Origin: Candidatus Dojkabacteria bacterium
Lineage (GTDB): Bacteria; Patescibacteriota; Dojkabacteria; SC72
DNA: 64,000 nucleotides
Assembly: GCA_028694805.1 (NCBI GenBank)
Contig: JAQVKD010000001.1
Span: forward strand, 25,549-89,548
Direction of reading: 5' to 3'
Shown here: positions 1 to 64,000 of the stretch, in pieces
How positions within the stretch are numbered: the first letter of the stretch is position 1
How the letters are laid out: each line of letters begins with the position of its first letter
Translations under genes and position numbers: made by a program
Notes under the pieces: generated by a model
Told to the model about the DNA's origin: nothing
The model's input: only the letters and a program-made list of their open reading frames with translations
Databases searched by the model: none

Positions 1-5
1 TTGAT

Positions 6-149
6 TCAATTAACTAATGGCATTCCTTTTTCTATAATTTCATTCATCATTTGTGTCATAGATATTGTAGTTTTTCTTTTGGAAATTAATTCTACTTGTT
101 TATCACACAATAATTTATATACTTCTTTAGATACACCAACTGTTGGCAT
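6..149 (-). CDS. small ribbon-helix-helix-like protein (47 aa), not in ORF track
   Basis: Own translation: MPTVGVSKEVYKLLCDKQVELISKRKTTISMTQMMNEIIEKGMPLVN. The beta-strand/helix/helix pattern resembles CopG/Arc RHH proteins. Confidence 0.3.
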   Translation of the reverse strand: MPTVGVSKEVYKLLCDKQVELISKRKTTISMTQMMNEIIEKGMPLVN

Positions 150-267
150 CGTTATTACCTGCTGCAGTCTTTGAAAATTAAAAAGTTTAGTGGTTAATAA
201 ACTTAAAAGTATATAAACTTTTCTCTTTGAATCTAAAAAAGTTTAGAACTAAAAAGATAAGTCATAC

Positions 268-609
268 TTACGCCATATTAAAGAATTGTTGCCTTTTTCT
301 AGCATCTTCCCTGCTCTCCATTCTCTGAGCTTTCATAAGAGGTTGATGTGACTGAGACGAACTTGATTGTATTTTGTGTTTACTAAATTGTATCAATCCT
401 TCTAGCTGTTCTTGGTTTTGTGATAATTGGTTCTGTATAGATTGCATTTTTTCTTCTAACTGAGATATCTTTGGTGTTATATTGTTGGATAATGAAGCTG
501 TTTGACTTTTGTTCTGATACTTATAAAATATATATCCTATAAGCATTAATCCTGCTCCAGCTAGTATGTATTTCATTACCTTATCATAATTTAAACATTC
601 ATCTGGCAT
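268..609 (-). CDS. small membrane protein with N-terminal TM and Q-rich coiled coil
   Basis: TM segment ILAGAGLMLIGYIFY, then heptad-like Q/L repeats. C-terminus RKRQQFFNMA resembles the R-Q-R-x-F/Y-G repeats of the YGMR family. Confidence 0.5.
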   Translation of the reverse strand: MPDECLNYDKVMKYILAGAGLMLIGYIFYKYQNKSQTASLSNNITPKISQLEEKMQSIQNQLSQNQEQLEGLIQFSKHKIQSSSSQSHQPLMKAQRMESREDARKRQQFFNMA

Positions 610-610
610 A

Positions 611-925
611 TTATATCAATCCCTTTTGTTTTGCTATATTTAGAGAATATAAATCTATCCCTTCTACATTTTCTAATGAAAATTGTTGTGATTGTGCAGT
701 AGTTCTTCCTTTGATATATACAAAAAGAATTGCTGCTCCTAATGCTCCTGAGATCGCCCAGAACCACCAATCTTCTTCTTTAAAGAAACCTTTTGGTTCT
801 TCTGGTATTATTCCTAAACGTCTTTCTGTTTCAAGTTTTTTAAGAGCTTCTGACGGAAGAAATCCTTTTTTCTGTAATTCTTCGAATCTTCGTTTCTCTG
901 ATTTTGTAGGATTTTCTAGAACCAT
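611..925 (-). CDS. small TM protein, GIDLxSL C-terminal-motif family (paralog 1 of 3)
   Basis: C-terminus NVEGIDLYSLNIAKQKGLI matches the C-termini of the ORFs at 32640..32846 and 32430..32603. Confidence 0.55.
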   Translation of the reverse strand: MVLENPTKSEKRRFEELQKKGFLPSEALKKLETERRLGIIPEEPKGFFKEEDWWFWAISGALGAAILFVYIKGRTTAQSQQFSLENVEGIDLYSLNIAKQKGLI

Positions 926-928
926 GAT

Positions 929-1648
929 TTACCTCGTTGTTAGCATAACATATTCCTCAAGGTCAGGTCTGTATAATTCTAATTTTGGAATTTTCTTTTC
1001 TGTGAGTTGTTCAGTAGTTAATGATTTTATTGGTTTAAATATATATGATTTATTTGTTTCAACATTATGGTATAGAAAATGATATTTTGGCAGATAATAT
1101 ATTTCATCTGCTGCTGTTCCTACTTGTTGACGAATTTTTATTATGTCAGTCTCTAAGCTGAGTGAAAATATAAGTAAGTGCTCTGATTCAGATATTAGAG
1201 TATTATGAATATCTCTTGGTCTCTGACTTACGTTTATAATTCCAACATTATATGAACGTCCTTGTGTTGCTATTACTTTATGCCAATACTGTATCTTAGA
1301 AGGTGTTGTTATTAAAGCTGCTTCGTCGACATATAATGAGTTATCTTTCGAGTCAAAAATTATTTCACAGATACTATTAAAATCTCTGTCAGTAAGGTCA
1401 TCAGGCTGGTAAAGGATTTTATTGTATTTGGTTATGTTCTTTTTTAGTTCTCTTGGAGTATTTATTACTATATCATGTTCTACATCTGTATTTTCATGTT
1501 TAATATCCCAAAACACATATTTATCATAGTGCGGCAACAACCAATTTTTTGCTAAATGTGTCTTTCCTGAACCAGTTCTTCCAAATATTGCTACACGGTC
1601 ATTTGTTCTTATTCTTAAGTTATCTATTATAGTGAAATCAGTTACCAT
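929..1648 (-). CDS. P-loop ATPase, candidate genome-packaging ATPase (FtsK/HerA or A32-like)
   Basis: Walker A IFGRTGSGKTHLA near the N-terminus, Walker B LYVDEAALI about 85 aa downstream, and a QRPRD motif. The 239-aa size is typical of PRD1/A32-type packaging ATPases. Confidence 0.55.
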   Translation of the reverse strand: MVTDFTIIDNLRIRTNDRVAIFGRTGSGKTHLAKNWLLPHYDKYVFWDIKHENTDVEHDIVINTPRELKKNITKYNKILYQPDDLTDRDFNSICEIIFDSKDNSLYVDEAALITTPSKIQYWHKVIATQGRSYNVGIINVSQRPRDIHNTLISESEHLLIFSLSLETDIIKIRQQVGTAADEIYYLPKYHFLYHNVETNKSYIFKPIKSLTTEQLTEKKIPKLELYRPDLEEYVMLTTR

Positions 1649-1672
1649 TATATCAGCTCTATTGTTTGTGTG

Positions 1673-2923
1673 TTATTGTACTGATAAACTAATAGAAAGT
1701 GTTGGACATCCTGCTGTAACATACTCAAGTGCTCCTATGTCATATGCAGAACCTTGTGGTCGTGTTTTATTATCATAATCAAATCCTGGAACAAATTGAG
1801 TTGATGATCCTGCATTTATTGCAGGAGAGTTAGATTGTAAATGAAAATCTGCAGTTGATGGATTGACAAAGTTTGGATTTGTTCCTATAAGATTGTGATC
1901 CTGGGTTGTATTTCCATTTGGCATTAAGTTCCCTCCACTTCCACTATTATTATAACTAATATTGTTTCTTACTATTATGCCTGTGGCACTTCCATATTCA
2001 ATACGAATGCCACCACCCCAATCAGTGTCCAAACCGCAGTTATATACAGTATTATTAACAACTACAATATCACTTATTGTACCAACTGAATATGATGTTG
2101 ATGCTACAATTCCAGCTGCTCCTGTTTTGTTCAATATATTATTATAAATCTTACAGTGCTGTAAACTTCCTGAAACTTCTACAGCATAAGCAATGCCTCT
2201 GACGCCATATCCTCCTCCAGTAACATAATTATTATAAGTATCAATATATGACATTGATTGACCTTGAGAGTCAATGTATATTCCTGCTGACATGTTTGCA
2301 ACAACAGTATTATGATGTATTGTTCCGTTTCCTCCGCCCTGTTTTACATCAATACTCTCGAAATTATCTGTGTCGTGTATATAGTTATTTTTTATTTCAA
2401 AATTAGATACGTTAATCATATTGACGTTCTCATTTTGCTGGTCATTTCCAGAACCAAATCCTGCTATTTGAGTATTGTAAACATTGTTTCCGTCATATGT
2501 TATATAACTTGAATTTTGAGCATATAATCCACTTCGCTGTATTGCATGAACGGTGCAACCTTTTATAATTACATTATTACATGTATGAACCCATATTCCA
2601 CACCAATATGAATTAACAACATTGAATCCTATAAATTGTATATAACCACAATTAGTTATATATACTCCACCTTCCCACTTAGGAACTTTACTGTTGACAT
2701 CTATAGTAACACTTTCTCCGGTATATGGTTGAAAAGTAATGTATCCAGTAGACGATCCTGATCTTGATATTCTAACTTGTTCATAGTAAGTTCCTCCTCT
2801 AACATAAACTATGTCTCCTGCAGATACTATGTTCGCAGCTCTTTGGATATTTCTCCAAGGTGATGAGGTTGATGTTCCAGAGTTACTGTCGTTTCCTGAT
2901 GTTGATACATAATATGTTGTCAT
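1673..2923 (-). CDS. right-handed parallel beta-helix protein (pectate-lyase fold)
   Basis: N-terminus SGNDSNSGTSTSSPWRNIQRAANIVSAGDIVYVRGGTY is the classic pectin-lyase-fold start. Followed by repeated N-x-[IV]-x-x-N turns. Confidence 0.65.
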   Translation of the reverse strand: MTTYYVSTSGNDSNSGTSTSSPWRNIQRAANIVSAGDIVYVRGGTYYEQVRISRSGSSTGYITFQPYTGESVTIDVNSKVPKWEGGVYITNCGYIQFIGFNVVNSYWCGIWVHTCNNVIIKGCTVHAIQRSGLYAQNSSYITYDGNNVYNTQIAGFGSGNDQQNENVNMINVSNFEIKNNYIHDTDNFESIDVKQGGGNGTIHHNTVVANMSAGIYIDSQGQSMSYIDTYNNYVTGGGYGVRGIAYAVEVSGSLQHCKIYNNILNKTGAAGIVASTSYSVGTISDIVVVNNTVYNCGLDTDWGGGIRIEYGSATGIIVRNNISYNNSGSGGNLMPNGNTTQDHNLIGTNPNFVNPSTADFHLQSNSPAINAGSSTQFVPGFDYDNKTRPQGSAYDIGALEYVTAGCPTLSISLSVQ

Positions 2924-2926
2924 ACT

Positions 2927-3733
2927 TTATTTCCCGAATCTTTCGATTCCAATTTTATACCTTTCACAATTCTTTGATTTTGGAAAAAATCTGCATTTTA
3001 TTCTATCACTACCTAGATGTATTCCAGGTGCATTATGTTTATATATAACTTTTCCATATTTTGATAAACGTTTCCCAAATCCCAGTTCTTCTTCTTGTAC
3101 CATCTGTTTCACATCGGTTTGATTAATAGATGTGTTAAACTGACCAGATAAATAGAAAAGATGTTTATAATATGAACAGTTTCCTCCCATCATTCTTTGT
3201 GGATAAACTATAGTTCTTCCCAATGTAGCACCTAGTATGTATAGTGGTTTTGGAACTCCTGGATAATTGTTATCTATGATACTTCCTGATACTGCAACTG
3301 TATCAGGATTATTAAATGGTTTTAATAAAGTATTTAGCCAGTGATATGGAAACTCTATATCTGCATCTACTGCAACTATTATATTTCCTTTTGAGTAAAG
3401 TGTTCCAATATTTCGTGCTGTCAATTTTCCTTTTGGTGATACTATAATTTTATCTACATAAGAGGTTGCTAATTTTATTGTATTGTCTCGTGATCCATTG
3501 TCAACTAATATATATTCAAAGTACTGTGGATATTGTAAGGCAATTGACTGATTTCTTAAGCTCTTTAAACATCTCTCTATATAAAGTTCTTCGTTCAATG
3601 CAGGAATTATTATACTTACTGTATCAGGTGGACTGGATACAATAGAATCTGTACTTAGCATTTTATATTCCATAACTTTGGACGAAAATAATGCTGATGT
3701 TATAATTCCTGATGTATATTGAATTGCTGACAT
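2927..3733 (-). CDS. family 2 glycosyltransferase (GT-A)
   Basis: SIIIPALNEE...YEYILVDNGSRDNT followed by a VDADIEF DxD motif. Confidence 0.7.
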   Translation of the reverse strand: MSAIQYTSGIITSALFSSKVMEYKMLSTDSIVSSPPDTVSIIIPALNEELYIERCLKSLRNQSIALQYPQYFEYILVDNGSRDNTIKLATSYVDKIIVSPKGKLTARNIGTLYSKGNIIVAVDADIEFPYHWLNTLLKPFNNPDTVAVSGSIIDNNYPGVPKPLYILGATLGRTIVYPQRMMGGNCSYYKHLFYLSGQFNTSINQTDVKQMVQEEELGFGKRLSKYGKVIYKHNAPGIHLGSDRIKCRFFPKSKNCERYKIGIERFGK

Positions 3734-3987
3734 ATGTTTGTGTAACGGAAAGTTATATTATTCTAATCTTCCAGAATAAATGTAATATCCTATTCCTATT
3801 CTTAGAAGTCTTCCTAACTGAGATGTAGAAGATTTGCATCCACTGAATATTATTGATGCAGCTCCTTCTATCATTAGAAATCCTCCTACATATTCTTCTG
3901 TTGTTGTATCCACTTATAAACCTCCATCATTTTAGTGATAATTTTGTATAATCTTTATTTCTAATTATATGATTTAATTAACATTAA

Positions 3988-4119
3988 TTATTCATCTTCA
4001 GTTTTAATAAAGCATAGTCCTTCGTTTGCTGCTTCACCTTTGTCTTTATGATTTTTCATTATGTATAGAGATTCGTACCACACATCAAAATATTGTCTTA
4101 AGTATTTATCTTCATTCAT
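3988..4119 (-). CDS. hypothetical small protein (43 aa), not in ORF track
   Basis: ATG preceded by GGAGGT at -8. Translation: MNEDKYLRQYFDVWYESLYIMKNHKDKGEAANEGLCFIKTEDE. Confidence 0.3.
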   Translation of the reverse strand: MNEDKYLRQYFDVWYESLYIMKNHKDKGEAANEGLCFIKTEDE

Positions 4120-4153
4120 ACACTAACCTCCAGATTGACTTATTATTTAGTTC

Positions 4154-4336
4154 TTAACCATTTGTAATGGTGTCGCTCATTTTTATTTCGACTCGAAAAT
4201 TTGTGTCGTACCATTCTTCAAAGTTGTATTTCTTGTTTTTTAATCTTTGTTGTTGATTATTTATATTAATGTAATTATGACATTGAATCCACATTTTACA
4301 AGGACACTTTCGTTCTTTACACCCATTAATTGACAC
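4154..4336 (-). CDS. small Cys-rich (zinc-finger-like) protein
   Basis: CKERKCPCKMWIQCH cluster with 4 Cys plus His in a 60-aa protein. Confidence 0.4.
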   Translation of the reverse strand: MSINGCKERKCPCKMWIQCHNYININNQQQRLKNKKYNFEEWYDTNFRVEIKMSDTITNG

Positions 4337-4360
4337 TTCACCTCTTTTTATAGTTAATTA

Positions 4361-4672
4361 TTAATCGTTATTTTTTCCTATACAGTCTAATTTATCTATA
4401 TCTACAGTTTTTAAAAATTTCTTTAGATATTTTCCTTGTGACGGGTCTTGCTTTATTAAAGCACATGTCAGTTCTGCTACATGTTCTTTTTCTTCATTCA
4501 TTACATGTGTAATTATTTTCTTAGATTCTTCATTATCAATGTTTTCAATTTGAGATTGATATAAATTAATTGCATCTAACTCTGCTATTATACCTGATCT
4601 CAGTAATTCTTGATTTGTAAATTTTTGATTGAGTTTATCAGATTTTTCCTTTGTTAAATTTACACATGTCAT
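4361..4672 (-). CDS. ferritin-like/rubrerythrin-like small protein
   Basis: DAINLYQ...EEKEHVAEL carries the E-x2-H di-iron-type motif of ferritin-like four-helix bundles. Confidence 0.4.
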   Translation of the reverse strand: MTCVNLTKEKSDKLNQKFTNQELLRSGIIAELDAINLYQSQIENIDNEESKKIITHVMNEEKEHVAELTCALIKQDPSQGKYLKKFLKTVDIDKLDCIGKNND

Positions 4673-4683
4673 TGATATTCCTT

Positions 4684-4896
4684 CTATTCTTTTCCTTGTA
4701 CGTGATTAAAAATTCTTGCAAATGTATAACCTATGAATGATCCCATTATAGTTCCAAATAATGTTTCACTTAGTTTTCCGGACATTAATGCTGTAGTAAG
4801 TGCTATTATAAATACAGAAATTATCATTCCTTCGTATTTTCCAATATCTTCCATAACACCGTGTTTTTTTGTGTTTGATTCTTCCATATTTACCAT
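4684..4896 (-). CDS. small membrane protein
   Basis: Two hydrophobic helices in 70 aa. Confidence 0.4.
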   Translation of the reverse strand: MVNMEESNTKKHGVMEDIGKYEGMIISVFIIALTTALMSGKLSETLFGTIMGSFIGYTFARIFNHVQGKE

Positions 4897-4929
4897 TTCG
4901 CCCCAATATCATGTAATACATAGATATTT

Positions 4930-5364
4930 TTAGTTCTCTTTTATCTCAGATATTTCATTTTTAAGTATAATTTCTACATCATCTGTTCTAAAAATTCCAT
5001 CAAAAGATGAGTCAAAAAAACTATCAGTTTTTCTATGTGCTTCTACAATAGAATTTATTTCTTCTTCTGAATTTCCATAGAAAGTATGTCTTACTACTGG
5101 ATGCCAATCGTTGTCATAATATTCACAAGTTGTTATTTTTAATTTTAAAGGTGGTTTTGTTACAATATTATTCATTCCTCCTGTTTTATTATATTGATTT
5201 TGTTGTCTGTAGTATAAACTCAATGTTTGTTGACGTTTTTTAATTATGTCATTATAAACATATAATCCAGCTATTGTTCCTATTATTATAACTGCAAGTG
5301 AACCTAATAAGAACTTAAAATCTCTTGTTGAAAGATTTTCTGATTGAGATTGAGATAATGGCAT
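4930..5364 (-). CDS. hypothetical membrane-anchored protein
   Basis: N-terminal TM FLLGSLAVIIIGTIAGLYVY. Confidence 0.45.
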   Translation of the reverse strand: MPLSQSQSENLSTRDFKFLLGSLAVIIIGTIAGLYVYNDIIKKRQQTLSLYYRQQNQYNKTGGMNNIVTKPPLKLKITTCEYYDNDWHPVVRHTFYGNSEEEINSIVEAHRKTDSFFDSSFDGIFRTDDVEIILKNEISEIKEN

Positions 5365-5381
5365 GATTGTTATTTTATTTC

Positions 5382-5672
5382 CTAACCATTTTTAATTACT
5401 TGATGTATATAACTTAGTTGTTTGTCAGATAAAGGATTCCATCTATTTAGTAGACTATCTGTATATTCACTTGATAAAACTCCAGATTTTTCTCTGTATT
5501 CTGTAACTGCTGCAGCAGCAGTTTTTGGTATTAAATATTTTTGAACTATGTACAAGGTTGTTATACTGGAGAACATACTCATAAGACTTCCAAGAATGAT
5601 ATTTCTTGTATCTCTGGCAAGAAGTTCTCTCTCTTTCTTTTCTTCTGCTTCTGTCATTCCTTTCTCAGCCAT
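5382..5672 (-). CDS. small TM protein, WxPLSxxEL-motif family
   Basis: C-terminus LLNRWNPLSDKQLSYIHQVIKNG. Confidence 0.5.
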   Translation of the reverse strand: MAEKGMTEAEEKKERELLARDTRNIILGSLMSMFSSITTLYIVQKYLIPKTAAAAVTEYREKSGVLSSEYTDSLLNRWNPLSDKQLSYIHQVIKNG

Positions 5673-5692
5673 AGTTACTCCTTGGGAATTTA

Positions 5693-6109
5693 TTATCTCA
5701 TTCCAAATAAATCTCTTGTTGTTCTCCTTATGTCAAGTAATGATGGAATTGCTGGTTGTGTATGTGATAGAGTTTTTAGTGATACTGTTTGTCTATCCTG
5801 CTGATTCTGATGAGAAGTCTGAATATTTTGATTTATTTGTGTTGATTTTACAAGACTATCAACTTTATTCTCAAGTTGTGATAGTTTTTGTTGTATTGTC
5901 TGAAGCTCTGTAGACGATTGCGATTGAAGTTGTTGATGATATAAATATTGTGGTGGGATTTCATCAACCATAAATCCATAACGTCTTCGTGCATCATATT
6001 GTGGTTCTATTGTGCTTTTGAAAATTAAGTAACCAAAGAAAATTATAGCTCCTAATCCAAATCCACATATAATTAGTTTTGTTATTTCATCTCTAGTGTC
6101 ATCTGCCAT
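5693..6109 (-). CDS. TM plus coiled-coil protein ending in GMR (YGMR-family-related)
   Basis: C-terminus RDLFGMR. Q-rich coiled coil and N-terminal TM. Confidence 0.5.
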   Translation of the reverse strand: MADDTRDEITKLIICGFGLGAIIFFGYLIFKSTIEPQYDARRRYGFMVDEIPPQYLYHQQLQSQSSTELQTIQQKLSQLENKVDSLVKSTQINQNIQTSHQNQQDRQTVSLKTLSHTQPAIPSLLDIRRTTRDLFGMR

Positions 6110-6149
6110 GATTATTGTTTAAACCTCCTCATGTTTTTAGTTATTATAA

Positions 6150-6320
6150 TTACTGTATCATTGCTTTTATGTTCTGTAATTCATCATTTGAAAGTGGTTT
6201 CCATTTACTCAGTAAAGTGTTGGTCTCTAGATATTCCTTAGATTCTTCATCACTTGCTCTTAAAGTTTCAAATAGTGTATGAAAGAGCATATACTCAATT
6301 GATAACATCAGTAATGACAT
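6150..6320 (-). CDS. small protein with KWKPLSNDELQNIK tail (56 aa), not in ORF track
   Basis: Own translation ends ...LLSKWKPLSNDELQNIKAMIQ. No clear SD, so the start is uncertain. Confidence 0.35.
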   Translation of the reverse strand: MSLLMLSIEYMLFHTLFETLRASDEESKEYLETNTLLSKWKPLSNDELQNIKAMIQ

Positions 6321-6342
6321 AATAGATCATTTAATGAATAAT

Positions 6343-6789
6343 TTATTTTTCACTCACAAATTCAAATGACTTATAAGTTGTGATATTTCTTATTTTGTTT
6401 ATTTCTTGTTCTGATAGTGGTTTCCATGTTGATATATCAATATTATATGTCGAATCCATTTTGTTTATTGAATCTAATTTCTCTGGTTTCTTTCCATTAC
6501 CCCCCATCATATACGGAGCAACATTTGGATTACATCTGAGCTTAAGATAGTATGCTGCATATAATGCTACTCCTGTTGCTACTGCTGCTATTGCTGCAGA
6601 TTTTCCCTTTTCATGATATACAAGATAGACTCCTGCACCAGTTGCTATAGCAGTTGCCAATCCAAGATCCATTGCAAGCTTAGCATTTTTATATTTAGGT
6701 TCATCATCTACGAATGTACTTGCTGTGAATAAAGATGAATTCCATGCACTCCATGCTCCAAATACTGCTGATGATGTTAGAACTGCCAA
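6343..6789 (-). CDS. TM protein, WKPLSxxEIN-motif family
   Basis: C-terminus ISTWKPLSEQEINKIRNITTYKSFEFVSEK. Ala/Gly-rich TM helices. Confidence 0.5.
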   Translation of the reverse strand: MAVLTSSAVFGAWSAWNSSLFTASTFVDDEPKYKNAKLAMDLGLATAIATGAGVYLVYHEKGKSAAIAAVATGVALYAAYYLKLRCNPNVAPYMMGGNGKKPEKLDSINKMDSTYNIDISTWKPLSEQEINKIRNITTYKSFEFVSEK

Positions 6790-6872
6790 ACCTAAATCTT
6801 GCTTTGTTTCTACAATAGTAATTCCTCCTTATTATTTTTTATTGATTTTTATCTATTATGATGATACATATA

Positions 6873-7253
6873 TTAGTTATTTTTAGATATAAATATTGAT
6901 GCTAACTTTTCAAGATACCACCTTGCAGTAAGCCCAGATACTATTGAAAGAACTGCTGCTCCTTCTAATCCCAGTCCTGTTTGATTTATTGCTGTCCATA
7001 CAACTGCTATTCCTGCAAGAAGTCCTGCTATTAGAGGCTGTCTCACATGTTCAAATTCATATACATTTTGTAACTCTTCATCTGTTACATCTGGGTTCTT
7101 TTCTTTCTCTTTCTTTCTTAGTGATTCATCTGCCATCTGATCTGCCCACCATGATGCTATTGTAGATAATATCGGTGATAAAATATACGATAAATAAAGA
7201 TATGTATCTGGTCCAATTAACAATTCTAATGTTATTCTTCCTGGTTCTATCAT
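6873..7253 (-). CDS. small polytopic membrane protein
   Basis: Three predicted TM helices. Confidence 0.45.
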   Translation of the reverse strand: MIEPGRITLELLIGPDTYLYLSYILSPILSTIASWWADQMADESLRKKEKEKNPDVTDEELQNVYEFEHVRQPLIAGLLAGIAVVWTAINQTGLGLEGAAVLSIVSGLTARWYLEKLASIFISKNN

Positions 7254-7292
7254 GTTATACTACCTCCTTTATATTGTTTATATCTCATACAC

Positions 7293-7985
7293 TTATTTAG
7301 CTTTAGATATTATTTGTTTTATTTTATTAATCTCATTAATCGAAAGCGGAGTCCATTCTAAATAAGTGTTTTTATTATTTGACGATTCACCTTTAATGTT
7401 ACTCAAGTTCCTTGAATTTAAATAGAATTTTCTTATTATATTTTGTCTTTCTAATTCTTCTTGTCTCTTTAGTTCCAGTTCTTCTTGTCTCTTTAGTTCC
7501 AGTTCTTCTTGTCTCTTTAGTTCCAGTTCTTCTTGTCTCTTTAGTTCCAGTTCTTCCTGTCTTTTTATTTCCATTTCCAGATATCTTTGTCTTCTTTTAA
7601 ATCTTCTCTTTCTATAGTATTCCATTTCTGAATAATCATCATACATTGATGAATTGTATACTGATAAAGGAGCTGAACTAGAACCTCCTGTTAGAATACT
7701 TGGTAGATTTATGTCTAATTGTCGTCCTTGCGGATAGTTTGTTAAGTCTATTGTTGTAGTTCCTGTTCCTCCGTTAGCTGTTATTTGTATAGAATCACCA
7801 TCTGTATATCCACTTGGAAAATTTGCACAATCTAGTGTATATGTTGAATCTGATTCTGATGTAACTGTTATCTGTTCAGATGTTGATAGATTTGTTGCTG
7901 TTACTGTAACTCCTGCTGAGCTTGCAATATTTATAGTTCCGTATATTGGATATGGAACATATGGAAACGGCACGTTATTATCCAC
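7293..7985 (-). CDS. protein with ELELKRQE x5 tandem coiled-coil repeat and WTPLSINEINKI tail
   Basis: Perfect 24-nt tandem repeat in the DNA. C-terminus LEWTPLSINEINKIKQIISKAK. Confidence 0.55.
   Translation of the reverse strand: MDNNVPFPYVPYPIYGTINIASSAGVTVTATNLSTSEQITVTSESDSTYTLDCANFPSGYTDGDSIQITANGGTGTTTIDLTNYPQGRQLDINLPSILTGGSSSAPLSVYNSSMYDDYSEMEYYRKRRFKRRQRYLEMEIKRQEELELKRQEELELKRQEELELKRQEELELKRQEELERQNIIRKFYLNSRNLSNIKGESSNNKNTYLEWTPLSINEINKIKQIISKAK
7455..7574 (-). repeat. 24-bp tandem repeat x5 (4 perfect plus 1 degenerate), in-frame coding repeat
   Basis: Unit ttcttcttgtctctttagttccag. Confidence 0.9.
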
Positions 7986-10900
7986 TCCATTGCGTTGGAT
8001 TGGTTACATATACAAAGAATGATTCGCCGACAGGAATAATTTCTGAACCTGTTGATACAAATGTTCTTGTTGTTTTATTGTAATGACTTGCTTGAGTTGC
8101 ACTTGCTCCTATATTTGATAATTCTTGAGATAATGTCATTGACTGATTTAAATTTCCTACTAGATTCCAGCCAGTGTTTAAAGTAATCGTTGGATTTGTT
8201 TCTATTACAAAATTAACTATAGTTGGGGCACTGAAATAATAATAATATCCTTGTTTTTGAGTCACGTTTACATTTTGATTCGGAGTAAATCCTGTTACAT
8301 GTGTTTCATATTTTTGCGTTGTACTGTTATATGTTCCTTGATTCAAATCTGTACTGAACATATTATCCAGTTGGAGAAGAGTTTTACTTGTATAATTCAT
8401 AGCTAAGAAACACCACCCTTTTGGACATGAAACTGTTGCTTCTAGATTTTGCTGGGTAATAACAGTATATCTAGAAGAATCAAATCCAGTGCTATTATAC
8501 GATATATATCCTGTAGTATTTGATAATGTATTAAAATCTTGAAATAATGTTCCATTATCCCAATAAACTTTCACACTATAATTTGAATTTATTTGCCTAT
8601 CACCTATTGTATATTGAACAGTGTTTGATGTATTTGTTGATGATTCATTAAATTGGACTTTATAATCACCTGTAGTATTCCATACTGTAATATTTACTGT
8701 AATATTATCTGATGATGGTGTAACAGTCATATTTATTGTATGATATCCGTTTGGTTCTAATGTATCATTATAAAGTTGAAGATATGTTGTTCCGTTAGAA
8801 AACACAGTTTGATTTTTGTTTAAACTAAATGTCGTTCCATTCCCATAAAAATAAAAGTCATAAGGAATATCTGTCATGTTTATTACACTACCATTTTTGT
8901 AAACCTTATAACTCCAAGGACGTATAGAAAAGTTGTTTCTCTCTAATATATAATCATAAAAATGAATCCACGCAGTACCATTAGCAGAATTTCCGTCCTG
9001 ATAAAAAGCATATGGTTCTTGATTTATGTTAGATATTATTCTATGAGGTGGGGTATAATACGAATAAGTTTTATTAACTGGTGTAACAACAGAAGTCACA
9101 TTAGTAAAGTTATTAGAAAAATAATATCTATTAATTCCTGTTAATCTTGGAAAATTATATGAAATTAGCCAATAATTAGTTAAATCTTGAGAAAAATTAT
9201 TCTCATTGTCTGTCCTTACTAAAACACTAACGTTCGGACCAAACAAATTGCTACTTATCGAAACATTATGTGACTCAAGAGATGAAATGATTGAGTAATT
9301 ATCATACTCTCCAACATAACCGTATCCTTTGGCTAATTTAGTAATTGATATACCTGATGGAGGAGATGTCCAATCATTGGTTATAGTAGAACTGTTTTTT
9401 ATTGTAACATTCATCAAATCAATGTAGTTTTCTGCTATTGTAATATTAGTTGCGTTAGTTATACGAAACCCAGATGTTCCTATATCTGTTAAATTGTTAT
9501 TCGAAATTGTTATATTATCTGAATTTAATATTGCTATCCCATAATCATACCCATCAGTATTATACGTAGTGTTAGAAATATTATTTTTAGTGATTGTGAT
9601 ATTTTTACTATACGTAGACATAATACCTACGTCAGTACCACTTATATTATTTTCAGTGATCAATATATTGTTGCCAGCAGTATTAAACGATACACCATAA
9701 AATTGGGAATTTAATATAGTGTTATTCCTTACAGTAATATTACTACTTGGGTTATCAGTTTCAACCTCTATTCCAAAGCAGTTTCCATAAAAGGTGTTAT
9801 TTTCAATAAGAGCACTTTTTGGTGAAGCATAACCTAAAATGAATATACCAGCATAATCAGAATAATTAATTATACTATTTTTTATGTTAAGATAAGGTAT
9901 AGTATACCGAATACCTGGTCTACTAGTACACGCATCTGCATAAGTACCAAAACTAGTGTATGGCATACCAGTAGAACTATTCCAAGAAGTTAATGTTGAA
10001 TTTGTGATATTAATAAATCCATATGTTATAAGACCGCTACCAAAAAGTATGTTATCATCATATTTAAGCGTTGTATTTGATATTTCAAGATGAGTATTAT
10101 TATAAATAGTAGGACTATTCTTTAATAAAATGCTATTATTATTTAATGTTAGTGTACCATTATATAAAACGAAATAATCATTAAGAGTAAAGTTTAAATC
10201 AGAACATGTTTTATCTGCTGTAACATTCCATACATCATAAACTGAACCACTTGGACAATAACTTGAACTTGTATTAACTGTAAAGTTTACCATACTTGAG
10301 TTAGTCATATCAGTTAGAGATTTTCCCCATACAGTAACATTATGAGCACCCTGTGATAAACCTGTTAATAAAGAACTATTACTTACACAATTACTACATA
10401 AAGTCGCATTTGGTGCACCGTCAAGAGAGTAGTTCATACCATTAGAACTTTGCTTATTAGTAATAGATACGTTCAAATATACAGAAGTGTTAAGATAGGT
10501 TCCGTTTTGTGGTGAAGAAATACTTATAATTGGTGGAAGAATAACAACCGTAAATGTATATTCTCCAGTTGAATTAACAAATCCAGTTTGATTTTGTACA
10601 TAAGCAGTTGCAGTATAATTAGTATCATCTGATAATCCTGTAAAATTGTTGGATATTGAATAATTTCCTGCATCAAAAGAAGCATTTATTTCAGTACTAT
10701 TTAGTTCTCTATTATACAGTCTAACTTCATCCATTTTACCTGAAAACCTATAAAACGTAGATAACCAAGCCCCGATATATTTTACACGATTAGTAGATGG
10801 AAACACCATATTATCTGTTGTTTGAGATGAAAATTCATCTCCATTTCTATACACAGTTACAGATTTATTTGTATAATTAGCCACAACAACCGTATGTATC

Positions 10901-11538
10901 CATGTATTGTCCAATCCTTGAAAATAATCAGAAAACGTCATTGCTTTTGTAGAGGTTCCATTCGCATACTGAAGTACAAGATCATTAGTATTAGCTGCTC
11001 TGTATATCCAATAATATCCTACTGTAGCACTTGCTGGACCATCTGATATAAACGTTTTAATTGTTGATGATAAAGATGAATTTGTCCAGGATTCATATGT
11101 TATAGCTCCATTCGTATTTGTAAAAGCAAAACTTGGTAAGGATACATTATCATCTACTCCATCAAATGCAAGTGCATTACCATATTTCCCTGAACTATTC
11201 CAGCCACTTGGACCATTATCAAGTCCAGCATTAAAATTCCTCAAAGTTCCATTTCTATTACTCCCAGAAAAATCTTGTGCTACTGTTCCTGAAACTTCGT
11301 TTAGCCTCCACCAACCAATAAGAGAATTGTTCCAATTAAGAAGAGCAGTTCCATTAGGCGCATTAGAAACAGAAGTATTTATAAATATGTATCCGGTTGA
11401 ATTTATACTATTATTATCTGGTGTTGGAGGTGTAAAAGAGGTAGTAGGATCAGTAGCTCTAACAACTTGTGTCACACCAACAGTTATTACTAATATGGTC
11501 ATTAAAACTAATCTTTTAATAGATCTCATATAATTCAT
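7978..11538 (-). CDS. giant secreted protein: signal peptide, LamG/ConA-like lectin domain, then right-handed beta-helix repeats
   Basis: LamG region WWRLNEVSGTVAQDFSGSNRNGTL...GKYGNALAFDGVDDNVSLPS. Later NNTILNSQFYGVSF, NNISGTDVGIMS and NNLTDIGTSGF beta-helix turns. Extremely dense in N-x-S/T. Start ambiguous among TTG 11550 and ATG 11538/11528. Confidence 0.7.
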   Translation of the reverse strand: MNYMRSIKRLVLMTILVITVGVTQVVRATDPTTSFTPPTPDNNSINSTGYIFINTSVSNAPNGTALLNWNNSLIGWWRLNEVSGTVAQDFSGSNRNGTLRNFNAGLDNGPSGWNSSGKYGNALAFDGVDDNVSLPSFAFTNTNGAITYESWTNSSLSSTIKTFISDGPASATVGYYWIYRAANTNDLVLQYANGTSTKAMTFSDYFQGLDNTWIHTVVVANYTNKSVTVYRNGDEFSSQTTDNMVFPSTNRVKYIGAWLSTFYRFSGKMDEVRLYNRELNSTEINASFDAGNYSISNNFTGLSDDTNYTATAYVQNQTGFVNSTGEYTFTVVILPPIISISSPQNGTYLNTSVYLNVSITNKQSSNGMNYSLDGAPNATLCSNCVSNSSLLTGLSQGAHNVTVWGKSLTDMTNSSMVNFTVNTSSSYCPSGSVYDVWNVTADKTCSDLNFTLNDYFVLYNGTLTLNNNSILLKNSPTIYNNTHLEISNTTLKYDDNILFGSGLITYGFINITNSTLTSWNSSTGMPYTSFGTYADACTSRPGIRYTIPYLNIKNSIINYSDYAGIFILGYASPKSALIENNTFYGNCFGIEVETDNPSSNITVRNNTILNSQFYGVSFNTAGNNILITENNISGTDVGIMSTYSKNITITKNNISNTTYNTDGYDYGIAILNSDNITISNNNLTDIGTSGFRITNATNITIAENYIDLMNVTIKNSSTITNDWTSPPSGISITKLAKGYGYVGEYDNYSIISSLESHNVSISSNLFGPNVSVLVRTDNENNFSQDLTNYWLISYNFPRLTGINRYYFSNNFTNVTSVVTPVNKTYSYYTPPHRIISNINQEPYAFYQDGNSANGTAWIHFYDYILERNNFSIRPWSYKVYKNGSVINMTDIPYDFYFYGNGTTFSLNKNQTVFSNGTTYLQLYNDTLEPNGYHTINMTVTPSSDNITVNITVWNTTGDYKVQFNESSTNTSNTVQYTIGDRQINSNYSVKVYWDNGTLFQDFNTLSNTTGYISYNSTGFDSSRYTVITQQNLEATVSCPKGWCFLAMNYTSKTLLQLDNMFSTDLNQGTYNSTTQKYETHVTGFTPNQNVNVTQKQGYYYYFSAPTIVNFVIETNPTITLNTGWNLVGNLNQSMTLSQELSNIGASATQASHYNKTTRTFVSTGSEIIPVGESFFVYVTNPTQWSG

Positions 11539-11571
11539 CTTTGTTCTCAATATTCTAATTTATTAATTTCA

Positions 11572-13662
11572 TCACAAAGGAACATGTCTTGTAAATGTCT
11601 TTATTATCGGTACTACTGTAATTATACTCGATGAAAAATCTACTGCATTTCCATTACCAGTAGGTAATGTTGCAGGATTAGCGTACTTAGCTCCGAATCC
11701 TACTCCTGTTGTCCAGGGATAGACTGATATAAACGGAGAAGCTACATGACCTACAGCTATATCTCTATTAGATAGAGAAAATGATATACCAAGTCCAGTA
11801 CTCGCAGGTAGTGTAGCAGGATCAGCATACTTAACACCAAATCCTACGCCATTGGTCCACGGATATACTGTTACAAACGGTGAATTGACATGACCTACAG
11901 CTATATCATTACCTGAATGTGAAAATATTGTCTCTACACTAATACCTGTAGGTAATGTTGCAGGATCAGCATACTTAACACCAAAACCAACTCCCGTGGT
12001 CCAGGGATATACTTGAATAAAGGGCGAGTTGTTACTAGCTACTGCTATGTCATTACCAGATGGTGAGAAATCTACTTCAAATCCTGTACTTGCAGGTAAT
12101 GTGGCTGGATTAGCATACTTTGCTCCAAATCCTACACCATTAGTCCAAGGATATGCACTTATAAATGGACTTGTTGTATGTGCTACAGCTATGTCATTAC
12201 CAGAAGGTAAAAAAGACACACCATTTCCTTGTCCTGTAGGTAATGTAGCAGGATTAGCATACTTAACTCCAAATCCTACACCATTAGTCCAGGGATAAAC
12301 TGATATAAATGGAGAACCCGCATGAGTTACAGCTATATCACTTCCTGATGGAGAAAATGTTACTCCGTTACCAGTACTTGCTGGTAATGTAGCAGGATTA
12401 GCATACTTAACGCCAAATCCAACTCCTGTTGTCCAGGGATAGGCTGTAACGAAAGGAGAACCTACATGACATATAGCTATATCACCGCCTGATGGAGAAA
12501 ACGATATGCCATTTCCTATTCCTGCAGGTAACGTAGTCGGATTGGCATACTTAGCTCCGAATCCAACTCCTGTAGTCCAGGGGTATGCTGTTATAAATGG
12601 CGAGTTATTATGTGCTACAGCTATATCTGTCAGCACAACTACCTTATTTAAATCTGATGACATATCTACACCAAGTCCATTACCTGCTGGTAATGTACTT
12701 GGATTAGAATATTTAGCACCAAATCCTACTCCTGATGTCCAAGGATATACATTGACAGCAGGAGGACTATTATATGATACAGCTATATCAGTTCCTGTAT
12801 GTGTGAATGATACTCCAGTTCCAGAAGCAGTGGGTAATGTAGCAGGATTAGCATACTTTGCTCCAAATCCTACACCTGATGTCCAGGGATAAACTGATAT
12901 AAATGGAGAACTGTTATGTGTTATAGCAATATCATTTCCTGATGGCGGAAATGAAATTCTGTGTCCATTTCCAGGAGGTAATGTAGCAGGATCAGCGTAT
13001 TTTGCTCCAAATCCTACACCTGATGTCCAGGGATAAACTGATATAAATGGTGATATTCCATGTCCAACAGCAATGTCATTTCCTGATGGAGAGAATGTTA
13101 CTCCGAAACCAGCTCCTGCAGGTAAAGTAGCAGGATCAGCATATTTTGTTCCGAAACCAACTCCTGACGTCCAGGGGTATGCTGTTACGAAAGGAGAATT
13201 TAAGTGTGATAATGCAATATCTGTTCCAGACGGGTTAAAATCTATTCCAAATCCAGTACCTGTAGGTAGTATACCAGGATTAGGATACTTTGCTCCAAAA
13301 CCTGCTCCAGATTTCCACGGATAAACTGAGATAAATGGTGAGTTAGCATGTCCTAATGCTATATCATTTCCAGACGGTGAAAATTTTACATCGAATCCAT
13401 CACCTGCAGGTAATGTTACAGGATTAGAATACTTAACTCCAAATCCTACTCCTGTATTCCAAGGATATACACTGATAAATGGAGAAGTTACATGAGATAC
13501 AGCAATGTCTGCTCCTGATGTTGAAAACATGACACTTTCACCAATACCAGTAGGTAGTGTAGCAGGATTGGTATACTTAGGTCCAAATCCTGTTCCTATT
13601 CCCCATGAATAAGCTGTGACAAACGGTGATGTGTCGTGTACTACAGCAATATCTACTGTCAT
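11572..13662 (-). CDS. repeat protein with about 16 copies of a 42-aa unit (likely two 8-blade beta-propellers); no signal peptide
   Basis: Unit DIAVxHxxSPFISVYPWTxGVGFGAKYANPATLPxGxGxGVxFSPSGN repeated across the whole ORF. Confidence 0.65.
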   Translation of the reverse strand: MTVDIAVVHDTSPFVTAYSWGIGTGFGPKYTNPATLPTGIGESVMFSTSGADIAVSHVTSPFISVYPWNTGVGFGVKYSNPVTLPAGDGFDVKFSPSGNDIALGHANSPFISVYPWKSGAGFGAKYPNPGILPTGTGFGIDFNPSGTDIALSHLNSPFVTAYPWTSGVGFGTKYADPATLPAGAGFGVTFSPSGNDIAVGHGISPFISVYPWTSGVGFGAKYADPATLPPGNGHRISFPPSGNDIAITHNSSPFISVYPWTSGVGFGAKYANPATLPTASGTGVSFTHTGTDIAVSYNSPPAVNVYPWTSGVGFGAKYSNPSTLPAGNGLGVDMSSDLNKVVVLTDIAVAHNNSPFITAYPWTTGVGFGAKYANPTTLPAGIGNGISFSPSGGDIAICHVGSPFVTAYPWTTGVGFGVKYANPATLPASTGNGVTFSPSGSDIAVTHAGSPFISVYPWTNGVGFGVKYANPATLPTGQGNGVSFLPSGNDIAVAHTTSPFISAYPWTNGVGFGAKYANPATLPASTGFEVDFSPSGNDIAVASNNSPFIQVYPWTTGVGFGVKYADPATLPTGISVETIFSHSGNDIAVGHVNSPFVTVYPWTNGVGFGVKYADPATLPASTGLGISFSLSNRDIAVGHVASPFISVYPWTTGVGFGAKYANPATLPTGNGNAVDFSSSIITVVPIIKTFTRHVPL

Positions 13663-13664
13663 AA

Positions 13665-13982
13665 TTAACTTTTTCTGGTTAACTCTTTATTTTTTTCGTT
13701 CATTCTTACAATAGCAGATTCTATTCTTTCCTGAGATGGTAACTGACTTTTCGTGTTTTCTATTATTCTTTCAACTTCGGTAATTCTACTTTCCAATTCT
13801 TTCATTAGATTCTGTATATTTTCCTTAAATGTTCCCTCAGGAAGTTTATTATCACTAAGCAACTTTTCGTATCTTTCTTTATTTATTGAATGACAATAAT
13901 GATCAATTTCTTGTTGATGAAGAAAACTTACTATAACATCATCTTTCTCGTCTTGTGTTAATGTTTTATATTGTATTGACAT
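13665..13982 (-). CDS. small coiled-coil protein
   Basis: 105 aa, charged and helical. Sits between the two fibre/propeller modules. Confidence 0.4.
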   Translation of the reverse strand: MSIQYKTLTQDEKDDVIVSFLHQQEIDHYCHSINKERYEKLLSDNKLPEGTFKENIQNLMKELESRITEVERIIENTKSQLPSQERIESAIVRMNEKNKELTRKS

Positions 13983-13987
13983 TTTAT

Positions 13988-14818
13988 TTACTCCGTATAG
14001 TATAATACAAATCCAGATACTTGAATATTTCCATTGAGATTGATTATAAATGCTTGATTTGCATTCATTTGTAACGGATTAAAATCTCCATTAAATCCCA
14101 TTCCAGAATTACCTGCAAACGACATTACACCAGTAAGATTGTTTGCTCCTGATTTTAATATAACACCGACAGCTGATGCTGCAATAAAGAATAAATTTAC
14201 TATTCTAATTCTCTGTCCAGAAGTAGCAGGTGCTGCTATTATTGTATTATCTCCAGATGTGTTTATATTAATAACAGCTCTAGTTGGATTTCCCCTTGCA
14301 GCAAATACACTACCCGCAAACATTGTTCCTGATGATGTTCCTGATGATGTAAGAGAGTTACCTGTACAGCATATAGGATACTCCGATACTCTATACGGAA
14401 GTGATGCTGTCGGACTTCTTAGTCTTAGTTCATATACATTATAATAAATTTTATTTTCTCCTGGATATACTGGTCTTTCTCTTGACCATTGCATTTCTCC
14501 ACCATGAGAAACAATTACAAATAATGTATCTGTACCGTCGTTTGATACTATTACCTGCTCAGCATTTCTCTCTACAGAAACAAATATCCGTTCTCTGTTA
14601 TATGTATTAACATCTGGATCATTAGGATTGGTAGCTTGAGCTAATGTTATTGTACTGTTATTATCATAGTAGTTCTTAAATTTCCTTGTCTCTATATTTC
14701 CTTCAGGAATAGCCTTTTCACTTCTTGATCTTTTTTGTTGACTGTTCTGAGCTTGTTTGAAGAATTCTTCTCTTTCTTTAATGAAAAGCTCATCTGCTTC
14801 TTTCATTCTATCGACCAT
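13988..14818 (-). CDS. hypothetical protein with YNVYELRLRSP domain (paralog of the central domain of 18650..19867)
   Basis: VIVSNDGTDTLFVIVSHGGEMQ...YYNVYELRLRSP aligns with VVNDGSTNLYIVISHDGKV...FYNIYELRIRGP. Confidence 0.5.
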   Translation of the reverse strand: MVDRMKEADELFIKEREEFFKQAQNSQQKRSRSEKAIPEGNIETRKFKNYYDNNSTITLAQATNPNDPDVNTYNRERIFVSVERNAEQVIVSNDGTDTLFVIVSHGGEMQWSRERPVYPGENKIYYNVYELRLRSPTASLPYRVSEYPICCTGNSLTSSGTSSGTMFAGSVFAARGNPTRAVININTSGDNTIIAAPATSGQRIRIVNLFFIAASAVGVILKSGANNLTGVMSFAGNSGMGFNGDFNPLQMNANQAFIINLNGNIQVSGFVLYYTE

Positions 14819-14864
14819 AAGTTATTCCCTCTTTAAATTATTGAATTAATTCATTAATATTTGA

Positions 14865-15026
14865 TTAATTTTTAAGTTGTTCTAATTTCTGAAGTTCTTG
14901 AACTTTTTGACTTTTAAGATTCTGTAATTGATTAATTTGATTATTTAGAATTTCTTGTTGTCTTATTATATCAAATATCTCACATTTTAATTGAATTATT
15001 TTCTCTTTGATTGTAATTTCTTCCAT
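14865..15026 (-). CDS. small coiled-coil protein (53 aa), not in ORF track
   Basis: GGAGAT SD. Translation MEEITIKEKIIQLKCEIFDIIRQQEILNNQINQLQNLKSQKVQELQKLEQLKN. Confidence 0.4.
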   Translation of the reverse strand: MEEITIKEKIIQLKCEIFDIIRQQEILNNQINQLQNLKSQKVQELQKLEQLKN

Positions 15027-15042
15027 CTTTATCTCCTAATTA

Positions 15043-18000
15043 TTAAATTGCATTTAATCTGTTTCCTATCCAATCAGTTCCATTACTGATTATTTCCAGT
15101 GTTTGCCACTGTTGTGCTGTTGTTATGGTTTGAGTATTTGCAGCGTTTATGTTCTCTCCTGCTTGTGCTGCCACTGTTACTGTTCCGGCTCCAGTATCAA
15201 CTCTTTGAATTCTATAGATTCTTCCAGTTATTCCCACTGCAGTGGGTAGTGTAATTGTAATTCCTCCAGCACCTGCTGTTGCTGCTATGTGAAAATGTGT
15301 GATATCTAGGGTTAATCCAACAGCATCTGCTGTAACAGGAAGTGCTATTGAACCATTTATATCTAATCTTGACGTTGGTGTAACTGCTTTATTAATTGTA
15401 ACACCAGGTGTATTAAAATCTCCACCTATTAATGGTGTGGTTGTATTTGAGTTCGCTATATACAGCTTATTTGAATCGGTAGTGCTTTGTGATCCTGCTG
15501 CATAGCCTAAGAATACGTTCGCAGTTCCTGTTGTAGCCGCAAGACCTGCCTGACTTCCTATAAATGTATTTTGTGTTCCAGTACTTACTAATCCTGCTTC
15601 ATAACCAAAGAATGCACTATCTGCACTTGTAGTCATTGCACCACCTGCTTGATAACCTACAAATGTATTATTTGCTCCTGTTGTATTGGCATCTCCAGAT
15701 AATGAACCTATGAAAGTATTGAAATTTGCTGTGCTTAATAATCCAGCATCTTTTCCTATGAATGTGCAATCTGTATTAGTTACATTGGCTCCACCAGAAT
15801 TATAACCTACAAATGTATTCCTAGTTCCCGTCGTGTTTGCATCACCAGATGATGATCCTATGAACGTATTTTGAGCGGCTGTATTTGCTGAACCAGCTTG
15901 TGATCCAACAAAGGTGTTGTTACTACTTGTACCAGTATTTTGTCCTGCTTGATGTCCTATGAAAGTATTATCACTTCCAGTGTCACTAAAAAATCCTGTA
16001 TTGTAACCAACGAAAGCAAGACGAGTTCCAGATGTATTGTTGAATCCTGACTGGCTTCCTACAAAAGTATTCTGATTTCCTGAATTTCCAAATCCAGAGA
16101 ATAGACCTACAAAAGTGTTATCTGCTCCTGTAAATCCAGTTGATGAACCTACGTATGTATTTTGTGATTCAGTTGTATTTGAAACACCTGAAAAATCACC
16201 TATAAATACATTTCCAGTTCCTGATGTATTTGCAGCACCTGCTTGACTCCCTACAAATGTATTACTCCTTCCAGTATCAACAGCTCCTGCTTGATAACCT
16301 ATGAACGTATTGTCACTATTCGTTGTGACTGCACTTCCAGCTTGATATCCTACAAACACATGTCTTGCACCTGTTGTATTTGCATCACCTGCCTGACTTC
16401 CTATAAAAGTATTTGAAGCAGCTGTATCAACTAATCCTGCTTGATAACCAACAAAAGTACAATCTGAGTTAGTTGTTATAGCACTCCCTGATTGATAGCC
16501 TACAAATGTATGTCTTGTTCCTGATGTGTTTGCATCACCAGATAATGATCCTATAAATGTATTTTGAGCTGAAGTGCTTAATAATCCTGCATTATAACCT
16601 ACAAATGTACTGTTACTATTTGTTGTATTTGTAAATCCTGAAGAAACGCCTACGAATGTATTTTGAGTCCCTAATGTATTATTAAATCCTGATGCTTGAC
16701 CTACAAATGTGTTACTCGCTCCTGTTGATGTGTTCTGACCAGACTGGCTACCTAAGAATGTGTTATTTGATACCGTATTAAAAAATCCAGTAAATGTTCC
16801 TATAAATGTACATCCACTACCAGTAGAATTAGTAAATCCTGAGAGTTCTCCTACAAATGTATTTGATGATCCAGATGTATTAGTAGAACCTGCTCTATCG
16901 CCTAAGAAGGTGTTGTTACTAGCTATGTTATTAAGTCCTGATTGATAACCCAGGAAAGTATTGTTATTTGTTGTTGAATTTGCTCTACCTGATTGATAAC
17001 CTATGAATACATTATTTACTCCTGATGTATTCAGTTCTCCAGATTCATTTCCTATGAAAATGCTCTGACTTGATGTATTGAGTCTTCCTGATTCCCATCC
17101 AATAATAACATTAGATGCTCCACTATTCCCAGCAAGAGCACCTAAAATAGTGTTTTGACTGTGTGTAGTAATTCCTATTCCCGTAGTAAATCCTACAAGA
17201 GTATTTTCTCCGCCACTTGTGATATTTGAACCTGATTCAGCTCCTACTATAGTATTAAATCCATTTGGACCACTTAGAATTCCTGCATCCCATCCTACTA
17301 TTGTATCAAATTCAGAAGTTATTCCTATAAGTCTATTTGCTTCATCTAATTTAAATGCAATATCACTTCTCCATATATGACCATCTGATGTTCCAAATAA
17401 TACCACTCCGTTTGATGCATTTACCATTGATCTTATAGATGAAGGTGCTATAGCACCAAGGTCAGCCCATGTTACACTAAAATCTGTTGTTCTAATAATA
17501 TGTCCGTCACTTATTCCTAGTGTAGCTATTCCGTTTCCAAGATAAGCACTGGCTGTACAGAAATTACCTGCACCATAAACATTGCCTAAGTCTGTCCATG
17601 TACTTCCATTATCAGTGCTTCTAAATATATGTCCGTTTGCATCACAGGCTATTGTTGCTTGGTTTCTCATGTAAAGAATTGAATCAATAGATGCTCCTGA
17701 TATAGGATTTCCAGCAACTCCTGAGAATGTAGCTCCATCATCCGTACTTCTAAATATATTTCCTCCACTATCTCCAATTAGAACTACACCATTATCTAAG
17801 TATGCTGAAGAACTTAATATATTGGCTGAAAGAGGACTCCCTGCTATTTCAACCCACGTAACACCATAATCAGTACTTCTTGCAACTCTTCCAGCGCCAT
17901 CTCCTATTATAGATATTCCATTTCCAATGTAAACAGACGTGAATATATCAGTAAATCCTGCTAGAGGTGTTCCAACTACTGAAGTCCACGAAAAACCAAA

Positions 18001-18348
18001 GTCTAGACTTCTATATACTGTTCCCCCTACAGTTCCTATTATAGCAATTCCGCTTCCTAAATAGCTCATTGCTAATCCGCTATTTCCTATAGCGCTTGTA
18101 CTATTATACCAATTATTAAGACCGTAATCCGAGCTTCTGGTTATAGATGTTGATAAACCACATGCAACAACGATTCCTGCTCCACAATAAATTAATTTTC
18201 TATTAGCATAACCATTGATAAATGTATCAGTCCATACTACTCCAACATCGAATGGGAATTGATACGCTGGTCTATCTATACCAGCACTGCTAAAACTTGG
18301 AGGTGCTCCCCCACCTCCTGGTCTTTTATTTGGTACTATTTCTACCAT
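15043..18348 (-). CDS. fibre-like protein: N-terminal BNR/Asp-box propeller plus about 50 tail-fibre-like 14-aa repeats
   Basis: BNR motifs RSTDYGVTW, RSTDDGATF, RSTDNGSTW, RTTDFSVTW. Then NTF[VI]GxQ[AS]GxxNT[ST]G repeats, as in phage tail-fibre and trimeric beta-helix proteins. No signal peptide. Confidence 0.65.
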   Translation of the reverse strand: MVEIVPNKRPGGGGAPPSFSSAGIDRPAYQFPFDVGVVWTDTFINGYANRKLIYCGAGIVVACGLSTSITRSSDYGLNNWYNSTSAIGNSGLAMSYLGSGIAIIGTVGGTVYRSLDFGFSWTSVVGTPLAGFTDIFTSVYIGNGISIIGDGAGRVARSTDYGVTWVEIAGSPLSANILSSSAYLDNGVVLIGDSGGNIFRSTDDGATFSGVAGNPISGASIDSILYMRNQATIACDANGHIFRSTDNGSTWTDLGNVYGAGNFCTASAYLGNGIATLGISDGHIIRTTDFSVTWADLGAIAPSSIRSMVNASNGVVLFGTSDGHIWRSDIAFKLDEANRLIGITSEFDTIVGWDAGILSGPNGFNTIVGAESGSNITSGGENTLVGFTTGIGITTHSQNTILGALAGNSGASNVIIGWESGRLNTSSQSIFIGNESGELNTSGVNNVFIGYQSGRANSTTNNNTFLGYQSGLNNIASNNTFLGDRAGSTNTSGSSNTFVGELSGFTNSTGSGCTFIGTFTGFFNTVSNNTFLGSQSGQNTSTGASNTFVGQASGFNNTLGTQNTFVGVSSGFTNTTNSNSTFVGYNAGLLSTSAQNTFIGSLSGDANTSGTRHTFVGYQSGSAITTNSDCTFVGYQAGLVDTAASNTFIGSQAGDANTTGARHVFVGYQAGSAVTTNSDNTFIGYQAGAVDTGRSNTFVGSQAGAANTSGTGNVFIGDFSGVSNTTESQNTYVGSSTGFTGADNTFVGLFSGFGNSGNQNTFVGSQSGFNNTSGTRLAFVGYNTGFFSDTGSDNTFIGHQAGQNTGTSSNNTFVGSQAGSANTAAQNTFIGSSSGDANTTGTRNTFVGYNSGGANVTNTDCTFIGKDAGLLSTANFNTFIGSLSGDANTTGANNTFVGYQAGGAMTTSADSAFFGYEAGLVSTGTQNTFIGSQAGLAATTGTANVFLGYAAGSQSTTDSNKLYIANSNTTTPLIGGDFNTPGVTINKAVTPTSRLDINGSIALPVTADAVGLTLDITHFHIAATAGAGGITITLPTAVGITGRIYRIQRVDTGAGTVTVAAQAGENINAANTQTITTAQQWQTLEIISNGTDWIGNRLNAI

Positions 18349-18374
18349 TCTTTAATCCTCTATAATTAATAAAA

Positions 18375-18653
18375 TTAATTTGTATCATGAGCACTATTAT
18401 CTTTTTTTATCGATTCTTCAGAAATTTCCTTTTGTTTTGGCTGTCTTGGATTAGGTGGCTTATTCGAATCAGAAAGTTGCTTGAAATATACATGTGATAA
18501 TATTGCTCCTTGAATACTCTCAATCTCAACATGGTCTATTTTATCCTTGAGTTCTTCACTGTAGTTTTTAAATAGATACGATAACTTATGATCTTCCATT
18601 CTAACTCTATCAATTTTAACTCTTTCTTTTTTAGATGGCTTTTCTCTTCTCAT
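18375..18653 (-). CDS. small charged hypothetical protein
   Basis: 92 aa, 4-nt overlap with the downstream gene. Confidence 0.4.
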   Translation of the reverse strand: MRREKPSKKERVKIDRVRMEDHKLSYLFKNYSEELKDKIDHVEIESIQGAILSHVYFKQLSDSNKPPNPRQPKQKEISEESIKKDNSAHDTN

Positions 18654-19867
18654 ACTAAATCAGTCTCTGTTGTTGCTTCGATTGCCTGACCTGGTGAATT
18701 TCCAGCAAAATTTATTTGCATTCCCCTTGTTCCGTTCACTATTAACACATCTCCAGGAGCAAGAATTCCTCTTTGTGCATCATTTGTTATATCTTGTCCT
18801 GCTGATGCATAATAAATGTTATCAGTATTTGTCACTCTTGATCTAAATGCTGATGTTAAGTTTATTATATCTCCTACAATTGTAAATGTTGTAAATCCAA
18901 CTCCTATTGCAAGGACAGGAGCCGCTGTTGCCACAGCAATAGCTGATTTATTTACATTGAAAAAATCAAATCTTGATGGATATTCTGTTGCTCTATATAA
19001 TCCTCCTGGTTGTTCTCCAACATCTGGATCTAAATTACCTACTGCTGGTCCCCTTATTCTTAATTCATAAATATTGTAGAAATGCTTAATTTCACCTCTC
19101 ATTAAGGTAACTTCTGATGTACTAAATACTTTTCCATCATGTGATATAACTATATATAGATTTGTCGAACCATCATTAACTACCGCTACATCAGGAGACC
19201 TTCTTAACATTGCATCAAATATCGCAATTCTATCATAACCTGTTGTTGGAGGAGTTGTATTTGGATCAGCTACGATGTCTGATGTTTCTGGTTTATTAGG
19301 TGTAGCTACTCTTATTGCAAGTTCTCCTGTAGTAAAGTATCTTCTTTCAAGATTATATCCTGATGTTTCCATTTCATGTTCACTTAATAAGTTAATTCCC
19401 TTATTTAACTCTGTAAGTATTTCATTATTTTTATTTAATATTTCATTCATTTCTGATAAATGTTCAGATAATACAGAGTTTTGTGATTCGTTTATCAGAA
19501 TAGATTCTTTTAAGGGCTGAGAGTTTTCTGTGAACTGTTTGTCTTGCTCAGATTTTTCTTCTATTCTTTGGTGTTGATTTTCATTACTTTTTTCTTGTTT
19601 ATCTTCTACACTATCATTATTAGAGGACGGAATTTCAATGTAATCCTTAAATATTGAATTTACAATAAAATTTGCTGATATTAAAGTTATTTTTCCAGGA
19701 TAAACATCTAACTTTCCTAAATATTCATGTTTTTCTTTTCTTAACTCGTATGAGTAATCACCAGGTATAACATCAGTAATATCTAATGGTGTTAATCCTA
19801 CATATTTTCCATTTAAACTGACTTCCACGTTAGATGGTGAACTATCAAATCTTATTGTTCCATTCAT
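18650..19867 (-). CDS. PEGA-domain protein with coiled coil and YNIYELRIRGP domain
   Basis: N-terminus VEVSLNGKYVGLTPLDITDVIPGDYSYELRK is a PEGA-type fold. C-terminal half is paralogous to 13988..14818. Confidence 0.5.
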   Translation of the reverse strand: MNGTIRFDSSPSNVEVSLNGKYVGLTPLDITDVIPGDYSYELRKEKHEYLGKLDVYPGKITLISANFIVNSIFKDYIEIPSSNNDSVEDKQEKSNENQHQRIEEKSEQDKQFTENSQPLKESILINESQNSVLSEHLSEMNEILNKNNEILTELNKGINLLSEHEMETSGYNLERRYFTTGELAIRVATPNKPETSDIVADPNTTPPTTGYDRIAIFDAMLRRSPDVAVVNDGSTNLYIVISHDGKVFSTSEVTLMRGEIKHFYNIYELRIRGPAVGNLDPDVGEQPGGLYRATEYPSRFDFFNVNKSAIAVATAAPVLAIGVGFTTFTIVGDIINLTSAFRSRVTNTDNIYYASAGQDITNDAQRGILAPGDVLIVNGTRGMQINFAGNSPGQAIEATTETDLV

Positions 19868-19912
19868 AACAATCTTGAACTTCTAAATCATATAGAGATT
19901 ATTTATTAATAC

Positions 19913-20947
19913 TTAAATTGACATACTGGTATCTAATTTTGGACATACTATTTCTACCTTACCATTTTTTATAGTTGTAGAAATGCTATGAAGTACTAAT
20001 ACATACGGACAACCACCAATACTGTTGTAATAACATTCACATGTATTTTGTTGACACTCTGGTGATGTCCCGTTTTGAACATTAGCATATGACACCTTCA
20101 CGTTTATTAAACTAATTGTTGTATTTCCTTTTTCTTTTGTGCTTATATGCACATATGCAATTACTCCTTTTTTATTTGTTGATGGAGGATTTGAAGCATA
20201 ACTATCAAATGTTGATACTGTTGAAGGAGCTGTTGTTATTCTTAAGTTAGATATAGTTCCTTGTAAATTATCTATAGAACCAACTGTAATTCCTCCTCTA
20301 GTATTTTCTGGCATTTTAAACAACTCGCCCATCTCAATACTATCGACAGTAAATACAGTAGCGTTCCATGATAAATTTAATCTAACATCATTTATATACG
20401 AACCTTGGGGATCAACTTCAATTGGAAATGCATAATAACTAACCTTCGGAGGCAGACTTGCTGTTGTTCCATATATCGAGCTTACAATAACAGGTGGTGC
20501 TTGTTTTGGTGTTGAAGATATAGATGGAACTGACTTGTCAAAAGACCAACTACCTGATGGAGTGTCACTTTTTATGTCACCACCTCCTGTGTAAGTCCTT
20601 CCACTTTGAGTTGGATATGTTGATGTTATACCTGGTTGACCTGATGCACAGTATGTCCCTATCCAATCTCCTTGTTGTACTTGTATATTACACGGAAGAT
20701 TTGATGTTGTTCCCGCAGAAACATTTTGTAGTGCTGACTCACCAATAAATTTTATTGTAGCTGTTCCATCTGGGTTTGTGACATATCTAAACACTTTTAA
20801 TTTTACAGAACTTGCAACTGGTGAATCAACACACCATGTTGTTAATGTTCCGCTACTTTCACATGGATTAGCATAATCTAATATAGTTCGTCCGCATGAC
20901 GCTGTTCCGGTTTGTGTTCCACATCCAATTCCTGCCATAATGTTCAA
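19913..20947 (-). CDS. Cys-rich hypothetical protein
   Basis: 344 aa with paired Cys near the N-terminus and a CxC C-terminal region. No signal peptide and no TM. Confidence 0.4.
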   Translation of the reverse strand: MNIMAGIGCGTQTGTASCGRTILDYANPCESSGTLTTWCVDSPVASSVKLKVFRYVTNPDGTATIKFIGESALQNVSAGTTSNLPCNIQVQQGDWIGTYCASGQPGITSTYPTQSGRTYTGGGDIKSDTPSGSWSFDKSVPSISSTPKQAPPVIVSSIYGTTASLPPKVSYYAFPIEVDPQGSYINDVRLNLSWNATVFTVDSIEMGELFKMPENTRGGITVGSIDNLQGTISNLRITTAPSTVSTFDSYASNPPSTNKKGVIAYVHISTKEKGNTTISLINVKVSYANVQNGTSPECQQNTCECYYNSIGGCPYVLVLHSISTTIKNGKVEIVCPKLDTSMSI

Positions 20948-21002
20948 TTCTCCATATTTAATTTCGTTTACACATCAGTATGTACTTAACTAATTTCATT
21001 AT

Positions 21003-22094
21003 TCAACCTGATATTATCATTAGACCAACAAGTGCTGCTCCGCCTAATAATAGGACTGCTTTATTTGTACATCCAAAAACAGGAATATATACATCACTTG
21101 ATAATGGACAAGTACCACCAAACAATCCTCCACTAAATTTGTTTAATATTAAATTTGGTAATTCTATATGTGTACCATTAAATCCAAGTGCCCATATTCC
21201 TATTCCAGCAAGATTTTTTTGATTAACTACATCATATTTTAATGATAATGACTGAGCATCATCATACCATCCTTGACCTGTTCCTGTAAGGTAATATGGT
21301 GATGACCATGTAGAGTTCCATTGTCTTCCGTATATTCCTGCTCTTATTAGTGCATTATTATAAGTGACAGATATACCAGAACCTATCGTTGGTGAATCTG
21401 GTTGTTGAGTTTGTGTTGTCCACTCATATCCGTAGTACGGAACTCCTAATAATAATTTAGAGTTCGGTATTGATTGTAGATATGTATTAATGCTATTTAT
21501 AACAGATGGTAATGGTGCAACTGCTCCTGCTGTCGGACCAGAAGCCCAGTGATAATCGTACCCCATCAGCATGAAATAATTTACATATGGTGATAAAGCA
21601 CTTGTATCAAATACATTTTCCCAATCTACTGGTGGAATATCTACTGATATTTTATAGTTACTATTTATTGAATGAAGTGCATTACTTAAAGATGTCATGA
21701 AAGTTGTAAACAATGTTCTATTTGATTGACCATTTACTGGATTAGTAGTTGGAAATCCTTCAAAATCAATATCTACTCCATCAAACCCATGTGTTTGTAC
21801 TTCGTATACTAGATTATTTATAAGAGTACTCTGGAGACCAGGAGATGATAGTATTGTATTTATAACAGGCGCTCCCCATCCAGGATTAACTGAAACTACC
21901 ACTCTTGTTCCTCTTGAATGAGCATAATTAATAAGATTTGTTGGAGGATATGATGTTTTAATTAACGAACCATCAGAATTCACTCCAAGAAAAGACCATG
22001 CTATCGTTGTTAATGTATTGTAATTTAAAGTTAGATAAAGATCTGATGACAACCAATTAGGATAGAATCCCATTACTTCTTTTGATAACGCCAT
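21003..22094 (-). CDS. GH18 chitinase-like glycoside hydrolase with C-terminal TM anchor
   Basis: FDGVDIDFE matches the GH18 active-site signature [LIVMFY]-[DN]-G-[LIVMF]-[DN]-[LIVMF]-[DN]-x-E. LMGYDYHW also present. C-terminal LLLGGAALVGLMIISG. Confidence 0.75.
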   Translation of the reverse strand: MALSKEVMGFYPNWLSSDLYLTLNYNTLTTIAWSFLGVNSDGSLIKTSYPPTNLINYAHSRGTRVVVSVNPGWGAPVINTILSSPGLQSTLINNLVYEVQTHGFDGVDIDFEGFPTTNPVNGQSNRTLFTTFMTSLSNALHSINSNYKISVDIPPVDWENVFDTSALSPYVNYFMLMGYDYHWASGPTAGAVAPLPSVINSINTYLQSIPNSKLLLGVPYYGYEWTTQTQQPDSPTIGSGISVTYNNALIRAGIYGRQWNSTWSSPYYLTGTGQGWYDDAQSLSLKYDVVNQKNLAGIGIWALGFNGTHIELPNLILNKFSGGLFGGTCPLSSDVYIPVFGCTNKAVLLLGGAALVGLMIISG

Positions 22095-22142
22095 TTACTT
22101 TCTACCTACTTTTATTAATTTTATTTATTTATAGTTCTTATA

Positions 22143-23540
22143 TCATCTTATTGCAATAAGTACTAGAAATATTCCTATTGTTGCAAACATGTAAGTTTCT
22201 TTCTTTATACATGTTCCAAAGAAATTTATATCGTTCGGTGAACATAATGTTAGTGGTGGTGTAATACATGCTGTTTGACATTCCTGAAGAGTTGAATATT
22301 GACCAGACGTTCCCTGTACTTGTACGCATTGATTGTTTATACAATTATAAGTTATTGTTGGGCATTGTACTCCAACAGTTGTACATTCATTAGTTCCAGG
22401 TCCAGAAACTTGAGCACATATATTATTTTGGCATATGTTATGATATTGACTAGGGGTACATATTTCTCCGCATGTATTTTCTGTGAAGCAACCTACAATT
22501 CCAGGAATACATATTGATGGAGTACAAATGTTATTTATACATTGATATGTTTGTATAGATTCACCAGAAAATTTATTTATAATTAAATTTGATAATTCTG
22601 TATGTGGAACATCATATCCCAAAGCCCATATTCCAATTCCTGCAAGTTGTTTTTGATTAACAAGATCATACTTAAAATTTAGGGATTCGGCATCTTCATA
22701 CCATCCTTGGTGCCACTGATTTCCTGTCTTATAAGTGTAATATGGCGATTTCCATGTAGAGTTCCACAGTCTTGTGTATTGTTGAATCTTTGTAACTGCT
22801 TGTGAATACATGAATGATGTTCCTGTTCCTATCGTTGGTGAATCTGGTTGTTGAGTTTGTGTTGTCCATTCATATCCATAATATGGAACTCCTAACAACA
22901 ATTTAGTTTTTGGTATTGACTGTAGATATGTATTAACGCTATCTACGACAGATTGTAATGGTGCGACAGCTCCTGCTGTTGGACCAGATGCCCAGTGATA
23001 ATCGTAACCCATCAGCATGAAATAATTTACATATGGTGATAAAGCACTTGTGTCAAATACATTTTCCCAATCTACTGGGGGAAGATTGATTGACAATCTA
23101 TAATTAGGATTTGCATTCCAGAATGTATTGCTGAGTTTTATTATAAAATTGGTGAATAAACTTCTGTTATTAGAACCATTTACCGTATTTATAGCTGGAA
23201 ATCCTTCTAAATCGATATCTACACCATCAAATCCATTTGTGCTTACTTCATATAATAAGTTATTTATAACTACATTTTGAATTGATGCACTTGCAAGGAT
23301 ATTATCTATTATTGGTGATCCCCATCCTGGATTTATAGAAACTACTACTTTCTTTCCTTTTGAATGTGCATAGTTAATGAGATTTGTCGGAGGATATGAT
23401 TGTTTAACAAGAGAACCATCTGACTGCACACCAAGGAAAGCCCATGCTATTGTTGTAATAGAGTCATAATTTAAATCTAGATATACATCTGGATTTAACC
23501 AGTTTGGAAGAAAACCAATAACTTCTTTTGATAATACCAT
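22143..23540 (-). CDS. GH18 chitinase-like glycoside hydrolase, Cys-rich knot region plus C-terminal TM anchor
   Basis: FDGVDIDLE signature. About 200 nt is identical to 21003..22094. A 90-aa Cys-rich segment, then FATIGIFLVLIAIR. Confidence 0.75.
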   Translation of the reverse strand: MVLSKEVIGFLPNWLNPDVYLDLNYDSITTIAWAFLGVQSDGSLVKQSYPPTNLINYAHSKGKKVVVSINPGWGSPIIDNILASASIQNVVINNLLYEVSTNGFDGVDIDLEGFPAINTVNGSNNRSLFTNFIIKLSNTFWNANPNYRLSINLPPVDWENVFDTSALSPYVNYFMLMGYDYHWASGPTAGAVAPLQSVVDSVNTYLQSIPKTKLLLGVPYYGYEWTTQTQQPDSPTIGTGTSFMYSQAVTKIQQYTRLWNSTWKSPYYTYKTGNQWHQGWYEDAESLNFKYDLVNQKQLAGIGIWALGYDVPHTELSNLIINKFSGESIQTYQCINNICTPSICIPGIVGCFTENTCGEICTPSQYHNICQNNICAQVSGPGTNECTTVGVQCPTITYNCINNQCVQVQGTSGQYSTLQECQTACITPPLTLCSPNDINFFGTCIKKETYMFATIGIFLVLIAIR

Positions 23541-23562
23541 GTACCATCTCTCTATCTATTTC

Positions 23563-24549
23563 TTATTTCTTGAACATTGATAACATAAACAACGCTAAGA
23601 ATCCAATTCCCCCGTACTTTACATAGTTCTTAGGAACACACGTACCAAATACACAATAATTCGTGTCAGATGGACATGTAACCGGATCGCATGTAGCTCC
23701 TCCTCCACCACCTCCACCTGTCGGAACGCATGTACCTGTTGATGAACAATAATATCCTGATGGACATACTCCTGTTAGACATGTGGGTGAGCATGGTGTG
23801 ACTCCTGGTGTACATCCTCCTCCTGACGGAACACATGTACCTGTTGATGAACAATAATATCCTGACGGACATACTCCTGTTAAACATGTAGGTGAGCATG
23901 GTGTGACTCCTGGTGTACATCCTCCTCCACCACCTGATGTAAGTGTTATATCATCAAATACAACAGTTCCAGAACCATATAAGAATAAAATTACATTCAC
24001 TGATGCAGCATTTGATGGTGCTGTACTTGATACTGTCATCTGCGACCAATCAGAGGTCCCTGTTTTTGGAGTCGATGTAGATGCACTTCCTGATATATAT
24101 TGATTACTCGAATCAAACCAATCTAATTCAAGAAAGGCACCTGTTCCAGCTACTGATGTTGTTTTTACATAACCTGTTAAAGTGTATGATGTTGATGGTG
24201 ATACTCCTGAAATTCTCTGTCCCCAATAATTTCTTCCACTAGCCGATGCAACTATTGCTGCTCCTTTTCCTGTTCTTCCAGGAAGATCTGAAGGACTGTT
24301 ATATGGAAATGATGCTAGTGCTCCTCCTGCTGGATCATAATCACTCCACCAATTAGCAGGTTGGTATTGAGCAGTTGGACTTACAGTTTCAAATCCAGGA
24401 TTCTGAACTAAATTCGCTTGTAAACTTTTGATTGATTTACTGGATGATGAACATTGACCCTGAGCCTTAATTATTGCTTTCTGTCTTTCGTTTGGTGTTG
24501 AGTACCATATACGAAAATTTTCTCCATTTAATGATATTATCTCATTCAT
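23563..24549 (-). CDS. CBM-like (CBM4/9-type start) protein with 2x 38-aa Cys repeat and CVPKNY-TM C-terminal module
   Basis: LVQNPGFETV...WW resembles a carbohydrate-binding-module start. Exact duplicated GGGCTPGVTPCSPTCLTGVCPSGYYCSSTGTCVP. C-terminus TCDPVTCPSDTNYCVFGTCVPKNYVKYGGIGFLALFMLSMFKK. Confidence 0.55.
   Translation of the reverse strand: MNEIISLNGENFRIWYSTPNERQKAIIKAQGQCSSSSKSIKSLQANLVQNPGFETVSPTAQYQPANWWSDYDPAGGALASFPYNSPSDLPGRTGKGAAIVASASGRNYWGQRISGVSPSTSYTLTGYVKTTSVAGTGAFLELDWFDSSNQYISGSASTSTPKTGTSDWSQMTVSSTAPSNAASVNVILFLYGSGTVVFDDITLTSGGGGGCTPGVTPCSPTCLTGVCPSGYYCSSTGTCVPSGGGCTPGVTPCSPTCLTGVCPSGYYCSSTGTCVPTGGGGGGGATCDPVTCPSDTNYCVFGTCVPKNYVKYGGIGFLALFMLSMFKK
23718..23937 (-). 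repeat. Two tandem copies of a roughly 110-114 bp unit (coding, Cys-rich module)
   Basis: Near-identical DNA copies encoding GGGCTPGVTPCSPTCLTGVCPSGYYCSSTGTCVP. Confidence 0.85.
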
Positions 24550-24648
24550 ATACTTAATCCTCCATTAATAACTTGCTATGTTCTATATGTTCACCACGCA
24601 GTAAATCATTCTATATTTTACTTTTCTTTCTTTTCCTCTTTTTCCCTT

Positions 24649-25119
24649 TTACGTTACACTGAGATTAGCAACTGGTGCAGTGCATGGTGCCATTACATTA
24701 ACATAACATGATTCTTCATTTTGTAAAGACCCTGTTGGACAACTATCTGCTACTATCACACCTACCTTGAGTTGACCATCAACATTTGTTATGTCCTGAG
24801 TAACTGTTGTATAAGTTAGAGTGTTTGACGCTTGATTTTGTGTTCCTAACCATATAGGAGTTGTTGATCCTGGAATCATCTTGTAGAACGAATAATTATA
24901 TGGTGATGTTCCGCTTGTAGGATTTGAAGTAAGTGTTAAAGTTTGTCCAACGACTTTTGACCCGACACATGTCGGTGCCATAGATAGTATTATATCATTT
25001 GATCTATTTCCACACGCCGAGCACTGACTCTGTGCTTCTTGCAATGCATATTGTCTTTCGCTTGGGGTTGAGTACCATATACGAAAATTCTTTCCGTTTA
25101 GCGATACTATTTCATTCAT
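24649..25119 (-). CDS. hypothetical Cys-containing protein, N-terminal paralog of 23563..24549
   Basis: MNEIVSLNGKNFRIWYSTPSERQ versus MNEIISLNGENFRIWYSTPNERQ. About 70 nt are nearly identical at the DNA level. Confidence 0.5.
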   Translation of the reverse strand: MNEIVSLNGKNFRIWYSTPSERQYALQEAQSQCSACGNRSNDIILSMAPTCVGSKVVGQTLTLTSNPTSGTSPYNYSFYKMIPGSTTPIWLGTQNQASNTLTYTTVTQDITNVDGQLKVGVIVADSCPTGSLQNEESCYVNVMAPCTAPVANLSVT

Positions 25120-25173
25120 AATGTTATGTCCTCCTTCTTTAAATTTTTCCTTTCTTGATTTTAATTTTATATT

Positions 25174-26298
25174 TTAACTCGAACTTAGTGTCATTAATAC
25201 AACAATGCCTAGTCCTGCTGCTAATATCACATAAGGCGAGCTAAAAACACTAGGAAGTGTTGTAGGTTGTGAATTACAGCTTAGAACTGATGCAGATTGT
25301 TCAAATCCAAATTTAACACATAACTGCTTCTCTATATTTGTTGCTTTGCATGCTATTGATGTTGTTCCATTGTCATTTCCAGCAAAATTTAGTCCCACTG
25401 CATTATTCATATTTGATGTTACCCACATACTTCCAGAATCTCCTGGTTGTGATACTGGTATTGTTGGATTTGGATTTGAAATAACTAAAACATCATCAAA
25501 TGGAATCACTAATGTTGTTCCGCCAACTGTATATTCAACATCAAAAGATGAATTTGTAGATTCTACAATTCCGTCCATACATCCAGTAGTTCTTCCTGCT
25601 TTTTTAACTTTCATTCCTATGCTTGATGTAACACTTTTGTTGGTATATAAGTTACAAATATTTGGTTCTGAAATTGCTATTGAATTTATATCTGCAGTAG
25701 GTGCAGCATAAGCAGCGTCAATAGTATTTTTAGTGAGTAGCAAACGAACCGACTTTTCTAATGTGCCTGCTAAATTACTGATGTTTCCTCCATCAATATT
25801 TCCTGGTTGTATTATTGGCTCTCCTTTTAATCCTTTATATGGCATTGATTCAATGTCCCATGCTAATACATGATTATTTGATAGTATAACAGTTCTTCCT
25901 ATATTATCTCTGACAAAACATCCAAGAGTTCCAGTGATACTTAACTGACTTCCGTATAAGCCTCCGCTGATTCCTCCTAATATTGGTCTATGTTTGTCTT
26001 TGAACTGTAAAGTTTTCATTGAGTTCCTTGAATCATTATTTAATTTTGATCTGTCTCTCACTTCTACGAACGCACGCATTTCTGTTTTTCCTGTTATTTT
26101 ATATACTATTGGTATTCCATAAATAGATCTTGGAATAAGGTTTTGTAGTATTGGTGTTTTATCTTTTAAGTATACAACTATTTGATGTTCATTTCCAAGT
26201 CCTGTAACTGAACTATGTGTTAATCCGACACCTACAACTCCAGGAATCTTCTTTAGCTCTGATTTAGCCTTTTCAAATGCATCCTGATTATAGGACAT
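25174..26298 (-). CDS. trypsin-like (S1-family-like) serine protease with C-terminal TM anchor
   Basis: ILSNNHVLA (His) and QPGDSGSMWV (GDSG-type Ser). C-terminal PYVILAAGLGIVVLMTLSSS. Confidence 0.55.
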   Translation of the reverse strand: MSYNQDAFEKAKSELKKIPGVVGVGLTHSSVTGLGNEHQIVVYLKDKTPILQNLIPRSIYGIPIVYKITGKTEMRAFVEVRDRSKLNNDSRNSMKTLQFKDKHRPILGGISGGLYGSQLSITGTLGCFVRDNIGRTVILSNNHVLAWDIESMPYKGLKGEPIIQPGNIDGGNISNLAGTLEKSVRLLLTKNTIDAAYAAPTADINSIAISEPNICNLYTNKSVTSSIGMKVKKAGRTTGCMDGIVESTNSSFDVEYTVGGTTLVIPFDDVLVISNPNPTIPVSQPGDSGSMWVTSNMNNAVGLNFAGNDNGTTSIACKATNIEKQLCVKFGFEQSASVLSCNSQPTTLPSVFSSPYVILAAGLGIVVLMTLSSS

Positions 26299-26338
26299 AT
26301 TACCTGACGTATGTAGAAGTTAACGTATATTATTATTC

Positions 26339-28183
26339 TTATATTGAGCTATTGAAATATATTTTATAATCTGTTCCTGTCACGATTGAATATAATTTAT
26401 TATTGAATACAGCAAGACCTGGTGATGTATAGGATTTTCCTCCTATTGAAGTGTTCCATCCCTTCCATACTCCATTGGTTCCCATGCTATTAATGTATAT
26501 ATCATAAGGTGAGCCCTTTCCACTTACTACTGCATATAATCTATTATTGAAAGATGCCAATCTCGGACTATCGTATGAACCTCCTCCTATTAAATTACTC
26601 CATCCTGACCATATTCCATTTGTTCCCATACTAGCAGTCCATATCTTATAATCTATTCCCGATGTAATTGCATATAATCTATTATTGAATACAGCAAGAC
26701 CTGGTGATGTATAGGATTTTCCACCTATTGAAGTGTTCCATCCTGACCATACTCCATCTGTTCCCATACTATTAATATATATGTCATTAGGATAACCCTT
26801 TCCGCTTACTACTGCATATAATCTATTATTAAAGACCACTAAATTTGGACTGTTATACGAACCTCCTCCCATTGAACTACTCCATCCTGACCACAATCCA
26901 TTTATATTCATACTAGCAAGCCATATTCTATAATCTGTTCCTGCTACAATTGCATATAATCTATTATTGAATACAGCAAGACCTGGTGATGTATTAGCAT
27001 ATCCACCTATTGAAGTATTCCATCCTGACCATACTCCATTTGTTCCCATACTATTAATGAATAATGCATAAGGTGAACCTTTTCCACTTACTACTGTATA
27101 TAATCTATTATTAAAGACCACCAAATTTGGACTGTCGTATGAACCTCCACCTATTGAACTGCTCCATCCTGACCACTGCAATGGAGTTACGTTTACTGAA
27201 ATAACATTTGAATAAATACCTGTAACTGAATCATATGGTCTTACATTAAGACTTCCTTCCTCATTTCCTTTAACATTCCCAGTACTATAAAGGTCTACAC
27301 AACAATTACTGCTTCTTGACCATGATAATGATGGACACGATATAACTGATCCAGAACTATTCTTACATACCACTCCAGCACTCCTTGTCTGTCCGACACT
27401 AATAGTTAGAGATGGCGGAGCAGTCATTGATGCCAAAGCTGATGGTTGAGTAACTGTCACTGTACAAACATTCCCTTGTGAACCAGAAACTGAATCATAT
27501 GGTCTAACAGTTAATGATCCTACTGCTACACCTTCGACAGTTCCATCAGTATATAAATTTACACAACATGAACTACTTCTTGACCATGATATTGATGGAC
27601 ACGTTACATTAGAACCAGCACTATTCTTACAAACAACTAAATTTACTTTCTGTCCAACACTGACTGATAAACTTGGTGGTATTGAAATCGATGATACTGT
27701 TGCTGTAGGAGCTGTTACATTTATAAAACATTTCTGTTCTTCAGGGACTTGTCGTGCTGTACATGAATCTCCTACAAGTAACTGAAACGTATGACTTCCT
27801 ACTGCATCATTAAATGTTCTACTCCATGATTGAGGTGATGTTGAACTATTACTCCATGTTCTTTCAGTTACTGCGTCTACTATAAATTCAAATTTATAGG
27901 GAGGTGTTCCACCGGATGCTTGAACTGTGATTGTCTTCGTTGTTCCTTGTACTATTGATGATGGGCACGACGCCAGTGATTCCACAAAAGAGAAACTGTT
28001 GGAGTCATTAACATTTGATATATTTTGAGAAGAAATGATATCATTTAAGTCGGTAACAGATATAAAATCCTTGTACATAGAACTTATATCTTCAAGCTTA
28101 TAACCATTTCTGACAGCCTCAATTAAAACGTCAGTTGATAAGTTTACTATATCTTCTACCTTCAATACTTTATCTATGCTCAT
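26339..28183 (-). CDS. multidomain protein: He_PIG-like Ig domain, 2x Big-like domains, 6-blade lectin-like beta-propeller
   Basis: SGGTPPYKFEF Ig motif. Two CKNSxGSxxxCPSxSWSRSS modules. Six repeats of WSGWxxxIGGxSYxSPxLxVFNNRLYA. Confidence 0.6.
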   Translation of the reverse strand: MSIDKVLKVEDIVNLSTDVLIEAVRNGYKLEDISSMYKDFISVTDLNDIISSQNISNVNDSNSFSFVESLASCPSSIVQGTTKTITVQASGGTPPYKFEFIVDAVTERTWSNSSTSPQSWSRTFNDAVGSHTFQLLVGDSCTARQVPEEQKCFINVTAPTATVSSISIPPSLSVSVGQKVNLVVCKNSAGSNVTCPSISWSRSSSCCVNLYTDGTVEGVAVGSLTVRPYDSVSGSQGNVCTVTVTQPSALASMTAPPSLTISVGQTRSAGVVCKNSSGSVISCPSLSWSRSSNCCVDLYSTGNVKGNEEGSLNVRPYDSVTGIYSNVISVNVTPLQWSGWSSSIGGGSYDSPNLVVFNNRLYTVVSGKGSPYALFINSMGTNGVWSGWNTSIGGYANTSPGLAVFNNRLYAIVAGTDYRIWLASMNINGLWSGWSSSMGGGSYNSPNLVVFNNRLYAVVSGKGYPNDIYINSMGTDGVWSGWNTSIGGKSYTSPGLAVFNNRLYAITSGIDYKIWTASMGTNGIWSGWSNLIGGGSYDSPRLASFNNRLYAVVSGKGSPYDIYINSMGTNGVWKGWNTSIGGKSYTSPGLAVFNNKLYSIVTGTDYKIYFNSSI

Positions 28184-28202
28184 ATGTTCTCCTCTTTATT
28201 AA

Positions 28203-28880
28203 TTATTTTAACAACGATAACAGAGTAATTGCAGTAAGTCCTAATCCAGCATATACTACATACGTTTTTGGAATACAATTTCCTGCTACACAATAATTTT
28301 TAGTGAGGTCACATTCTGGAGGACAATCACTTATTATAACAGGACATCCTGTATCACATGATGCTAAATCTGGATATTGACCAGTAGTTCCTGATGGTGC
28401 AGGCTGACAGTTTCCTGGACTTATACAATTATATCCTCCACCTGGTACTGGAGTAACATTTATAATGCAAGAATCTGTATTACTTGTTTTTGAACCTGAT
28501 GAACATGAATCTGTTACATATACAGAAACAACATAATTCCCTAGTAAAGAAAATGTATATGGTATTGATGATCCTGTTAATGATGTATCAATTACTCCTC
28601 CTGGTTTTGTTATTGACCAGTGATAAGTATAAGGAGGAGTTCCTGATGATGCTGATGCCGTTAAAGTTTTTATAGTGTTTTGTAAAAGTGAAGATGGACA
28701 TGCTGCAAGACTTTTTACTGATACTTGTTTGTTTATTTCATTTACATTATATGATTCATTTAATCTATAACCTTCTCTGTATAGCTTCTCCACTGATTCT
28801 ATTGATGAATTAGTTATGTCTTCTACACCAAGAGATTTAAATTCAATGTTCATAATATTATTATAGTTATTTTCCTGCAA
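28203..28880 (-). CDS. Ig-like (SGTPPYTYHW) protein with CxPK-TM C-terminal module
   Basis: N-terminus is paralogous to 26339..28183. C-terminus CPPECDLTKNYCVAGNCIPKTYVVYAGLGLTAITLLSLLK. Confidence 0.55.
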   Translation of the reverse strand: MQENNYNNIMNIEFKSLGVEDITNSSIESVEKLYREGYRLNESYNVNEINKQVSVKSLAACPSSLLQNTIKTLTASASSGTPPYTYHWSITKPGGVIDTSLTGSSIPYTFSLLGNYVVSVYVTDSCSSGSKTSNTDSCIINVTPVPGGGYNCISPGNCQPAPSGTTGQYPDLASCDTGCPVIISDCPPECDLTKNYCVAGNCIPKTYVVYAGLGLTAITLLSLLK

Positions 28881-29271
28881 AGTTATACTGTCTCAGTCTT
28901 CCTCTTCCAGTTCTAGCTTCAAAACTGCTATCTTTGTATAGATTTGCATTTAAATCACTGGTCTGACTGTCAACACTCATATTATTTAATTCTTGTTCTG
29001 AAAGAGGTTTCCATGTTCTAATATCACTACTTAAATGTGCAGATGGAGCAGATATACAACAACATTTTGGCGTTAATATACCACAATCTAAATATCCTGG
29101 AGCACAACTCTCGAAATATCCTCTAGAATACTCCGGACCTTTAGGACATTCTGGAGTACATACACTAGGAGAACATGGTTCAGTTATTATTCCCATTGAT
29201 TTTAGTATATAGTATGATAATACAATTCCTCCTCCGTAAAGGATAATTGTTCCTGTATCACTTCTTGCCAT
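28867..29271 (-). CDS. TM protein, WKPLSEQELN-motif family, Cys-rich
   Basis: ...SSDIRTWKPLSEQELNNM... internal motif. N-terminal TM. Confidence 0.5.
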   Translation of the reverse strand: MARSDTGTIILYGGGIVLSYYILKSMGIITEPCSPSVCTPECPKGPEYSRGYFESCAPGYLDCGILTPKCCCISAPSAHLSSDIRTWKPLSEQELNNMSVDSQTSDLNANLYKDSSFEARTGRGRLRQYNFAGK

Positions 29272-29272
29272 A

Positions 29273-30148
29273 TTAATCTCTCCCTCCCATCATCATTAAT
29301 AAAAGAAATCCTGCAGCTCCTATAAATAAATAATTTTTAGGAACACAGTTTCCAAGTATACATAAATTTTTATCTGAAGGACAAGTTGCCGGATCGCATC
29401 CACCTCCGGATGGTGGTATTGTTTCTTGTACTTTTACAATTACAGTATTTGGTAAGTCAGAATCAGAAGTCAAACAATGTTCAGCACCTGACCATGCACA
29501 ACACCATCTACAAACAAGTGTATATGTTCCTATAACATTAAGGACAAACGATGTTGATCCACATCCATTTGCATCAAATACATGCACACCATTATCAACT
29601 CTTATGTCTCCAACTCCTATTGGATTTCCAGATATTGCAACTATTCTCCACTTTGGTGTTATTCCCAAACAATATGCGGTAGTTGACCTTACAGATGCTG
29701 TTAGTAAATCACCAGGTTTTACTATGAGAGAAGACTTTCCGTTCACTAAAAATGAGTTATCTTGTTGTGTACATGTCTGAGAAGTTGTTGCTGTAATAGA
29801 TTTACATCCAGTACCAGATTGACCGTTTGAACTACATATAGTATTTCCGCTTGCATTATATATTACAAACCACACTATGGTATATGTTCCTGCAGGAACA
29901 GGTTTAATAAATGGTTCTGATATAAATGTTCCTGATGTCTGACCGATTACAGTGGTCATTAAAGGTGTGAAGAAACTAAAATAAGCTCCAGTTGGCAATT
30001 GAATTTTTAGTTCTGCCTTATACGAAATTCCTCCTTCCCCTGCAGAAAATGAAACATCACATGCAACATTAACAGTATCATTTGAACCAGCATTGCATGT
30101 ATTTCTATTTCCATTTACTGTAAAATAACCTGATGTTATGTTACACAT
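29273..30148 (-). CDS. Cys-rich protein with CVPKNY-TM C-terminal module
   Basis: C-terminus GGGCDPATCPSDKNLCILGNCVPKNYLFIGAAGFLLLMMMGGRD. Confidence 0.55.
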   Translation of the reverse strand: MCNITSGYFTVNGNRNTCNAGSNDTVNVACDVSFSAGEGGISYKAELKIQLPTGAYFSFFTPLMTTVIGQTSGTFISEPFIKPVPAGTYTIVWFVIYNASGNTICSSNGQSGTGCKSITATTSQTCTQQDNSFLVNGKSSLIVKPGDLLTASVRSTTAYCLGITPKWRIVAISGNPIGVGDIRVDNGVHVFDANGCGSTSFVLNVIGTYTLVCRWCCAWSGAEHCLTSDSDLPNTVIVKVQETIPPSGGGCDPATCPSDKNLCILGNCVPKNYLFIGAAGFLLLMMMGGRD

Positions 30149-30167
30149 TTTGTTTACCTCTTATATT

Positions 30168-30938
30168 TCATTTAATCATTTTCAATAAAAATAATGCTAC
30201 AATTCCTGCTCCTGCGTATACAACATATGTTTTTGGAACACAGCTTCCTAATACACAGAAATTTTTGTCAGATGGACATGTAACTGGATCGCACGTAGTT
30301 CCTCCTCCACCTCCTCCTCCTGTCGGAACGCATGTTGTTCCTTGACATATATAACCGGCTGGACACGGTGGAACACATCCTCCTCCACCACTTGACGTGA
30401 AAATAGCGTATAAATTTCCTGATGGCTGTGTTACTGTTCCTGTGAACGGATTTCCTGTTGTACTTTGAGAGCAACTTGCATCTGTACAGTATTTACTAAA
30501 GCTATATCCTGATGAAGGTTTTGCTACAAAGCTAAATACATCATTTATAAAGAAATTGATTGTCTGTGATGTTGTTACTGTTGTTACTTTTCTTGTATTT
30601 CTGTATACATCTACTGTTCCACCTACATTATTTTGAATATATACAGTTATTGTTGCTTGCGTTCCACTGAAATAAACACCTAGATAACCATCTTGTGATA
30701 TTGTTCCACTAAAAGGATTAGAGGTTGTAGATAAAGAACATCCAGTATCAGCACAGAACTTATTAAATGAAAACCCTAGTTGAGTATCAGGATATGCATA
30801 AAAAAAGAACGTATCTCCTACATTGTATTGAACTGGAACTATTCCGTCTCCTGGATTAACTACAGCAACAATACTTCCGTTACGACTTGCTTGAAGAGTT
30901 CCACGTCCTTCAACTATTTCAATGTTTACTGTGACCAT
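30168..30938 (-). CDS. protein with two tandem beta-sandwich-like domains plus CVPKTY-TM C-terminal module
   Basis: Internal duplication: FSFNKFCADTGCSLSTTSNPFSGTISQDG versus YSFSKYCTDASCSQSTTGNPFTGTVTQPSG. C-terminus TCDPVTCPSDKNFCVLGSCVPKTYVVYAGAGIVALFLLKMIK. Confidence 0.55.
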   Translation of the reverse strand: MVTVNIEIVEGRGTLQASRNGSIVAVVNPGDGIVPVQYNVGDTFFFYAYPDTQLGFSFNKFCADTGCSLSTTSNPFSGTISQDGYLGVYFSGTQATITVYIQNNVGGTVDVYRNTRKVTTVTTSQTINFFINDVFSFVAKPSSGYSFSKYCTDASCSQSTTGNPFTGTVTQPSGNLYAIFTSSGGGGCVPPCPAGYICQGTTCVPTGGGGGGGTTCDPVTCPSDKNFCVLGSCVPKTYVVYAGAGIVALFLLKMIK

Positions 30939-30947
30939 TTATCCATC

Positions 30948-31472
30948 CTATATTTTATTTGTTACATATAATTCTAACGACTTTATATATAAAGGTGTGC
31001 TTCCTTTGTATACATAAGTGTAGTTATATACACCATTCCCTTTTACATCATCGGTGTCCCATACCGTTGTAAATACTGTTCCATAATTTGGACAGGAAGG
31101 AAATCCTACATAAATAGGGATTTCGTTATTTACTATTCCTATTGTTGGAAGTGCTGATTGATTATTCACATATGCATATATTTTTCCATAACCTTCGGAT
31201 GTGCTACATACATTATGAAATCGTATATCTACTATATCAATTGTTTTATCAATAGGAAGATTAAATGTTATGTTTAGATTTATAGACTCACCATCATTTA
31301 GAACTAACATATAGGAACGAGACTCTATGAATTGCCAGTGCTTACATATTAATGAATTTACACTTAAAGTATATGTATATTTACTTGATTGAGGTATTTG
31401 TGATGCTGATTTATTCATTAATAGTATGGCACCTAAACCTATAAATCCTGCAATGATCCAATTTTTGTCCAT
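30948..31472 (-). CDS. N-terminally anchored hypothetical protein
   Basis: N-terminal TM or signal sequence IIAGFIGLGAILLM. Confidence 0.45.
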   Translation of the reverse strand: MDKNWIIAGFIGLGAILLMNKSASQIPQSSKYTYTLSVNSLICKHWQFIESRSYMLVLNDGESINLNITFNLPIDKTIDIVDIRFHNVCSTSEGYGKIYAYVNNQSALPTIGIVNNEIPIYVGFPSCPNYGTVFTTVWDTDDVKGNGVYNYTYVYKGSTPLYIKSLELYVTNKI

Positions 31473-31500
31473 TTGATATCATTTATTTTGTTAAGTTTCT

Positions 31501-32355
31501 TTATCGTTTTATTAACATCATTAATAAAAGAAATCCTGCAGCTCCATAAACATATGTCTTAGGTTGACAACCAAATCCTATGAATGATAAACAAAATTCT
31601 TTGGTTGGATCACATGATGGAACGCATCCTTGTGCTCCATCACCTCCTCCTGTACATAAATTATTACAGTTTGATGTCGTATATATACCAGATCCATCAC
31701 AGTTATCTGATATACATTGCGTTCCTATACATTTATATTTTGGAGTTGTACATGAAGGATTACAAACATTATTACAATTTGATGTCGTATATATACCAGA
31801 TCCATCACAGTTATCTGATATGCACTGTGTTCCCGTACATTTATATTTCGGGGTAGTACATGAAACACAAGATCCGTTCTGACATATATTAGTCGATGGA
31901 CATGCGTTACATCCGTATGTGCATGCAGGTTCTCCTAACCACTTGCATATTGTTTTATTATCTGCGCAGTATGTTTGACCACTTGTAGGTTGACATGGTT
32001 GAAATGAACCTACATTAAGTGATCTGCATGAATTAGGCGTTCCTGACGCTTCGCAGTACAGCGGAACTACCTGTACAAGATCAATGAAATAGTTTCCCAC
32101 TGAAGAGAGATAACCTATCACTGCATCAAATATATATGTTCCAGAGGAAGATACGTTCACACTATTACTGTTGACTGATGCATAAGTTCCGTCAGGTTTT
32201 TTATACCTGAACCATACATGAATAGAACCATATGCAGAGTCTGAATATAATCTTGCCTTACATCCAATCAAATCAGAACCAGATGCACTACACGAACTTC
32301 CTGATAACATGACTCCGCTTTTTGTGAATCCATAATCCTGTATTGTACAACCCAT
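31501..32355 (-). CDS. Cys-rich protein with duplicated TTPKYKC(T/I)GTQCISDNCDGSGIYTTSNCNN module and CQPKTY-TM C-terminus
   Basis: Exact 33-aa duplication. C-terminus EFCLSFIGFGCQPKTYVYGAAGFLLLMMLIKR. Confidence 0.55.
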   Translation of the reverse strand: MGCTIQDYGFTKSGVMLSGSSCSASGSDLIGCKARLYSDSAYGSIHVWFRYKKPDGTYASVNSNSVNVSSSGTYIFDAVIGYLSSVGNYFIDLVQVVPLYCEASGTPNSCRSLNVGSFQPCQPTSGQTYCADNKTICKWLGEPACTYGCNACPSTNICQNGSCVSCTTPKYKCTGTQCISDNCDGSGIYTTSNCNNVCNPSCTTPKYKCIGTQCISDNCDGSGIYTTSNCNNLCTGGGDGAQGCVPSCDPTKEFCLSFIGFGCQPKTYVYGAAGFLLLMMLIKR

Positions 32356-32429
32356 ATTTAGTTCCTAATTAGACAGCCAATCTTAGATTAACTTTCTTTG
32401 TCAAATATCTCATTTGACATATTAAATTC

Positions 32430-32603
32430 TTATATTATTCCTTTTTCTCTTACTATTTTCAAAGATTGTAAATCTATCCCTTCGATATCTTCAAGACTTA
32501 TTAATTCAGAACTTCCTAGCTGTCTTAGTACTGGAATCTGATGACTTAATACTATAAATCCTACAGCACCTACCAATACAAGCAACCAGTCTCTGCTTAC
32601 CAT
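32430..32603 (-). CDS. small TM protein, GIDLxSL family (paralog 3; 57 aa), not in ORF track
   Basis: Own translation MVSRDWLLVLVGAVGFIVLSHQIPVLRQLGSSELISLEDIEGIDLQSLKIVREKGII. Confidence 0.45.
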   Translation of the reverse strand: MVSRDWLLVLVGAVGFIVLSHQIPVLRQLGSSELISLEDIEGIDLQSLKIVREKGII

Positions 32604-32639
32604 AATATATTTCCTGTTATTAGTTGTTAATTTTCTCTA

Positions 32640-32846
32640 TTATATAAATCCTTTTTGTCTTGCTACATGTAAAGAAACAAGGTCAATTCCTTGAATATTT
32701 TCAAGCTTAATAGTAGATAAAGAATGAGATGTTGACAATGTAGCCGATAGCGAAGAAGCTCTTACCATCCCAGGTGAATATGCTGCGAGTAATACAGCTC
32801 CTAGTATTCCTACTCCAATAAGAATTGCGTCTGTTTTAGTTGGCAC
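32640..32846 (-). CDS. small TM protein, GIDLxSL family (paralog 2)
   Basis: C-terminus LENIQGIDLVSLHVARQKGFI. Confidence 0.5.
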   Translation of the reverse strand: MPTKTDAILIGVGILGAVLLAAYSPGMVRASSLSATLSTSHSLSTIKLENIQGIDLVSLHVARQKGFI

Positions 32847-32869
32847 TTATTTCACTTCCTTTGTTCTTA

Positions 32870-33097
32870 TCAGCTTGGGGGTTCTCCTATCCAATAATCA
32901 GGGTCACCTGGTTTTCTCTCATCTATTCCTGGAATGTGAAATCCGTAAGGATTTTCTACATCTTCTGTATCATTAGAACTGTTCTGCAAAGACATTGATG
33001 AAGATACAGGTCTAAATGCAGAGAAACGAGACATCAAGTATAGACCTGCAAACAGTCCAACTCCTACATAGAGTGCACTTCGTTCGATGTCTGCCAT
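32870..33097 (-). CDS. small TM protein
   Basis: TM YVGVGLFAGLYLM, acidic C-terminus. Confidence 0.4.
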   Translation of the reverse strand: MADIERSALYVGVGLFAGLYLMSRFSAFRPVSSSMSLQNSSNDTEDVENPYGFHIPGIDERKPGDPDYWIGEPPS

Positions 33098-33104
33098 GAC
33101 CTAA

Positions 33105-33737
33105 TCATCTCATTCCGTACATCTTATAGATAGGCGAATCTGCCTTGTCCGTTGCCATTTGACCGTAATATACCTGCCTTCTTATTCTCTGGTAATAATC
33201 TTCTGCAGGTAATATTGAAGGTGCTGCGTTAATTCTGTCTATTGAATTAACTTGTGCCATCGATTGCTGATGTGGGATTGCACCATAAGTTCTGTTAGAT
33301 GACTGGTTAGCCTGCTGTAATTGTTGTAATTGTAGTTGTGATTGTTCTTGCTGCATCTGAAGTTGTGATTGTGTTTGAGATAATTTCTGTTGCAATATTC
33401 TGTACTCTTTGCCTTGTAATGTTATGTTTACATTTGCTGGATTAACTCCTTTGTTTGTTAATCTAATAAGAACATCATACCCTACACTTCCTATTGCTGC
33501 TGCAGCTGCTCCATCAAGACCCATCTTAGTAAATAGATAATACAATCCAAGTTTTGGAGCATTATTAGCAGCTCCTGCTATTATTTTATCAGATGTAGCT
33601 GCAGTGTCTGGTAAGTTTGGTTTTATCTGTTGTTCTACATAACGACCGGAAAATCCACTTACTATGAATCCTCCGCCTATTACAGCCATGTCCTTTGCCA
33701 TTTCTGTATATCTTATTCGTTCTCTATATTCTGCCAT
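33105..33737 (-). CDS. YGMR-family protein (Gly-rich N-terminus, Q-rich coiled coil, C-terminal YKMYGMR)
   Basis: MAEYRER...GGGFIVSGFSGR...VLIRLTNKGVNPANV...YKMYGMR. Paralog of 38012..39055. Confidence 0.55.
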   Translation of the reverse strand: MAEYRERIRYTEMAKDMAVIGGGFIVSGFSGRYVEQQIKPNLPDTAATSDKIIAGAANNAPKLGLYYLFTKMGLDGAAAAAIGSVGYDVLIRLTNKGVNPANVNITLQGKEYRILQQKLSQTQSQLQMQQEQSQLQLQQLQQANQSSNRTYGAIPHQQSMAQVNSIDRINAAPSILPAEDYYQRIRRQVYYGQMATDKADSPIYKMYGMR

Positions 33738-33791
33738 GTTTTAATTTCCTCCTATTAGTATCATTTATTAATGCTTCTATTCAATATGTTG

Positions 33792-33938
33792 TCTATCTTC
33801 CTCTTTTTCTCCTCTCTTCTTTCTTCGTAGTTGCTCGCCTTTGTGATGGCGTCATTTTTCTATACCACACAGAACCACACACTGCACCAGGATCTCGAAC
33901 TTTTCCCTTTTTTTTAACCTGGTTAATGCAACTTCTCA
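33792..33938 (-). CDS. small basic protein (48 aa from the internal ATG; possibly longer), not in ORF track
   Basis: MRSCINQVKKKGKVRDPGAVCGSVWYRKMTPSQRRATTKKEERRKRGR. An upstream SD-preceded ATG at 33964-33966 is out of frame by 1 nt in a C4 run. Confidence 0.35.
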
Positions 33939-33985
33939 TCCATCTTTTAGGTGGACGCTTGGGCATAAATTCCTCTCTGTAAAAC

Positions 33986-34174
33986 TTAAATTACAAAGTA
34001 TTTCATCAATTCATATGTACTTGGTGAAGGGCATGTTGCTTGGAATGATGCCATTTTAGTATTAAATGCTGCTGTATCAGCACACATTTTACTTCCTGCT
34101 CTCATTGATGCAAGGTACATTCCTCCGACTACTGCCGCTGCTGCTATAATAGCTGTTGTTTTCGTATCAGGCAT
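33986..34174 (-). CDS. small TM protein
   Basis: AIIAAAAVVGGMYLA helix. Confidence 0.35.
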   Translation of the reverse strand: MPDTKTTAIIAAAAVVGGMYLASMRAGSKMCADTAAFNTKMASFQATCPSPSTYELMKYFVI

Positions 34175-34256
34175 ATTTTATTTCCTCCTATATTTTATTA
34201 CTTGTTATTTAAATTATTCTTTAATGTAACTAATGTTATATGATTTTAATTATTTA

Positions 34257-34997
34257 TTAAAACATCCTTGCATTTTTGTTACCCAATACATTTCTATGTA
34301 ACTTATTCCAAAGTGCTGGAAGTGAAACGTATTTAGTTTTCTTATAAAATTTTATCACTGCATCTTCATATCTATTCATGTCGTATTCTGCTTCTCCTAC
34401 AGTCTTACCTTCTAATAATGCCTTCAGAAACACTAAATGTATGTCACGAAATATATCTTGAGAATGTATACTATCTACAGGAAATAACATTAAATCTGTA
34501 TATCCACTGTAAACTTCAGCTCCATAACGTATAGCACATTTTCCTAATTGACTTGCGCTATAACATGCTACAGTAAACACTATTGTATCTTTTAATAAGT
34601 TGACATTTGTTTCGTTCATACACAATGGATTACAAATATCAGGCATTGCTAAACATGTGTTTACACACCCAGATGAATATATTAAAGGTTTAATTATTTC
34701 ACGTAAATTTGGCATGTTTAGTAACTCATCTATATCAAACTTTCTTGTTATTACACATTCGCTCTGTCCTTGAATGCTAGATGGACATCCATGAGAAAAT
34801 GTAACTACGAGTCTTGGTCTGTAATATTGCAAAGATTTTGTTACATTGTTATATGTGACTTCGTTTTTCTTTATGTCGATAACAGTGTAACCATAGCTTT
34901 TCATCATCTTGTATGCTTTCTCAGCCCAGTCATATGTATGAATTGTTGGATCGTTTTCCTTTCTAGGTCTTAAAAGAACTATTGTTGAATTATTCAT
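34257..34997 (-). CDS. putative caspase-like (clan CD) cysteine peptidase
   Basis: VVTFSHGCPSS (His-Gly) and VFTVACYSAS (Ala-Cys) resemble the clan CD catalytic dyad context. The fold assignment is inferred. Confidence 0.3.
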   Translation of the reverse strand: MNNSTIVLLRPRKENDPTIHTYDWAEKAYKMMKSYGYTVIDIKKNEVTYNNVTKSLQYYRPRLVVTFSHGCPSSIQGQSECVITRKFDIDELLNMPNLREIIKPLIYSSGCVNTCLAMPDICNPLCMNETNVNLLKDTIVFTVACYSASQLGKCAIRYGAEVYSGYTDLMLFPVDSIHSQDIFRDIHLVFLKALLEGKTVGEAEYDMNRYEDAVIKFYKKTKYVSLPALWNKLHRNVLGNKNARMF

Positions 34998-35016
34998 GTA
35001 TTTTCGTGAGTTTAGT

Positions 35017-35556
35017 TTATTTCAGCTTCAATTCTTCTTTCCTAAAGTTTTCATTTATTACTTTATCTACATTTAAGTATAACTCCTCTTCGTCTCCTTC
35101 ATTTTTTTCAATTAAGATATTTTCAATATCAACAAATTGTTTAGCTTTATGTTGACAATTTGTTCCAGGATTGTTTTTTATCATACAAGTTACTTTTCCG
35201 TCCTTCGGTGAACCTATACAACTAACATCGTTTTGTTCATGGCAGTTACTGAATATGTCTAGTGCACTTGGTTCATCTGATGATGTTGTAACATGACTAT
35301 GAAATGTACCAACGGGTTTTTTTCCTCTTTCTCTGCATTCTGACTGAAATTTTATGTATCTTTCTTCACTATGAGAACTCTGAGAATGTTCTTGACCAGG
35401 ATATATCTTACTAGTTTTTTCATCAAGACATAAAGTAAAACCGTGTTCTTTATCAGTATCTTGAGTCTTTTCTATTAGCTTACTCATCTTTAATACTGTA
35501 GTGTCAGAAAAGACATATTTTCCAATTCGTTGATCTCTATGTTTGTTAGTTTTCAT
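35017..35556 (-). CDS. JAB/MPN+ (JAMM) metalloprotease-domain protein
   Basis: EHGFTLCLDE ... HSHVTTSSDEPSALD (E...HxHx8Sx2D). Confidence 0.6.
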   Translation of the reverse strand: MKTNKHRDQRIGKYVFSDTTVLKMSKLIEKTQDTDKEHGFTLCLDEKTSKIYPGQEHSQSSHSEERYIKFQSECRERGKKPVGTFHSHVTTSSDEPSALDIFSNCHEQNDVSCIGSPKDGKVTCMIKNNPGTNCQHKAKQFVDIENILIEKNEGDEEELYLNVDKVINENFRKEELKLK

Positions 35557-35559
35557 ATA

Positions 35560-36105
35560 TTAAAGTATCTTCTTACTCTTAAACTTCTTCTCTGTGAAAT
35601 TATCAACAGCGTTTAATAATGCAGTTTTCACTGTTTCTCTGTCTACAGGATCGATATATACATAAGTATCTTCGATGTCAACAAATGGTTTAGCTTCATC
35701 TTGACACGACTTACCTTGATTTCTTTTAATGTAGCACTCTATTTCTCCTTTTTTATTCATTCCTACACAATCAATTTTTGATTCTTCATCACAACTGCTA
35801 AGCAAGTCCATTGCTGAAAATCGAGTTTCTGATGGTCGTGGATGAGTGTGATAACTTCCAATATATTTATCATGCTTTCCTTTACAAGTTTCAGGAACCA
35901 TTATGCTTACATAATCCCCAACCGATGACTTCCCAGGAACCACCTTTCTATCCTCACTTAAACATAAAGCCATTCCATGTTCTTTTCCATTTACAGCAGT
36001 TTTATGATTAAGTTCATTCATCTCTCTAATTGTTTCTTTTGGAATGAAGAACGAATTAACTATTTCGTCGCCTGTCTTTTTAGTATGTTTAGTTCCCTTA
36101 TGCAT
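35560..36105 (-). CDS. JAB/MPN+ (JAMM) metalloprotease-domain protein
   Basis: EHGMALCLSE ... YHTHPRPSETRFSAMD is the canonical E...HxHx7Sx2D JAMM motif. Tandem paralog of 35017..35556. Confidence 0.7.
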   Translation of the reverse strand: MHKGTKHTKKTGDEIVNSFFIPKETIREMNELNHKTAVNGKEHGMALCLSEDRKVVPGKSSVGDYVSIMVPETCKGKHDKYIGSYHTHPRPSETRFSAMDLLSSCDEESKIDCVGMNKKGEIECYIKRNQGKSCQDEAKPFVDIEDTYVYIDPVDRETVKTALLNAVDNFTEKKFKSKKIL

Positions 36106-36152
36106 AACATTTGATATTCTTTAGAAAAACATAATTTTTCTGACTTAGATAT

Positions 36153-36617
36153 TTATTTTTTACCCATCATCAATAAAGCTAATACTCCACCACCGACTAT
36201 TAAATACTTATTTTGAACTCCTGCAGTACAACCATTCCATATTCCTGTTCCGCATTCAGTAGCTGCTGTTGGGAAAGAAGATATAGCACTATCTACTACA
36301 GGTTGAGGAAGCGTGTTATCAGATGCAGGTGTTCCATCCTTATTTGTCTTTTCTATTGTAATTCCATTACAATCTATTGTAATCCCAGGAGTTTTCACTA
36401 CTGTTATCAAATAATTATAATTTGGATCTGACTTATTTACATATGCAAGTATATATACTGCAAAAACCGAAACCTCATACCATCCATCACCAACGTATAT
36501 ATTTATATGAGGGAGACTTACTACAAGCTTTGAATCTATTGTTTTATTTTTAATAGCATCAATAATTTGTTGCTCTCGTGGAGTACATGTCTGCAGAGAA
36601 TTATATTTATAGTTCAT
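36153..36617 (-). CDS. hypothetical protein with C-terminal TM anchor plus KK
   Basis: C-terminus YLIVGGGVLALLMMGKK. ATG at 36615-36617; the track start is TTG. Confidence 0.5.
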   Translation of the reverse strand: MNYKYNSLQTCTPREQQIIDAIKNKTIDSKLVVSLPHINIYVGDGWYEVSVFAVYILAYVNKSDPNYNYLITVVKTPGITIDCNGITIEKTNKDGTPASDNTLPQPVVDSAISSFPTAATECGTGIWNGCTAGVQNKYLIVGGGVLALLMMGKK

Positions 36618-36778
36618 CAATATTCCTCCTGTAAAATTTTCTCAATACTCTTTAACTTTTTTCCTATTTCACTATCTGCTTCTATTTCTTCTTCTAGTTG
36701 ATCTACAGTTAAAGTAGTTGCTCCTGCACATATCTTCGTGTTCTCTAAATCATCACGTGTCAACTTTTCGTACTTCAT
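36617..36778 (-). CDS. small acidic protein (53 aa), not in ORF track
   Basis: AAGGAG SD. MKYEKLTRDDLENTKICAGATTLTVDQLEEEIEADSEIGKKLKSIEKILQEEY. The stop overlaps the downstream start (ATGA). Confidence 0.4.
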   Translation of the reverse strand: MKYEKLTRDDLENTKICAGATTLTVDQLEEEIEADSEIGKKLKSIEKILQEEY

Positions 36779-36797
36779 GATACATATCTCCTTACTG

Positions 36798-37097
36798 TTA
36801 CTCCATTCTTCTACTAATGTTCACTGTTGTATTCGCAAAAACATCAACATGTCCTGATGCATCTTTATAACCTTGTAATTTAAATACAAAATTTCTTCTT
36901 CCTTCTGTTAGAGGAACTGCTGTTGGTGTTCTCTGAATTTCTTCAGTATACGGATTTGTAAGTATTCTTCCGTCTATATATATTGTTGCACCTTGAGGAT
37001 CCGAATTAAAATGAACTATTCCTGTTCCTCTTTCTAGATATTTTATTCCTTGTGATACATCGAGTGATTTATTTTTGTTACATGAACTACATGCCAT
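36798..37097 (-). CDS. PEGA-domain protein
   Basis: HFNSDPQGATIYIDGRILTNPYTEEIQRTPTAVPL carries the PEGA signature. Confidence 0.55.
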   Translation of the reverse strand: MACSSCNKNKSLDVSQGIKYLERGTGIVHFNSDPQGATIYIDGRILTNPYTEEIQRTPTAVPLTEGRRNFVFKLQGYKDASGHVDVFANTTVNISRRME

Positions 37098-37283
37098 TTT
37101 AATCCATCCTTTCTGATGTTATGACATTTAATTATTTGTGATATTTTTAAAATATTGAAGAATAGAAGACAGGATTTGGTAGAGTGATAAAGACCAATCC
37201 TGCCATTTTATAAATATTATATATTTACACCATCCACTCCATTATACCATAATGCAGTTAACCCCTAATCAAATAAAAAATTC

Positions 37284-37316
37284 TATAGAGATATTGTATC
37301 CACAACAATATCTCTA
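37284..37316 (-). terminator. 13-bp perfect inverted repeat (7-nt loop) followed by a T-run on the minus strand
   Basis: atagagatattgt-atccaca-acaatatctctat. The minus strand then reads agaattttttatttg. Lies just downstream of 37336..37950. Confidence 0.5.
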
Positions 37317-37335
37317 TTTGCAAGTTATTATTGAT

Positions 37336-37950
37336 CTAACTTGTCCAGAGGTCAACTTCAAGAGCAAACTTGATATGGGTAGTGTCTATCTGTATATCAG
37401 GTAATATAGGTCCACCTGTTGGACTTTCACCGACTACATACAAGAACCAGTGCTCTTCACCATTCAACTCAATTCCTTGAGTGAATCTGTAATATTCACT
37501 ACTGGTCTTAAACTGGTGACCAAGCTGAGTACCGACTGCTGCTATTCTCTGTTTAGTTATTGACACATCCTGGTAGAATGGTCTTGCTAACTGAACAAGG
37601 TCTTCAGTTGTTTTCTCTTTGGTGATTCGTATTTTTGTCAGTGGACTGATTTCCTGATCTGTTGTGCCTGCAAGTCTGACTCTCAGTGCATGCGCAGTGT
37701 TGAAATCCTGTCCTGCAGGTACTTGCTGAGTACCCATAATTGACATCTTCTGCCCAGCTGGACATCTCACATCAATAACAGCAGTTGTATTTCCTACTGG
37801 TCCACCTGTCAAAGTTACTATTCTTGTGTTCTTTTCATCAAGAACAATCTGTGATCTTCTCCATCCCAAGCTTTCCAGATACTCCACATAAGAAGTATAG
37901 TCCGGTTTAGCACTTCTTCCGTAAGCCTGCATTGAATTTATTTCTGCCAT
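37336..37950 (-). CDS. putative structural protein, PLTKIRITK family (paralog 1 of 3)
   Basis: VIDVRCPAGQKMSIMGTQQVPAG...PLTKIRITKEKT...GPILPDIQIDTTHIKFALEVDLW aligns along its whole length with 43332..43976 and 42530..43090. Confidence 0.55.
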   Translation of the reverse strand: MAEINSMQAYGRSAKPDYTSYVEYLESLGWRRSQIVLDEKNTRIVTLTGGPVGNTTAVIDVRCPAGQKMSIMGTQQVPAGQDFNTAHALRVRLAGTTDQEISPLTKIRITKEKTTEDLVQLARPFYQDVSITKQRIAAVGTQLGHQFKTSSEYYRFTQGIELNGEEHWFLYVVGESPTGGPILPDIQIDTTHIKFALEVDLWTS

Positions 37951-38011
37951 ATTTTTCCTCCTATTAATTTATGTTTGTCATTTATTTATTTTAATTTTCT
38001 TAATCTCTTTT

Positions 38012-39055
38012 CTACCTCATTCCGTACATGTCGTACATTACTCCAAGACCCTTGTCCTGCATTTGACCAAAGAATCTCTGACGTTCTGTCTTTTCAGTGT
38101 GCTGCTCAAATGGCATTGCACCATACGGCATCGAACCGAATTTTCTTTCTCTTTCTACAACCTGAGGACTCTGTTCAAATGGCATTGTGCCATATCTTCT
38201 CTGTCTCTCCATTACATCTGGAGTCCAGGGAAGCTGGTTTATTGGACCGATCTGCTGTGTAGCTCCTGGAGTATATCCTGTTTCAGGAAGCCACGGAATT
38301 CCTGCAGAATTTGGATTTGGCATTGCACCATATTCTCTCTGCCTTTGCTGAACTGCAGGACTTGCATCCCCAGCATACCTAAAATCTGCAGATGAATCTG
38401 CTCTGTAAGGTGTCTGTCTTACATAAGACCGATAGTCTTGCCACTCACGAGTAGCTGTCGGTGGTGTTGGAGCAGGTGGGTTCTGAATTATTGTTCCAGG
38501 TTCTGCTAATCCCTGTCCAGGAAATCTTCCAGGTGGTATTTCAGTTCCAGGCATTGAAGGAGATGGTGGATATGTTCCAGGTCCAGCTAATTTCTGAAGA
38601 GCTTTATTTAACTCTGTTCTCAGAATACTATTTTCTTGAACAAGCTTCTGTACAGTAGCTGGATTCATTCCATTTCCAAGTACTCTATATCCTGCCATTC
38701 TAACATCATAAGGATTAACTCCTTTATTTGCCAATCTCAGGACTGAGTCATACACAACAGAACCCGCAAGAGACTCTGCTGCCTTCTTTGCCATTGGATG
38801 CTTCGCATCAAATTTCTTTGCTAAGACATACGCACCAGCTTTGGCACCATTGTTAGCCGCCCATGCAAGAACTTTTTTAGTAGCAGATGATGTTTCATCA
38901 ACCTGTCCTGATGCAGTGGCTGAATCCTTAACAAGAGAAGTTTCTATTGCTCTTCCTATTGCACCGCCTACTATAAAGCCGCCACCTATTCCTATACCAT
39001 CGCCAGCAACTTCATTAGCAAATGCCTTTAAATCTCTTTCTCTATAATAAGCCAT
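38012..39055 (-). CDS. YGMR-family protein (Gly-rich N-terminus; RQRRYG/MPFEQ repeats; C-terminal MYDMYGMR)
   Basis: MAYYRER...GGGFIVGGAIGR...SVLRLANKGVNPYDV. Repeats ERQRRYGTMPFEQ, ERERKFGSMPYGAMPFEQ, ERQRFFGQMQ. Confidence 0.55.
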   Translation of the reverse strand: MAYYRERDLKAFANEVAGDGIGIGGGFIVGGAIGRAIETSLVKDSATASGQVDETSSATKKVLAWAANNGAKAGAYVLAKKFDAKHPMAKKAAESLAGSVVYDSVLRLANKGVNPYDVRMAGYRVLGNGMNPATVQKLVQENSILRTELNKALQKLAGPGTYPPSPSMPGTEIPPGRFPGQGLAEPGTIIQNPPAPTPPTATREWQDYRSYVRQTPYRADSSADFRYAGDASPAVQQRQREYGAMPNPNSAGIPWLPETGYTPGATQQIGPINQLPWTPDVMERQRRYGTMPFEQSPQVVERERKFGSMPYGAMPFEQHTEKTERQRFFGQMQDKGLGVMYDMYGMR

Positions 39056-39110
39056 ATTTTATCACCTTCATTGTTTTATTTATTTTATTGGCTTTATTAA
39101 TGTTCTATTC

Positions 39111-39221
39111 TTACTTGCACGCACGAACTGCTTTCTTGAAAGCAGTTTTGCCGCCTCTTTTTCCTTTCAAGTGACGTGCCATGCAAGATTGAAATTTAGT
39201 TCTTCTTCGATGTCTTGCCAT
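39111..39221 (-). CDS. tiny Arg/Lys-rich protein P1 (36 aa), not in ORF track
   Basis: GGAGAT SD. MARHRRRTKFQSCMARHLKGKRGGKTAFKKAVRACK. Confidence 0.45.
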   Translation of the reverse strand: MARHRRRTKFQSCMARHLKGKRGGKTAFKKAVRACK

Positions 39222-39224
39222 CAA

Positions 39225-39326
39225 TTATCTCCTTCTAGATGAAAAGTCAGCACATCTTTTTCCGGCTCTTGTCCTTTTCATCCTAATACATCTTGAGCCT
39301 TTCTTCATTCCCTTCTTTCTTGCCAT
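39225..39326 (-). CDS. tiny Arg/Lys-rich protein P2 (33 aa), not in ORF track
   Basis: AAGGAT SD. MARKKGMKKGSRCIRMKRTRAGKRCADFSSRRR. Confidence 0.45.
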   Translation of the reverse strand: MARKKGMKKGSRCIRMKRTRAGKRCADFSSRRR

Positions 39327-39343
39327 CTTCGATCCTTAATTTT

Positions 39344-39415
39344 TTAGTATTTCTTTCTGCGCTTTCTGCACTTATCTTTTCCTTTTACTTTTCCGTATTT
39401 ACATCCTTTTGCCAT
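39344..39415 (-). CDS. tiny Lys-rich protein P3 (23 aa), not in ORF track
   Basis: GGAGGT SD. MAKGCKYGKVKGKDKCRKRRKKY. Confidence 0.35.
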   Translation of the reverse strand: MAKGCKYGKVKGKDKCRKRRKKY

Positions 39416-39417
39416 TG

Positions 39418-39516
39418 TTACCTCCTCTTTCTTCTTCCACCAACGAAATCAGCACACCGTCTTCCGACACCACGTACACGCTTATATCTAACACACTCTG
39501 CACCTTTCTTTGCCAT
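39418..39516 (-). CDS. tiny Arg/Lys-rich protein P4 (32 aa), not in ORF track
   Basis: GGAGGA SD 6 nt upstream. MAKKGAECVRYKRVRGVGRRCADFVGGRRKRR shares the RRCADF motif with P2. Confidence 0.45.
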   Translation of the reverse strand: MAKKGAECVRYKRVRGVGRRCADFVGGRRKRR

Positions 39517-39615
39517 ATCATTCCTCCTACATTGTTTATATTTGATTTATTTAAATCAATATTATTTATCTTTCAGAAAGGTCGTTTTTATCAATATAGT
39601 ATCACTGGAGAATTG

Positions 39616-39984
39616 TCATCTTATTTTTACCATATGGTGCTCCTCCCATTCTTGAATTGGGTGTAATACTATAAAAAGTTCTTTTTTCTTACATTTCATT
39701 TTCTTACCGTCAGTCTCAACATGACAACCTGCAACGACAATATGCTCAGCTACATCATATTTCTTCGTATAAGCATCTTCTGGATCTTGAAAAAGAACAG
39801 CCATATATTTATGTCTCTTACCATCAAACCCCTCTTCTTCAATCTCTTCAAATTCAGGAACGTCTATTTCCCCATCTACATCTTCAATGTAATCTCTAGG
39901 AAATGCTATATACTCTATTTCATCATTATCACGTTTATCTGTAATCCACAATGGATACTTGCACGGACAAGTTATGATTACCAC
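39616..39984 (-). CDS. hypothetical acidic protein
   Basis: 122 aa, CPC plus two His, acidic repeats. Confidence 0.4.
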   Translation of the reverse strand: MVIITCPCKYPLWITDKRDNDEIEYIAFPRDYIEDVDGEIDVPEFEEIEEEGFDGKRHKYMAVLFQDPEDAYTKKYDVAEHIVVAGCHVETDGKKMKCKKKELFIVLHPIQEWEEHHMVKIR

Positions 39985-40439
39985 TCCATCTTGAATGTTG
40001 ATGCTAAAGAAAGGCTGTTAACATTTTCATCATACCATTCCACAACTTTCATGTTTATTTCTTTCATCCCTTTGCTATTAAACATGTTATGTTGATTACA
40101 TTTATGTATCTCTTCTGGTATGTACATCACATGCATATTATCTATATGATGTCTTACTGAACCTTCAAATTTGTAATCAAGATATACATTAGTACTGTCT
40201 CTTATTCTAAGAATGTTACGCCTTCTCTTATGATGTTTTCTTGTCTTTTTTAACTTACTGTCATAAAACATATTAATTAATGGAATATACTCTTCCAGGA
40301 CACTATATCTATTATAATCATTTTCAAATTTTAAAAGAGATGGAATTAAATTAAAATAAATCCACAAATCATATAAGGCACTAATGCCAAGAGGCAAACT
40401 CAATCTCTTTTCAACTTCCGGATTATGTCGTAAATTCAT
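39978..40439 (-). CDS. hypothetical protein
   Basis: 153 aa with a basic KKTRKHHKRRRN patch. Confidence 0.4.
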   Translation of the reverse strand: MNLRHNPEVEKRLSLPLGISALYDLWIYFNLIPSLLKFENDYNRYSVLEEYIPLINMFYDSKLKKTRKHHKRRRNILRIRDSTNVYLDYKFEGSVRHHIDNMHVMYIPEEIHKCNQHNMFNSKGMKEINMKVVEWYDENVNSLSLASTFKMEW

Positions 40440-40546
40440 GTTCGAACTTTTAATTTAAGCTTTAATATCTTAATAGACGGTAAACTATATAAAGGGTTAG
40501 ATTTGGGACAATTGATACGTTTTTAAAAAAAATTAGAAAGTTAGAC

Positions 40547-41074
40547 TTACCACTGATATGACTGACATGTTTTATGTTCTATAAAATCGTTAATACACGA
40601 CTTAAATCCTTGAGTAATTGTAATATTGAGTGTATCACATCTAGAAATAAACTCTTTCCACAGTTTATATTCGACACTCAAACTCAAACGATATTCCTTT
40701 TCACAATAAATCTTTCTCGCCTTATAAAAAAATTTACTCATTTCCGAGTCCATGTCATATAACCACAACTTCAGAATTTTATTATTTAATGAAATACATA
40801 TATCTCTGTTGCTACATACATAATGAAGAATTTTAATATTTTTTCTTGTGTCGTAATCAGACCATATTCTTACATCAACAATACTGTCATTATCTATATA
40901 TCTAACAGTATTTGAGTAATCATTTTCATGTTTATATTCCTTTTTTTCGTCTACCTTAATTAACATCTCTTCTATTTCATTATAATTTCCAGATTTTCTG
41001 AGAGATACTAATCTGTCCAAAAATTCAGTGATTAATTCATTTTTCTCATCAACATTATTTTCACTTTGATTCAT
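40547..41074 (-). CDS. hypothetical protein
   Basis: 175 aa, no recognised domain. Confidence 0.4.
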   Translation of the reverse strand: MNQSENNVDEKNELITEFLDRLVSLRKSGNYNEIEEMLIKVDEKKEYKHENDYSNTVRYIDNDSIVDVRIWSDYDTRKNIKILHYVCSNRDICISLNNKILKLWLYDMDSEMSKFFYKARKIYCEKEYRLSLSVEYKLWKEFISRCDTLNITITQGFKSCINDFIEHKTCQSYQW

Positions 41075-41104
41075 TAATGTATTACATCAATTTATCTAAA
41101 CAAG

Positions 41105-42487
41105 TCATAACTTCTCAAACACCTCAACCCATTTATCCACGATCTTAGACCATGTATAATTATAAGAAAACTTGATACATTCATCTTTAATTTTTTTATC
41201 TTCCTTATCCCAATAAGAATGCATTTCTATCATAGCTTCAGATAATTTCTTTTCATTTATTAAACCCCTATAAATTCCATCAGGAAGCATTTGCAATTCA
41301 CAATCTACAAGTATTCCTCTTTTTTTATCTTTTCCTATTAATTCAGGAAACGAACAAATGTTTGTTCCTATATTTGGAACACCACATGCCATGCTTTCTA
41401 ATGTAGGCAAGTTAAACCCTTCCCCGCTACTACTACTTATGTGACAATCAAATATGTTATATAATCTACAAAGAGCCTGTTCAGACCATCCAGTTCCTCT
41501 TCCTCCACTATATGAAAATATTACATTTTTCTCTATTCCTAACTTTTGAACTATTCTCATTAGATTTAATCCAACATTACTAATTGGAACTGTATGTAAC
41601 CATAAAACTGTTCTATCAGTTAATCTTCTATCATCTTTTATCGTTAACTGATAAGCCTTCAACAATCTTTCAATTCTTTTTCTTATTCCAAAATTAGCTC
41701 CTACAAAACCAAAAACATATCTACCTTTTACAATTTTCCTTAATAGACTAACTAGATAATATCCATATATAAATCTTTTTTCAACATCATCCCACTTCAT
41801 TATTCCAACTTCTTCTTCAATGGACTCAACACATAATTCATGATTATCACAGCAAGTCCAGCAACAATTTTCAAATAAAAAATCAGGATTTATTTCTGTC
41901 TTTCCTTCATTTATCATATACCAGCAGTAATCAGCACTATCTAATTCACTATCAGTTAATTTTTTAAATATTTTTTCATTATATCCATGATATACAGTAT
42001 CAAGTACATCAATGCCATTCTTCATTAATTGAGTTGCTCCCCAATTACATTGAGCAACTACTTTCCCCCCACTGTCAGTAAATCTCTTTAATGATTTAAA
42101 ACTTCCAATTCCTAATCCTAATCCATCAACTGGAACATACCATATTCTTTTTGTTATTCCAGCTTGCAAAGGAATATCCAACAGAAAATCCATATCACCT
42201 GTATCACTACCGAATAAATTAAATACTATATCAGGCTTTATTTCCATTAAAGTAGCAAAATATGACGCTTCTTCTCCAATGTGTTCATTTGCAATAGGAT
42301 AACACTCAATTCCATAGTCCCACGTCTTCATATATCCGGAATTGAGACCTGTCATTGTACATTCATAACCTCTCTTTTTTAATTCCAAGATTATGTTCTT
42401 AGTTACATTAGAGAATCCACTATTTCTTTGAAGTGTGTCTGATAGAAAGTGAATTCTTAGATTTTTTGTCATTATTTTTTTACCCAC
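41105..42487 (-). CDS. GT-B glycosyltransferase (GT4-like)
   Basis: SGEGFNLPTLESMACGVPNIGT contains the E-x7-E motif of retaining GT4 enzymes. Confidence 0.65.
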   Translation of the reverse strand: MGKKIMTKNLRIHFLSDTLQRNSGFSNVTKNIILELKKRGYECTMTGLNSGYMKTWDYGIECYPIANEHIGEEASYFATLMEIKPDIVFNLFGSDTGDMDFLLDIPLQAGITKRIWYVPVDGLGLGIGSFKSLKRFTDSGGKVVAQCNWGATQLMKNGIDVLDTVYHGYNEKIFKKLTDSELDSADYCWYMINEGKTEINPDFLFENCCWTCCDNHELCVESIEEEVGIMKWDDVEKRFIYGYYLVSLLRKIVKGRYVFGFVGANFGIRKRIERLLKAYQLTIKDDRRLTDRTVLWLHTVPISNVGLNLMRIVQKLGIEKNVIFSYSGGRGTGWSEQALCRLYNIFDCHISSSSGEGFNLPTLESMACGVPNIGTNICSFPELIGKDKKRGILVDCELQMLPDGIYRGLINEKKLSEAMIEMHSYWDKEDKKIKDECIKFSYNYTWSKIVDKWVEVFEKL

Positions 42488-42529
42488 TTTATTTTTGTAT
42501 AAATATGTTTTATTTATTTTATCACTTCT

Positions 42530-43090
42530 TTACGGTAATTCCCACATATCTAAATCAAGGGTAAATTTAATTTTATTTACATTTATATCTACACTTGGTT
42601 CTATTGCATATATAACTAAATGGTCTTCATTTTTAAGTTCACAACTTTGTTCAAACCTATACAATTGAGCATTGTTCTTAAATTTTGGTTTTGTATCCAC
42701 ATGATTTTTAATGTTAATATCAGAATATTGCATCTTTCCAACTAAAATAATCGTTTCAGATGCTCTTTCTTTTTTTATATGTATTTTAGTAGTTAAATCA
42801 ATTTCATTATCATTATTGTCTAAAAGAATAACTTTTAACGAATGTGCAGCCTTTGGATCAGTGCCCTTTGGAACTTGTCCAACGCCATATACACTTATTT
42901 TCCATCCACATGGACATCTTATATCTATAACAGGTCCAGTACAGCCTTTACTTAAACCTGAAAGAGTTACCAGTCTTTTGTTGGCTTCATCAAGACATAT
43001 CTGATTTCTTATGCAATTATTACTTTCCATATATCTTATATATTCATCATATGTCCTGAAATTTGAATAAGTTTTCATCTTTACCTCCAT
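42530..43090 (-). CDS. putative structural protein, PLTKIRITK family (paralog 2)
   Basis: VIDIRCPCGWKISVYGVGQVPKG...LTTKIHIKKER...NKIKFTLDLDMWE. Confidence 0.5.
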   Translation of the reverse strand: MEVKMKTYSNFRTYDEYIRYMESNNCIRNQICLDEANKRLVTLSGLSKGCTGPVIDIRCPCGWKISVYGVGQVPKGTDPKAAHSLKVILLDNNDNEIDLTTKIHIKKERASETIILVGKMQYSDINIKNHVDTKPKFKNNAQLYRFEQSCELKNEDHLVIYAIEPSVDINVNKIKFTLDLDMWELP

Positions 43091-43344
43091 TAAAAATCAT
43101 CTACACGTCGAGCTATCTTAGATGGTTCAGTTTTAATATCTTTAGCTAGATATTTTATTTCATCAAGTTGTTTTTTTAATTTATTGTCTTTATACTTTTC
43201 AAGCAATGTCGAGTCTTCAGCCAGTTTTATTTTTAAGATTGCTCTTATTGCATTATCATCTAATAGAGACATTCTTCTAATATACTTTATATGGTTTTCT
43301 ATGAATTCGATTTCAGTGTCTTGTTCTGAGTTCATTTTTTCCAC
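43090..43344 (-). CDS. small helical hypothetical protein
   Basis: 84 aa, charged. Confidence 0.35.
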   Translation of the reverse strand: MEKMNSEQDTEIEFIENHIKYIRRMSLLDDNAIRAILKIKLAEDSTLLEKYKDNKLKKQLDEIKYLAKDIKTEPSKIARRVDDF

Positions 43345-43976
43345 CTATCTATTTCTAATGAGAATTTTATATGGTTAGAATCTATTTCTATGTCTGGTAA
43401 AATAATTCCTTCTTCACGAGTTTCACCTACAACAAAAATAAACAGATGATATTCTCCACATAGTTCAACGATTTCATTAAATCTATACCATCTTGAAACA
43501 TCTTTAGATTTTCCATTTTCATTGATACTAACATCAAAATAGCGTAGACTATCTAGTTGAACAATATCATCATATGCTGTCGCTTTGGTGATACGTATTT
43601 TTGTCAGCGGATGTACTTCAAATCCTTCTGTATTACATAATTCAATTCCAAGAGGATATGCTGTTCTTTGATCATCTCCCATTAGAACGTCTTGAGTTCC
43701 CATGATTGAATATATTTCTCCTGGAGGACAATAAAAATCGACAACACATGAAGTAATTCCAATGTGACAATCTCTAATGACAGCGTCCTTTTCAGTGAGA
43801 GTTTTATGAGTCATTATCCGACCCATACATTCCATATAATCAATGTAATTATTATAATTAATTTTATTTTCTTTCACAACTTCTCTTTTAATATCACATG
43901 GAAGTGTTTCTTTCTTGCCTACATATTTTTTGTACTCTATATAATCTTCCTCGGTTTCTATTCTTTTATTGAACAT
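43332..43976 (-). CDS. putative structural protein, PLTKIRITK family (paralog 3)
   Basis: VVDFYCPPGEIYSIMGTQDVLMG...PLTKIRITKATA...GIILPDIEIDSNHIKFSLEIDRW. Confidence 0.55.
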   Translation of the reverse strand: MFNKRIETEEDYIEYKKYVGKKETLPCDIKREVVKENKINYNNYIDYMECMGRIMTHKTLTEKDAVIRDCHIGITSCVVDFYCPPGEIYSIMGTQDVLMGDDQRTAYPLGIELCNTEGFEVHPLTKIRITKATAYDDIVQLDSLRYFDVSINENGKSKDVSRWYRFNEIVELCGEYHLFIFVVGETREEGIILPDIEIDSNHIKFSLEIDRWKK

Positions 43977-44055
43977 ATTATTGTCTCCTTGATTCTGATT
44001 CTTTATTTTATTTAGTTATATATCATTAGTATATTCAATCAGTTAAAGTTCTACA

Positions 44056-44415
44056 TTATATTCTTTCTAATACCATCCTAACTTTAGGATTAAACTTCTC
44101 CCTGCTCATTTCAAAATCAAGTTTGACAACTTTTATTCCAGTCTTCCATTCAAATCTTTTTATTGCTTCATATATTTCAGTTTCAGATCTTAATTTTTCT
44201 GCTCTAACTCTATCAAGAGAAACCTTTACTTGATTTGTTAGTTCATCGGTTCCCCACTTAAAGTCCCTGCTTATTTTTACATGCTTGGCATCTTCTTTCT
44301 TCTCATTTTCTTCTATTTTTTTAACCACTTCTTCTTTTTTCAGAGGTTGCTCCTTTGATTCTTCTTTCGCTTCATTTTCTACCATATTCTCACCTTTGTT
44401 ACAACTTCTCTTCAA
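44056..44415 (-). CDS. KE-rich hypothetical protein
   Basis: 119 aa. Confidence 0.4.
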   Translation of the reverse strand: MKRSCNKGENMVENEAKEESKEQPLKKEEVVKKIEENEKKEDAKHVKISRDFKWGTDELTNQVKVSLDRVRAEKLRSETEIYEAIKRFEWKTGIKVVKLDFEMSREKFNPKVRMVLERI

Positions 44416-44465
44416 TTTATTCTTAATCTATTCTTATGTTTTTAGTAATGATATATAACTATCAT

Positions 44466-44735
44466 CTAAAACCTATTTATTAACGGAGCAAGTTTTTCTC
44501 TCTTTTTCATAATATTTTCTATGCCATCAAGTAGTTCTTTAAGATCGTGGTCATACATATTACTTACATATTCTGCAGTTGAATTGATGGTCGATTCTCT
44601 AACAGATGCCTGTAATAATCCTTTTGTAAAACCATTTATTCTTATTTTTGATCTGTCGTGTTCCAGACATTTTCTGTATTCTCTAAATATAAACTTTATA
44701 ACTTCAGATGAAATTTGTGCATCATTGTTTACCAT
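44466..44735 (-). CDS. hypothetical protein
   Basis: 89 aa. Confidence 0.35.
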   Translation of the reverse strand: MVNNDAQISSEVIKFIFREYRKCLEHDRSKIRINGFTKGLLQASVRESTINSTAEYVSNMYDHDLKELLDGIENIMKKREKLAPLINRF

Positions 44736-44771
44736 ACTATCACTTTTTTATAGTTTGGAATATTTCTTTGA

Positions 44772-45332
44772 TTATTTCTTCTTGTTCTTGTTCACTATTT
44801 TATCCCAGTTGTATTTCACAAAAGTCTTTGAATTACAGTAAGGACATTTATCATCTGGATTATCTTCTGTTGGTTTCTTTTTAGGAAGACCACAGTCAGT
44901 ACATTTATAAGTTGCATCTTTTGGTACAAGTAGATATTCAGTATTACATCCTTCACCTGTACACTTCAGAGTTCCACTATCAGTCTTTTTTAATAGATGC
45001 TTATGTTCATGTTTAGCTCCTGAACATGTAGGACAATATACCTCGCTTTCTTCTTTTTCTTTTTGTAGTTTCTCTCTTTCTTTATCCAGTTCCATCCTTT
45101 CTTTTTTCTTAACTTCCTCTAGACTTTCATTTTCTTCTTCTTTTTCTTTATCTTTTTCGGAAGTTGCTTTCTTTAGAATTTGCGATACTTTACTGCCTTT
45201 CACGCCAGAACCAGGACTTTCAAGAATTGTCTTTCTCAATGTTTCAGCAGTTTTCTCTGCAGCTTGTTTTGCTGTTTCTTCAATCAATTCTCTATTAATT
45301 TCTTCGCTTGTCTTTGTTACTATTCTTGACAC
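44772..45332 (-). CDS. KE-rich protein with C-terminal Zn-ribbon
   Basis: CPTCSGAKHEHKH...CTGEGC...CTDCG...CPYCNS. Confidence 0.45.
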   Translation of the reverse strand: MSRIVTKTSEEINRELIEETAKQAAEKTAETLRKTILESPGSGVKGSKVSQILKKATSEKDKEKEEENESLEEVKKKERMELDKEREKLQKEKEESEVYCPTCSGAKHEHKHLLKKTDSGTLKCTGEGCNTEYLLVPKDATYKCTDCGLPKKKPTEDNPDDKCPYCNSKTFVKYNWDKIVNKNKKK

Positions 45333-45341
45333 TTTATCACC

Positions 45342-47396
45342 CTATTTCTTTCTAATTATAAACTTCTTTTGCTCTTTCTCCTTTAGTTCTATAATATTAT
45401 GCTCTTTCTCAACATCACTATTTAACAAATCTTTTCTATCACTCCACCAATCAATTCCTTCATTAGATTTAGAGTGTATTCTTCTTAATTGGAACTCGCC
45501 TTCTTTAACCTCGTTTTCAGGTTCTGAAGTCTCATTTTCAATCTCTTCTTTCTCTTTTGTACTTCCACGTGCAGCTTCGTCATCATCAATAGAAACTGTA
45601 GAAATGTCATTCTCAATATTCACCTCAGGTTCTTTTATTACTTCATTAAAACTTACTATTTTTGGAGACTTGTTTATTAAATCATCAATATTGACATTCT
45701 CTTGTAGGATGTTTTCTTCGTCATATGGAATATCAGAATAGACAATATCCTTTATTTCGTTAGAAGATTTCTCTTTTAAAACAACAATTTCATTTTCAAG
45801 TAGTTCTATTTTCTTTTCCATCTGAGTTACTACTGTCATTACATTCTCAGTATTTTTATCAAGGTTCTGGATTGCTGATAATATAACATTTAAACTTTCG
45901 TTTGGTTGTTGAGCATTTGACTGTTGAGTACTTGGTTGTTGAGTATTTGACTGCTGAGTATCCGGCTTATTTTCTTGTTTGTTATCTTTTCCAAGTCCAA
46001 TCTCTTCATAGAATTCACTTTTTTTCATTATTGTTCCATCATTACCCTCTGTTTGATTTCCAAGTACTTCAGACATAGATGACATTTTAGCTTTTGTTTC
46101 TTCGATAGGTTTCCCGATATCTTTTTCACTCCAACTAAAATTTCTTGATTCTTGTTTGATTTGATCTTGCGCAGGGTTTATAGGATTAGATAACTTTCCT
46201 GACAATTCTCTTTGTTCTTTCATTAACATCTTTTTAACAATACTTTGTTCAACTCCTGTAATTCCTCTTAATGACATGTATTGGTGAATTGATGAAGGTT
46301 CATCTGGATTAAGTGAAAGTATCATTTCTTCTGGTGTTTGTTGAAGGCTTGTACCTGAACTTACTGAACCACCTCCTCCGAAAAAGTCATTTGATGGAGT
46401 TTGAAAGTTATTTTGTTGATATTGTTGACTTCTTTGATTATATTGATCTGGATTATCGTATCTATCTATTAAGTCTCTATTCATGTCAGATGGTCTTCTC
46501 TTAGATCTGTCTCTTACATTTTCATTTGGAATAGAGTTTTCTTGTGATTGTTCTTGAGATTTTTTAGAAAGACCCCTGTTTTGAAGTATTCTATCTTGTT
46601 CTGCAAGTAAAGTTCTTTGTGCATCATATAGATTCTTCATGCCTGTTTTTTGCATAAATACATTCATATCGTCAATACTGGTAGAATCAAGTCCCATTAT
46701 TATTTTTTCTATTTCTTTTTGCTGCTCTTCGGGACTTGCCTGATGTTCTTGACCCTGTCCTTGTTGCTGGTTTTGAGGAACTTTTCCAGAATATGCATCC
46801 ATCATTGCGCCAATTCTATCAGCTCCAAACATTTTCACTAACTCAGTTGCTTTATCTCCGAACTTTTCTCCTAATGCATATCCCATCTTAGTATCGGCAA
46901 TATCAAGAAATGCTCCTATAATTCCACTGTGAGATTTCTTTACTTCTCCTACCGGACTTCCTCCTCTAAATATATTACCAACTAAATTTCCAATTACTTC
47001 ATCATTGAGTTTTTGATTCAATGCTTCTTCAAATCTTCTCCCTAAAGAAATTACATTTCCTGCTCCATCTCCTCCAACACGTTCTCTTGCATCTCTCATC
47101 AACCTTTCATATTCTTGCTGACTAATAGTAACCCCTTTTCTATCGATGATATTTAGATTGTTGGATTCTTGTCTATTTGATGTGATATAAGAAGAAATTG
47201 CACGACTAGCTGCTTCATCCGCTACTTTAGGAACGATTTCATTTACAACTTTGTGTGTCGCTTTTGACGTTGCTTCATCTATTAATTTTTGTGCATAGTC
47301 CACTGGAACAGAATTTTGTAAAGATGGTTGATGAACTTCCTGACTTCCATATGATGAAAGTTCTTTCTTTTCTGTTATTATTGGAATATTACCCAT
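45342..47396 (-). CDS. large low-complexity Q/N/E-rich protein (scaffold or tegument-like)
   Basis: 684 aa. QQQGQGQEHQ and TQQSNTQQPSTQQSNAQQP low-complexity stretches. Coiled-coil segments. Confidence 0.5.
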   Translation of the reverse strand: MGNIPIITEKKELSSYGSQEVHQPSLQNSVPVDYAQKLIDEATSKATHKVVNEIVPKVADEAASRAISSYITSNRQESNNLNIIDRKGVTISQQEYERLMRDARERVGGDGAGNVISLGRRFEEALNQKLNDEVIGNLVGNIFRGGSPVGEVKKSHSGIIGAFLDIADTKMGYALGEKFGDKATELVKMFGADRIGAMMDAYSGKVPQNQQQGQGQEHQASPEEQQKEIEKIIMGLDSTSIDDMNVFMQKTGMKNLYDAQRTLLAEQDRILQNRGLSKKSQEQSQENSIPNENVRDRSKRRPSDMNRDLIDRYDNPDQYNQRSQQYQQNNFQTPSNDFFGGGGSVSSGTSLQQTPEEMILSLNPDEPSSIHQYMSLRGITGVEQSIVKKMLMKEQRELSGKLSNPINPAQDQIKQESRNFSWSEKDIGKPIEETKAKMSSMSEVLGNQTEGNDGTIMKKSEFYEEIGLGKDNKQENKPDTQQSNTQQPSTQQSNAQQPNESLNVILSAIQNLDKNTENVMTVVTQMEKKIELLENEIVVLKEKSSNEIKDIVYSDIPYDEENILQENVNIDDLINKSPKIVSFNEVIKEPEVNIENDISTVSIDDDEAARGSTKEKEEIENETSEPENEVKEGEFQLRRIHSKSNEGIDWWSDRKDLLNSDVEKEHNIIELKEKEQKKFIIRKK

Positions 47397-47551
47397 CTCC
47401 TTTATTTTTATCCTTTATCAATGAACATTATAAATTTATCTGTAGACACACTGGATGATGTCTGAACTATGTGTATTCCCACAAGAAGTTGATGTATCTA
47501 CTTTAGACTCTATAATGTTCTATTGCTATTTCTGGTAATAATCTTAGAGAT

Positions 47552-48547
47552 TTATTTTACATTACGCAATTTATAAGGCTTCCAATCAAGTTTATTTCCA
47601 TGAACATCTGTCCATTCCTTTATTTCAAGACCACAATTAGGACAATATGAACTAGATTCTTCTATTCCTTGGTTACATATTGGACAATTTTCTTTTTTTG
47701 GTATTTTTTTATCTATATTGCCAATACTTCCCTTCATATCTTCGAAATACTTCTTCAGTTCTCCAACTTCGTTTCTTAGACATTTTCCATCTTCACATAT
47801 AGTATCGATCTTTTCTAATTTGCCTTTTATCGTGTCTACTTCAGTTTTCAAACATTTACCATCCTCACAGAACTGATTTACTTTACCGTTCATTTCTCTA
47901 AAAGTTTTGTTGAACTCTTCCTGCTCACGTAATTTTCTACTTATTCTTTCTACTTTTTCTTCTATGTTTACAGGATTTGTAACATACTGTTCTTCGTCGC
48001 TCACTCTTTTCACCTTCTGTATTTTAAACTTCGGTTTTATTCTTGATACAACTGCCTTTTGTTCTTTATTTTCATCCTTATTCTGTTCACTTACTTTAGA
48101 ATTTATAGTTTTCTCGACCCTATTCAGAAGTAAATTGTCCAATCTATTCATGTCTTCTGATTGATTTTTCTCCGACGTTAAAGTAGAATTGTCTTTTTTG
48201 ATATCAATCTCAGACAATTCTTTATTTACAATTGATGAATTCGATCCTGACAAAGTTTTTGGTCGTTCAATTTTCTTACTTTTTTTTTCGTTAATTTCCT
48301 TGTCCAAATTGACAATTTGATCACCAACTAATTCATTTAAAATATTAGCTCCGCCAACTTTATCTTCAAGTTGTTTAATAGACAAATCCCTTAGTTCAGA
48401 ACTGCTGTTTTCTGGGATTTCTCTTTCTATCGCTTTTTCTAGCTCTAATCTGATAAAAGCACTTTTAGACATTCCCTTCTTTTTTGAAACAGAGTATAAT
48501 TTGTCATCAAAATTATCATCCGTTTTCAACGAAAGGTTTCTAACCAT
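47552..48547 (-). CDS. RHH (CopG-like) DNA-binding protein with coiled coil and C-terminal Zn-ribbon
   Basis: N-terminus KKGMSKSAFIRLELEKAI. Duplicated CEDGKCL, then CPICN...CPNCG. Confidence 0.5.
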   Translation of the reverse strand: MVRNLSLKTDDNFDDKLYSVSKKKGMSKSAFIRLELEKAIEREIPENSSSELRDLSIKQLEDKVGGANILNELVGDQIVNLDKEINEKKSKKIERPKTLSGSNSSIVNKELSEIDIKKDNSTLTSEKNQSEDMNRLDNLLLNRVEKTINSKVSEQNKDENKEQKAVVSRIKPKFKIQKVKRVSDEEQYVTNPVNIEEKVERISRKLREQEEFNKTFREMNGKVNQFCEDGKCLKTEVDTIKGKLEKIDTICEDGKCLRNEVGELKKYFEDMKGSIGNIDKKIPKKENCPICNQGIEESSSYCPNCGLEIKEWTDVHGNKLDWKPYKLRNVK

Positions 48548-49037
48548 TTAATCTGCCTCACCAGTAGCTTACCAGTTAATCTGTATAATCTGTGATTAAA
48601 TAATCCTATTCATACAGAGAGTTTTAAAATTATATACTACTCCTTATAGTATTAACTAGTATATAAGCTTTTCGGTTTTTTTTATCACTTCCTTAAAAAA
48701 AAAACGGTTTTTCACTTTATTAAAATACCCGTATCCAAATATCCACTTATGTTCCAACTTATTATTTTTCCTATAGCCTTCTATCTACTACTTTATATAT
48801 AATTCTTTATAGGCTAAAAGTAGGAGAAAAAAAGGAGATATCTATTCTATCTTTTAGGAAGTATAAAAGTGAGAGACAAAAAGAGGGCAGCCGTATCGTA
48901 TAGAGTTAAAATATAAAAATATCTCTATATCCACTTACAAAAATCAATAGTATCCTATTACTTTGAAAAGATATAAATAAAGTTAGTTCTGTCCTAAACA
49001 TGGAAACATTTCCCACTTATATCACTAAGATATAATC
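48548..49037. promoter_or_regulatory. 490-bp AT-rich non-coding region with three CCACTTA(T/C) iterons; candidate origin or promoter hub next to the primase-helicase gene
   Basis: atatccacttat (48741-48750), tatatccacttac (about 48927-48938), tttcccacttat (49011-49020). An A10 run and phased A/T tracts. Confidence 0.35.
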
Positions 49038-50453
49038 CTAGTGTTTACCATTCTCTATCTGTAACTTCACACTTTTTTCTTTTAGTTTGACATTGATAAA
49101 AACTTTTTCTTGTTTTCCAGAAGAACCTCTTTTAACCAGTTCCACATTCTGATATTTTGTCATTAAACGAGTAAATTTAGCCTTTGTGAACGATTTATCC
49201 CCATTATTACTAATATACAAATCATATAACTTGTCTCTTGATATAACATTATCTTGACCTACCTGAAGATCAAAGATTTTTTCTTTAAAAATGTCTAATT
49301 CGTTTTCTTTTTCACTACTACTGTAATCATCCCATCTTTCTTTTGTCATATCATGATCATATGAAAACTTTCCTTTTGTCAGAAGTCTTTTTAACCCTAT
49401 AACTGCAAAATTTAAGAATCCTTCCATCTCTTCTTCTGTTGTTAATATGTTCATTATATCATGTGAATCACTTGAAAAATCAGTGGAAAAATTAAGTAAT
49501 ATTACCTTTTTCCACCATGCATCCGTATCATCACTAATTATAGGAAGACTATTGCATGAAAACATCAATTTAGCTTTATTTACAAATTGAAATTGCCTTT
49601 CGTGTTTTCTCTGAGCAGTGATATAGTCAAAACCTAAAAGTCTTTTAACTTCACCTGTTAAGTCAATCTTTTCAGAAGTTATGTCACTACATATATTAGC
49701 TTTCTTTCCATATAACATTGAACACTCGAATCTATCTTTTGACAATGATTGTAAACTTGACGATGATACATTATCAGAGCCACCAAGCATTTTTGTTATC
49801 AAACTAAATACTTTACTTTTTCTATTATGTCCACCTTCACCATGTATTATAACAAATTTATCATATTTATATTCAGGATATAGTGTATATCCTATGTATT
49901 CTTGAAGACATAAAAAGTCTTCATCATTTTCAACTGCTTCTCTTATGAATTTTTTAATCTCAGGACAGTTTGCACATTCGTTATAATTTATGTTAATCTT
50001 ATATAAAAAATTATAATCTGGATTATGAGGTTCCAATTTTAAGGTGTTTATGTCAAGAACTCCATTTTTAAGGTTTATTTTGTTGTTTGGTTCTATAAAG
50101 AACTTTCTCGGTAGAGTCTGAGGCTTTACCTTATCGAGAATAGATTTCCATATAACTCCGTTATAATGCTTTCCAAATATTTTGTCACACATTGATCTTA
50201 TATATTTATCTCCGTTTTCATGATAGTATCCATCAAAATATACAAACATTTCATCATTGTCCATCATGGTTTTAGAGTAGAATTTTGTTCTTATATGTAT
50301 GACAATATTATCAATCAAATTTTTAATGAATTCATTTCTATTTTTACTATCTAAATTGCTTATTTCTTCTTCGTAGCTTTTTATATTTTCCAAGAATATG
50401 CTTATATTATTAGATTCCATCAAAATCAGATATCCTCCATAACAATATGTCAC
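49038..50453 (-). CDS. D5/P4-family primase-helicase-like protein (SF3 helicase C-terminal domain)
   Basis: FVIIHGEGGHNRKS (degenerate Walker A), ICSDI (Walker B), LKRLLGFDYITAQRKHERQFQFVNKAKLMFSCNSLP (motif C Asn), DTDAWWKKVILLNFS. Confidence 0.6.
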   Translation of the reverse strand: MTYCYGGYLILMESNNISIFLENIKSYEEEISNLDSKNRNEFIKNLIDNIVIHIRTKFYSKTMMDNDEMFVYFDGYYHENGDKYIRSMCDKIFGKHYNGVIWKSILDKVKPQTLPRKFFIEPNNKINLKNGVLDINTLKLEPHNPDYNFLYKININYNECANCPEIKKFIREAVENDEDFLCLQEYIGYTLYPEYKYDKFVIIHGEGGHNRKSKVFSLITKMLGGSDNVSSSSLQSLSKDRFECSMLYGKKANICSDITSEKIDLTGEVKRLLGFDYITAQRKHERQFQFVNKAKLMFSCNSLPIISDDTDAWWKKVILLNFSTDFSSDSHDIMNILTTEEEMEGFLNFAVIGLKRLLTKGKFSYDHDMTKERWDDYSSSEKENELDIFKEKIFDLQVGQDNVISRDKLYDLYISNNGDKSFTKAKFTRLMTKYQNVELVKRGSSGKQEKVFINVKLKEKSVKLQIENGKH

Positions 50454-50467
50454 CTCCTTTTTCTATC

Positions 50468-51286
50468 TTAAAAATCAGTAATTAAAGTTTGATTTTCCAT
50501 AATTTTTGACATTTCCACTACTTCTATATATTCTGGGCATTCAATCCAATTATGATTCCAACAAATTATCATATCACATTTATCGATAGGATGTTCATGT
50601 ATCAAAAAATCATAAGATGTTCTTTCTATTTCTATATTAACTTTTGATGTTATATTGTTTCTTTTCCTTAGTGCCACTATATCTGGAAACTTATGAGGAT
50701 TTATTTCTGTAATAGATACTAAGCCAAGATTTTGAGAAATTTCACTCCACATTACTCCAATTATAAATAACATTTCCATTTCATAAAGATTGTCGGTAAT
50801 TTTCATTTTTTTATTTGTGATATATTCTTCTATGAATGCTCTTACATTATAGCTTCTGTTTTTTGTGTCTTTGAAAATATTTTCCATTATTCTATATACC
50901 ACGCTATTGTTTTTGTATATAAGCGAGTTGAAATATTCTTCTATTTTGTTGTTTACTTCATATCTATCAAGATAAATGTCTTTCTTCTTTGTAGAATTCA
51001 TTTTCAGTACTTTTAAAAGTATTTTTAAGTCATTTATAAAATCAGTGTCATCTCTCTCAGATTTGAGATTAAATAATGATACTTTCATTATTTCATATGC
51101 ACATCTTCCACATATTCTAAGACAATCCTCATCAGAGAATATTTTAGGATTTGATTTGTTATTATATACCCTCTTTTTAAGTTTATCTGAATAAACATCC
51201 CAAATATCTACGTTATAATCACTTCTATTACCACATAAATCACATTTGTCGTGAGATGAATGATATAATCCGTACATTTTAATCAC
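50468..51286 (-). CDS. Zn-ribbon plus possible PD-(D/E)xK nuclease-fold protein
   Basis: CDLCG...CGRCA near the N-terminus. C-terminal PDIVAL...NIEIER could be a D...ExK-type motif. Confidence 0.3.
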   Translation of the reverse strand: MIKMYGLYHSSHDKCDLCGNRSDYNVDIWDVYSDKLKKRVYNNKSNPKIFSDEDCLRICGRCAYEIMKVSLFNLKSERDDTDFINDLKILLKVLKMNSTKKKDIYLDRYEVNNKIEEYFNSLIYKNNSVVYRIMENIFKDTKNRSYNVRAFIEEYITNKKMKITDNLYEMEMLFIIGVMWSEISQNLGLVSITEINPHKFPDIVALRKRNNITSKVNIEIERTSYDFLIHEHPIDKCDMIICWNHNWIECPEYIEVVEMSKIMENQTLITDF

Positions 51287-51307
51287 TCTTTTAGCACTCT
51301 CTTGAAT

Positions 51308-51511
51308 CTATTCCACCTTTATTTTGTCTATCCCTTCCATTATAGCCATGTTAGCTATTTCTTGCATAGGTTTTCTGATACCTCTAAGAAGAAATTCAGC
51401 TTGTTTTCTCATAATGAGATTATGAGCATCATCGCTAACTATCACATGCTTATCTAACTTCTTATTATCATTATTTCCATTATTATTTACATTATCAATA
51501 TTATTTAACAT
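51308..51511 (-). CDS. small hypothetical protein (possible DNA-binding)
   Basis: 67 aa, N-terminal Asn-rich tail, then a helical region. Confidence 0.3.
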   Translation of the reverse strand: MLNNIDNVNNNGNNDNKKLDKHVIVSDDAHNLIMRKQAEFLLRGIRKPMQEIANMAIMEGIDKIKVE

Positions 51512-52123
51512 AGGTCACCTCCACTAATTTAATTTGATTAAAGCTTAAATACTCTTAAAACTATTTAAGGCTTGCGTTATTTTCATGTTCATTATATATA
51601 TATAATAGAGGTGGATAATAACAACGAGGTTTCTTGTTTTCCGGCGGGTTAGCGGTTAGAGTCAAATTAATAGCTCCATAGGCTTTGGATATAGGATGCA
51701 CTTAGTTTTGAAGACAGATTCTGACAACGTTTAGCCTATTTTTGAGTAACCCGTTACAAAGGCTTTAATAAAATATACTTTATATATTATTTAAATAAGT
51801 AAGATAGAACTCTATTCACTTGAGGAACCTGTTCTCACCTGTTATTCTCTTTGGAATACCATTTTCATTTATCATTTGATTACATAGAAATGTTCCAGTA
51901 CTTAGATATATTTTTCTAGTGTACATCTTTCTATACGGACTCATGCCAAAATATCGTGTTGAATATGTCATTTTTTCACTCTCTCTTTTATTCTCTTTTT
52001 TTCACACACTTTACTTCTTTATATTGGCAGATGAAATAGTTGGACGAGTGGGGATTCAAAAAAGAAACCATTTCATCTTTTGCCATAAAAAAATAAAGAA
52101 TTGAATGCAATATATTTATGATA

Positions 52124-52495
52124 CTATTCCTTTTTTTCTTTGATTGTTTTCTTCACATCTTTTACGAATTCTTTTACACAGGAATCTAACAATCCAAATT
52201 TAGATGTATCTGATGTTGAAAACACAACTACTGATTCCTGAGACGAAGCAAGGTCTAGACCACATATTATAAATTTGCTGACATTAGAATATGCAAAATA
52301 TACATCAATTCCTCGAATTATAGCTTTAGCAACATGTCTTTCTAATATATCCGGACTGATCTCTCGATGTTCGGATGAAGATAGATGTATCACATATTCA
52401 CGATCATCTATCTTTACAAATTCATCGTTTTCGTCCATTTCTATCATTTCTGTGTTCTTTGTATCATTTATAAACAGACTTCTTGTTATCTTCAT
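52124..52495 (-). CDS. hypothetical protein
   Basis: 123 aa. Confidence 0.4.
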   Translation of the reverse strand: MKITRSLFINDTKNTEMIEMDENDEFVKIDDREYVIHLSSSEHREISPDILERHVAKAIIRGIDVYFAYSNVSKFIICGLDLASSQESVVVFSTSDTSKFGLLDSCVKEFVKDVKKTIKEKKE

Positions 52496-52549
52496 TGTTG
52501 ATCACCTCACATTGAATTTTTCTGCGACGACTTGATGATATTTTCCCTT

Positions 52550-52951
52550 TTATTTTGCTTTTATATCTAATAGCCATTTGTTCATTAAATCACATGTTCC
52601 AGGATCACAATCCATAACACACCCAGTGCACGGTGAAAATCTTCCACTATCTGAAAGCAGTGCATAGAATTTTGTTTGATTGACAAATTTACTGTTGTTA
52701 ATGTCACACTTTTCAACCATATATGTTCCCCCTTTGACTTTTCTTCTTTTTATAAGTCCGTTGTCTTCAAGGACTTTCATTAATTCAGAACAGTATCTTC
52801 TTTTGATTCCTAGTTCTTTCCAAATATTACTCTGAAGAGCAGGTAGCATTATTAATAGCTTTTCTTCTAAATCAGCTTTAATTCTTTTTCTGTCAGCTTT
52901 CGAAACGTTGCATGCTCCTTTCTTCGGTTTTGGAATCCTTGTTTTTTTCAT
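52550..52951 (-). CDS. winged-helix transcription regulator with C-terminal Cys cluster
   Basis: NIWKELGIKRRYCSELMKVLEDNGLIKRRKVKGGTYMVE is a winged-helix HTH. CTGCVMDCDPGTCD. Confidence 0.5.
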   Translation of the reverse strand: MKKTRIPKPKKGACNVSKADRKRIKADLEEKLLIMLPALQSNIWKELGIKRRYCSELMKVLEDNGLIKRRKVKGGTYMVEKCDINNSKFVNQTKFYALLSDSGRFSPCTGCVMDCDPGTCDLMNKWLLDIKAK

Positions 52952-53115
52952 TATTTTTATTTTCTCCTTATTTTTTTATTTTATATTTTTCATTTTTTAT
53001 TGTAATGTTTGCATTTACTACTTTTAGTTATTTCGCTTATATTGTTACAGTTTACGCATTTATATTTACACATAAAATTCTCCTTCAAAAATATAGAATG
53101 GAGTTTAGAACTCCA

Positions 53116-54915
53116 TCATTTTTGAGAATCTATTCTCTTCAGCTCATCACACATCTGAGTACATGCTGTTTTCAAATCTACCCCGTCAAACGGAGTTACA
53201 GCCGCAACCACTCCAATGCTTCCTATTGATACTACACGATACTTTTTATTACTTGGTGGAGATTGAGTTACAGTTATCGTGAATATATTACTTGTGATTG
53301 ATTTGTCTAGGTTCGAGCATGTAATATTCGCAGTTCCCACGCCATTTCCAGTAACTACTCCATTAGTAACCGATGCTATGTTAGTATTATCACTGTTCCA
53401 TGCTAATGAAGGACATTTCATCACAACATCATTTGTGTTTTTACATGTAGGTGTAAGGGTAATCGTATTTCCAATCACTACTGATCCCTCACTTGGAATT
53501 GATATTGACTTCAGGACTGGTGGTAGTGGAGCTGCTGTTACTGTTACAGAACATATATTACTTGTGATTATATTACTTGAGTTCGAACATGTTATATTAG
53601 CAATTCCTTCAGTATTCCCAGTGACAACACCATTTAAAACCGATGCTATACTTGTATTATCACTTTTCCATGTCAATGAAGGACAATTCATTATACTATT
53701 ATTGCTATCTTTACATGTTGCTGTTAAGTTAACAGTTAATCCTGCTTGAACATTTGCACTGGAAGGTATTGTTATTGATGATAACACTGGAGCTGGATTA
53801 TCTCCAACTGCGTTTACTGCATCTATTCTTCCATATCCATAGAAAACATCTCTTCCTGTCTGTCCAAGATCTATTGAAGTAGTACTTAATATTGTCTTTA
53901 CATCGTTAGGACTTAGTGTTGGATTGGCTTTTAGCATCAAAGCAACCATTCCTGACACATGAGGTGTTGCCATTGATGTTCCATTTAGAGTATTATATCC
54001 TGACGGATTACATAATGGACACGTTCCCTTTGGAACAGTTGACAAAACATTGGAACCTGGAGCAGCTACCCACAACTCTTGACCTGTACTTGAAAACGAA
54101 CTTCTATTATCGTTTACATCTGTAGATGCAACTGCTATTACACTGTCATATTTGGCTGGATATCCGATAGTATTCTGAGTTCCGTTTCCATCAGAATTTC
54201 CTGCTGCAGCTACTAATACTATTCCCGCATTCTTAGCAGCATCACATATATCTTTAAGAGCTTGACTGTAAGTTCCACCACCAAAGCTCATGCTTATGAT
54301 TTGAGCGTTGTTATCTATAGCCCACTGTATTCCTGCTACAATCCAGTCATAACTTCCTGAACCATTATTATCAAGAACTTTTCCTATTATTAAATCTGCT
54401 TCAGGAGCTACACCAATAACTCCCACAGAATTGTCTTCTGCTGCTATAGTTCCCGCAACATGTGTTCCATGCCCATATCCATCGAATGGATTGTTTGATC
54501 CATCTACAAAATTACGTCCAAATTTGTAATTGTTTTTCAAGTCTTCATGGTTGTAATCTATTCCAGTGTCTAGAATACACACCTTTATTCCAGATCCTTT
54601 ATTTCCATTTTCCTGGACTTGGAGTGCTCGAATCTTACTTATTCCCCACGGAATCGTCTGAGATGATGGAGATACTGAAAGAGTCATGTCACTTTCAAAC
54701 CCCAACACATGAACATCATCTGGTGTTGTGACCTCTACATATTCCATTTGAGAATTTTTCTTTAATTGCTCGATTTTATTTTTATCTACTACGATGGTCA
54801 ATGCATCAATAGATTCATGCACCATCACAATAGATGCACCTACATCACCAACTATGTTTTCACATACAGCCATTCCACTTTTACATTTTACAATTGCTTT
54901 TACTGTTTCTGCCAT
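53116..54915 (-). CDS. subtilisin-like serine protease (S8) with two C-terminal Big_2-like domains
   Basis: Catalytic triad contexts VCILDTGID, HGTHVAGTIAA, GTSMATPHVSG. Two 80-aa repeats IxIPSxxxVxxGxTxxLTxTCKxxNxxxMxCPSLxW. Confidence 0.85.
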   Translation of the reverse strand: MAETVKAIVKCKSGMAVCENIVGDVGASIVMVHESIDALTIVVDKNKIEQLKKNSQMEYVEVTTPDDVHVLGFESDMTLSVSPSSQTIPWGISKIRALQVQENGNKGSGIKVCILDTGIDYNHEDLKNNYKFGRNFVDGSNNPFDGYGHGTHVAGTIAAEDNSVGVIGVAPEADLIIGKVLDNNGSGSYDWIVAGIQWAIDNNAQIISMSFGGGTYSQALKDICDAAKNAGIVLVAAAGNSDGNGTQNTIGYPAKYDSVIAVASTDVNDNRSSFSSTGQELWVAAPGSNVLSTVPKGTCPLCNPSGYNTLNGTSMATPHVSGMVALMLKANPTLSPNDVKTILSTTSIDLGQTGRDVFYGYGRIDAVNAVGDNPAPVLSSITIPSSANVQAGLTVNLTATCKDSNNSIMNCPSLTWKSDNTSIASVLNGVVTGNTEGIANITCSNSSNIITSNICSVTVTAAPLPPVLKSISIPSEGSVVIGNTITLTPTCKNTNDVVMKCPSLAWNSDNTNIASVTNGVVTGNGVGTANITCSNLDKSITSNIFTITVTQSPPSNKKYRVVSIGSIGVVAAVTPFDGVDLKTACTQMCDELKRIDSQK

Positions 54916-54933
54916 TTAATTTCCTCCTTCTAT

Positions 54934-55193
54934 TTAATTAGACCTTGATGAACTTCCGCCCTTTCTTCCTATTCTTTGATAGAATTCTCTTCCATACCTT
55001 ATTTTAGTTACTTCACCACCTTTATGTCCATTAATAGACAGCTTTTCATGTAGTTCATCAGAAATTCCATACTTTCGAAGATTCTTAGCACGTGTATTTC
55101 CTCCTTTTTTTCCTATCTCTCTAAAGAATTCACTATCGTGCGTATCTCTTGTTTTTTCTCCGCCTTTTTTCCTGCTTCTTGTACTGTTATCAT
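54934..55193 (-). pseudogene. GsiB/KGG-repeat stress-protein homolog interrupted by a -1 frameshift at an A6 run (A_AAA_AAG)
   Basis: 0-frame gives MITVQEAGKKAEKKQEIRTIVNSLER*. The -1 frame continues KKGGEKTRDTHDSEFFREIGKKGGNTRAKN...GHKGGEVT...GRKGGSSSRSN, which is the HDxEF..EIGxKGG repeat of GsiB. Confidence 0.55.
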
Positions 55194-55228
55194 TTCTTTT
55201 AGGTTCCTCCTTTGGTTAATTTATCGAT

Positions 55229-55765
55229 TCATTTTTCATCATTTAATTTGAAAATTTTGTCAAGTCTTCTGTTAAGATCTTCTTTACCTTTCAATTCATC
55301 ATAAGTTTCGTTCTTTTTCGTTGAATCAATCGTAATCGATGGTTTCTTAATATCTATCTCTGTTTTATCTCTTTTGTATTTTATTTCGAAATTGCTTATT
55401 AAATCAGTAACTTCTTCTTTTGTTACATATTTATTATCAATATCACCGATTACTTCTTCGTAAATAGCTTTTATGACAGAATTGTTATTTGACTTGACCA
55501 TCATGTTTAGTCTTTGCTCTGTTTTTTGTTCTAAGTCTTTTATAATTTCACTTTTTATTCTGTCAATATATTCATTTGCCATTTCTTCAATTTTCTTACT
55601 AATAATTTCATCAATTTCAGACTTATTTTTTGTTCTATGTTTCCAACCTAATATAATTTGATTAACTAAATCACTTTTTGTTGTTCCTGTGTAATTTGCC
55701 TCCATTTCTAATATTCTATTTGTTTCATCATCTGTTCTAAACCTAATTACACTTTCTTTTGTCAT
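55229..55765 (-). CDS. RHH-like DNA-binding protein with charged helical C-terminal region
   Basis: VIRFRTDDETNRILEMEANYTGTTKSDLVNQIIL has RHH topology. Confidence 0.4.
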   Translation of the reverse strand: MTKESVIRFRTDDETNRILEMEANYTGTTKSDLVNQIILGWKHRTKNKSEIDEIISKKIEEMANEYIDRIKSEIIKDLEQKTEQRLNMMVKSNNNSVIKAIYEEVIGDIDNKYVTKEEVTDLISNFEIKYKRDKTEIDIKKPSITIDSTKKNETYDELKGKEDLNRRLDKIFKLNDEK

Positions 55766-55799
55766 TTTAATTTCCTATTTTTATAACTTTGTAAAAATC

Positions 55800-55890
55800 T
55801 TTTAGACCACGAAAGGCTACAAACGTGGTTTATCAGACCACAAACGTAGACAATCGTCTACGTTCTTTTTTAAATTTTTTAGACTTTATT
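55800..55890. promoter_or_regulatory. palindromes and direct repeats (ACAAACGTGG / ACAAACGTAG; acgtagac-aat-gtctacgt) upstream of the RHH gene
   Basis: accacgaaaggctacaaacgtggt hairpin, direct repeat cacaaacgt x2, and an 8-bp perfect IR followed by a plus-strand T-run. Confidence 0.35.
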
Positions 55891-56026
55891 TTTTCTATAT
55901 TGTAATGTCATCTGCGCTATTTTCCATCCCAAATAACTTCCTATTCCTGCTGAGATAGAAATCCACAACAGGAATAAGATATATGAAACTTGTTCATTCA
56001 TACTTTCTTCTTTAGTAATACTGTAT

Positions 56027-56548
56027 TTATATTATGCTTATATTTGAACTGGCGAATGCTGTTGCACTTGAGTTTCCACTAGTTGATACACTCGAAGAAT
56101 TCATTCTTTCTATTGTTTTATTTTGGTTGAAGTAATAGTTTGTAGTTGTATTCGTATCGTTGTTTGATTGAACTGATTTTGCATAGCATAATGATGCATT
56201 TACACTGCTTTCCATAACCAAGCCTTGAATAATCAACTGCTTTCCAGATACTGTTATCTTTTCACCTGGAACACACCAACCAGGACTTGCAGGAATTAAT
56301 GCTTCTGAACTTTTATTGTTCTCTGTGGATGTAGACAGATTAGAGCTAGTATTGGATTTATATGTAGCGTTTTGACTTATTTTAGTTACTGGAAGTGAAT
56401 CATTCACTAATTCTTTTGTTGTCACAGTCGATACTGGAGTACTTGTAATAACAAGACTATTATTCTTCGCATTATTATCTACACATCCTGACAAGAGTAA
56501 TAATCCTGCTACCAACAGTGCCGTGGCTATTATGGTTTTATTTTTCAT
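56027..56548 (-). CDS. secreted Ser/Thr-rich lipoprotein-like protein
   Basis: Signal peptide with lipobox-like LLLSGC. AAGGAGG SD. Confidence 0.6.
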   Translation of the reverse strand: MKNKTIIATALLVAGLLLLSGCVDNNAKNNSLVITSTPVSTVTTKELVNDSLPVTKISQNATYKSNTSSNLSTSTENNKSSEALIPASPGWCVPGEKITVSGKQLIIQGLVMESSVNASLCYAKSVQSNNDTNTTTNYYFNQNKTIERMNSSSVSTSGNSSATAFASSNISII

Positions 56549-56563
56549 GTTTTTAATTCCTCC

Positions 56564-56812
56564 TTATTTAAATTTTAATTTATATTGAAGCTTTAATCTT
56601 CTATTTTCAATTTTTGTTGTTATTAATAATGCAGCTATTAAGTTTATTGGACCAAATAATGCAAAAAATATACTGTCTCTCATGTCCTGTTTGTAGTGTT
56701 CTTCTGCAAGCCTTGGATATTTATATTGAAAGTATCCAAAGTACATTCCATGAGATAGTATCCCTGATGCTATCCATATTATTGCTATTACAATCAAGAT
56801 TAGAGTGTTCAC
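56564..56812 (-). CDS. small membrane protein
   Basis: Two TM helices. Confidence 0.45.
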   Translation of the reverse strand: MNTLILIVIAIIWIASGILSHGMYFGYFQYKYPRLAEEHYKQDMRDSIFFALFGPINLIAALLITTKIENRRLKLQYKLKFK

Positions 56813-56831
56813 TTTATCTCCTCCCTATTTG

Positions 56832-57317
56832 TTATTCTTCTTGTTTCCTCATTATTCTCTTTACCGTTTTTATCAATAGGAAAATTACAAATGCAATGAT
56901 TATTATTACCGTACCAAGACCGACCATTTGAATTGTTGATATGTCTCTTTGAATAGATGTTGAACTTTTGTCTTCAGCATACCACGTATATAATATAGTC
57001 CTTCCGTCAAGAGTTGCTATTGCCAGAACTTTGGATTCGGGATATCGATTTCCATTGCTATCTAATGGTCTTATTATAGTGAAAGTGATTTTTGAATTGT
57101 TTATTACTCCATCAAAGTATATTCTTCCCTGGTCTAATGTTAGGTTATTATTACTGTCAACTGTATAATATTGTTCTGTATATATTAAACGACCAGTTTG
57201 TCCTTTAGTATCGAGATATATATCTTTTTGTTGTGGCTCTATTGCTGTTACCATTATTGGAATCAACAGTAACACTGTCATTGCTGTTAATATATTGATC
57301 CTCGTCCTATTAATCAT
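56832..57317 (-). CDS. membrane protein with N- and C-terminal TM segments
   Basis: N-terminal signal or anchor, C-terminal TM plus a basic tail KTVKRIMRKQEE. Confidence 0.5.
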   Translation of the reverse strand: MINRTRINILTAMTVLLLIPIMVTAIEPQQKDIYLDTKGQTGRLIYTEQYYTVDSNNNLTLDQGRIYFDGVINNSKITFTIIRPLDSNGNRYPESKVLAIATLDGRTILYTWYAEDKSSTSIQRDISTIQMVGLGTVIIIIAFVIFLLIKTVKRIMRKQEE

Positions 57318-57475
57318 TTTTCAATCACTCCTTTATTTTCCTATTATTTATGCTTTAAAATGTATTTATCAAGTAAATAATAACCTACTGCTGTTAAAAG
57401 AATGACAATAATCCCAACAAAATACGGAAATGCTGAACTTTCTGTTATTGATGCCATTGTTTAATTTCTCCTTAT

Positions 57476-58147
57476 CTATAGATGAAGGAAATCCAATACC
57501 ATCTGTATTAATGATGGTGATTTACTTGATTCATCTAAAGATATTCCATAATCCATATCTGAACTGTTTGATGCTGAGATAGTTTCATTAATTTTTTGTA
57601 TATTTATTGATTCATTTACATTGACTAATACACTGCTAATGTTAGAGAAATTACTGAAATTGAGAGATTGTATTGATGTTCCGTTGACATCCATATTTTC
57701 ATTGTATGTTTGAGGTGTTCCATGAACGACTATTGTCTGAATTCCAGAAGGTAATTTATTTAGCTCGTTTAACGTAGAAGTAAAGAAATTATTGGTGTTG
57801 ATATTTTGTGTGTTAGTCGACGATGTTGTAACACCGTTCACTGTAGTTGTTTTAACTACATTGCCTGGTGATTGTGAAACTGCATTTGAATTTGATATTA
57901 TTGTTTCACCTTTTTTAGCATTGCTTGAGCTTTCTGATATTGCTACTCCGCCTTTAGTAGAGTCAGCATTTGAATTTGAAATTGCCACACCATCACCAGT
58001 AGCCCGTGAGCTAGAAATTGCTATTGATGTTCCTCCGTTTGAAGAAGATGCTGTAGAACTTGAACTCGAACTTGCTGCTATTGCTACTGATATTGTTACT
58101 AACATCACAACAGCTATAGATGTTAAATACATTTTTATTTTATTCAT
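57476..58147 (-). CDS. secreted Ser-rich protein
   Basis: Start MNKIKMYLTSIAVVMLV (signal peptide) with GGAGGA SD. The track start at 58189 looks like an extension. Confidence 0.55.
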   Translation of the reverse strand: MNKIKMYLTSIAVVMLVTISVAIAASSSSSSTASSSNGGTSIAISSSRATGDGVAISNSNADSTKGGVAISESSSNAKKGETIISNSNAVSQSPGNVVKTTTVNGVTTSSTNTQNINTNNFFTSTLNELNKLPSGIQTIVVHGTPQTYNENMDVNGTSIQSLNFSNFSNISSVLVNVNESINIQKINETISASNSSDMDYGISLDESSKSPSLIQMVLDFLHL

Positions 58148-58178
58148 TTTATGTTCCTCCCTTATTATGTTGTCTTGT

Positions 58179-59795
58179 TCAATATTCAATAATTTCTAGT
58201 TTTTTTCTCAACCTTTTTATTACCTTTCTTATCGCAATTGATACCACTATTATAGGAATCAATACAGCAATAAATCCAATTATTTGAAGATTTTTATTAT
58301 TAGGAATTCCACTATTTGGAACAGATTGAAGTACTGCTGTCGTATTATTTCCTATATTAGCTATTGAATTATTTACATCATTCGTAATTGTTGCATCTGT
58401 ATTATTCATTGATTGAACATTATCTTTCAGTCCACTTATTGCGTATACAGATGGTGTTGGCGACGATGCTTGATAATATGTATATATTCCATCAGTATTT
58501 ATAATCTTAGTATTTAACTTCCACCAATTTCCAGTATACTTCAATAATTTAACATCTTCTTTATTTAAATTATTTTCTTTAATCCAGGTATTCAACACCT
58601 TAAATTTTATTGTAATGTAGCTAATTCTCTTACTATTTATCCATATATTTTCATTAGAGTAAATTATTCCTGCAGGAATCTTATCAGCCGTGAGTGAAAG
58701 TCCTTTCAAATGTTCCAACCTTACAGTAACATCATTATCACTTAAATTCCCAATAACATCTATCTCATATATAGAGAAATTAGGTAATTCAAATAAATAT
58801 GCTACCGATTTTCCTGCAAGCATATCATTACTCTTAGTTATAAACTTCTCTATGTTATAATATGACTCAGGACTTGTTGTTCCTCCGCCACCGCCTCCGC
58901 CACCACTACTTGAACCGCTACTGCCACTAGAACCGCTACTTCCTCCACCAGACGAAGAAGATGGTTTTTTATTTACACTCCATATAATTGTCCACGTCTT
59001 CGAATCACAACCACTTTTAGCAACTGCAGTAACATTCCATTGTCCTTGTGTTGGATTTGTAATTGTGTATGTACTTACTACAGTTATACCAGATTCATTA
59101 AATACTTCTGCGCTATTTATATACCACTTAACGTACCACGATTTATTGGTATCTGATAAGTTCCCTGTTCCAAAAGTTGTTTTATCTCCAACATAACTTG
59201 AAAATGTTTGGGATGGATATGTAGTATTTTCACATAATGGTGTTGTAGGAGTTTGTGTAGGAGTTGGTGTTGCATTGTCAGGTATTGGAGTTGAATTATC
59301 AGGTATTGGAGTTGAATTATCAGGTATTGGAGTTGAATTATCAGGTATCGGTGTAGGATCGTCAGGTATTGGAATAACATCAGATGATGTAACTGGAATT
59401 ATAATCATTGCATTACTATATCCATTTTTGCTTGCTGTTGCAATTACAGCTCCTAATGATGTTGCATTTACTGGAATTGTAACTTGTCCACTTTCATCAG
59501 TTATTCCATTTCCTAAAGCCGAACCACTGAGAGATACTGTTACATCCTTTGCAGGTAACATTGGTGATGGATATACAGCTGCACATGCTTCATCTGGCTC
59601 AGAACCACATGGACGAGTAACTGTAAATGTAACATCTTTCTCAATACCTGTTGTTAAGAATTGAGTATCTGATGTAATTGTCAGATTTTCATTTGCTGCA
59701 TATGCTATTGGTATCAACAAAATTATGAGTGTCATTACTCCAAATACAGCAATTAAAGAAATCTTATCTATTGTCATTTTTCTTACTACTTTCAT
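58179..59795 (-). CDS. secreted protein: Ig-like/CarboxypepD_reg-like N-terminal domain, (IPDNSTP)x5 repeat, G/S linker, C-terminal TM anchor
   Basis: Signal peptide. 21-bp tandem repeat. GGGGSSGSSGSSG linker. C-terminal TM plus RKVIKRLRKK. Confidence 0.6.
   Translation of the reverse strand: MKVVRKMTIDKISLIAVFGVMTLIILLIPIAYAANENLTITSDTQFLTTGIEKDVTFTVTRPCGSEPDEACAAVYPSPMLPAKDVTVSLSGSALGNGITDESGQVTIPVNATSLGAVIATASKNGYSNAMIIIPVTSSDVIPIPDDPTPIPDNSTPIPDNSTPIPDNSTPIPDNATPTPTQTPTTPLCENTTYPSQTFSSYVGDKTTFGTGNLSDTNKSWYVKWYINSAEVFNESGITVVSTYTITNPTQGQWNVTAVAKSGCDSKTWTIIWSVNKKPSSSSGGGSSGSSGSSGSSSGGGGGGGGTTSPESYYNIEKFITKSNDMLAGKSVAYLFELPNFSIYEIDVIGNLSDNDVTVRLEHLKGLSLTADKIPAGIIYSNENIWINSKRISYITIKFKVLNTWIKENNLNKEDVKLLKYTGNWWKLNTKIINTDGIYTYYQASSPTPSVYAISGLKDNVQSMNNTDATITNDVNNSIANIGNNTTAVLQSVPNSGIPNNKNLQIIGFIAVLIPIIVVSIAIRKVIKRLRKKLEIIEY
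59277..59381 (-). repeat. 21-bp tandem repeat of about 5 copies (coding, IPDNSTP)
   Basis: Unit tcaggtattggagttgaattat. Confidence 0.85.
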
Positions 59796-59995
59796 TTTAA
59801 TCACTCCATTTTATTAGATAAGTTCATTACAAACTTATTTTGATGGAACGGAAGCTTGGTTAAGGGTACGTGTATGGAGACCAACTTGGCGTTCTTTCAT
59901 CATAGTATTGTAATTGTAACTAGATAAAAATAAAAAAATGAAATGCATATATCTGTATAGATACACGCACTTCAGATCGGGATTTAGTTGTTGTT

Positions 59996-61675
59996 CTACG
60001 GTATATTTGGCATTACCACTACACCAATAACAGTGTTTGGATAGCCATCTTTACTTGCCGTTACAGTTATTATTCCTGCGGTCGATGCTACCACATCTTC
60101 TATAACAGCATTTCCATTTTCATCTGTTGTTGCATGTCCAGATGCTGCACCGGTTAAGTCAATATTTACATTTTCTATTCCAACATTGTTCACTTTCACT
60201 ATGAAAGTTAGATCAGTAGGAACTCCTACTTTTATAATTGATGGTTCTTCTTTGACATCCAAAGTTGGGGTAGAAGTTCCACCATTGCCATTACCACCAT
60301 TTTCACATGGATTAGCTGGTTGCTGGCATGGCTGAGGTGTTGGTGTTGGTTCGTTGCACGTGTTCGGACATGGGGTCGGTGTTGGTGTTGGTTCGTTGCA
60401 CGTGTTCGGACATGGGGTCGGTGTTGGTGTTGGTTCGTTGCATGTGTTTGGACATGGGGTCGGTGTTGGTGTTGGTTCGTTGCATGTGTTTGGACATGGG
60501 GTCGGTGTTGGTGTTGGTTCGTTGCATGTGTTTGGACATGGTGGTGGCGGTGGTGTGCACGGATTTCCGCAAGGAGGTACTGGTGGCGGGTTAGGTGTAT
60601 TAGCTGTTGCTATTCCTGATACTGATGCATGACTGTGAAGAATCTCACATGCATTATCGTATGCTGTTACAACTACTCCACCGACATAAGTAAGGGTATA
60701 TCCTCCAGGAATGTTAGCTATTGCCAGTGAAAGCGAATTTCCATTTGCTGTTGCATGATCATCTGCAGCAGCTATTATTCCACTGTTAGCTACTGCACCA
60801 GATCCGACTGCTACTGATGTTGCAGTTCCAACCGATGAACTTGCCGTGTTTGCTTGTGCATTTGCTGACGAAGATGCAGTACCTCCATTAATTCCATAAC
60901 TCACTGCTGCTGCATTAGCATTTGCATTATTGGTTGCAGTGGATGTTGTCACTGAATTTGCGTTTCCATTATTAACACCTACTGATGCAGATGTTGATGT
61001 TGCAACACTTCCAGTGTGAGCATCTGATGCTGACACAGAGTTAGCTGTTGATCCGTAAGATGCTTCGGATGTACTTACAGACGTTGCATGACCTTTCGTA
61101 TCAGCATTTGCATTCGAAGCAGAGTTTGCATTGCTAAGATGTGTTGCAGATGCAATTGACTGAGCATTTGCAGTTGTAGCGATTCCATTTGCACTGGCAA
61201 TTGAATTCGCATTTGCTGAAGACCAGTCACTTGCTGTTGCTGCTGATGCTGCATTTGATGCTGCCTTATTTGCAGCAGTTGTTAAAGCATCTGATGTTGC
61301 AATGCTATTCTTAATTGCTGACGACGCAGCACTTGATGTTGATGTTCCACCGTTAACAGTAGTTGCTCCTGCATTTGATGTAGCTACTGAGCTGTCTACT
61401 GCTATTGATGTTGCTGATGCATCAGATGTTCCGCTATTAACTGTATTTGCATTCGCATCTGCTGTTGCTACACTTCCATGATTTGACGTAGCCTGTGCAT
61501 CAGAATGTGAAACACCACTTCCAGTTGCCTGAGAACCAGAGGTAACAGCCGACGTCGAGCCATCAGAGGCTATTGCCGTTCCTGTTGATGTTGAAGATGC
61601 TGCAAGTGCAAACGGAGATGCTACTAAAAGCAACACCATTGCAAACACAGCAATTTGTACACTGTTTTTATTCAT
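59996..61675 (-). CDS. secreted Ala/Ser/Thr-rich protein with (TPTPTPCPNTCNEP)x5 repeat and C-terminal Ig-like domain
   Basis: Signal peptide MNKNSVQIAVFAMVLLLVASPFALA. 39-bp tandem repeat. The C-terminal domain is similar to the N-terminal domain of 58179..59795. Confidence 0.6.
   Translation of the reverse strand: MNKNSVQIAVFAMVLLLVASPFALAASSTSTGTAIASDGSTSAVTSGSQATGSGVSHSDAQATSNHGSVATADANANTVNSGTSDASATSIAVDSSVATSNAGATTVNGGTSTSSAASSAIKNSIATSDALTTAANKAASNAASAATASDWSSANANSIASANGIATTANAQSIASATHLSNANSASNANADTKGHATSVSTSEASYGSTANSVSASDAHTGSVATSTSASVGVNNGNANSVTTSTATNNANANAAAVSYGINGGTASSSANAQANTASSSVGTATSVAVGSGAVANSGIIAAADDHATANGNSLSLAIANIPGGYTLTYVGGVVVTAYDNACEILHSHASVSGIATANTPNPPPVPPCGNPCTPPPPPCPNTCNEPTPTPTPCPNTCNEPTPTPTPCPNTCNEPTPTPTPCPNTCNEPTPTPTPCPNTCNEPTPTPQPCQQPANPCENGGNGNGGTSTPTLDVKEEPSIIKVGVPTDLTFIVKVNNVGIENVNIDLTGAASGHATTDENGNAVIEDVVASTAGIITVTASKDGYPNTVIGVVVMPNIP
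60336..60535 (-). repeat. 39-bp tandem repeat x5 (coding)
   Basis: Unit tgttggtgttggttcgttgca(c/t)gtgtt(c/t)ggacatggggtcgg. Confidence 0.85.
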
Positions 61676-61861
61676 ATCTTATCTCCTAATTTTGTTTCTT
61701 TAACTTTAGCTGTTTAGCACTTAACCAGGTTGCTACCCTACCATAATGATGCTATGACTGCCAGAGATTTGCATCCTTCGTCATGATGATGTTTCTCTTC
61801 ACTGTACATAGCTTTTATGACCACAATCCTTTTATTAAATATCAGGTTACATCATTTATTG

Positions 61862-61947
61862 TGACAAACAGAAGATAAAAAAAGTTCCTTTTCAGGACTC
61901 TTACTATGGGGGTGGTGGTGTAGTTAAATATCTTCTGTTTTTTGTCA
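61862..61947. other. imperfect 15-18 bp inverted repeat enclosing a roughly 50-nt G-rich loop, in a 557-bp intergenic gap
   Basis: tgacaaacagaagata ... tatcttctgttttttgtca. Confidence 0.3.
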
Positions 61948-62232
61948 TAAATGATATAACCTTTTTCAATATCAATTTGTAATTATTAAAGGTCTTGAAA
62001 CACGTATTGACAGATGGAAAGCCAAAAAAGCACTGGGTGGAATTTGGTTTTAATGGTGGTTAGTTTCCCATCTTTTGCCATATGTATCAAGACCTCATTT
62101 GTTAATTCCAATATTCATAGTGACAAGCAAGAGAACAAAAAAGAAGCTAAGTATGGAATGGGTCGTATAGTGTCGAATTCTCTTGCCTTTTATCATGAAC
62201 ATTGGAATCAATCCTTTTTTAATTCTCTGCCT

Positions 62233-62802
62233 TTATTGTGATGTTTGATGTCTTTTTTTCTGTTGTTCGTATATATTATTAGCCTCATTTTCAGGATTAA
62301 AAGCATCAATGAATTCGTCTGTATTTAAATTTGGTCTTTTGCATAGCAAATCGCTACACATTATTTCCATCAAACTCATTTTTATGTCATACTTCTCGTA
62401 TAATATGTTTGATGTCACTTTAAGCTTTTTATGAACCTTGTCAGGAATTTCCATTACATGTTGTCCACTTCCAGGAAATAAATCACGCTTATTAATTTTA
62501 GGTTTTATATCCTTTATGAGAATCTTTTCAAGCAACCTTGCATCAAAATCATTTTCTGTTAAGTATATACAAATAAACTTAATCTGATACTTATCGTCAA
62601 AGTTTTTGTGATGATGATATAATCTACTTCTGATTGATTTTGCTGAACCAACATACTTTTCTTCGGAAGAAAATGTTATTACATATGCACCACAGCTAAT
62701 AGGTGTTAAATATATGTCTTCTGGTGATATATTATCTATTACAGATTTAATGTTAATATCACAATTAATATGTGTTTTTAGTTCATTGCTTTCCATAATC
62801 AC
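62233..62802 (-). CDS. GIY-YIG nuclease-domain protein
   Basis: GAYVITFSSEEKYVGSAKSIRSRLYHHH is a GIY...YIG...R...H core. Confidence 0.65.
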   Translation of the reverse strand: MIMESNELKTHINCDINIKSVIDNISPEDIYLTPISCGAYVITFSSEEKYVGSAKSIRSRLYHHHKNFDDKYQIKFICIYLTENDFDARLLEKILIKDIKPKINKRDLFPGSGQHVMEIPDKVHKKLKVTSNILYEKYDIKMSLMEIMCSDLLCKRPNLNTDEFIDAFNPENEANNIYEQQKKRHQTSQ

Positions 62803-63350
62803 TCACTCAAAACTAACTCCTTTTTTTTATCTTTCTCCTCTTTTTCTGCTTTTATAGAATCACTTAACCACTCTGTTATATTTTCTTGTTCTTTAGCTTT
62901 TTCGATAAAAATCTTTACTATGTTACCAATAGTAACACGTATATCATATTCTGAATATAATGATGCCTGTATTTTCTTAATTTCATCATATAAATCCTTC
63001 GATATTTTTACAACTTCACTTTCTTGTACAGGAAACAAATCACGCTTATTAACTTCAGGTTTTATGTCTTTTATAAGAATCTTCTCAAGTATTCTTGAAT
63101 CAAACACATCTTCTACTAAGTATACACGAATTAATTTAATTTGATACTCTCCATTGAAACTTTCACGATGATAATTCAATCTAGTTCTTAAAGTCTTTGT
63201 TGAACCGACATATTTCCTACCACATAAAAATGTTATTATATATACACCACATTCATCAGGCAACATATCTATATCTTCTAGTGGTATGTTATCTATCACC
63301 GATGTAACACTAATATCGTAATTAATATGTGTTTTTGATTCGTTATTCAT
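62799..63350 (-). CDS. GIY-YIG nuclease-domain protein (tandem paralog)
   Basis: GVYIITFLCGRKYVGSTKTLRTRLNYHRE. 4-nt overlap with the downstream paralog. Confidence 0.65.
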   Translation of the reverse strand: MNNESKTHINYDISVTSVIDNIPLEDIDMLPDECGVYIITFLCGRKYVGSTKTLRTRLNYHRESFNGEYQIKLIRVYLVEDVFDSRILEKILIKDIKPEVNKRDLFPVQESEVVKISKDLYDEIKKIQASLYSEYDIRVTIGNIVKIFIEKAKEQENITEWLSDSIKAEKEEKDKKKELVLSE

Positions 63351-63367
63351 CTTATATCACACCTTCT

Positions 63368-63658
63368 CTAATTTGAAACAATTTTTCTTGACTCTAAATC
63401 TTCAGCATAGCACTGAACTATAGCATTTTTATGCTTCTTTAAACCAAAAGATTCAAGCATTCTGTTTAGGAGTGATTCATTCTCAATTATGTTTGTATCA
63501 TACATCTTCTTTATTATCACTATTCCATTTCCTATATATTCCACTTTCACAACATCACCAACACTTAGACCTGCTTTTTTTGAAGATATGTTTACATATA
63601 TACTATCATCGTCTTTCTTCTTTTGCTGAATTATTCGTGTGTCTGTTATTGATGTCAT
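63368..63658 (-). CDS. AbrB/MazE/SpoVT-type swapped-hairpin DNA-binding protein
   Basis: VNISSKKAGLSVGDVVKVEYIGNGIVIIKK. Confidence 0.5.
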   Translation of the reverse strand: MTSITDTRIIQQKKKDDDSIYVNISSKKAGLSVGDVVKVEYIGNGIVIIKKMYDTNIIENESLLNRMLESFGLKKHKNAIVQCYAEDLESRKIVSN

Positions 63659-63686
63659 GTTAACCTTTTTCGATTTTAATAAAGGG

Positions 63687-63729
63687 TCTTTGAGGGTACT
63701 ATACTCTAAAAGGTCTCAAAGATATATAA
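63687..63729 (-). promoter_or_regulatory. 8-bp inverted repeat (tctttgag...ctcaaaga) plus TTATATAT box upstream of the AbrB-like gene
   Basis: Seen in sequence. The spacing to the start codon is compatible with an archaeal TATA or bacterial -10/-35 plus operator. Confidence 0.25.
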
Positions 63730-63781
63730 GTCTTTTGGTATACCCAAAAAGTCTAAAATATTTAAAAAGGTAGATAAAAAT

Positions 63782-63943
63782 CTACTCTTCTTCACCTCTT
63801 TCATACTTATTCACATCTCTCTTTCCCTTATAAAATTTGTTCCCTACTCTTAAATCCTTTGTTTTTATGAAATAACCGCACTTATGACATTTTAATCCGC
63901 CATCACCAGCATATAAAACAACTCTACATCTAGGACATCTCAT
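63782..63943 (-). CDS. small Zn-ribbon protein (53 aa), not in ORF track
   Basis: MRCPRCRVVLYAGDGGLKCHKCGYFIKTKDL... has CPRC-x14-CHKC. Confidence 0.4.
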   Translation of the reverse strand: MRCPRCRVVLYAGDGGLKCHKCGYFIKTKDLRVGNKFYKGKRDVNKYERGEEE

Positions 63944-64000
63944 ATTCAAATCTCTTTTATTTTGTTCATCATAATCAATTTACTGCTAACCTGTTATTCT

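Follow-up and report, generated by a model that had tools for sequence, protein, structure and literature searches.

Mini-Borgs are linear, low-GC, unidirectionally coded and virus-like extrachromosomal elements that are kin of the giant Borgs, and the host named in the literature is Methanoperedens archaea (bioRxiv 10.64898/2026.05.22.727314). Methanoperedens are methane-oxidising archaea, and mini-Borgs have been linked to such hosts. Mini-Borgs were first described in bioRxiv 10.1101/2023.08.02.551345, and gene tables for the Ceres clade were provided by Shi et al. (bioRxiv 10.64898/2026.05.22.727314). The capsid-like proteins of Borgs and mini-Borgs are HCIV-1-like and extremely highly expressed, and packaging ATPases are known in some mini-Borgs. 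The family subfam6077 is a near-universal mini-Borg marker (Table S6, bioRxiv 10.64898/2026.05.22.727314), and subfam7475 is a marker present in all Borgs and mini-Borgs. Borgs share with the stretch of DNA analysed here (64,000 nucleotides, the window) a low GC content, one coding strand per replichore, tandem repeats, and a syntenic, highly expressed cluster in which an HCIV-1 VP7-like jelly-roll protein is followed by a caspase-like protein (PMC12660748). Borgs, which range from 285 kb to 1.1 Mb, also have metabolic and ribosomal genes, with many more of host-like type, and the window has none of these; conversely, a packaging ATPase is clear in the window and not generally identifiable in Borgs.

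The window is very probably about half, the middle part, of a Ceres-clade mini-Borg. This assignment, of high confidence, comes from the order of the genes, their Pfam and fold labels, the provenance of the sample and the size of the parent contig, and not from sequence alignment. When compared by labels and positions, around 20 landmark genes are collinear with the published Ceres_115kb mini-Borg table. The shared order is KGG, S8 with Big_2 and HL_N-beta, GT1, HCIV-1-like protein, PEGA, two JAB, the subfam7475 position, PKD, Big_2/lectin, Ser protease, two GH18, PEGA, propeller, EncFtn, GT2, beta-helix and B204-like ATPase (Table 1). Ceres mini-Borgs also resemble the window in their GC content (32-33%), unidirectional coding, genic tandem repeats with units divisible by three, HCIV-1-like capsid-like protein, caspase-like marker protease, GT1 marker and B204-like ATPase. 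No gene in the Ceres_115kb table carries the same label as the D5_N/DUF5906 helicase or the two extra capsid paralogs of the window, and no contradictory feature was found in the comparison with Ceres-clade mini-Borgs, which was made by gene tables and not by sequence identity. The exact window sequence is present in landfill run SRR22315504, which is in the list of Borg- or mini-Borg-positive runs of Shi et al. (bioRxiv 10.64898/2026.05.22.727314). The parent contig measures 128,474 bp, 59 bp away from Ceres_128kb_32_28_near_complete (128,415 bp, 31.74% GC; Table S3). This kind of element has thus already been published, and this very element has probably been described too. Two relatives, on contigs of 173 and 179 kb that the same landfill project deposited as viral scaffolds, agree with the window in gene order. 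The MAG labels of related contigs are Dojkabacteria, Pacearchaeota and Micrarchaeota, and not Methanoperedens.

Table 1. Features located in the window, in order of position
Feature	Position	Strand	Basis
Unidirectional gene array; probable middle of the large replichore in a mini-Borg-type linear element	1..64000	-	ORF strands, GC skew, no tRNA/Rfam
Genome-packaging ATPase, FtsK/HerA (A32 / PRD1 P9 / STIV B204) type	929..1648	-	phrog_2666 E 9e-34
Right-handed beta-helix protein, pectate-lyase-like	1673..2923	-	Pfam Beta_helix E 1.8e-19; position of Ceres gene 133
Family-2 glycosyltransferase	2927..3733	-	Pfam Glycos_transf_2 E 4e-27; position of Ceres gene 132
Encapsulated-ferritin-like protein	4361..4672	-	Pfam EncFtn-like E 2e-11; position of Ceres gene 130
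Run of small membrane proteins	4684..7985	-	Hydrophobic 19-mers, motif counts; orthologs in L002, L004
1190-aa surface or fibre protein, laminin-G/ConA-like lectin domain and beta-helix	7978..11550	-	Pfam Laminin_G_3, Beta_helix
696-aa propeller-like protein of ~48-aa repeats	11572..13662	-	144-bp tandem periodicity
276-aa conserved protein	13988..14818	-	56% identity to L004, 49% to L002
1101-aa fibre or spike protein, NTF(V/I)G-type repeats	15043..18348	-	PHROGs tail spike E 8e-46, virion structural protein E 7e-36
405-aa PEGA-domain protein	18650..19867	-	Pfam PEGA E 1.8e-9; position of Ceres gene 116
Two GH18 glycoside hydrolases	21003..23540	-	Pfam Glyco_hydro_18 E 9e-41, 3e-38; positions of Ceres genes 113-114
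Cluster of cysteine-rich, C-terminally anchored surface proteins	23563..32355	-	Cys-stalk motif, C-terminal hydrophobic segments
Trypsin-like protease	25174-26298	-	phrog_20754 protease E 5e-33
Big_2/lectin-repeat protein	26339-28183	-	Pfam Big_2
PKD protein	28203-28880	-	Pfam PKD
Clan-CD (caspase/gingipain/CHAT-like) cysteine protease	34257..34997	-	Caspase-like fold, invariant His/Cys pair
Two paralogous JAB/MPN-type metalloprotease-like proteins, HxH-x7-S-xx-D motif	35017..36105	-	Pfam Prok-JAB; positions of Ceres genes 93-94
Small PEGA-domain protein	36798..37097	-	Pfam PEGA E 6e-10; position of Ceres gene 90
13-bp hairpin then T run, terminator-like, directly after the capsid-like gene	37285..37317	-	Sequence
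Capsid-like protein (204 aa), sphaerolipovirus-type single-jelly-roll fold	37336..37950	-	Fold comparison
347-aa protein, N-terminal Gly-rich hydrophobic segment, C-terminal ER(E/Q)R(K/R)(Y/F)G.M repeats	38012..39055	-	Motif counts
Four tiny ORFs (23-37 aa), very basic Cys-containing peptides	39056..39615	-	Read from sequence
Conserved 122-aa capsid-module protein	39616..39984	-	51% identity to L008, 40% to L007
Family-1 glycosyltransferase	41105..42487	-	Pfam Glycos_transf_1, Glyco_trans_1_4; Ceres gene 83
Two extra capsid-like paralogs (186 and 214 aa), 84-aa gene between	42530..43976	-	41-43% identity
D5-like superfamily-3 helicase	49038..50453	-	Pfam D5_N, DUF5906; phrog_864 E 2.5e-74
S8 subtilase, two Big_2 domains	53116..54915	-	Pfam Peptidase_S8 E 7e-70, Big_2, HL_N-beta
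KGG-repeat (stress-protein-like) gene	54934..55193	-	Position of Ceres gene 70
Two tandem GIY-YIG nuclease-domain proteins	62233..63350	-	Pfam GIY-YIG E 1.3e-5, 1.2e-6

The window has a GC content of 33.2% and is 93.5% coding. In a greedy non-overlapping ORF set, the minus strand holds 86 of the 93 ORFs (58,542 bases) and the plus strand only seven short ones (1,491 bases), and among stop-to-stop open frames, 33 on the minus strand and one on the plus strand reach 200 aa or more. Of 32 intervals of 2 kb, 30 have a negative GC skew, and the cumulative skew declines almost continuously. An earlier note, made from the letters alone, had described genes of a single orientation, which is borne out by these counts. 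Both ends of the element lie beyond the window, as would any inverted terminal repeats or small second replichore. The in-frame tandem repeats found within genes have units of 15, 21, 24, 42, 105 and 108 bp and fit the mini-Borg description; they are fewer and less perfect than "pervasive" implies, and none of note is intergenic. A strongly hydrophobic segment is present in 25 of 84 proteins.

The capsid-like gene is the best-conserved gene of the element. It is adjoined every time by the gene for the 347-aa protein, as is seen from synteny in three loci of relatives (L006, L007 and L008). The 347-aa protein, which has a paralog at 33105-33737, is probably Ceres gene 88 (subfam6838, conserved in all Borgs). 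Most of the tiny basic ORFs are preceded by a recognisable Shine-Dalgarno sequence, and similar basic Cys-containing ORFs are found upstream of the capsid module in L007; the tiny peptides of the window are candidate DNA-condensing proteins. The extra capsid-like paralogs lie in a lower-GC stretch (GC 0.28-0.30) and have no separate orthologs in the examined stretch of the 179-kb relative, where only one jelly-roll gene is present; an architecture with two capsid proteins is therefore not established. Both JAB proteins match Prok-JAB just under the curated cut-off (E 2e-5 and 4e-4), and the caspase-like protease is the probable equivalent of subfam7475.

The packaging ATPase contains a Walker A motif (GRTGSGKT, residues 23-30) and a Walker B motif (YVDE, 106-109). 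Its top PDB sequence match is STIV B204, over the full length (E 2.6e-4), and it lies at the position of Ceres_115kb gene 134, which is labelled 4kft B204. A tblastn search against phages gave 116 records, in which every taxon named was a tectivirus, an autolykivirus or a Haloarcula sphaerolipovirus, suggesting that its kin among isolated viruses are only membrane-containing tailless viruses. In both relatives (L002 and L004), the GT2 gene is directly upstream of the ATPase gene, whereas the beta-helix gene intervenes in the window and in Ceres_115kb. Tectiviridae, Autolykiviridae and Turriviridae (PRD1, Vibrio autolykiviruses and STIV) have a packaging ATPase homologous to that of the window (27-36% identity by tblastn, and the B204 match); in contrast, they have a double-jelly-roll capsid protein, of which none was found in the window, and genomes of 10-18 kb. 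The genomes of Sphaerolipoviridae, Simuloviridae and Matsushitaviridae (HCIV-1, SH1, SNJ1 and P23-77) are ~16-31 kb (~30 kb in Sphaerolipoviridae), far smaller than the element of the window, which is at least 128 kb. No sequence similarity was detectable between the capsid-like protein and these three families. In addition, the capsid-like and ATPase genes of the window are 36 kb apart, and no small and large capsid genes are seen side by side.

Between these two genes, multiple surface proteins are encoded. Several of the small membrane proteins share a terminal W[KNT]PLS..(I/L) peptide. The 1190-aa protein has 82 N-x-S/T sequons versus 37 expected (z = 10), and this enrichment in the largest surface protein fits an archaeal host. 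The 696-aa protein has a 67% identical ortholog in L004 and lies at the position of Ceres gene 122, a "highly repetitive propeller". The 276-aa protein and the 405-aa PEGA protein are paralogs with a common core domain in alignment, and the 276-aa protein has no profile similarity to the capsid family. The hydrophobic C-terminal segment of each GH18 enzyme may be a membrane anchor, and the cysteine-rich cluster lies at the positions of Ceres genes 107-110.

Read as a mini-Borg, the window starts from the end of a replication/early region (GIY-YIG and D5-like helicase), continues with a conserved capsid module and finishes at the packaging ATPase. In the module are the small basic peptides, the 347-aa membrane/repeat protein, the single-jelly-roll capsid-like protein, PEGA, the two JAB proteins and the caspase-like protease. 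The interval up to the ATPase is filled by many surface proteins, membrane-anchored and probably glycosylated, together with fibres, glycosidases and proteases. In the most likely mechanism, the element would replicate from its ends, and this would account for a single coding strand and a GC skew of one sign. The B204/P9-type ATPase would then pump DNA into an icosahedral internal-membrane shell of jelly-roll proteins, as in sphaerolipoviruses, and the fibres, lectins and GH18 enzymes would serve to bind the host envelope and to penetrate it. A mini-Borg need not be a virus: in a tentative alternative, it would be a linear extrachromosomal element of plasmid-like type that has no infectious extracellular cycle and uses the jelly-roll protein and ATPase, for example, for a protective shell, a vesicle or a transfer apparatus. 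Neither Borgs nor mini-Borgs have been seen to form virions, and their status as viruses has been left open by the authors.

It is unlikely that the window belongs to a separate, so far undescribed family of large tailless viruses, with DPANN archaea or CPR bacteria as hosts, that is merely mini-Borg-like. In favour of such a family, the parent contig sits in a Dojkabacteria bin, the only two matches among GTDB species-representative genomes come from short contigs of MAGs labelled Pacearchaeota and Micrarchaeota, and Borgs or mini-Borgs occur in ~32% of samples without detectable Methanoperedens (bioRxiv 10.64898/2026.05.22.727314). However, a short contig of low GC can easily end up by mistake in a DPANN or CPR bin that is also low in GC, and the placement of the parent contig in a Candidatus Dojkabacteria MAG in GenBank is probably a binning error. 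Moreover, the collinearity with a curated Ceres mini-Borg is too detailed for convergence, the source run is on the positive list, and one mini-Borg is known to be integrated in a Methanoperedens chromosome (bioRxiv 10.64898/2026.05.22.727314).

A chromosomal region or integrated provirus of a Candidatus Dojkabacteria bacterium, as the GenBank annotation of identical proteins would have it, is very improbable. tRNA/tmRNA, Rfam (gathering score), Pfam and PHROGs searches found no tRNA, tmRNA, rRNA or housekeeping genes within the 64 kb, as the earlier note had claimed. Its proposed check of the flanks was also run, and housekeeping genes are absent both from those of the window (L001; 2.9 kb past the window) and from those of two relatives (L002, L004 and L008; three 20-kb stretches). 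Matches to sigma-70-type promoters are not enriched (33 observed versus 35.2 expected), no integrase was found, and the whole parent contig matches a near-complete mini-Borg in size. A tailed phage (Caudoviricetes) with hallmark genes diverged past recognition has a negligible probability: one fibre protein matches PHROG "tail spike" families and phrog_2666 carries the annotation "terminase large subunit", but the ATPase belongs to the FtsK/HerA B204/P9 type, a jelly-roll fold is seen in the best-conserved structural protein, and no terminase, portal, HK97 capsid, tail tube, sheath or tape-measure protein was found in seven Pfam and three PHROGs scans of all ORFs of at least 80 aa except the 82-aa ORF 56564-56812. 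The jelly-roll protein and PRD1/STIV-type ATPase stand in for the terminase, portal and HK97 capsid, none of which the earlier note could recognise either when it judged the window not to be an obvious tailed phage.

The reading given in that note, a large virus, provirus or other mobile element of an AT-rich prokaryote, possibly an archaeon, is supported. Most of the gene content that it named was recovered, including the packaging-type P-loop ATPase, two GIY-YIG proteins, giant fibre-like proteins (1190, 1101 and 696 aa), GT2 and GT1 glycosyltransferases, proteases (S8 subtilase, trypsin-like, two JAB and caspase-like) and several paralog families within the window. For the D5/P4-like primase-helicase, the helicase part stood and no primase domain was detected; the helicase has a 69% identical ortholog in L008. 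Among the regulators, AbrB/MazE and wHTH were matched in Pfam, only under the curated threshold. By its Pfam label and position, the GT1 protein appears to be the equivalent of subfam6077. The subtilase has a trio of Pfam labels identical to that of Ceres gene 71. The KGG gene is readable only via a -1 shift at A AAA AAG, and the joined product scores 35.7 bits against PF10685 (cut-off 20.4).

The window belongs to an already described class of elements, the mini-Borgs, and adds no new kind of element. Mini-Borgs, linear virus-like extrachromosomal relatives of the giant Borgs, were described in 2023 (bioRxiv 10.1101/2023.08.02.551345), and their capsid-like proteins in 2024-25 (PMC12660748). 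In May 2026, a preprint on 323 mini-Borgs, with municipal landfill among the sources, described the Ceres clade, whose genomes range from 115 to >326 kb (bioRxiv 10.64898/2026.05.22.727314), and this 128-kb genome is probably included in it. What supports the mini-Borg identification is the order of the genes, the folds, where the sample came from and how long the contig is, rather than direct sequence alignment.

Gene order was compared with the gene table of Ceres_115kb, a published Ceres-clade mini-Borg. Its genes include KGG repeat (70), subtilase with Big_2 and HL_N-beta (71), GT1 (83), subfam6838 (88), an HCIV-1 (6h9c) match (89), PEGA (90), JAB (93-94), subfam7475 (95), PKD (107), Big_2/lectin (108), serine protease (109), GH18 twice (113-114), PEGA (116), a repetitive propeller (122), EncFtn (130), GT2 (132), beta-helix (133) and an STIV2 B204 NTPase (134) (bioRxiv 10.64898/2026.05.22.727314). 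About 20 landmarks of the window are collinear with genes 70-134, running from 55.2 kb down to 0.9 kb, and the conserved gene order of the Ceres clade is present. The earlier note had taken the array for a large virus, provirus or other mobile element; it described a real feature and read it correctly. Near-universal single-copy markers of mini-Borgs are subfam7475 (caspase-like), subfam6077 (GT1), subfam5340 and subfam3144 (bioRxiv 10.64898/2026.05.22.727314). At the places expected for subfam7475 and subfam6077, the window has candidate counterparts by fold, label and position: a protein of caspase fold, in which a His/Cys pair is invariant, and a GT1. For subfam5340 and subfam3144 there is no annotation with which a gene could be matched.

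The sample and the contig size point in the same direction. Runs SRR22315504, 06, 08 and 09 are among the samples with detectable Borgs or mini-Borgs in Table S2 of the preprint, and the source run SRR22315504 is listed as Methanoperedens-containing and Borg/mini-Borg-positive (bioRxiv 10.64898/2026.05.22.727314). The whole parent contig measures 128,474 bp, and Ceres_128kb_32_28_near_complete 128,415 bp (Table S3, bioRxiv 10.64898/2026.05.22.727314), a difference of 59 bp. The element is probably the published Ceres_128kb itself.

The KGG-repeat gene, which is stress-protein-like, was read from the sequence ahead of the Ceres table, in which gene 70 then proved to be at the exact position; in Ceres_115kb, as in the window, it is directly upstream of the subtilase. 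The start codon and the repeats are in different frames, and a -1 shift on A AAA AAG (55165-55171) joins them into a product that exceeds the Pfam KGG threshold. The frameshift site of E. coli dnaX has the same heptamer. The frame break could mean that the shift is programmed, that the assembly has a homopolymer error or that the gene is a pseudogene.

The coding layout and composition are also those of a mini-Borg. These elements are linear, have 32-36% GC, are attributed to Methanoperedens and carry one coding strand per replichore; their genomes end in inverted terminal repeats, and the window itself includes no end. In the window (64,000 bases, zero N), coding sequence makes up 93.5%, and in a greedy non-overlapping ORF set the minus strand holds 86 of the 93 ORFs (58,542 bases, 97.5% of coding bases), in agreement with the minus-strand-only array of about 85 genes described from the sequence alone. 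The plus strand holds seven short ORFs (1,491 bases). Of the open frames that reach 200 aa or more, 33 are on the minus strand and one is on the plus strand. Nearly all coding here is on one strand, as in a mini-Borg replichore. The GC content is 33.2%, within the mini-Borg range and near the 31.7-32.8% of Ceres genomes in Table S3 (bioRxiv 10.64898/2026.05.22.727314). GC skew, for which a continuity check had been proposed, is below zero in 30 of 32 windows of 2 kb, and the cumulative skew declines almost without break. A skew of one sign and coding on one strand would fit replication that starts at a terminus, which has been proposed for mini-Borgs.

Mini-Borgs are rich in tandem repeats, and their genic repeat units are divisible by three. 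Genic arrays in the window have units of 15, 21, 24, 42, 105 and 108 bp (80-96% matched), all divisible by three; Borgs and mini-Borgs have been described as having amino-acid tandem repeats of this kind. However, the repeats here are imperfect and few, with no intergenic ones of note, whereas those of mini-Borgs are described as pervasive and perfect. The in-frame repeats encode, for example, ELELKRQE and PCPNTCNEPTPTPT units. Three non-coding gaps of 490-612 bp, far longer than elsewhere, flank the replication genes and have no Rfam match; they may contain an origin, a promoter or an ncRNA. Sigma-70 promoter matches are not enriched in the window; archaeal TATA-like boxes were spotted by eye in a few intergenic regions. 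GC skew is strongest in a stretch of lower GC (0.28-0.31, except one 2-kb window at 0.33) that contains the two extra capsid paralogs and may have arisen by duplication or insertion in this lineage.

Features of the window, with positions in window coordinates and the source or detail reported for each
Feature	Position	Source or detail
P-loop ATPase	929-1648	Pfam/PHROGs
1190-aa protein	7978-11550 (-)	
Capsid-like protein	37336-37950 (-)	204 aa
347-aa protein	38012-39055 (-)	
Four tiny ORFs	39056-39615 (-)	23-37 aa
Capsid-like paralogs	42530-43090, 43332-43976	41-43% identical
Low-GC stretch	40001-52000	
Helicase, D5_N + DUF5906	49038-50453	Pfam/PHROGs
Long non-coding gaps	48548-49037, 51512-52123, 61676-62232	
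KGG-repeat gene	54934-55193 (-)	in apparently intergenic stretch 54916-55228
Two secreted proteins	56027-56548, 58179-59804	
559-aa protein	59996-61675	
Proteins with shared C-terminal peptides	268-7985, 28867-29271, 32430-33737, 38012-39055 (-)	
In-frame genic tandem repeat	7455-7577	24 bp x5
In-frame genic tandem repeat	23711-23928	105 bp x2
In-frame genic tandem repeat	31653-31864	108 bp x2
In-frame genic tandem repeat	59264-59373	21 bp x5
In-frame genic tandem repeat	60336-60556	42 bp x5.3
Glycosyltransferases GT2 and GT1		Pfam/PHROGs
S8 subtilase with Big_2 domains		Pfam/PHROGs
GH18 hydrolases (2)		Pfam/PHROGs
GIY-YIG proteins (2)		Pfam/PHROGs
JAB-like proteins (2)		Pfam/PHROGs
PEGA proteins (2)		Pfam/PHROGs
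EncFtn-like protein		Pfam/PHROGs
Giant proteins with beta-helix and laminin-G		Pfam/PHROGs
1101-aa protein		matches phage tail-spike and virion-structural families

The Pfam and PHROGs scans took in all ORFs of at least 80 aa except the 82-aa ORF 56564-56812. The GIY-YIG nucleases, glycosyltransferases, proteases and giant fibre-like proteins named in the earlier note were all recovered. Of its D5/P4-like primase-helicase, the helicase stands, and no primase domain was detected in that protein; for the regulators that it had listed, all matches were sub-threshold. Ribosomal, tRNA and metabolic genes, said to be absent, were likewise not found: ARAGORN gave zero tRNA or tmRNA, Rfam no family at gathering score in the 64 kb, and the Pfam/PHROGs scans no such gene. 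The capsid-like proteins, the 347-aa protein and most small proteins have no Pfam/PHROGs match. When 24 kb were compared by megablast with 50,697 phage records, nothing matched, and Foldseek against BFVD gave weak, unspecific matches alone (TM <= 0.42).

The packaging-type P-loop ATPase recognized from the sequence is confirmed. The 239-aa protein matches phrog_2666 (E 9e-34), and its best match among solved structures, with a full-length alignment, is B204, the genome-packaging NTPase of STIV. In a tblastn search of 50,697 phage and archaeal-virus records, 116 matches were obtained. The taxa named in the output are all membrane-containing tailless viruses, namely PRD1-type and Gram-positive tectiviruses, Vibrio autolykiviruses and eight Haloarcula sphaerolipoviruses, and the matched features, where annotated, are mostly 'DNA packaging ATPase'. 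Walker A (G23-T30) and Walker B (D108, E109) are invariant in 19 homologs. The element thus has the FtsK/HerA-type (A32-like) genome-packaging ATPase of sphaerolipovirus-like viruses. Packaging ATPases are identifiable in some mini-Borgs only (PMC12660748). Scans of IMG/VR and of GTDB genomes with the ATPase alignment returned nothing.

The 204-aa capsid-like protein has no Pfam or PHROG match, and a tblastn search of phages was empty even with the cut-off relaxed to E <= 1. It is the best-conserved gene of the element, with 170 homologs; the 120 matches listed are 48-73% identical to it, and none of these carries a protein name. Its fold is the single jelly roll of the HCIV-1/P23-77 type, as in sphaerolipovirus-like viruses. 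Three jelly-roll paralogs are present in the window versus one in the fetched stretch of a 179-kb relative, in which the two extra paralogs have no separate orthologs. Ahead of the capsid-like gene there is always the 347-aa protein, which has a hydrophobic segment at its N-terminus and repeats at its C-terminus; this holds for distant 3-kb contigs too. A 13-bp hairpin and a T run follow the capsid-like gene. With the capsid alignment, IMG/VR gave nothing, and GTDB genomes gave two short DPANN-binned contigs alone; in one (L006, JAVHOF010000057.1) a run of N breaks the capsid gene, and in the other (L007, CAZFUA010000087.1) a frameshift splits it. Just upstream of the capsid module, the four tiny ORFs, most with a recognizable Shine-Dalgarno, encode extremely basic Cys-containing peptides, e.g. 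MAKKGAECVRYKRVRGVGRRCADF..., which may be candidate DNA-condensing proteins. Comparable ORFs occur at the equivalent place in L007. Between a 276/405-aa family and the capsid family, profile-profile comparison gave no sign of a relation, and hence there is no candidate for a penton.

The window combines the two virion hallmarks of the PRD1/sphaerolipovirus type, a packaging ATPase of the B204/P9 type and paralogous jelly-roll capsid proteins, with a full host-recognition block. It is a compact case, on one mini-Borg, that bears on whether Borg-family elements are viruses. This possibility has already been raised, undemonstrated, in the literature, and the status of Borgs and mini-Borgs was left undecided by the authors (PMC12660748). 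Taken together, the capsid module, the ATPase, 25 hydrophobic-segment proteins (of 84), the families of small membrane proteins sharing C-terminal peptides and the cysteine-rich surface proteins with hydrophobic C-termini would suggest an icosahedral particle with an internal membrane. The ATPase would fill the particle, as in sphaerolipoviruses and PRD1, and roles in recognizing and entering the host would fall to the fibres, lectin repeats, GH18 enzymes and proteases. On the other hand, sphaerolipovirus-like viruses (Helvetiavirae / Singelaviria) have genomes of ~16-31 kb, whereas the parent contig is 128 kb and relatives are 173-179 kb. Their capsomers are formed by two different jelly-roll capsid proteins; the window has three paralogs, and the fetched stretch of the 179-kb relative has one. 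We regard it as a real possibility, falling a little short of an even chance, that Ceres-type mini-Borgs are virion-forming viruses of the sphaerolipovirus lineage with genomes grown to 115-330 kb. If so, no other tailless prokaryotic virus would come near them in size, and Borgs would have grown out of them.

The host labels of the related contigs have also been considered. Methanoperedens as the host of this element would have indirect support from the listing of the source run, and the MAG labels point elsewhere. MAGs labelled Candidatus Dojkabacteria, Pacearchaeota and Micrarchaeota hold mini-Borg-type contigs, the latter two being GTDB species representatives, and the simplest account of these labels is that low-GC contigs were wrongly binned. 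The labels keep some weight because Borg-family elements were found in ~32% of samples without detectable Methanoperedens (bioRxiv 10.64898/2026.05.22.727314). Given the related contigs in DPANN/CPR bins and the detections in Methanoperedens-free samples, some Ceres-type members may infect non-Methanoperedens hosts. An undescribed giant sphaerolipovirus-like virus of DPANN archaea was dropped as a reading in light of the Borg literature. A Dojkabacteria provirus was also dropped. Window proteins are 100% identical to GenBank PHP08_00190, _00395 and _00425, on the 128,474-bp contig of the MAG labelled Candidatus Dojkabacteria. The ribosomal, tRNA and metabolic genes of a Dojkabacteria chromosome are found neither in the 64 kb, nor in the 2.9 kb beyond, nor in the relatives' flanks. 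A tailed phage of the Caudoviricetes is the weakest reading, as the scanned ORFs (at least 80 aa, except the 82-aa ORF) include no portal, large terminase, HK97-fold capsid or tail protein, in line with the earlier failure to recognize the first three. The probable contamination of one GenBank MAG and two GTDB representative DPANN MAGs by mini-Borg-type contigs could mislead studies of hosts and gene content.

A Logan contig from run SRR22315504 (L001) agrees base for base with the final 3,489 bases of the window and runs 2.9 kb past it with more same-strand genes, a D12 methylase among them; flanking housekeeping genes, which were to be looked for, were absent from this 2.9 kb. The methylase, a D12-class N6-adenine DNA methyltransferase (L001 1215-2108, equivalent to ~64.8-65.7 kb), is located upstream of the window, matching the position of Ceres_115kb gene 57, a D12 methylase. 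Relatives on contigs of 173,215 and 179,432 bp (JBINOE, JBINNZ), deposited as viral scaffolds in a landfill study, share the order D5 helicase to ATPase at 30-70% protein identity, and no housekeeping genes occur in their examined stretches.

Short C-terminal peptides are common to unrelated small membrane proteins: W[KNT]PLS..(I/L) in five proteins, [EQ]GIDL..L....KG(F/I/L)I in three, and (Y/F)G.M(R) in four, with six copies in the 347-aa protein. Judged from sequence, they look like a common set of docking motifs. The tiny basic Cys-rich peptides, the shared C-terminal peptides and the extra capsid paralogs provide handles for work on particle assembly.

In the 1190-aa protein, N-x-S/T sequons number 82 versus 37 expected (z = 10), an excess that would fit archaeal N-glycosylation. 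The 559-aa protein has 0 versus 15 expected, and a milder enrichment is observed in the two other secreted proteins.

Follow-up and report, generated by a model that had tools for sequence, protein, structure and literature searches.

Two adjacent minus-strand genes of a large uncultivated prokaryotic virus encode GH18 glycosidases that end in hydrophobic segments, and the pair is best explained as wall-glycan hydrolases anchored in the virion membrane, like P7 and P15 of PRD1, a reading to which a probability of roughly 50% was assigned. The genes, copy A and copy B, lie in a 64-kb stretch that was analyzed as a whole (the window). Its source contig of 128,474 bp, with locus tags PHP08_*, is labeled and binned at NCBI as Candidatus Dojkabacteria; despite this label, the contig is viral. 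The two genes reported in the preliminary description were found at exactly the coordinates given there, as adjacent minus-strand ORFs with a gap of 48 nt. Table 1 summarizes the features of the pair and of the related genes in the window.

Table 1. Positions of the GH18 gene pair, its domains and related features in the window
Feature	Position (nt)	Strand	Evidence and remarks
Copy A, GH18 gene (465 aa)	22143..23540	-	ORF; catalytic barrel, Cys-rich stalk and C-terminal anchor; Pfam GH18 E 3.2e-38; identical to MDD3474328.1
Copy B, GH18 gene (363 aa)	21003..22094	-	ORF; catalytic barrel and short tail; Pfam GH18 E 9e-41; identical to MDD3474327.1
Spacer between copies A and B (48 nt)	22095..22142	-	AG-rich putative ribosome-binding stretch GTAGGTAG; TATAAATAAATAAAA, a possible separate promoter for copy B; motif matches at 22119-22132
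Copy A GH18 (beta/alpha)8 catalytic domain, residues 1-326	22563..23540	-	AlphaFold2 pLDDT mostly 88-98; top Foldseek matches SleL 4s3k/4s3j, E 2.6e-26
Copy A catalytic motif DGVDIDLE (D105-E112)	23205..23228	-	Translation; conservation
Copy B catalytic motif DGVDIDFE	21759..21782	-	Translation
Conversion tract, copy A side (codons 155-237)	22830..23078	-	Maximum-contrast segment; translation; inside repeat 22806-23105 (87% identical)
Conversion tract, copy B side	21384..21632	-	Maximum-contrast segment; inside repeat 21360-21659
Copy A Cys-rich stalk, residues 327-446 (16 Cys)	22203..22562	-	Three small beta-hairpin modules (4-6 Cys each) and degenerate anchor knot
Copy A C-terminal hydrophobic helix, residues 447-465 (...YMFATIGIFLVLIAIR)	22146..22202	-	Hydropathy; model helix 447-464
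Copy B C-terminal hydrophobic segment (...NKAVLLLGGAALVGLMIISG)	21006..21062	-	Neutral end; tail type as in P0005/P0122 and P0006
Neighbor with CBM-like head, duplicated Cys module, Gly linker and full anchor (CDPVTCPSDTNYCVFGTCVPKNYVKYGGIGFLALFMLSMFKK)	23563..24549	-	L001 and L091 orthologs carry the same anchor
Serine-protease-like protein	25174..26298	-	phrog_20754 protease E 5e-33; C-terminal hydrophobic tail; no signal peptide
Block with four more full-anchor proteins	28203..32355	-	28203-28880, 29273-30148, 30168-30938 and 31501-32355; none with signal peptide
Two non-anchor ORFs interspersed in this block	28867-29271, 30948-31472	-	
Small protein with degenerate anchor (…CTAGVQNKYLIVGGGVLALLMMGKK)	36153..36620	-	Hydropathy and sequence
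FtsK/HerA-type genome-packaging ATPase, PRD1 P9 / STIV B204 kind	929..1648	-	Full-length PDB match to STIV B204, E 2.6e-4; phrog_2666 E 9e-34

Both genes encode GH18 glycosidases whose branch of the family lies closest to the spore-cortex lytic enzymes SleL, YaaH, and YdhD. The GH18 identity and the signature FDGVDID[LF]E claimed earlier were recovered in both copies, whose PF00704 scores (141 and 132.6 bits) lie well over the gathering cut-off of 29.6. The DxxDxDxE / MxYD / W set is intact in the pair; D105, D108, D110, E112, Y179-D180, and W305 are kept in both copies and conserved across the alignment of the viral GH18 clade, within which D108 and E112 are invariant. Both copies are apparently catalytically active, as judged from sequence. 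The AlphaFold model of copy A (mean pLDDT 83.6) yielded 486 PDB matches in Foldseek at E ≤ 0.001, and the 50 listed of these were all GH18 enzymes or GH18-like, with target-normalized TM-scores of 0.47–0.84; SleL 4s3k and 4s3j ranked first, followed by 4wiw, and YdhD 3cz8 was at rank 10. The top matches of a PDB sequence search were YdhD 3cz8, 4wiw, and YaaH/SleL 4s3k and 4s3j. The substrate of this GH18 branch is peptidoglycan-derived glycan and not crystalline chitin. Although these Bacillus proteins are the nearest solved relatives of the viral pair in sequence and fold, they are only about 22–25% identical to it, and they are spore proteins with LysM domains, whereas the viral proteins carry a C-terminal membrane tail. 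Pfam gave no LysM match in either viral protein, and their GH18 domains begin no later than residue 7. GH18 domains of other prokaryotic viruses, namely those of tailed-phage minor tail proteins (phrog_3432) and of phrog_35905, are distant (E 1e-13 to 1e-16; 22–30% identity), fused into large tail proteins, and without a membrane tail.

The preliminary description also mentioned C-terminal anchors and a missing signal peptide, both of which were confirmed. A hydrophobic segment closes each protein, with Kyte–Doolittle means over 17 aa of 2.0 and 2.5 for the two tails. Neither ORF can be extended upstream and the GH18 profile begins at residue 7 of copy B, which leaves no space for a signal peptide. 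The cellular relatives, at about 42% identity, have an N-terminal transmembrane segment in place of the C-terminal tail. The upstream copy had been credited with a 90-aa Cys-knot region; the Cys-rich insert is present, but it comprises approximately 120 aa with 16 Cys, and the label of a knot is putative. In the model of copy A, the hairpins of this stalk were placed at residues 331–342, 396–409, and 437–446 with low to moderate confidence. The stalk module types recur in P0003, P0147, and the window genes at 28203 and 31501.

Alignments revealed a C-terminal module shared by several window proteins, consisting of a Cys knot, PK[NT]Y, approximately 17 hydrophobic residues, and a terminal K/R. 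Five window proteins carry the module in full, and copy A and one other protein (36153-36620) carry a degenerate form. On sequence grounds, the module is an undescribed C-terminal family with no existing profile, and the copy A tail is a degenerate member of it. A profile search of 1.84 billion proteins returned 66 representatives, nearly all of them with the match at the C-terminus; signal peptides were absent in all 24 of the 66 that were examined. The heads joined to the module include PG_binding_1, phosphoesterase, and Big_2 domains. In a related virus (L091), two GH75 chitosanase genes with the same anchor adjoin a GH18 gene with a tail of the copy B type. The anchored protein at 30168-30938 had no homolog but itself among 5.8 billion proteins. 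Within the window, signal peptides are present in other proteins and absent from the anchored ones. The three-part C-terminus of short motif, hydrophobic helix, and basic end resembles the sortase, exosortase, and archaeosortase signals (LPXTG, PEP-CTERM, PGF-CTERM, CGP-CTERM, and MYXO-CTERM), as does the presence of a single module on many unrelated proteins of one genome. However, those signals always occur together with a signal peptide at the N-terminus and an enzyme dedicated to their processing, whereas the viral anchor comes without a signal peptide. Scans of the window proteins revealed no sortase-like processing enzyme, and the C-terminal sorting-domain models in NCBIfam gave no match.

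Under the virion-membrane reading, the tails would insert post-translationally into a virus-specific membrane, namely the one assembled in the cytoplasm by viruses with a P9/B204-type ATPase. Insertion there would leave the catalytic heads on the outer face of the virion membrane, with the head of copy A raised on its Cys-rich stalk. The heads would then cut a wall glycan containing beta-1,4-GlcNAc, either peptidoglycan, perhaps N-deacetylated, or a chitin/chitosan-like layer, at envelope penetration and possibly also at release. The pairing of GH18 with GH75 suggests that the target is a wall polymer of GlcNAc/GlcN. Moreover, the difference between the tails, with a stalk and a basic end in copy A and a short, neutral end in copy B, suggests two placements or two roles. 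The preliminary description had proposed a virion-associated glycan-degrading or lectin function; the glycan-degrading role is the one best supported by the gene context, and the lectin role found no support.

The closest precedent is provided by PRD1 P7/P15 and PM2 P7, which are lysins associated with the viral membrane (PMC5380687); in PRD1, peptidoglycan digestion by virion enzymes accompanies the passage of a membrane tube through the envelope (PMC3782422). These viruses share with the window the P9/B204-type ATPase and wall-degrading enzymes associated with a membrane, an association that is predicted for the window proteins, and PRD1 likewise has two such lysins. The PRD1 and PM2 lysins, in contrast to the GH18 pair, comprise lytic transglycosylases and muralytic proteins of other kinds; their fold and anchor are different, they have neither a Cys-rich stalk nor a shared anchor module, and the viruses are of 10–15 kb. 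In tblastn, the packaging ATPase of the window matched 116 records, the best at 35.6% identity (E 8e-18), and the organism groups named in the output were all membrane-containing viruses (tecti-, autolyki-, and sphaerolipovirus). We infer a membrane-containing virion because an ATPase of this kind is present. Known prokaryotic viruses with a P9/B204-type ATPase have genomes of approximately 7–18 kb (PMC5894146). A member of 128 kb would be without precedent, and an alternative role of the ATPase is conceivable.

Several observations weigh against the virion-membrane reading. No capsid protein was found in the window, and the evidence for virion lipid is indirect. The full anchor has a K/R end and the proteins have no signal peptide; by the positive-inside rule, a K/R end normally goes with an ectodomain on the outside and export through Sec. 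The hydrophobic segments are also short, at approximately 15–18 residues. In addition, the gene for one member of the GH18 clade (P0009) belongs to a tailed phage, where it is flanked by the portal gene and one for an SU10-type capsid protein, and the GH18 enzyme is thus not confined to membrane-containing viruses.

A wider reading, which we hold tentatively and at less than even odds, is that the two GH18 genes make up one cassette in a hitherto undescribed display system. Very large prokaryotic viruses (contigs of 92–179 kb) with a tectivirus/STIV-type ATPase would carry a virion membrane studded with interchangeable anchored enzyme and binding heads that have no signal peptide. The heads would so far comprise GH18, GH75, protease, phosphoesterase, PKD, CBM, and PG-binding domains; a Cys-rich or Gly/Pro stalk would bear each of them, and the Cys knot, PK[NT]Y, a transmembrane segment, and K/R would hold it in place. 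Heads would be swapped between stalks, as GH18 copy A occupies the slot held by the GH75 genes in the relative, and paralogs would be homogenized through gene conversion. There is nothing unusual in the enzyme family or in the gene conversion. More unusual is the delivery by a C-terminal tail with no export signal, through a tail module common to many proteins of the same virus and to the chitosanases of a relative. If the tails do enter a virion membrane, the result would be a modular, membrane-mounted set of wall-degrading enzymes in a lineage about 10 times larger than the known prokaryotic PRD1/STIV relatives. This would offer a handle on how viruses of ultrasmall bacteria or archaea in anoxic groundwater and digesters breach the envelope.

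The foremost alternative, which we consider rather unlikely, is that the GH18 pair are holin-independent endolysins with a C-terminal transmembrane domain, of the BSPM4 M4Lys and Enc34 ORF39 type. Such proteins would sit at the cytoplasmic membrane, gain access to the wall late in infection, and not be virion components. Both sides indeed share a layout in which a muralytic-type domain at the N-terminus is combined with a transmembrane segment at the C-terminus and a signal peptide is absent, and M4Lys, Enc34 ORF39, and AP1 LysAP have the domain order of the window pair. M4Lys of Salmonella phage BSPM4 lyses cells without holin or Sec and requires its transmembrane domain (PMC7143992), the endolysin of Hafnia phage Enc34 is similar (PMC8943055), and export in the three endolysins is independent of holin and Sec. 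The nearest solved structures of the window pair being peptidoglycan-cortex hydrolases also fits, and the scans of window proteins turned up no further wall hydrolase. However, the anchor is also attached to non-lytic heads (CBM-like, PKD or Ig-like, beta-rich, and phosphoesterase) in at least seven such proteins of one genome, and it thus resembles a general targeting or display device more than a lysis device; M4Lys, Enc34 ORF39, and LysAP have no tail module in common with non-lytic proteins. These endolysins have other catalytic folds (PHA02564 or the M4Lys virion-protein domain) and belong to lysis cassettes of tailed phages of Gram-negative hosts, whereas the window pair has no holin or spanin genes nearby and its neighbors are of the host-recognition type, with CBM-like, protease, PEGA, and tail-spike-like genes. 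The tail of the Enc34 protein is a two-helix domain, unlike the tails in the window.

The identical core of approximately 200 bp claimed for the two copies was overstated: identity reaches 90.5% in the best 200-nt window, and no exact run exceeds 44 nt. A stretch of 42 aa (PPVDW...APL) is identical in the two proteins, and the 126 nt that encode it differ at 7 positions, all of them third-codon (94.4% identity). A repeat search gave 300 nt at 87% between the copies, compared with 73–78% in the flanks. The copies differ at 21 of 249 positions in the core and at 213 of 717 outside it, a contrast reached in none of 200 column permutations. In the flanks, copy A is 68.9% identical to P0005 and 67.9% to P0004 but only 64.4% to copy B, and each copy is as close to the GH18s of other viruses as to its neighbor. 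In the core, the two copies are 91.9% identical to each other and at most 74% to all others. The bootstrap support for A and B as sisters is 300/300 in the core versus 48/300 in the flanks. This incongruence between core and flank trees indicates gene conversion between otherwise old paralogs, which homogenized a central tract of 250–300 bp. Of the two origins proposed earlier, gene conversion fits, and a recent duplication is supported by neither the flank identities nor the bootstraps. In the model, the converted tract covers strands beta5–beta7 and runs into the beginning of the insertion domain, a region that lines the substrate cleft. Because the core encodes these strands and its dN is very low (0.03, against a dS of 0.33), its high identity could also stem from a simple tandem duplication of older date without gene conversion, in which purifying selection merely acted more strongly on the active-site region. 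This is improbable, since the synonymous divergence is about halved as well (pS 0.27 in the core versus 0.55 outside), copies A and B have the same residues at core positions that are free to vary among orthologs, and the tree topology shifts between core and flanks.

In addition to the packaging ATPase, the window encodes a D5-type primase-helicase, tail-spike-like and Hoc-like proteins, and GIY-YIG nucleases. The GH18 pair lies inside a one-directional array with tail-spike-like, Ig-like, and PEGA-domain genes, which are probably late or structural genes. Syntenic relatives were found as contigs of 92 and 179 kb in other assemblies. Attempts to extend the sequence past the window ends recovered only a Logan fragment of 6.4 kb. 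IMG/VR contained no close relative of the GH18 proteins, the sole match being 25% identical, and the 185,579 species-representative genomes contained no GH18 relatives or proviruses above approximately 42% identity. Pfam and PHROGs searches of about 60 window proteins detected no HK97, double or single jelly-roll, portal, or classical terminase protein. The capsid candidates (38012-39055, 11572-13662, 45342-47396, 19913-20947, 18650-19867, and the 37336 family) gave empty or chance-level results in PDB sequence searches (E ≥ 0.17), with no PDB match for the 37336 paralog family; the AlphaFold model of 38012-39055 consists of helices and disorder and had no BFVD match. A eukaryotic giant-virus origin was ruled out by Shine–Dalgarno-type motifs before most genes, tiny intergenic gaps, and the lack of any NCLDV hallmark match. 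Bacterial-type promoters and intrinsic terminators were not enriched, and they are thus uninformative on the host domain.

It is very improbable that the region is cellular, with the pair serving as ordinary surface chitinases or peptidoglycan hydrolases by which a Dojkabacteria (CPR) episymbiont attacks or attaches to its host. The NCBI label, the AGGAGG Shine–Dalgarno-type motifs before most genes, a lipobox in one protein, and the Cys-rich stalks, PKD, and CBM domains typical of extracellular proteins would agree with such an origin. However, the anchored proteins have no signal peptide although other window proteins do, the packaging ATPase, primase-helicase, tail-spike-like repeats, and nucleases are found together in 64 kb with no tRNA or housekeeping gene, and the syntenic relatives in other assemblies and the lack of a close GH18 relative among the species-representative genomes also speak against it. 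The least probable alternative is that catalysis has been lost in one or both copies, which would then be chitinase-like lectins that bind the host glycan without cutting it: GH18 lectins exist, 4uri and the CHI3L1 family are among the structural matches, and in the clade member P0006 two motif positions are occupied by N (FNGIDINFE), but the catalytic set with E112, the Glu whose loss had been named as the sign of a lectin, is retained in the alignment of both copies and the core dN/dS is low, which leaves the lectin alternative unsupported.

Comparison of the sequences upstream of the genes showed that the spacer stretch GTAGGTAG is weaker than the GGAGG before the neighboring genes. A separate promoter for copy B is possible in the spacer, at TATAAATAAATAAAA. 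The motif ATAAATAAAW occurs 7 times against 4 expected, a count that is not significant, and its placement 5' of genes is its sole suggestive aspect.

Copy A and copy B, two neighbouring genes separated by 48 nt, were located exactly by the preliminary description, and both are GH18 genes. Their products matched the Pfam GH18 model far over the threshold, and each carried the signature reported there, DGVDIDLE in copy A and DGVDIDFE in copy B. In alignment A2, which comprised both copies and eleven GH18s from other viral contigs, the catalytic hallmarks D105, D108, D110, E112, Y179-D180, and W305 were all kept in the pair. The nearest solved structures by sequence were B. subtilis YdhD, 4wiw, and SleL/YaaH; in the fold comparison, SleL spore-cortex lytic enzymes ranked at the top (E 2.6e-26), with classical chitinases behind. 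No LysM domain was found in either copy by Pfam scan. Both copies end in a hydrophobic segment, which in copy A formed a helix at residues 447-464 of the AlphaFold model. Neither ORF can be extended upstream, and the GH18 profile of copy B starts at residue 7; thus, a signal peptide was excluded, and the described tails without signal peptides were confirmed. Copy A also carries a Cys-rich insert of ~120 aa with 16 Cys, composed of three small 4-6-Cys modules (beta-hairpins in the model) and a degenerate terminal knot. The pair belongs to a known kind, wall glycosidases encoded by viruses, and with its membrane tails forms a new variant of it.

Coordinates of the GH18 pair, the packaging ATPase, and the anchor modules in the window
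Feature	Positions	Strand	Product length	Basis
GH18 copy A	22143-23540	minus	465 aa	ORF
GH18 copy B	21003-22094	minus	363 aa	ORF
Genome-packaging ATPase	929-1648	minus	239 aa	STIV B204 match
Full anchor module	23563-24549	minus		module alignment
Full anchor module	28203-28880	minus		module alignment
Full anchor module	29273-30148	minus		module alignment
Full anchor module	30168-30938	minus		module alignment
Full anchor module	31501-32355	minus		module alignment
Degenerate anchor module	36153-36620	minus		module alignment

Copy A ends in a degenerate version of an anchor module with the consensus C-D-P-x-T-C-P-S-D-K-N-x-C-V-x-G-x-C-V-P-K-[NT]-Y, followed by ~17 hydrophobic residues and a terminal K/R. 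A profile search of 1.84 billion proteins returned only 66 cluster representatives, and in nearly all of them the match stopped at the last residues. The 24 anchor-bearing sequences that were read had diverse heads, Gly/Pro-rich or Cys-rich stalks, and no signal peptide; heads among anchor-bearing sequences included PG_binding_1 (E 3.5e-19), phosphoesterase, and Big_2. No Pfam or NCBIfam model covered the module, which is shared and undescribed. In 23563-24549, a duplicated Cys module (CTPGVTPCSPTCLTGVCPSGYYCSSTGTCVP, twice) forms a near-perfect direct DNA repeat (23666-23920 and 23903-24103), which yields spurious overlapping ORFs in other frames. None of the anchor-bearing window proteins had a signal peptide, although signal peptides do occur elsewhere in the window, at 56027-56548 (lipobox, LLSGC), 59996-61675, and 7978-11550. 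Together with 56832-57317 and 58179-59804, these minus-strand proteins start with classical signal or lipoprotein sequences, unlike the anchored set, and two of the five also have a C-terminal transmembrane segment with a basic cytoplasmic tail. Accordingly, the virus also encodes Sec-dependent envelope proteins.

The GH18 proteins match MDD3474328.1 (copy A) and MDD3474327.1 (copy B) without a difference. The source contig of these records, 128,474 bp long, is labelled Candidatus Dojkabacteria; the window itself looks viral. Nearly all plausible genes share one strand, with very short intervals between them and AGGAGG motifs of Shine-Dalgarno type; no tRNA was found in the window, and no housekeeping genes were found among the window proteins scanned. 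A D5_N/DUF5906 primase-helicase is encoded, as are phage tail-spike-like repeats, a Hoc-like Ig protein, beta-helix proteins, a subtilase, and glycosyltransferases. The most telling gene is that of the packaging ATPase, for which the top PDB match was the STIV B204 genome-packaging NTPase over the full length, and phrog_2666 matched with E 9e-34. Among its 116 tblastn matches in a phage collection, all organism groups named in the output were internal-membrane viruses, namely, PRD1-like and other Tectiviridae, Vibrio autolykiviruses, and Haloarcula sphaerolipoviruses; within that collection, the type was found only in membrane-containing viruses. The Tectiviridae matches were annotated "DNA packaging ATPase", the best being Lysinibacillus phage phiG2 (35.6%, E 8e-18). 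As no capsid protein was found in the window, it is the ATPase that points to a membrane-containing virion. Known prokaryotic viruses with a PRD1-P9/STIV-B204-type ATPase have genomes of ~7-18 kb (PMC5894146). The window has syntenic relatives of 179 and 92 kb, and these contigs and the 128-kb contig may represent a lineage of prokaryotic viruses that are very large and contain a membrane. The tectivirus-type ATPase in a very large virus is, beside the anchor module, among the more novel points of the window. With regard to the host, the Shine-Dalgarno-type motifs and the lipobox, together with the PG_binding_1 domain seen in a relative, argue for Bacteria, whereas the nearest cellular GH18s with an N-terminal anchor come from archaeal contigs. 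Another member of the GH18 clade, P0009, belongs to a tailed phage and lies between a portal gene and an SU10-type capsid gene.

In the GH18 heads, the catalytic motif set is intact and no route through Sec is available, and the anchor is common to binding modules and other enzymes. We propose that the tails would insert post-translationally into a virus-specific membrane that forms within the cell and whose cytoplasmic face would become the outer face of the virion membrane. The heads would thus face outward without crossing any membrane, and at infection they would cut GlcNAc-containing wall glycan while the membrane or a vertex apparatus penetrates. PRD1 is a precedent for wall cutting during penetration. 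The virion-associated enzyme suggested earlier is plausible and now has a genomic context. The hydrophobic segments of the tails are short. In a cell membrane, a basic end after a transmembrane segment predicts an ectodomain outside; for the virion-membrane model to hold, the basic end of the full anchor would have to point into the DNA-filled lumen. Among the alternatives, the strongest is an endolysin that needs no holin and has a C-terminal transmembrane domain, such as M4Lys and Enc34, the layout of which the GH18 copies fit; however, the same anchor on non-lytic heads and the location among host-recognition-type genes are left unexplained. A surface-enzyme island of a Dojkabacteria cell is contradicted both by the viral hallmark genes and by the lack of signal peptides in the anchored proteins. 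Loss of the catalytic Glu, named earlier as the result that would refute an enzyme and suggest a lectin, does not occur, with E112 in both copies; the lectin idea is contradicted by the intact active site.

The copies had also been described as sharing an identical ~200-bp core through recent duplication or gene conversion. A high-identity core is real, but the word identical overstates it. The 42-aa stretch PPVDW...APL is identical in both proteins; its DNA, however, has 7 third-codon differences in 126 nt (94.4%), and the best 200-nt window reached only 90.5% identity, with a longest exact run of 44 nt. The repeat search gave 300 nt at 87% and 73-78% for the rest. A codon-wise scan placed the low-divergence tract at codons 155-237 (21/249 differences vs 213/717 elsewhere), a contrast reached in 0/200 column permutations. 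Synonymous divergence was also halved in the tract (pS 0.27 vs 0.55); thus, protein-level selection alone cannot explain it. In alignment A2, the copies were 91.9% identical in the core and ≤74% identical to any other sequence. In the flanks, copy A was closer to P0005 (68.9%) and P0004 (67.9%), proteins from other contigs, than to copy B (64.4%), and the closest partner of copy B was P0005 (66.4%). In neighbour-joining bootstraps, the two copies came out as sisters in 300/300 core replicates but in only 48/300 flank replicates. Therefore, they are old paralogs or separately acquired genes, which contradicts recent duplication. Purifying selection without conversion conflicts with the synonymous sites as well as the tree incongruence. 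Of the two alternatives offered earlier, it is gene conversion between old paralogs that agrees with these comparisons; the central tract was homogenised in this way, in a not very recent event (tract dS ~0.33). Encoded in the tract are beta5-beta7, which include the MxYD motif, and the beginning of the insertion domain; together these segments form the floor and one wall of the substrate cleft.

The locus was compared with that of L091, a relative from anoxic trench water (ENA PRJEB14718, contig k127_8333). In L091, the order is an anchored small protein and a CBM-like anchored protein (ortholog of 23563), followed by two tandem GH75 chitosanase genes (L091:1432-3071) with the same stalk and anchor, directly upstream of a GH18 gene whose tail is of the copy-B type (NK, then a hydrophobic segment and an acidic or neutral end); next come an ortholog of 24649 and a PEGA-domain protein. 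By this gene order, copy B is the positional ortholog of the L091 GH18, and copy A holds the place of the GH75 genes, with a stalk and anchor like theirs. Tandem pairs recur, and glycosidase heads appear to be exchanged on a conserved stalk-anchor. In a third relative, the GH18 is single and lies beside a pectate-lyase-like beta-helix protein. P0019, an archaeal cellular GH18 homolog with an N-terminal transmembrane segment, is encoded next to a chitin/hyaluronan-synthase-like GT2, a CE4 deacetylase of 1077 aa, and GlmS/GlmM/GlmU; this gene group (L005/L006:3319-9071) resembles an operon for a surface polymer of deacetylated poly-GlcNAc. The GH18-GH75 pairing in relatives and these neighbours suggest that the substrate is a beta-1,4 GlcNAc polymer with partial N-deacetylation, possibly deacetylated peptidoglycan or a chitin/chitosan-like layer. 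In the 92-kb relative (L089:4628-7240), an intein with a LAGLIDADG domain splits the glycosyltransferase orthologous to 41105-42487.

Several minus-strand paralog families were also observed. Three ~200-aa proteins (37336-37950, 42530-43090, and 43332-43976) share a C-terminal IKFxLxxDxW, and two others (38012-39055 and 33105-33737) share ERQRxYG repeats and a C-terminal YGMR; both families are conserved in all relatives and may supply major virion proteins. Across 44 contigs, the best-conserved gene is the 38012 member, whose model shows long helices with a disordered tail. Small families with conserved C-termini lie at 5382-7985, 611-925, and 32430-32846; W.PLS..E...I is common to four such paralogs and IDLxSLxxAxxKGxI to three small transmembrane proteins. 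N-terminal peptides are shared by different proteins (23563-24549 with 24649-25119; 28203-28880 with 26339-28183), namely, MNEIxSLNGxNFxIWYSTPxER and ...LxVEDIxNxSxxxLxxxYxxGYxLxE; they recur in the relatives' proteins P0130, P0137, P0143, and P0158 and may be docking or assembly tags. ATAAATAAA(A/T), at 22119-22132 (before copy B), 37980-37989, 39074-39083, and 42508-42517 (minus), occurs 20-40 nt upstream of start codons and may be a late-promoter element, its overall count not being significant (7 observed vs 4 expected). Tandem overlapping GIY-YIG nuclease paralogs lie at 62233-62802 and 62799-63350 (minus), and a Dam-like methyltransferase lies directly upstream of the window in the Logan fragment L004.

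Follow-up and report, generated by a model that had tools for sequence, protein, structure and literature searches.

The question raised by this locus, a window of 64,000 nucleotides, is what a C-terminal module shared by several Cys-rich proteins is for. In the initial annotation, a near-identical Cys module, followed by a TM helix and a basic tail, was described at the end of at least five ORFs devoid of signal peptides, and was proposed to be a new sorting or anchoring signal. Coordinates, tails and hydropathy agree with that description for the following ORFs.

23563..24549, minus strand: 328-aa module protein; tail HMM E 1e-20; module at 23566-23691, CDPVTCPSDTNYCVFGTCVPKNYVKYGGIGFLALFMLSMFKK
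28203..28880, minus strand: PKD-domain module protein; tail HMM E 2.3e-19; module at 28206-28325, CPPECDLTKNYCVAGNCIPKTYVVYAGLGLTAITLLSLLK
29273..30148, minus strand: 291-aa Cys-rich module protein; tail HMM E 4.7e-19; module at 29276-29398, CDPATCPSDKNLCILGNCVPKNYLFIGAAGFLLLMMMGGRD
30168..30938, minus strand: 256-aa module protein; tail HMM E 1.9e-20; module at 30171-30293, CDPVTCPSDKNFCVLGSCVPKTYVVYAGAGIVALFLLKMIK
31501..32355, minus strand: 284-aa module protein; tail HMM E 3.5e-15; module at 31504-31626, CVPSCDPTKEFCLSFIGFGCQPKTYVYGAAGFLLLMMLIKR

The common C-terminus reads C..C..C..C-[VIQ]PK[NT]Y, followed by 14-19 uncharged residues and by K/R; nine columns (four Cys, two Pro, K, Y and G) are invariant across the five tails. 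The consensus originally given, CxPxxCPSDxNxCxxGxC[VI]PK[NT]Y, is matched exactly by three tails, the other two being clear variants, and the G-rich linker said to precede the module is found in four of the five ORFs, not in all. Since the identity of the module-coding 3' ends is only 53-72% at the DNA level, the tails are old paralogs, whose similarity has been maintained at the protein level, rather than products of recent copying. The term "knot-like" was an overstatement: the AF2 model of the last 70 aa of the 256-aa protein, of low confidence (pLDDT 63.6), shows a predicted beta-hairpin (residues 40-49) leading straight into a helix of 20 residues (50-69).

Upstream of the module, the proteins are differently built. 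The 328-aa protein starts with a conserved motif, MNEIISLNGxNFRIWY, followed by a CBM4_9-like beta-sandwich (weak CBM_4_9 matches in Pfam), two 6-Cys repeats, a G7 linker and the 4-Cys module; the module is retained in its ortholog P0002, at 59% identity. The PKD protein, whose architecture is the commonest among relatives, contains an N-terminal "LYREGYRL" motif, the PKD domain (Pfam, E 1.9e-5), a 4-Cys Y-x-C repeat and the 4-Cys module; its true start is probably the ATG at 28853 (216 aa, as in public data), not the TTG at 28880. The 291-aa protein ends with a GGG linker, the 4-Cys module and the residues RD, and the C-terminal half of protein P0016, from JBINOC010002893.1, is orthologous to it. 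The 256-aa protein is built of two beta-rich repeats and a single internal hairpin, CxxCPxGYxCxxxxCVP, then a G7 linker and the 4-Cys module. In the 284-aa protein, Cys makes up 10% of the residues, the repeat TPKYKCxGTQCISDNCDGSGIYTTSNCNN is duplicated and the 4-Cys module is divergent.

The five-sequence profile retrieved 14 proteins, at E 3e-22 to 1e-10, from a library of 1.84 billion proteins, and an exhaustive search of this library identified 62 representatives. In 59 of them the module forms the very end of proteins that otherwise differ widely; the passengers found in relatives include GH75, a peptidoglycan-binding domain (PG_binding_1) and a propeller-like domain. No match was found in Pfam and NCBIfam, including the CTERM sorting models, even when the tails alone were compared at E<=10, nor in 50,697 phage genomes and 185,579 species genomes; none of the phage and archaeal virus genomes searched matched the module. 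The proposal of a new, recurrent C-terminal module is supported.

A chance or low-complexity similarity of Cys-rich hydrophobic C-termini, with no common origin, was also considered. The three remaining library matches (P0008, P0022 and P0056), repeat proteins with a partial profile match, speak for it, but the full-length matches reach 3e-22 among 1.84 billion proteins, the nine columns stayed invariant despite the low DNA identity of the paralogs, and the module is terminal in all the other library matches. A six-frame scan of the window with the 59-member profile detected the five ORFs (E 1e-20 to 3.5e-15) and, as same-strand extra matches, two GH18 ORFs only (E 2e-4); all matches lie on the coding strand, and the non-coding frames of the window gave no significant one. 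This explanation is refuted by the library matches and by the scan, and its probability is negligible.

Among the 59 members, [VI]PK(x) comes directly after the last Cys and precedes 14-19 uncharged residues (median 16), and 56 end with 1-5 K/R. Cys counts are even in 32 and odd in 27, with no excess of even numbers. The N-terminus is hydrophobic in just one, a 52-aa module-only protein. Such proteins, of 46-52 aa (P0043, P0059, P0060 and positions 12924-13064 of L008), show that the tail is an autonomous unit.

The same annotation had listed other proteins of the window as ending in a TM anchor:

21003..22094, minus strand: GH18 of the endo-beta-N-acetylglucosaminidase type, 2-Cys module variant; Glyco_hydro_18 E 9e-41; tail HMM E 2.1e-4
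22143..23540, minus strand: GH18 glycoside hydrolase, 2-Cys module variant; Glyco_hydro_18 E 3.2e-38; tail HMM E 2.1e-4
25174..26298, minus strand: trypsin-like serine protease with a GDSGS motif; hydrophobic C-terminal anchor alone (25177-25245), no Cys hairpin
36153..36620, minus strand: 155-aa protein, loose module variant; C-x7-C, NKY, hydrophobic helix and KK at 36156-36254

For the GH18 pair the C-terminus is more than a TM segment, as both carry a 2-Cys version of the module. In the first, lying at 21006-21110, it lacks the basic end, and the EndoS TIM-barrel and GH85 matches of this protein exceed their cut-offs. The second contains an intact catalytic motif (FDGVDIDLEG), Cys-rich repeats and the module at 22146-22244, in a 2-Cys form recurring in P0050, P0052, P0053, P0058 and P0066. 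The protease and the 155-aa protein do end in a hydrophobic anchor, neither matching the tail HMM significantly (E 0.4 and 0.69, respectively). The former, with a weak Nal1_C match in Pfam, has a syntenic ortholog in L002 with a TM at the end too; the latter is classed as C-terminally anchored and excluded from the module members.

The N-termini were analyzed by the Kyte-Doolittle measure. Within the first 40 residues of the five module ORFs, the most hydrophobic 17-residue stretch scores between -0.21 and 0.95, and no hydrophobic signal was found, whereas genuine signal peptides elsewhere in the window reach 2.4-3.0. As every ORF was extended to the first start codon that follows a stop, a signal peptide hidden upstream is impossible, and the presence of canonical ones on other proteins of the window (7978-11550, 56027-56548 and 59996-61675) makes their absence here meaningful.

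This result bears on the sorting half of the original proposal, in which the tail would be a cleavable signal of the LPXTG, PEP-CTERM, PGF-CTERM or GPI type: a transpeptidase, either the host's or a nearby candidate, would cut at the Cys-hairpin/PKxY and join the passenger to lipid, cell wall or capsid. The candidate had been indicated as a clan-CD-like peptidase:

34257..34997, minus strand: conserved 246-aa protein; H69-G70 and A144-C145 invariant in the alignment

The tripartite order of signature motif, short helix and basic end is that of such signals, as is the shortness of the hydrophobic run (14-19 residues). The clan CD enzymes GPI8 and PorU process C-terminal signals, and H-G and A-C following hydrophobic stretches, as seen in the 246-aa protein, are their pattern. 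All these sorting systems, however, require a signal peptide and Sec export, and the module proteins lack the former. The CTERM models are unmatched, no polytopic membrane protein, hence no membrane enzyme of this kind, is encoded in the window, and module-only mini-proteins would have nothing to sort. As for the 246-aa protein, it matched nothing in Pfam, NCBIfam, PHROGs or PDB and contains no membrane segment; its orthologs occur in the related contigs L010, L014 and L015, in whose available DNA the module was not found, which argues against a dedicated processing role. It probably lies outside the anchor system. Sorting by a sortase- or exosortase-like enzyme is therefore unsupported, and a cleavable signal is considered improbable; the original proposal is supported in part.

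The genomic setting is described by two further features:

929..1648, minus strand: FtsK/HerA-type genome-packaging ATPase; full-length match to STIV B204, E 2.6e-4
37336..37950, minus strand: vertical single jelly-roll capsid protein; paralogs at 42530-43090 and 43332-43976

By tblastn, the ATPase matches packaging ATPases of PRD1-like, Bacillus, Vibrio and Haloarcula membrane-containing viruses, and the capsid protein provides the context identifying the virus type. Judged by these genes, the source genome belongs to an uncultivated virus of unusually large size, related to the membrane-containing icosahedral viruses. The window encodes about 20 single-pass membrane proteins and none that is polytopic, and contigs related to it were submitted as viral scaffolds of landfill metagenomes. 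The module genes lie together in one block, surrounded by capsid, PEGA and tail-spike-like genes; the block is syntenic in JBINOC010002893.1 (10 members), JBINNZ010004791.1 (6) and L006 (3).

Because the genome is that of a membrane-containing virus, insertion into the viral membrane is the best reading. The tail has the form expected of a membrane anchor, with a juxtamembrane motif, a short hydrophobic helix and a basic end in proteins devoid of a signal peptide, and we consider it somewhat better than an even bet that the module is a permanent C-terminal tail-anchor, common to diversified proteins of a large icosahedral virus with an internal membrane. The module, its terminal position, its spread, the lack of signal peptides and the type of virus are observed; that the tail inserts into a membrane, in which topology, and that the proteins belong to the virion and act at entry is inferred as follows. 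The proteins would be synthesised in the cytoplasm with no signal peptide, and the C-terminal helix, of about 15-19 residues and with a conserved Y-G-G/A-x-G face, would enter the future virus-membrane patch post-translationally, leaving the one to five terminal K/R on the lumenal, DNA-facing side and the passenger in the cytoplasm, that is on the outer, capsid-facing side of the vesicle. The putatively Cys-stapled beta-hairpin and the [VI]-P-K-x-Y collar would lie at the membrane surface; their conservation in otherwise unrelated passengers makes them the probable recognition site of a common viral partner (capsid, vertex or membrane protein), or the probable driver of oligomerisation. The passengers (two GH18, lectin-like and PKD/Ig-like, and those named above for relatives) would bind and cut the host envelope once entry exposes or extrudes the virus membrane, as in PRD1.

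Some features sit uneasily with this anchor. One K precedes the helix and 1-5 K/R follow it, and the positive-inside rule favours a passenger outside the cell; extracellular-type Cys-rich domains (PKD, CBM, GH18) are unusual on a cytoplasmic face, and their cysteines may either form disulfides or bind metal; passengers of 150-450 aa far exceed VP10 and VP13 and might be too large for the gap separating membrane from capsid; and, for spanning a bilayer, the hydrophobic run is short.

The membrane in which the tail anchors the proteins, for surface remodelling, superinfection block or preparation of egress, might instead be that of the infected cell and not of the virion, the passenger being either cytoplasmic or exported by an unrecognised route using conserved N-terminal motifs. 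The flanking charges and the nature of the passengers (GH18, PKD, CBM-like, PG_binding_1) suit an external location, and motifs such as "LYRQGYRL", found in 18 of the 59 members but in none of 125 controls, could act as non-classical targeting signals. These motifs are, however, hydrophilic and differ between subfamilies; a hydrophobic N-terminal signal is absent, no export machinery was found in the window, the module genes belong to a structural block adjoining capsid genes, and a wall-degrading enzyme at the cytoplasmic face would have no substrate. Anchoring in the infected cell is hence regarded as unlikely, though less so than a cleavable signal.

Compared with known systems, the tail-anchor in the virus membrane has several partial counterparts. 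C-terminal sorting signals (LPXTG/sortase, PEP-CTERM/exosortase, PGF-CTERM/archaeosortase, GlyGly-CTERM/rhombosortase, MYXO-CTERM) share the tripartite motif-helix-basic form, but the virus-borne module has no signal peptide, model match or cognate enzyme nearby. Tail-anchored proteins (Get3/TRC40 or YidC clients) similarly carry one hydrophobic helix in the last ~30 residues, followed by a very short segment that is often basic, and have no signal peptide; they lack a conserved juxtamembrane motif, whereas here Cys hairpin and PKxY are more conserved than the helix. Mature-virion membrane proteins of poxviruses, such as L1, lack a signal peptide and are held in the virion membrane near their C-terminus, as proposed here, with cysteine-bonded domains facing the cytoplasm; poxviruses are eukaryotic viruses with their own thiol-oxidase pathway, whereas no Erv1-, thioredoxin- or glutaredoxin-like gene was found among the ~60 window ORFs scanned.

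The sphaerolipoviruses HCIV-1 and HHIV-2 are of the same lineage, with vertical single-jelly-roll capsid proteins and an FtsK/HerA packaging ATPase. Each of their internal-membrane proteins VP13 and VP10 spans the membrane with one C-terminal helix, the N-terminal part touching penton or capsomers (PMC6414509), and the module-only proteins are VP13-like in size. VP10 and VP13 are, however, small and helical, with no Cys hairpin, enzymatic passengers or detected sequence similarity to the module; here the anchor is fused to enzymes and binding domains of 150-450 aa, a genome encodes up to ten such proteins, and the genomes are larger by a factor of 3-6. In PRD1 (P7, P15) and PM2 (P7), lytic enzymes that serve at entry are bound to the virus membrane (PMC5380687), and the PRD1 membrane turns into a tube at entry, the wall being digested by virion enzymes (PMC3782422; PMC6356626). 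Those enzymes are lytic transglycosylases or muramidases, one or two per virus and with no shared anchor module, in contrast to GH18 here and GH75 in a relative. The tail is most likely a common tag, attaching cell-wall-binding and -cutting proteins to the virus's own lipid membrane.

Five ORFs, which the initial annotation had described as ending in a common Cys-rich module, were all found at their positions on the minus strand. They are listed with the two glycosidases of the same region.

23563-24549, minus strand: module protein (ORF 23563)
28203-28880, minus strand: module protein, variant tail (ORF 28203)
29273, minus strand: module protein
30168, minus strand: module protein
31501-32355, minus strand: module protein, variant tail (ORF 31501)
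22143-23540 and 21003-22094: GH18 pair

The last 40-42 residues of the five proteins align, with four Cys, two Pro, a Lys, a Tyr and a Gly invariant. The consensus originally proposed is exact for three of them, where it reads CDP[VA]TCPSD[TK]N[YFL]C[VI][FL]G[TSN]CVPK[NT]Y, but the two others deviate as variants (CPPECDLTKNYCVAGNCIPKTY in ORF 28203; CVPSCDPTKEFC...GCQPKTY in ORF 31501). Similarly, the run of Gly upstream of the module is present in four ORFs but absent from the fifth. At the DNA level, the module-coding parts of the five paralogs share just 53-72% identity; conservation therefore acts at the protein level. In an AF2 model of the last 70 residues, built on the five paralogs only, a hairpin (40-49) is predicted to lead into a 20-residue helix, with low confidence (pLDDT 63.6).

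The reported lack of signal peptides was confirmed: the top 17-residue hydrophobicity within the first 40 residues ranges between -0.21 and 0.95, low even in maximal ORFs, as compared with 2.4-3.0 for genuine signal peptides or anchors of the same window (7978-11550, 56027-56548 with a lipobox, and 59996-61675). Each listed ORF begins at the first start codon past a stop, so that no upstream signal peptide is hidden. A Shine-Dalgarno-like motif lies 6-9 nt 5' of most of the module genes.

The proposed extension of the search by a tail HMM showed that the module recurs in other proteins and contigs. An exhaustive search of 1.84 billion representative proteins with the five-tail profile gave 62 matches at E<=1e-3, 14 of them at E<=1e-10. 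Three (P0008, P0022, P0056) are repeat proteins fitting part of the profile only; in the remaining 59, 47-525 aa long, the module is at the very C-terminus. All 59 show [VI]PK(x) after the last Cys, followed by 14-19 uncharged residues (median 16), and 56 carry 1-5 K/R at the end. Four Cys are found within the 21 residues preceding the helix in 50 proteins, while nine have a simpler form, mostly with two Cys (C-x11-13-C), e.g. QCDPNTQINIPSLGCVPKNY. The N-terminus is hydrophobic only in a 52-aa protein consisting of the module alone, and a further, moderately hydrophobic stretch is seen in just two members. Cysteine parity (32 even versus 27 odd) is neutral as a disulfide test.

When the six-frame ORFs of the window (25 aa or longer) were scanned with a profile of the 59 tails, the five proteins came back at E 1e-20 to 3.5e-15, along with the GH18 pair in its two-Cys form (E 2e-4); the non-coding strand gave no match. 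Among the further proteins said to end in an anchor, the GH18 pair accordingly scores as module, but the protease 25174-26298 and ORF 36153-36620, which have a C-terminal helix, fall outside the membership.

Ten members, six strong and four weak, form a syntenic block on contig JBINOC010002893.1 (92.5 kb), and six are found on JBINNZ010004791.1 (179 kb, 29% GC), among them a GH75 enzyme and a module-only protein of 46 aa; shorter contigs (L002, L006, L007) also carry the module. No member was detected in the 13-21 kb examined of three related contigs (L010, L014, L015), whose capsid gene is 58-70% identical to that of the window. The module was not found among 185,579 bacterial and archaeal species (GTDB, one genome per species). 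Nor did tblastn, with one module protein and one isolated tail as queries, match any of 50,697 genomes of phages and archaeal viruses. In IMG/VR, a module protein, ORF 38012-39055 and the capsid alignment were each scanned with no match. The five-tail profile also drew a blank in a word-indexed search over 5.8 billion proteins, being too short for that index. A JGI metagenome scan produced two loci only.

The domains in front of the tail (passengers) differ from protein to protein. In the window they are GH18, found twice with an intact DxDxE motif and endo-beta-N-acetylglucosaminidase-type matches, a CBM4_9-like sandwich and a PKD domain; in relatives they include GH75, PG_binding_1, a propeller-like repeat protein and Big_2-like domains. 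Linkers to the tail are G-rich or P/T-rich. This repertoire is as expected of host-envelope binding and degrading proteins.

Internal Cys-rich mini-repeats are also present (23563-24549, 31501-32355, 22143-23540, 28203-28880). ORF 23563 contains two copies of CTPGVTPCSPTCLTGVCPSGYYCSSTGTCVP and ORF 31501 two copies of TPKYKCxGTQCISDNCDGSGIYTTSNCNN; a Y-x-C-x3-4-C-...-G-x-Y-x-[ST]-x3-C-x3-C unit recurs in many module members, and an internal CxxCPxGYxCxxxxCVP unit looks like the terminal hairpin.

Conserved motifs were observed at the other end of the proteins as well. Window ORFs 23563 and 24649 share the hydrophilic N-terminal motif MNEI[IV]SLNGxxF[RK]IWY with library proteins P0002, P0023 and P0048. 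Another hydrophilic motif, LxVExLxxMSFDxLLSLYRQGYRL, was counted in 18 of the 59 module proteins against 0 of 125 controls; the TM-less ORF 26339-28183 has it too. Such motifs may be signals for docking or incorporation.

23563-24549, 24649-25119, 26339-28183, 28203-28880: conserved N-terminal motifs, window
P0013, P0017, P0024, P0030-33 and others: conserved N-terminal motifs, library proteins

A further motif, W[KET]PLSxx[EQ]LN, lies near the C-terminus of small N-terminally anchored proteins of the window (6343-6789, 7293-7985, 28867-29271) and, in other genomes, directly before YxxGY/F at the N-terminus of module proteins (P0014, P0042, P0052). The C-terminal EN[IV][QE]GIDLxSLxxAxQKG[FL]I is common to other small N-terminally anchored proteins (611-925, 32640-32846, 32430-32603, and 13238-13453 of contig L008).

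The substantial ORFs of the window are all on one strand, at a GC content of about 33%, and neither tRNA nor housekeeping genes were found in it. It encodes a D5-type primase-helicase, glycosyltransferases, an S8 subtilase, PEGA domains, beta-helix and tail-spike-like proteins, two JAB-domain proteins and about 20 single-pass membrane proteins, with no polytopic one. A small FtsK/HerA ATPase is encoded at 929-1648. Among solved structures its best match, over the full length, is the STIV B204 packaging NTPase, and in virus genomes it matches the packaging ATPases of membrane-containing viruses (PRD1-like, Bacillus, Vibrio and Haloarcula). Three paralogous capsid proteins are present.

37336-37950: capsid protein, sphaerolipovirus-type single jelly-roll
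42530-43090: capsid protein, sphaerolipovirus-type single jelly-roll
43332-43976: capsid protein, sphaerolipovirus-type single jelly-roll

The genome encodes vertical single-jelly-roll capsid proteins together with an FtsK/HerA packaging ATPase, as expected of a sphaerolipovirus-like virus. The element is therefore a virus of the vertical single-jelly-roll lineage; a Borg-like element, a tailed phage and a cellular island were dropped on the basis of the capsid fold and the ATPase identification. All characterised viruses of this lineage are described as having an internal lipid membrane in the accounts drawn on here (PMC12643093; PMC6414509); the former puts known genomes at about 30 kb.

The capsid gene is found on contigs of 90, 92.5, 128, 173 and 179 kb, the parent contig of the window measuring 128,474 bp, and these viruses are common in metagenomes, landfill among them, with 170 capsid clusters in public data. 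Loci L003/L005, L008 and L010 were grouped with the window in this respect. Two capsid-bearing contigs were deposited as 'viral scaffolds' in a landfill metagenome study (PMC12607003); the virus is uncultivated, and all its sequences come from metagenomes. The clade having this capsid fold on 90-179 kb contigs is apparently undescribed, and is probably a larger discovery than the module; a non-exhaustive literature search returned no description of either. An unrecognised virus group is indicated, with contigs 3-6 times longer than known genomes of the sphaerolipovirus type.

Binning is weak evidence of the host. The parent contig was deposited within a 'Candidatus Dojkabacteria' MAG, of a CPR bacterium, and two short capsid-bearing contigs within Pacearchaeota and Micrarchaeota (DPANN) MAGs; the binned contigs hold viral genes only, and binning therefore mirrors composition or coverage. 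The D5 helicase shows only generic 29% matches to Streptococcus phage primases among phage genomes, without host information, and the Shine-Dalgarno-like motifs 5' of many genes do not discriminate between bacteria and hosts of euryarchaeal or DPANN type. The capsid gene of the two contigs from DPANN MAGs is disrupted by an N run (L012, 1389-1928) or a frame break (L013, 1893-2602), both probably assembly or masking artefacts.

Other features of these genomes were recorded. A family of paralogs, one of them always directly upstream of the capsid gene, begins with MA[EY]YRER, followed by a glycine-rich hydrophobic stretch, a Q-rich middle and [ED]RxRK[YF]G[AF]M repeats, and ends with MYGMR, MFNMQ or MFGML; possible roles are those of a scaffold, a tape measure or a membrane bridge.

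38012-39055, 33105-33737, also 5693-6109: MA[EY]YRER paralogs, window
475-1365 of L012, 1088-1933 of L013: MA[EY]YRER paralogs, related contigs

An EncFtn-like (encapsulated-ferritin-like) protein is encoded at 4361-4672 (E 2e-11), with an ortholog-like 96-aa ORF in L008 (12192-12482). The GT1 glycosyltransferase of related contigs contains a LAGLIDADG intein, and in L010 an IS605 OrfB/TnpB-type gene is inserted beside it (L005, 1-537; L010, 875-3646 and 3741-5492). The block 56027-61675, marked by classical signal peptides or lipobox and by C-terminal TM segments with strongly basic tails (56832-57317, 58179-59804), coincides with a stretch of locally raised GC (0.42, 60-62 kb), possibly a sign of a different origin.

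The signature motif, hydrophobic helix and basic end of the tail reproduce the tripartite form of CTERM signals, a likeness already pointed out in the initial annotation along with that to tail-anchors. Beyond this layout, however, nothing supports a cleavable sorting signal processed by an enzyme. A signal peptide for Sec export, present elsewhere in the window, is missing from the module proteins. Scanned against Pfam and NCBIfam, neither the full proteins nor, at E<=10, ten isolated tails matched a CTERM family; by these models the module is new. Hydrophobic segments never exceed three in window ORFs, so that the archaeosortase, exosortase or peptidase expected to co-occur has no polytopic candidate there; Pfam scans of window ORFs found no sortase, exosortase or rhomboid family. 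A sorting enzyme may be host-encoded.

The role of module processor, suggested for the 'clan-CD-like peptidase' at 34257-34997, found no support. H69-G70 and A144-C145, each past a hydrophobic strand as in the dyad of clan CD peptidases (His-Gly and Ala/Gln-Cys), are invariant in three orthologs, which is a short pattern only; the protein has no match in Pfam, NCBIfam or PHROGs, and sequence and profile comparisons with the PDB gave only spurious glucocorticoid-receptor matches (E>0.1). Moreover, it occurs in L010, L014 and L015, in whose examined 13-21 kb no module protein was detected. Two adjacent paralogous JAB/MPN proteins (35017-35556, 35560-36105) lie beside it in all related contigs examined.

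By analogy with cultured relatives, the module is most likely a shared anchor, by which the passengers are held on the outer side of the virus membrane, the one derived from the cytoplasm. This reading is drawn from that precedent, from the membrane typical of the virus type and from the tail-anchor form, i.e. a lone transmembrane segment some 30 residues or less from the C-terminus, without a signal peptide. Insertion into a viral membrane, one of the roles first suggested, is in keeping with tail form and virus type; the insertion itself, and the steps past these features, we infer. It would be post-translational, the N-terminal passenger remaining on the cytoplasmic face, and secretion would be unneeded because the particle assembles inside the cell. 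Weak points of the shared anchor are the flanking charges, which lend no clear support to this orientation, the large passengers, the short helix and the state of the cysteines, on which parity is neutral. Compared with the helix, the hairpin and PKxY collar are better conserved; they also occur as stand-alone mini-proteins, which suggests that they have a common partner or self-associate.

Beta-helix, GH16 and Ig-like proteins were seen to carry a second tag at the C-terminus, which is TM-less and follows the pattern C-x(1-3)-P-x(3-6)-[LM]-x-[IV]-x (e.g. APCTAPVANLSVT, GCPTLSISLSVQ, CNNPVLSMTIN). In L015, enzymes end in the TM-less C-x-x-P-V-L-S-M-x-I-x where the window's clade has the TM module.

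24649-25119, 1673-2923, 19913-20947: second tag, window
9481-12383 of L015, 16458-19748 of L008, and L002, L007: second tag, related contigs

A bolder joint reading, which we regard as rather unlikely, sees in the tail a loading signal specific to the virus. The invariant collar would be bound by a viral partner, which would install swappable host-envelope enzymes and adhesins either on the internal membrane or via the vertices; the TM-less tag (C-x-x-P-...-L-x-V) would be an alternative docking system, and the carriers a new clade of very large (90-179 kb) sphaerolipovirus-like viruses, whose hosts may be DPANN archaea or CPR bacteria. If so, the module would be a new kind of protein-targeting system, beyond a membrane anchor. 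Should the shared anchor be right, a membrane-containing capsid is armed in modular fashion, with one 40-residue tail on many enzymes and binding domains, and the tail is a sequence handle to spot host-interaction proteins in metagenomes. As a compact tag, the tail might also be used to tether cargo to membranes.

By tblastn against the 50,697 phage and archaeal virus genomes, no sequence relationship to known virion membrane proteins was found. In layout, the module resembles VP13 (8.8 kDa) and VP10 (173 aa) of HCIV-1, internal-membrane proteins with C-terminal transmembrane helices, whose N-terminal parts touch the penton and the capsomers (PMC6414509). Lytic enzymes bound to the virus membrane are exemplified by P7 and P15 of PRD1 and P7 of PM2 (PMC5380687). 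The PRD1 vesicle is built from a host-membrane patch carrying phage membrane proteins and turns into a tube at entry, when the wall is digested by virion enzymes (PMC6356626; PMC3782422). Membrane-anchored virion proteins and membrane-bound lysins are hence already known for such viruses; what is new is a conserved Cys-hairpin/PKxY/helix module, absent from the libraries searched, on up to 10 different passengers per genome.
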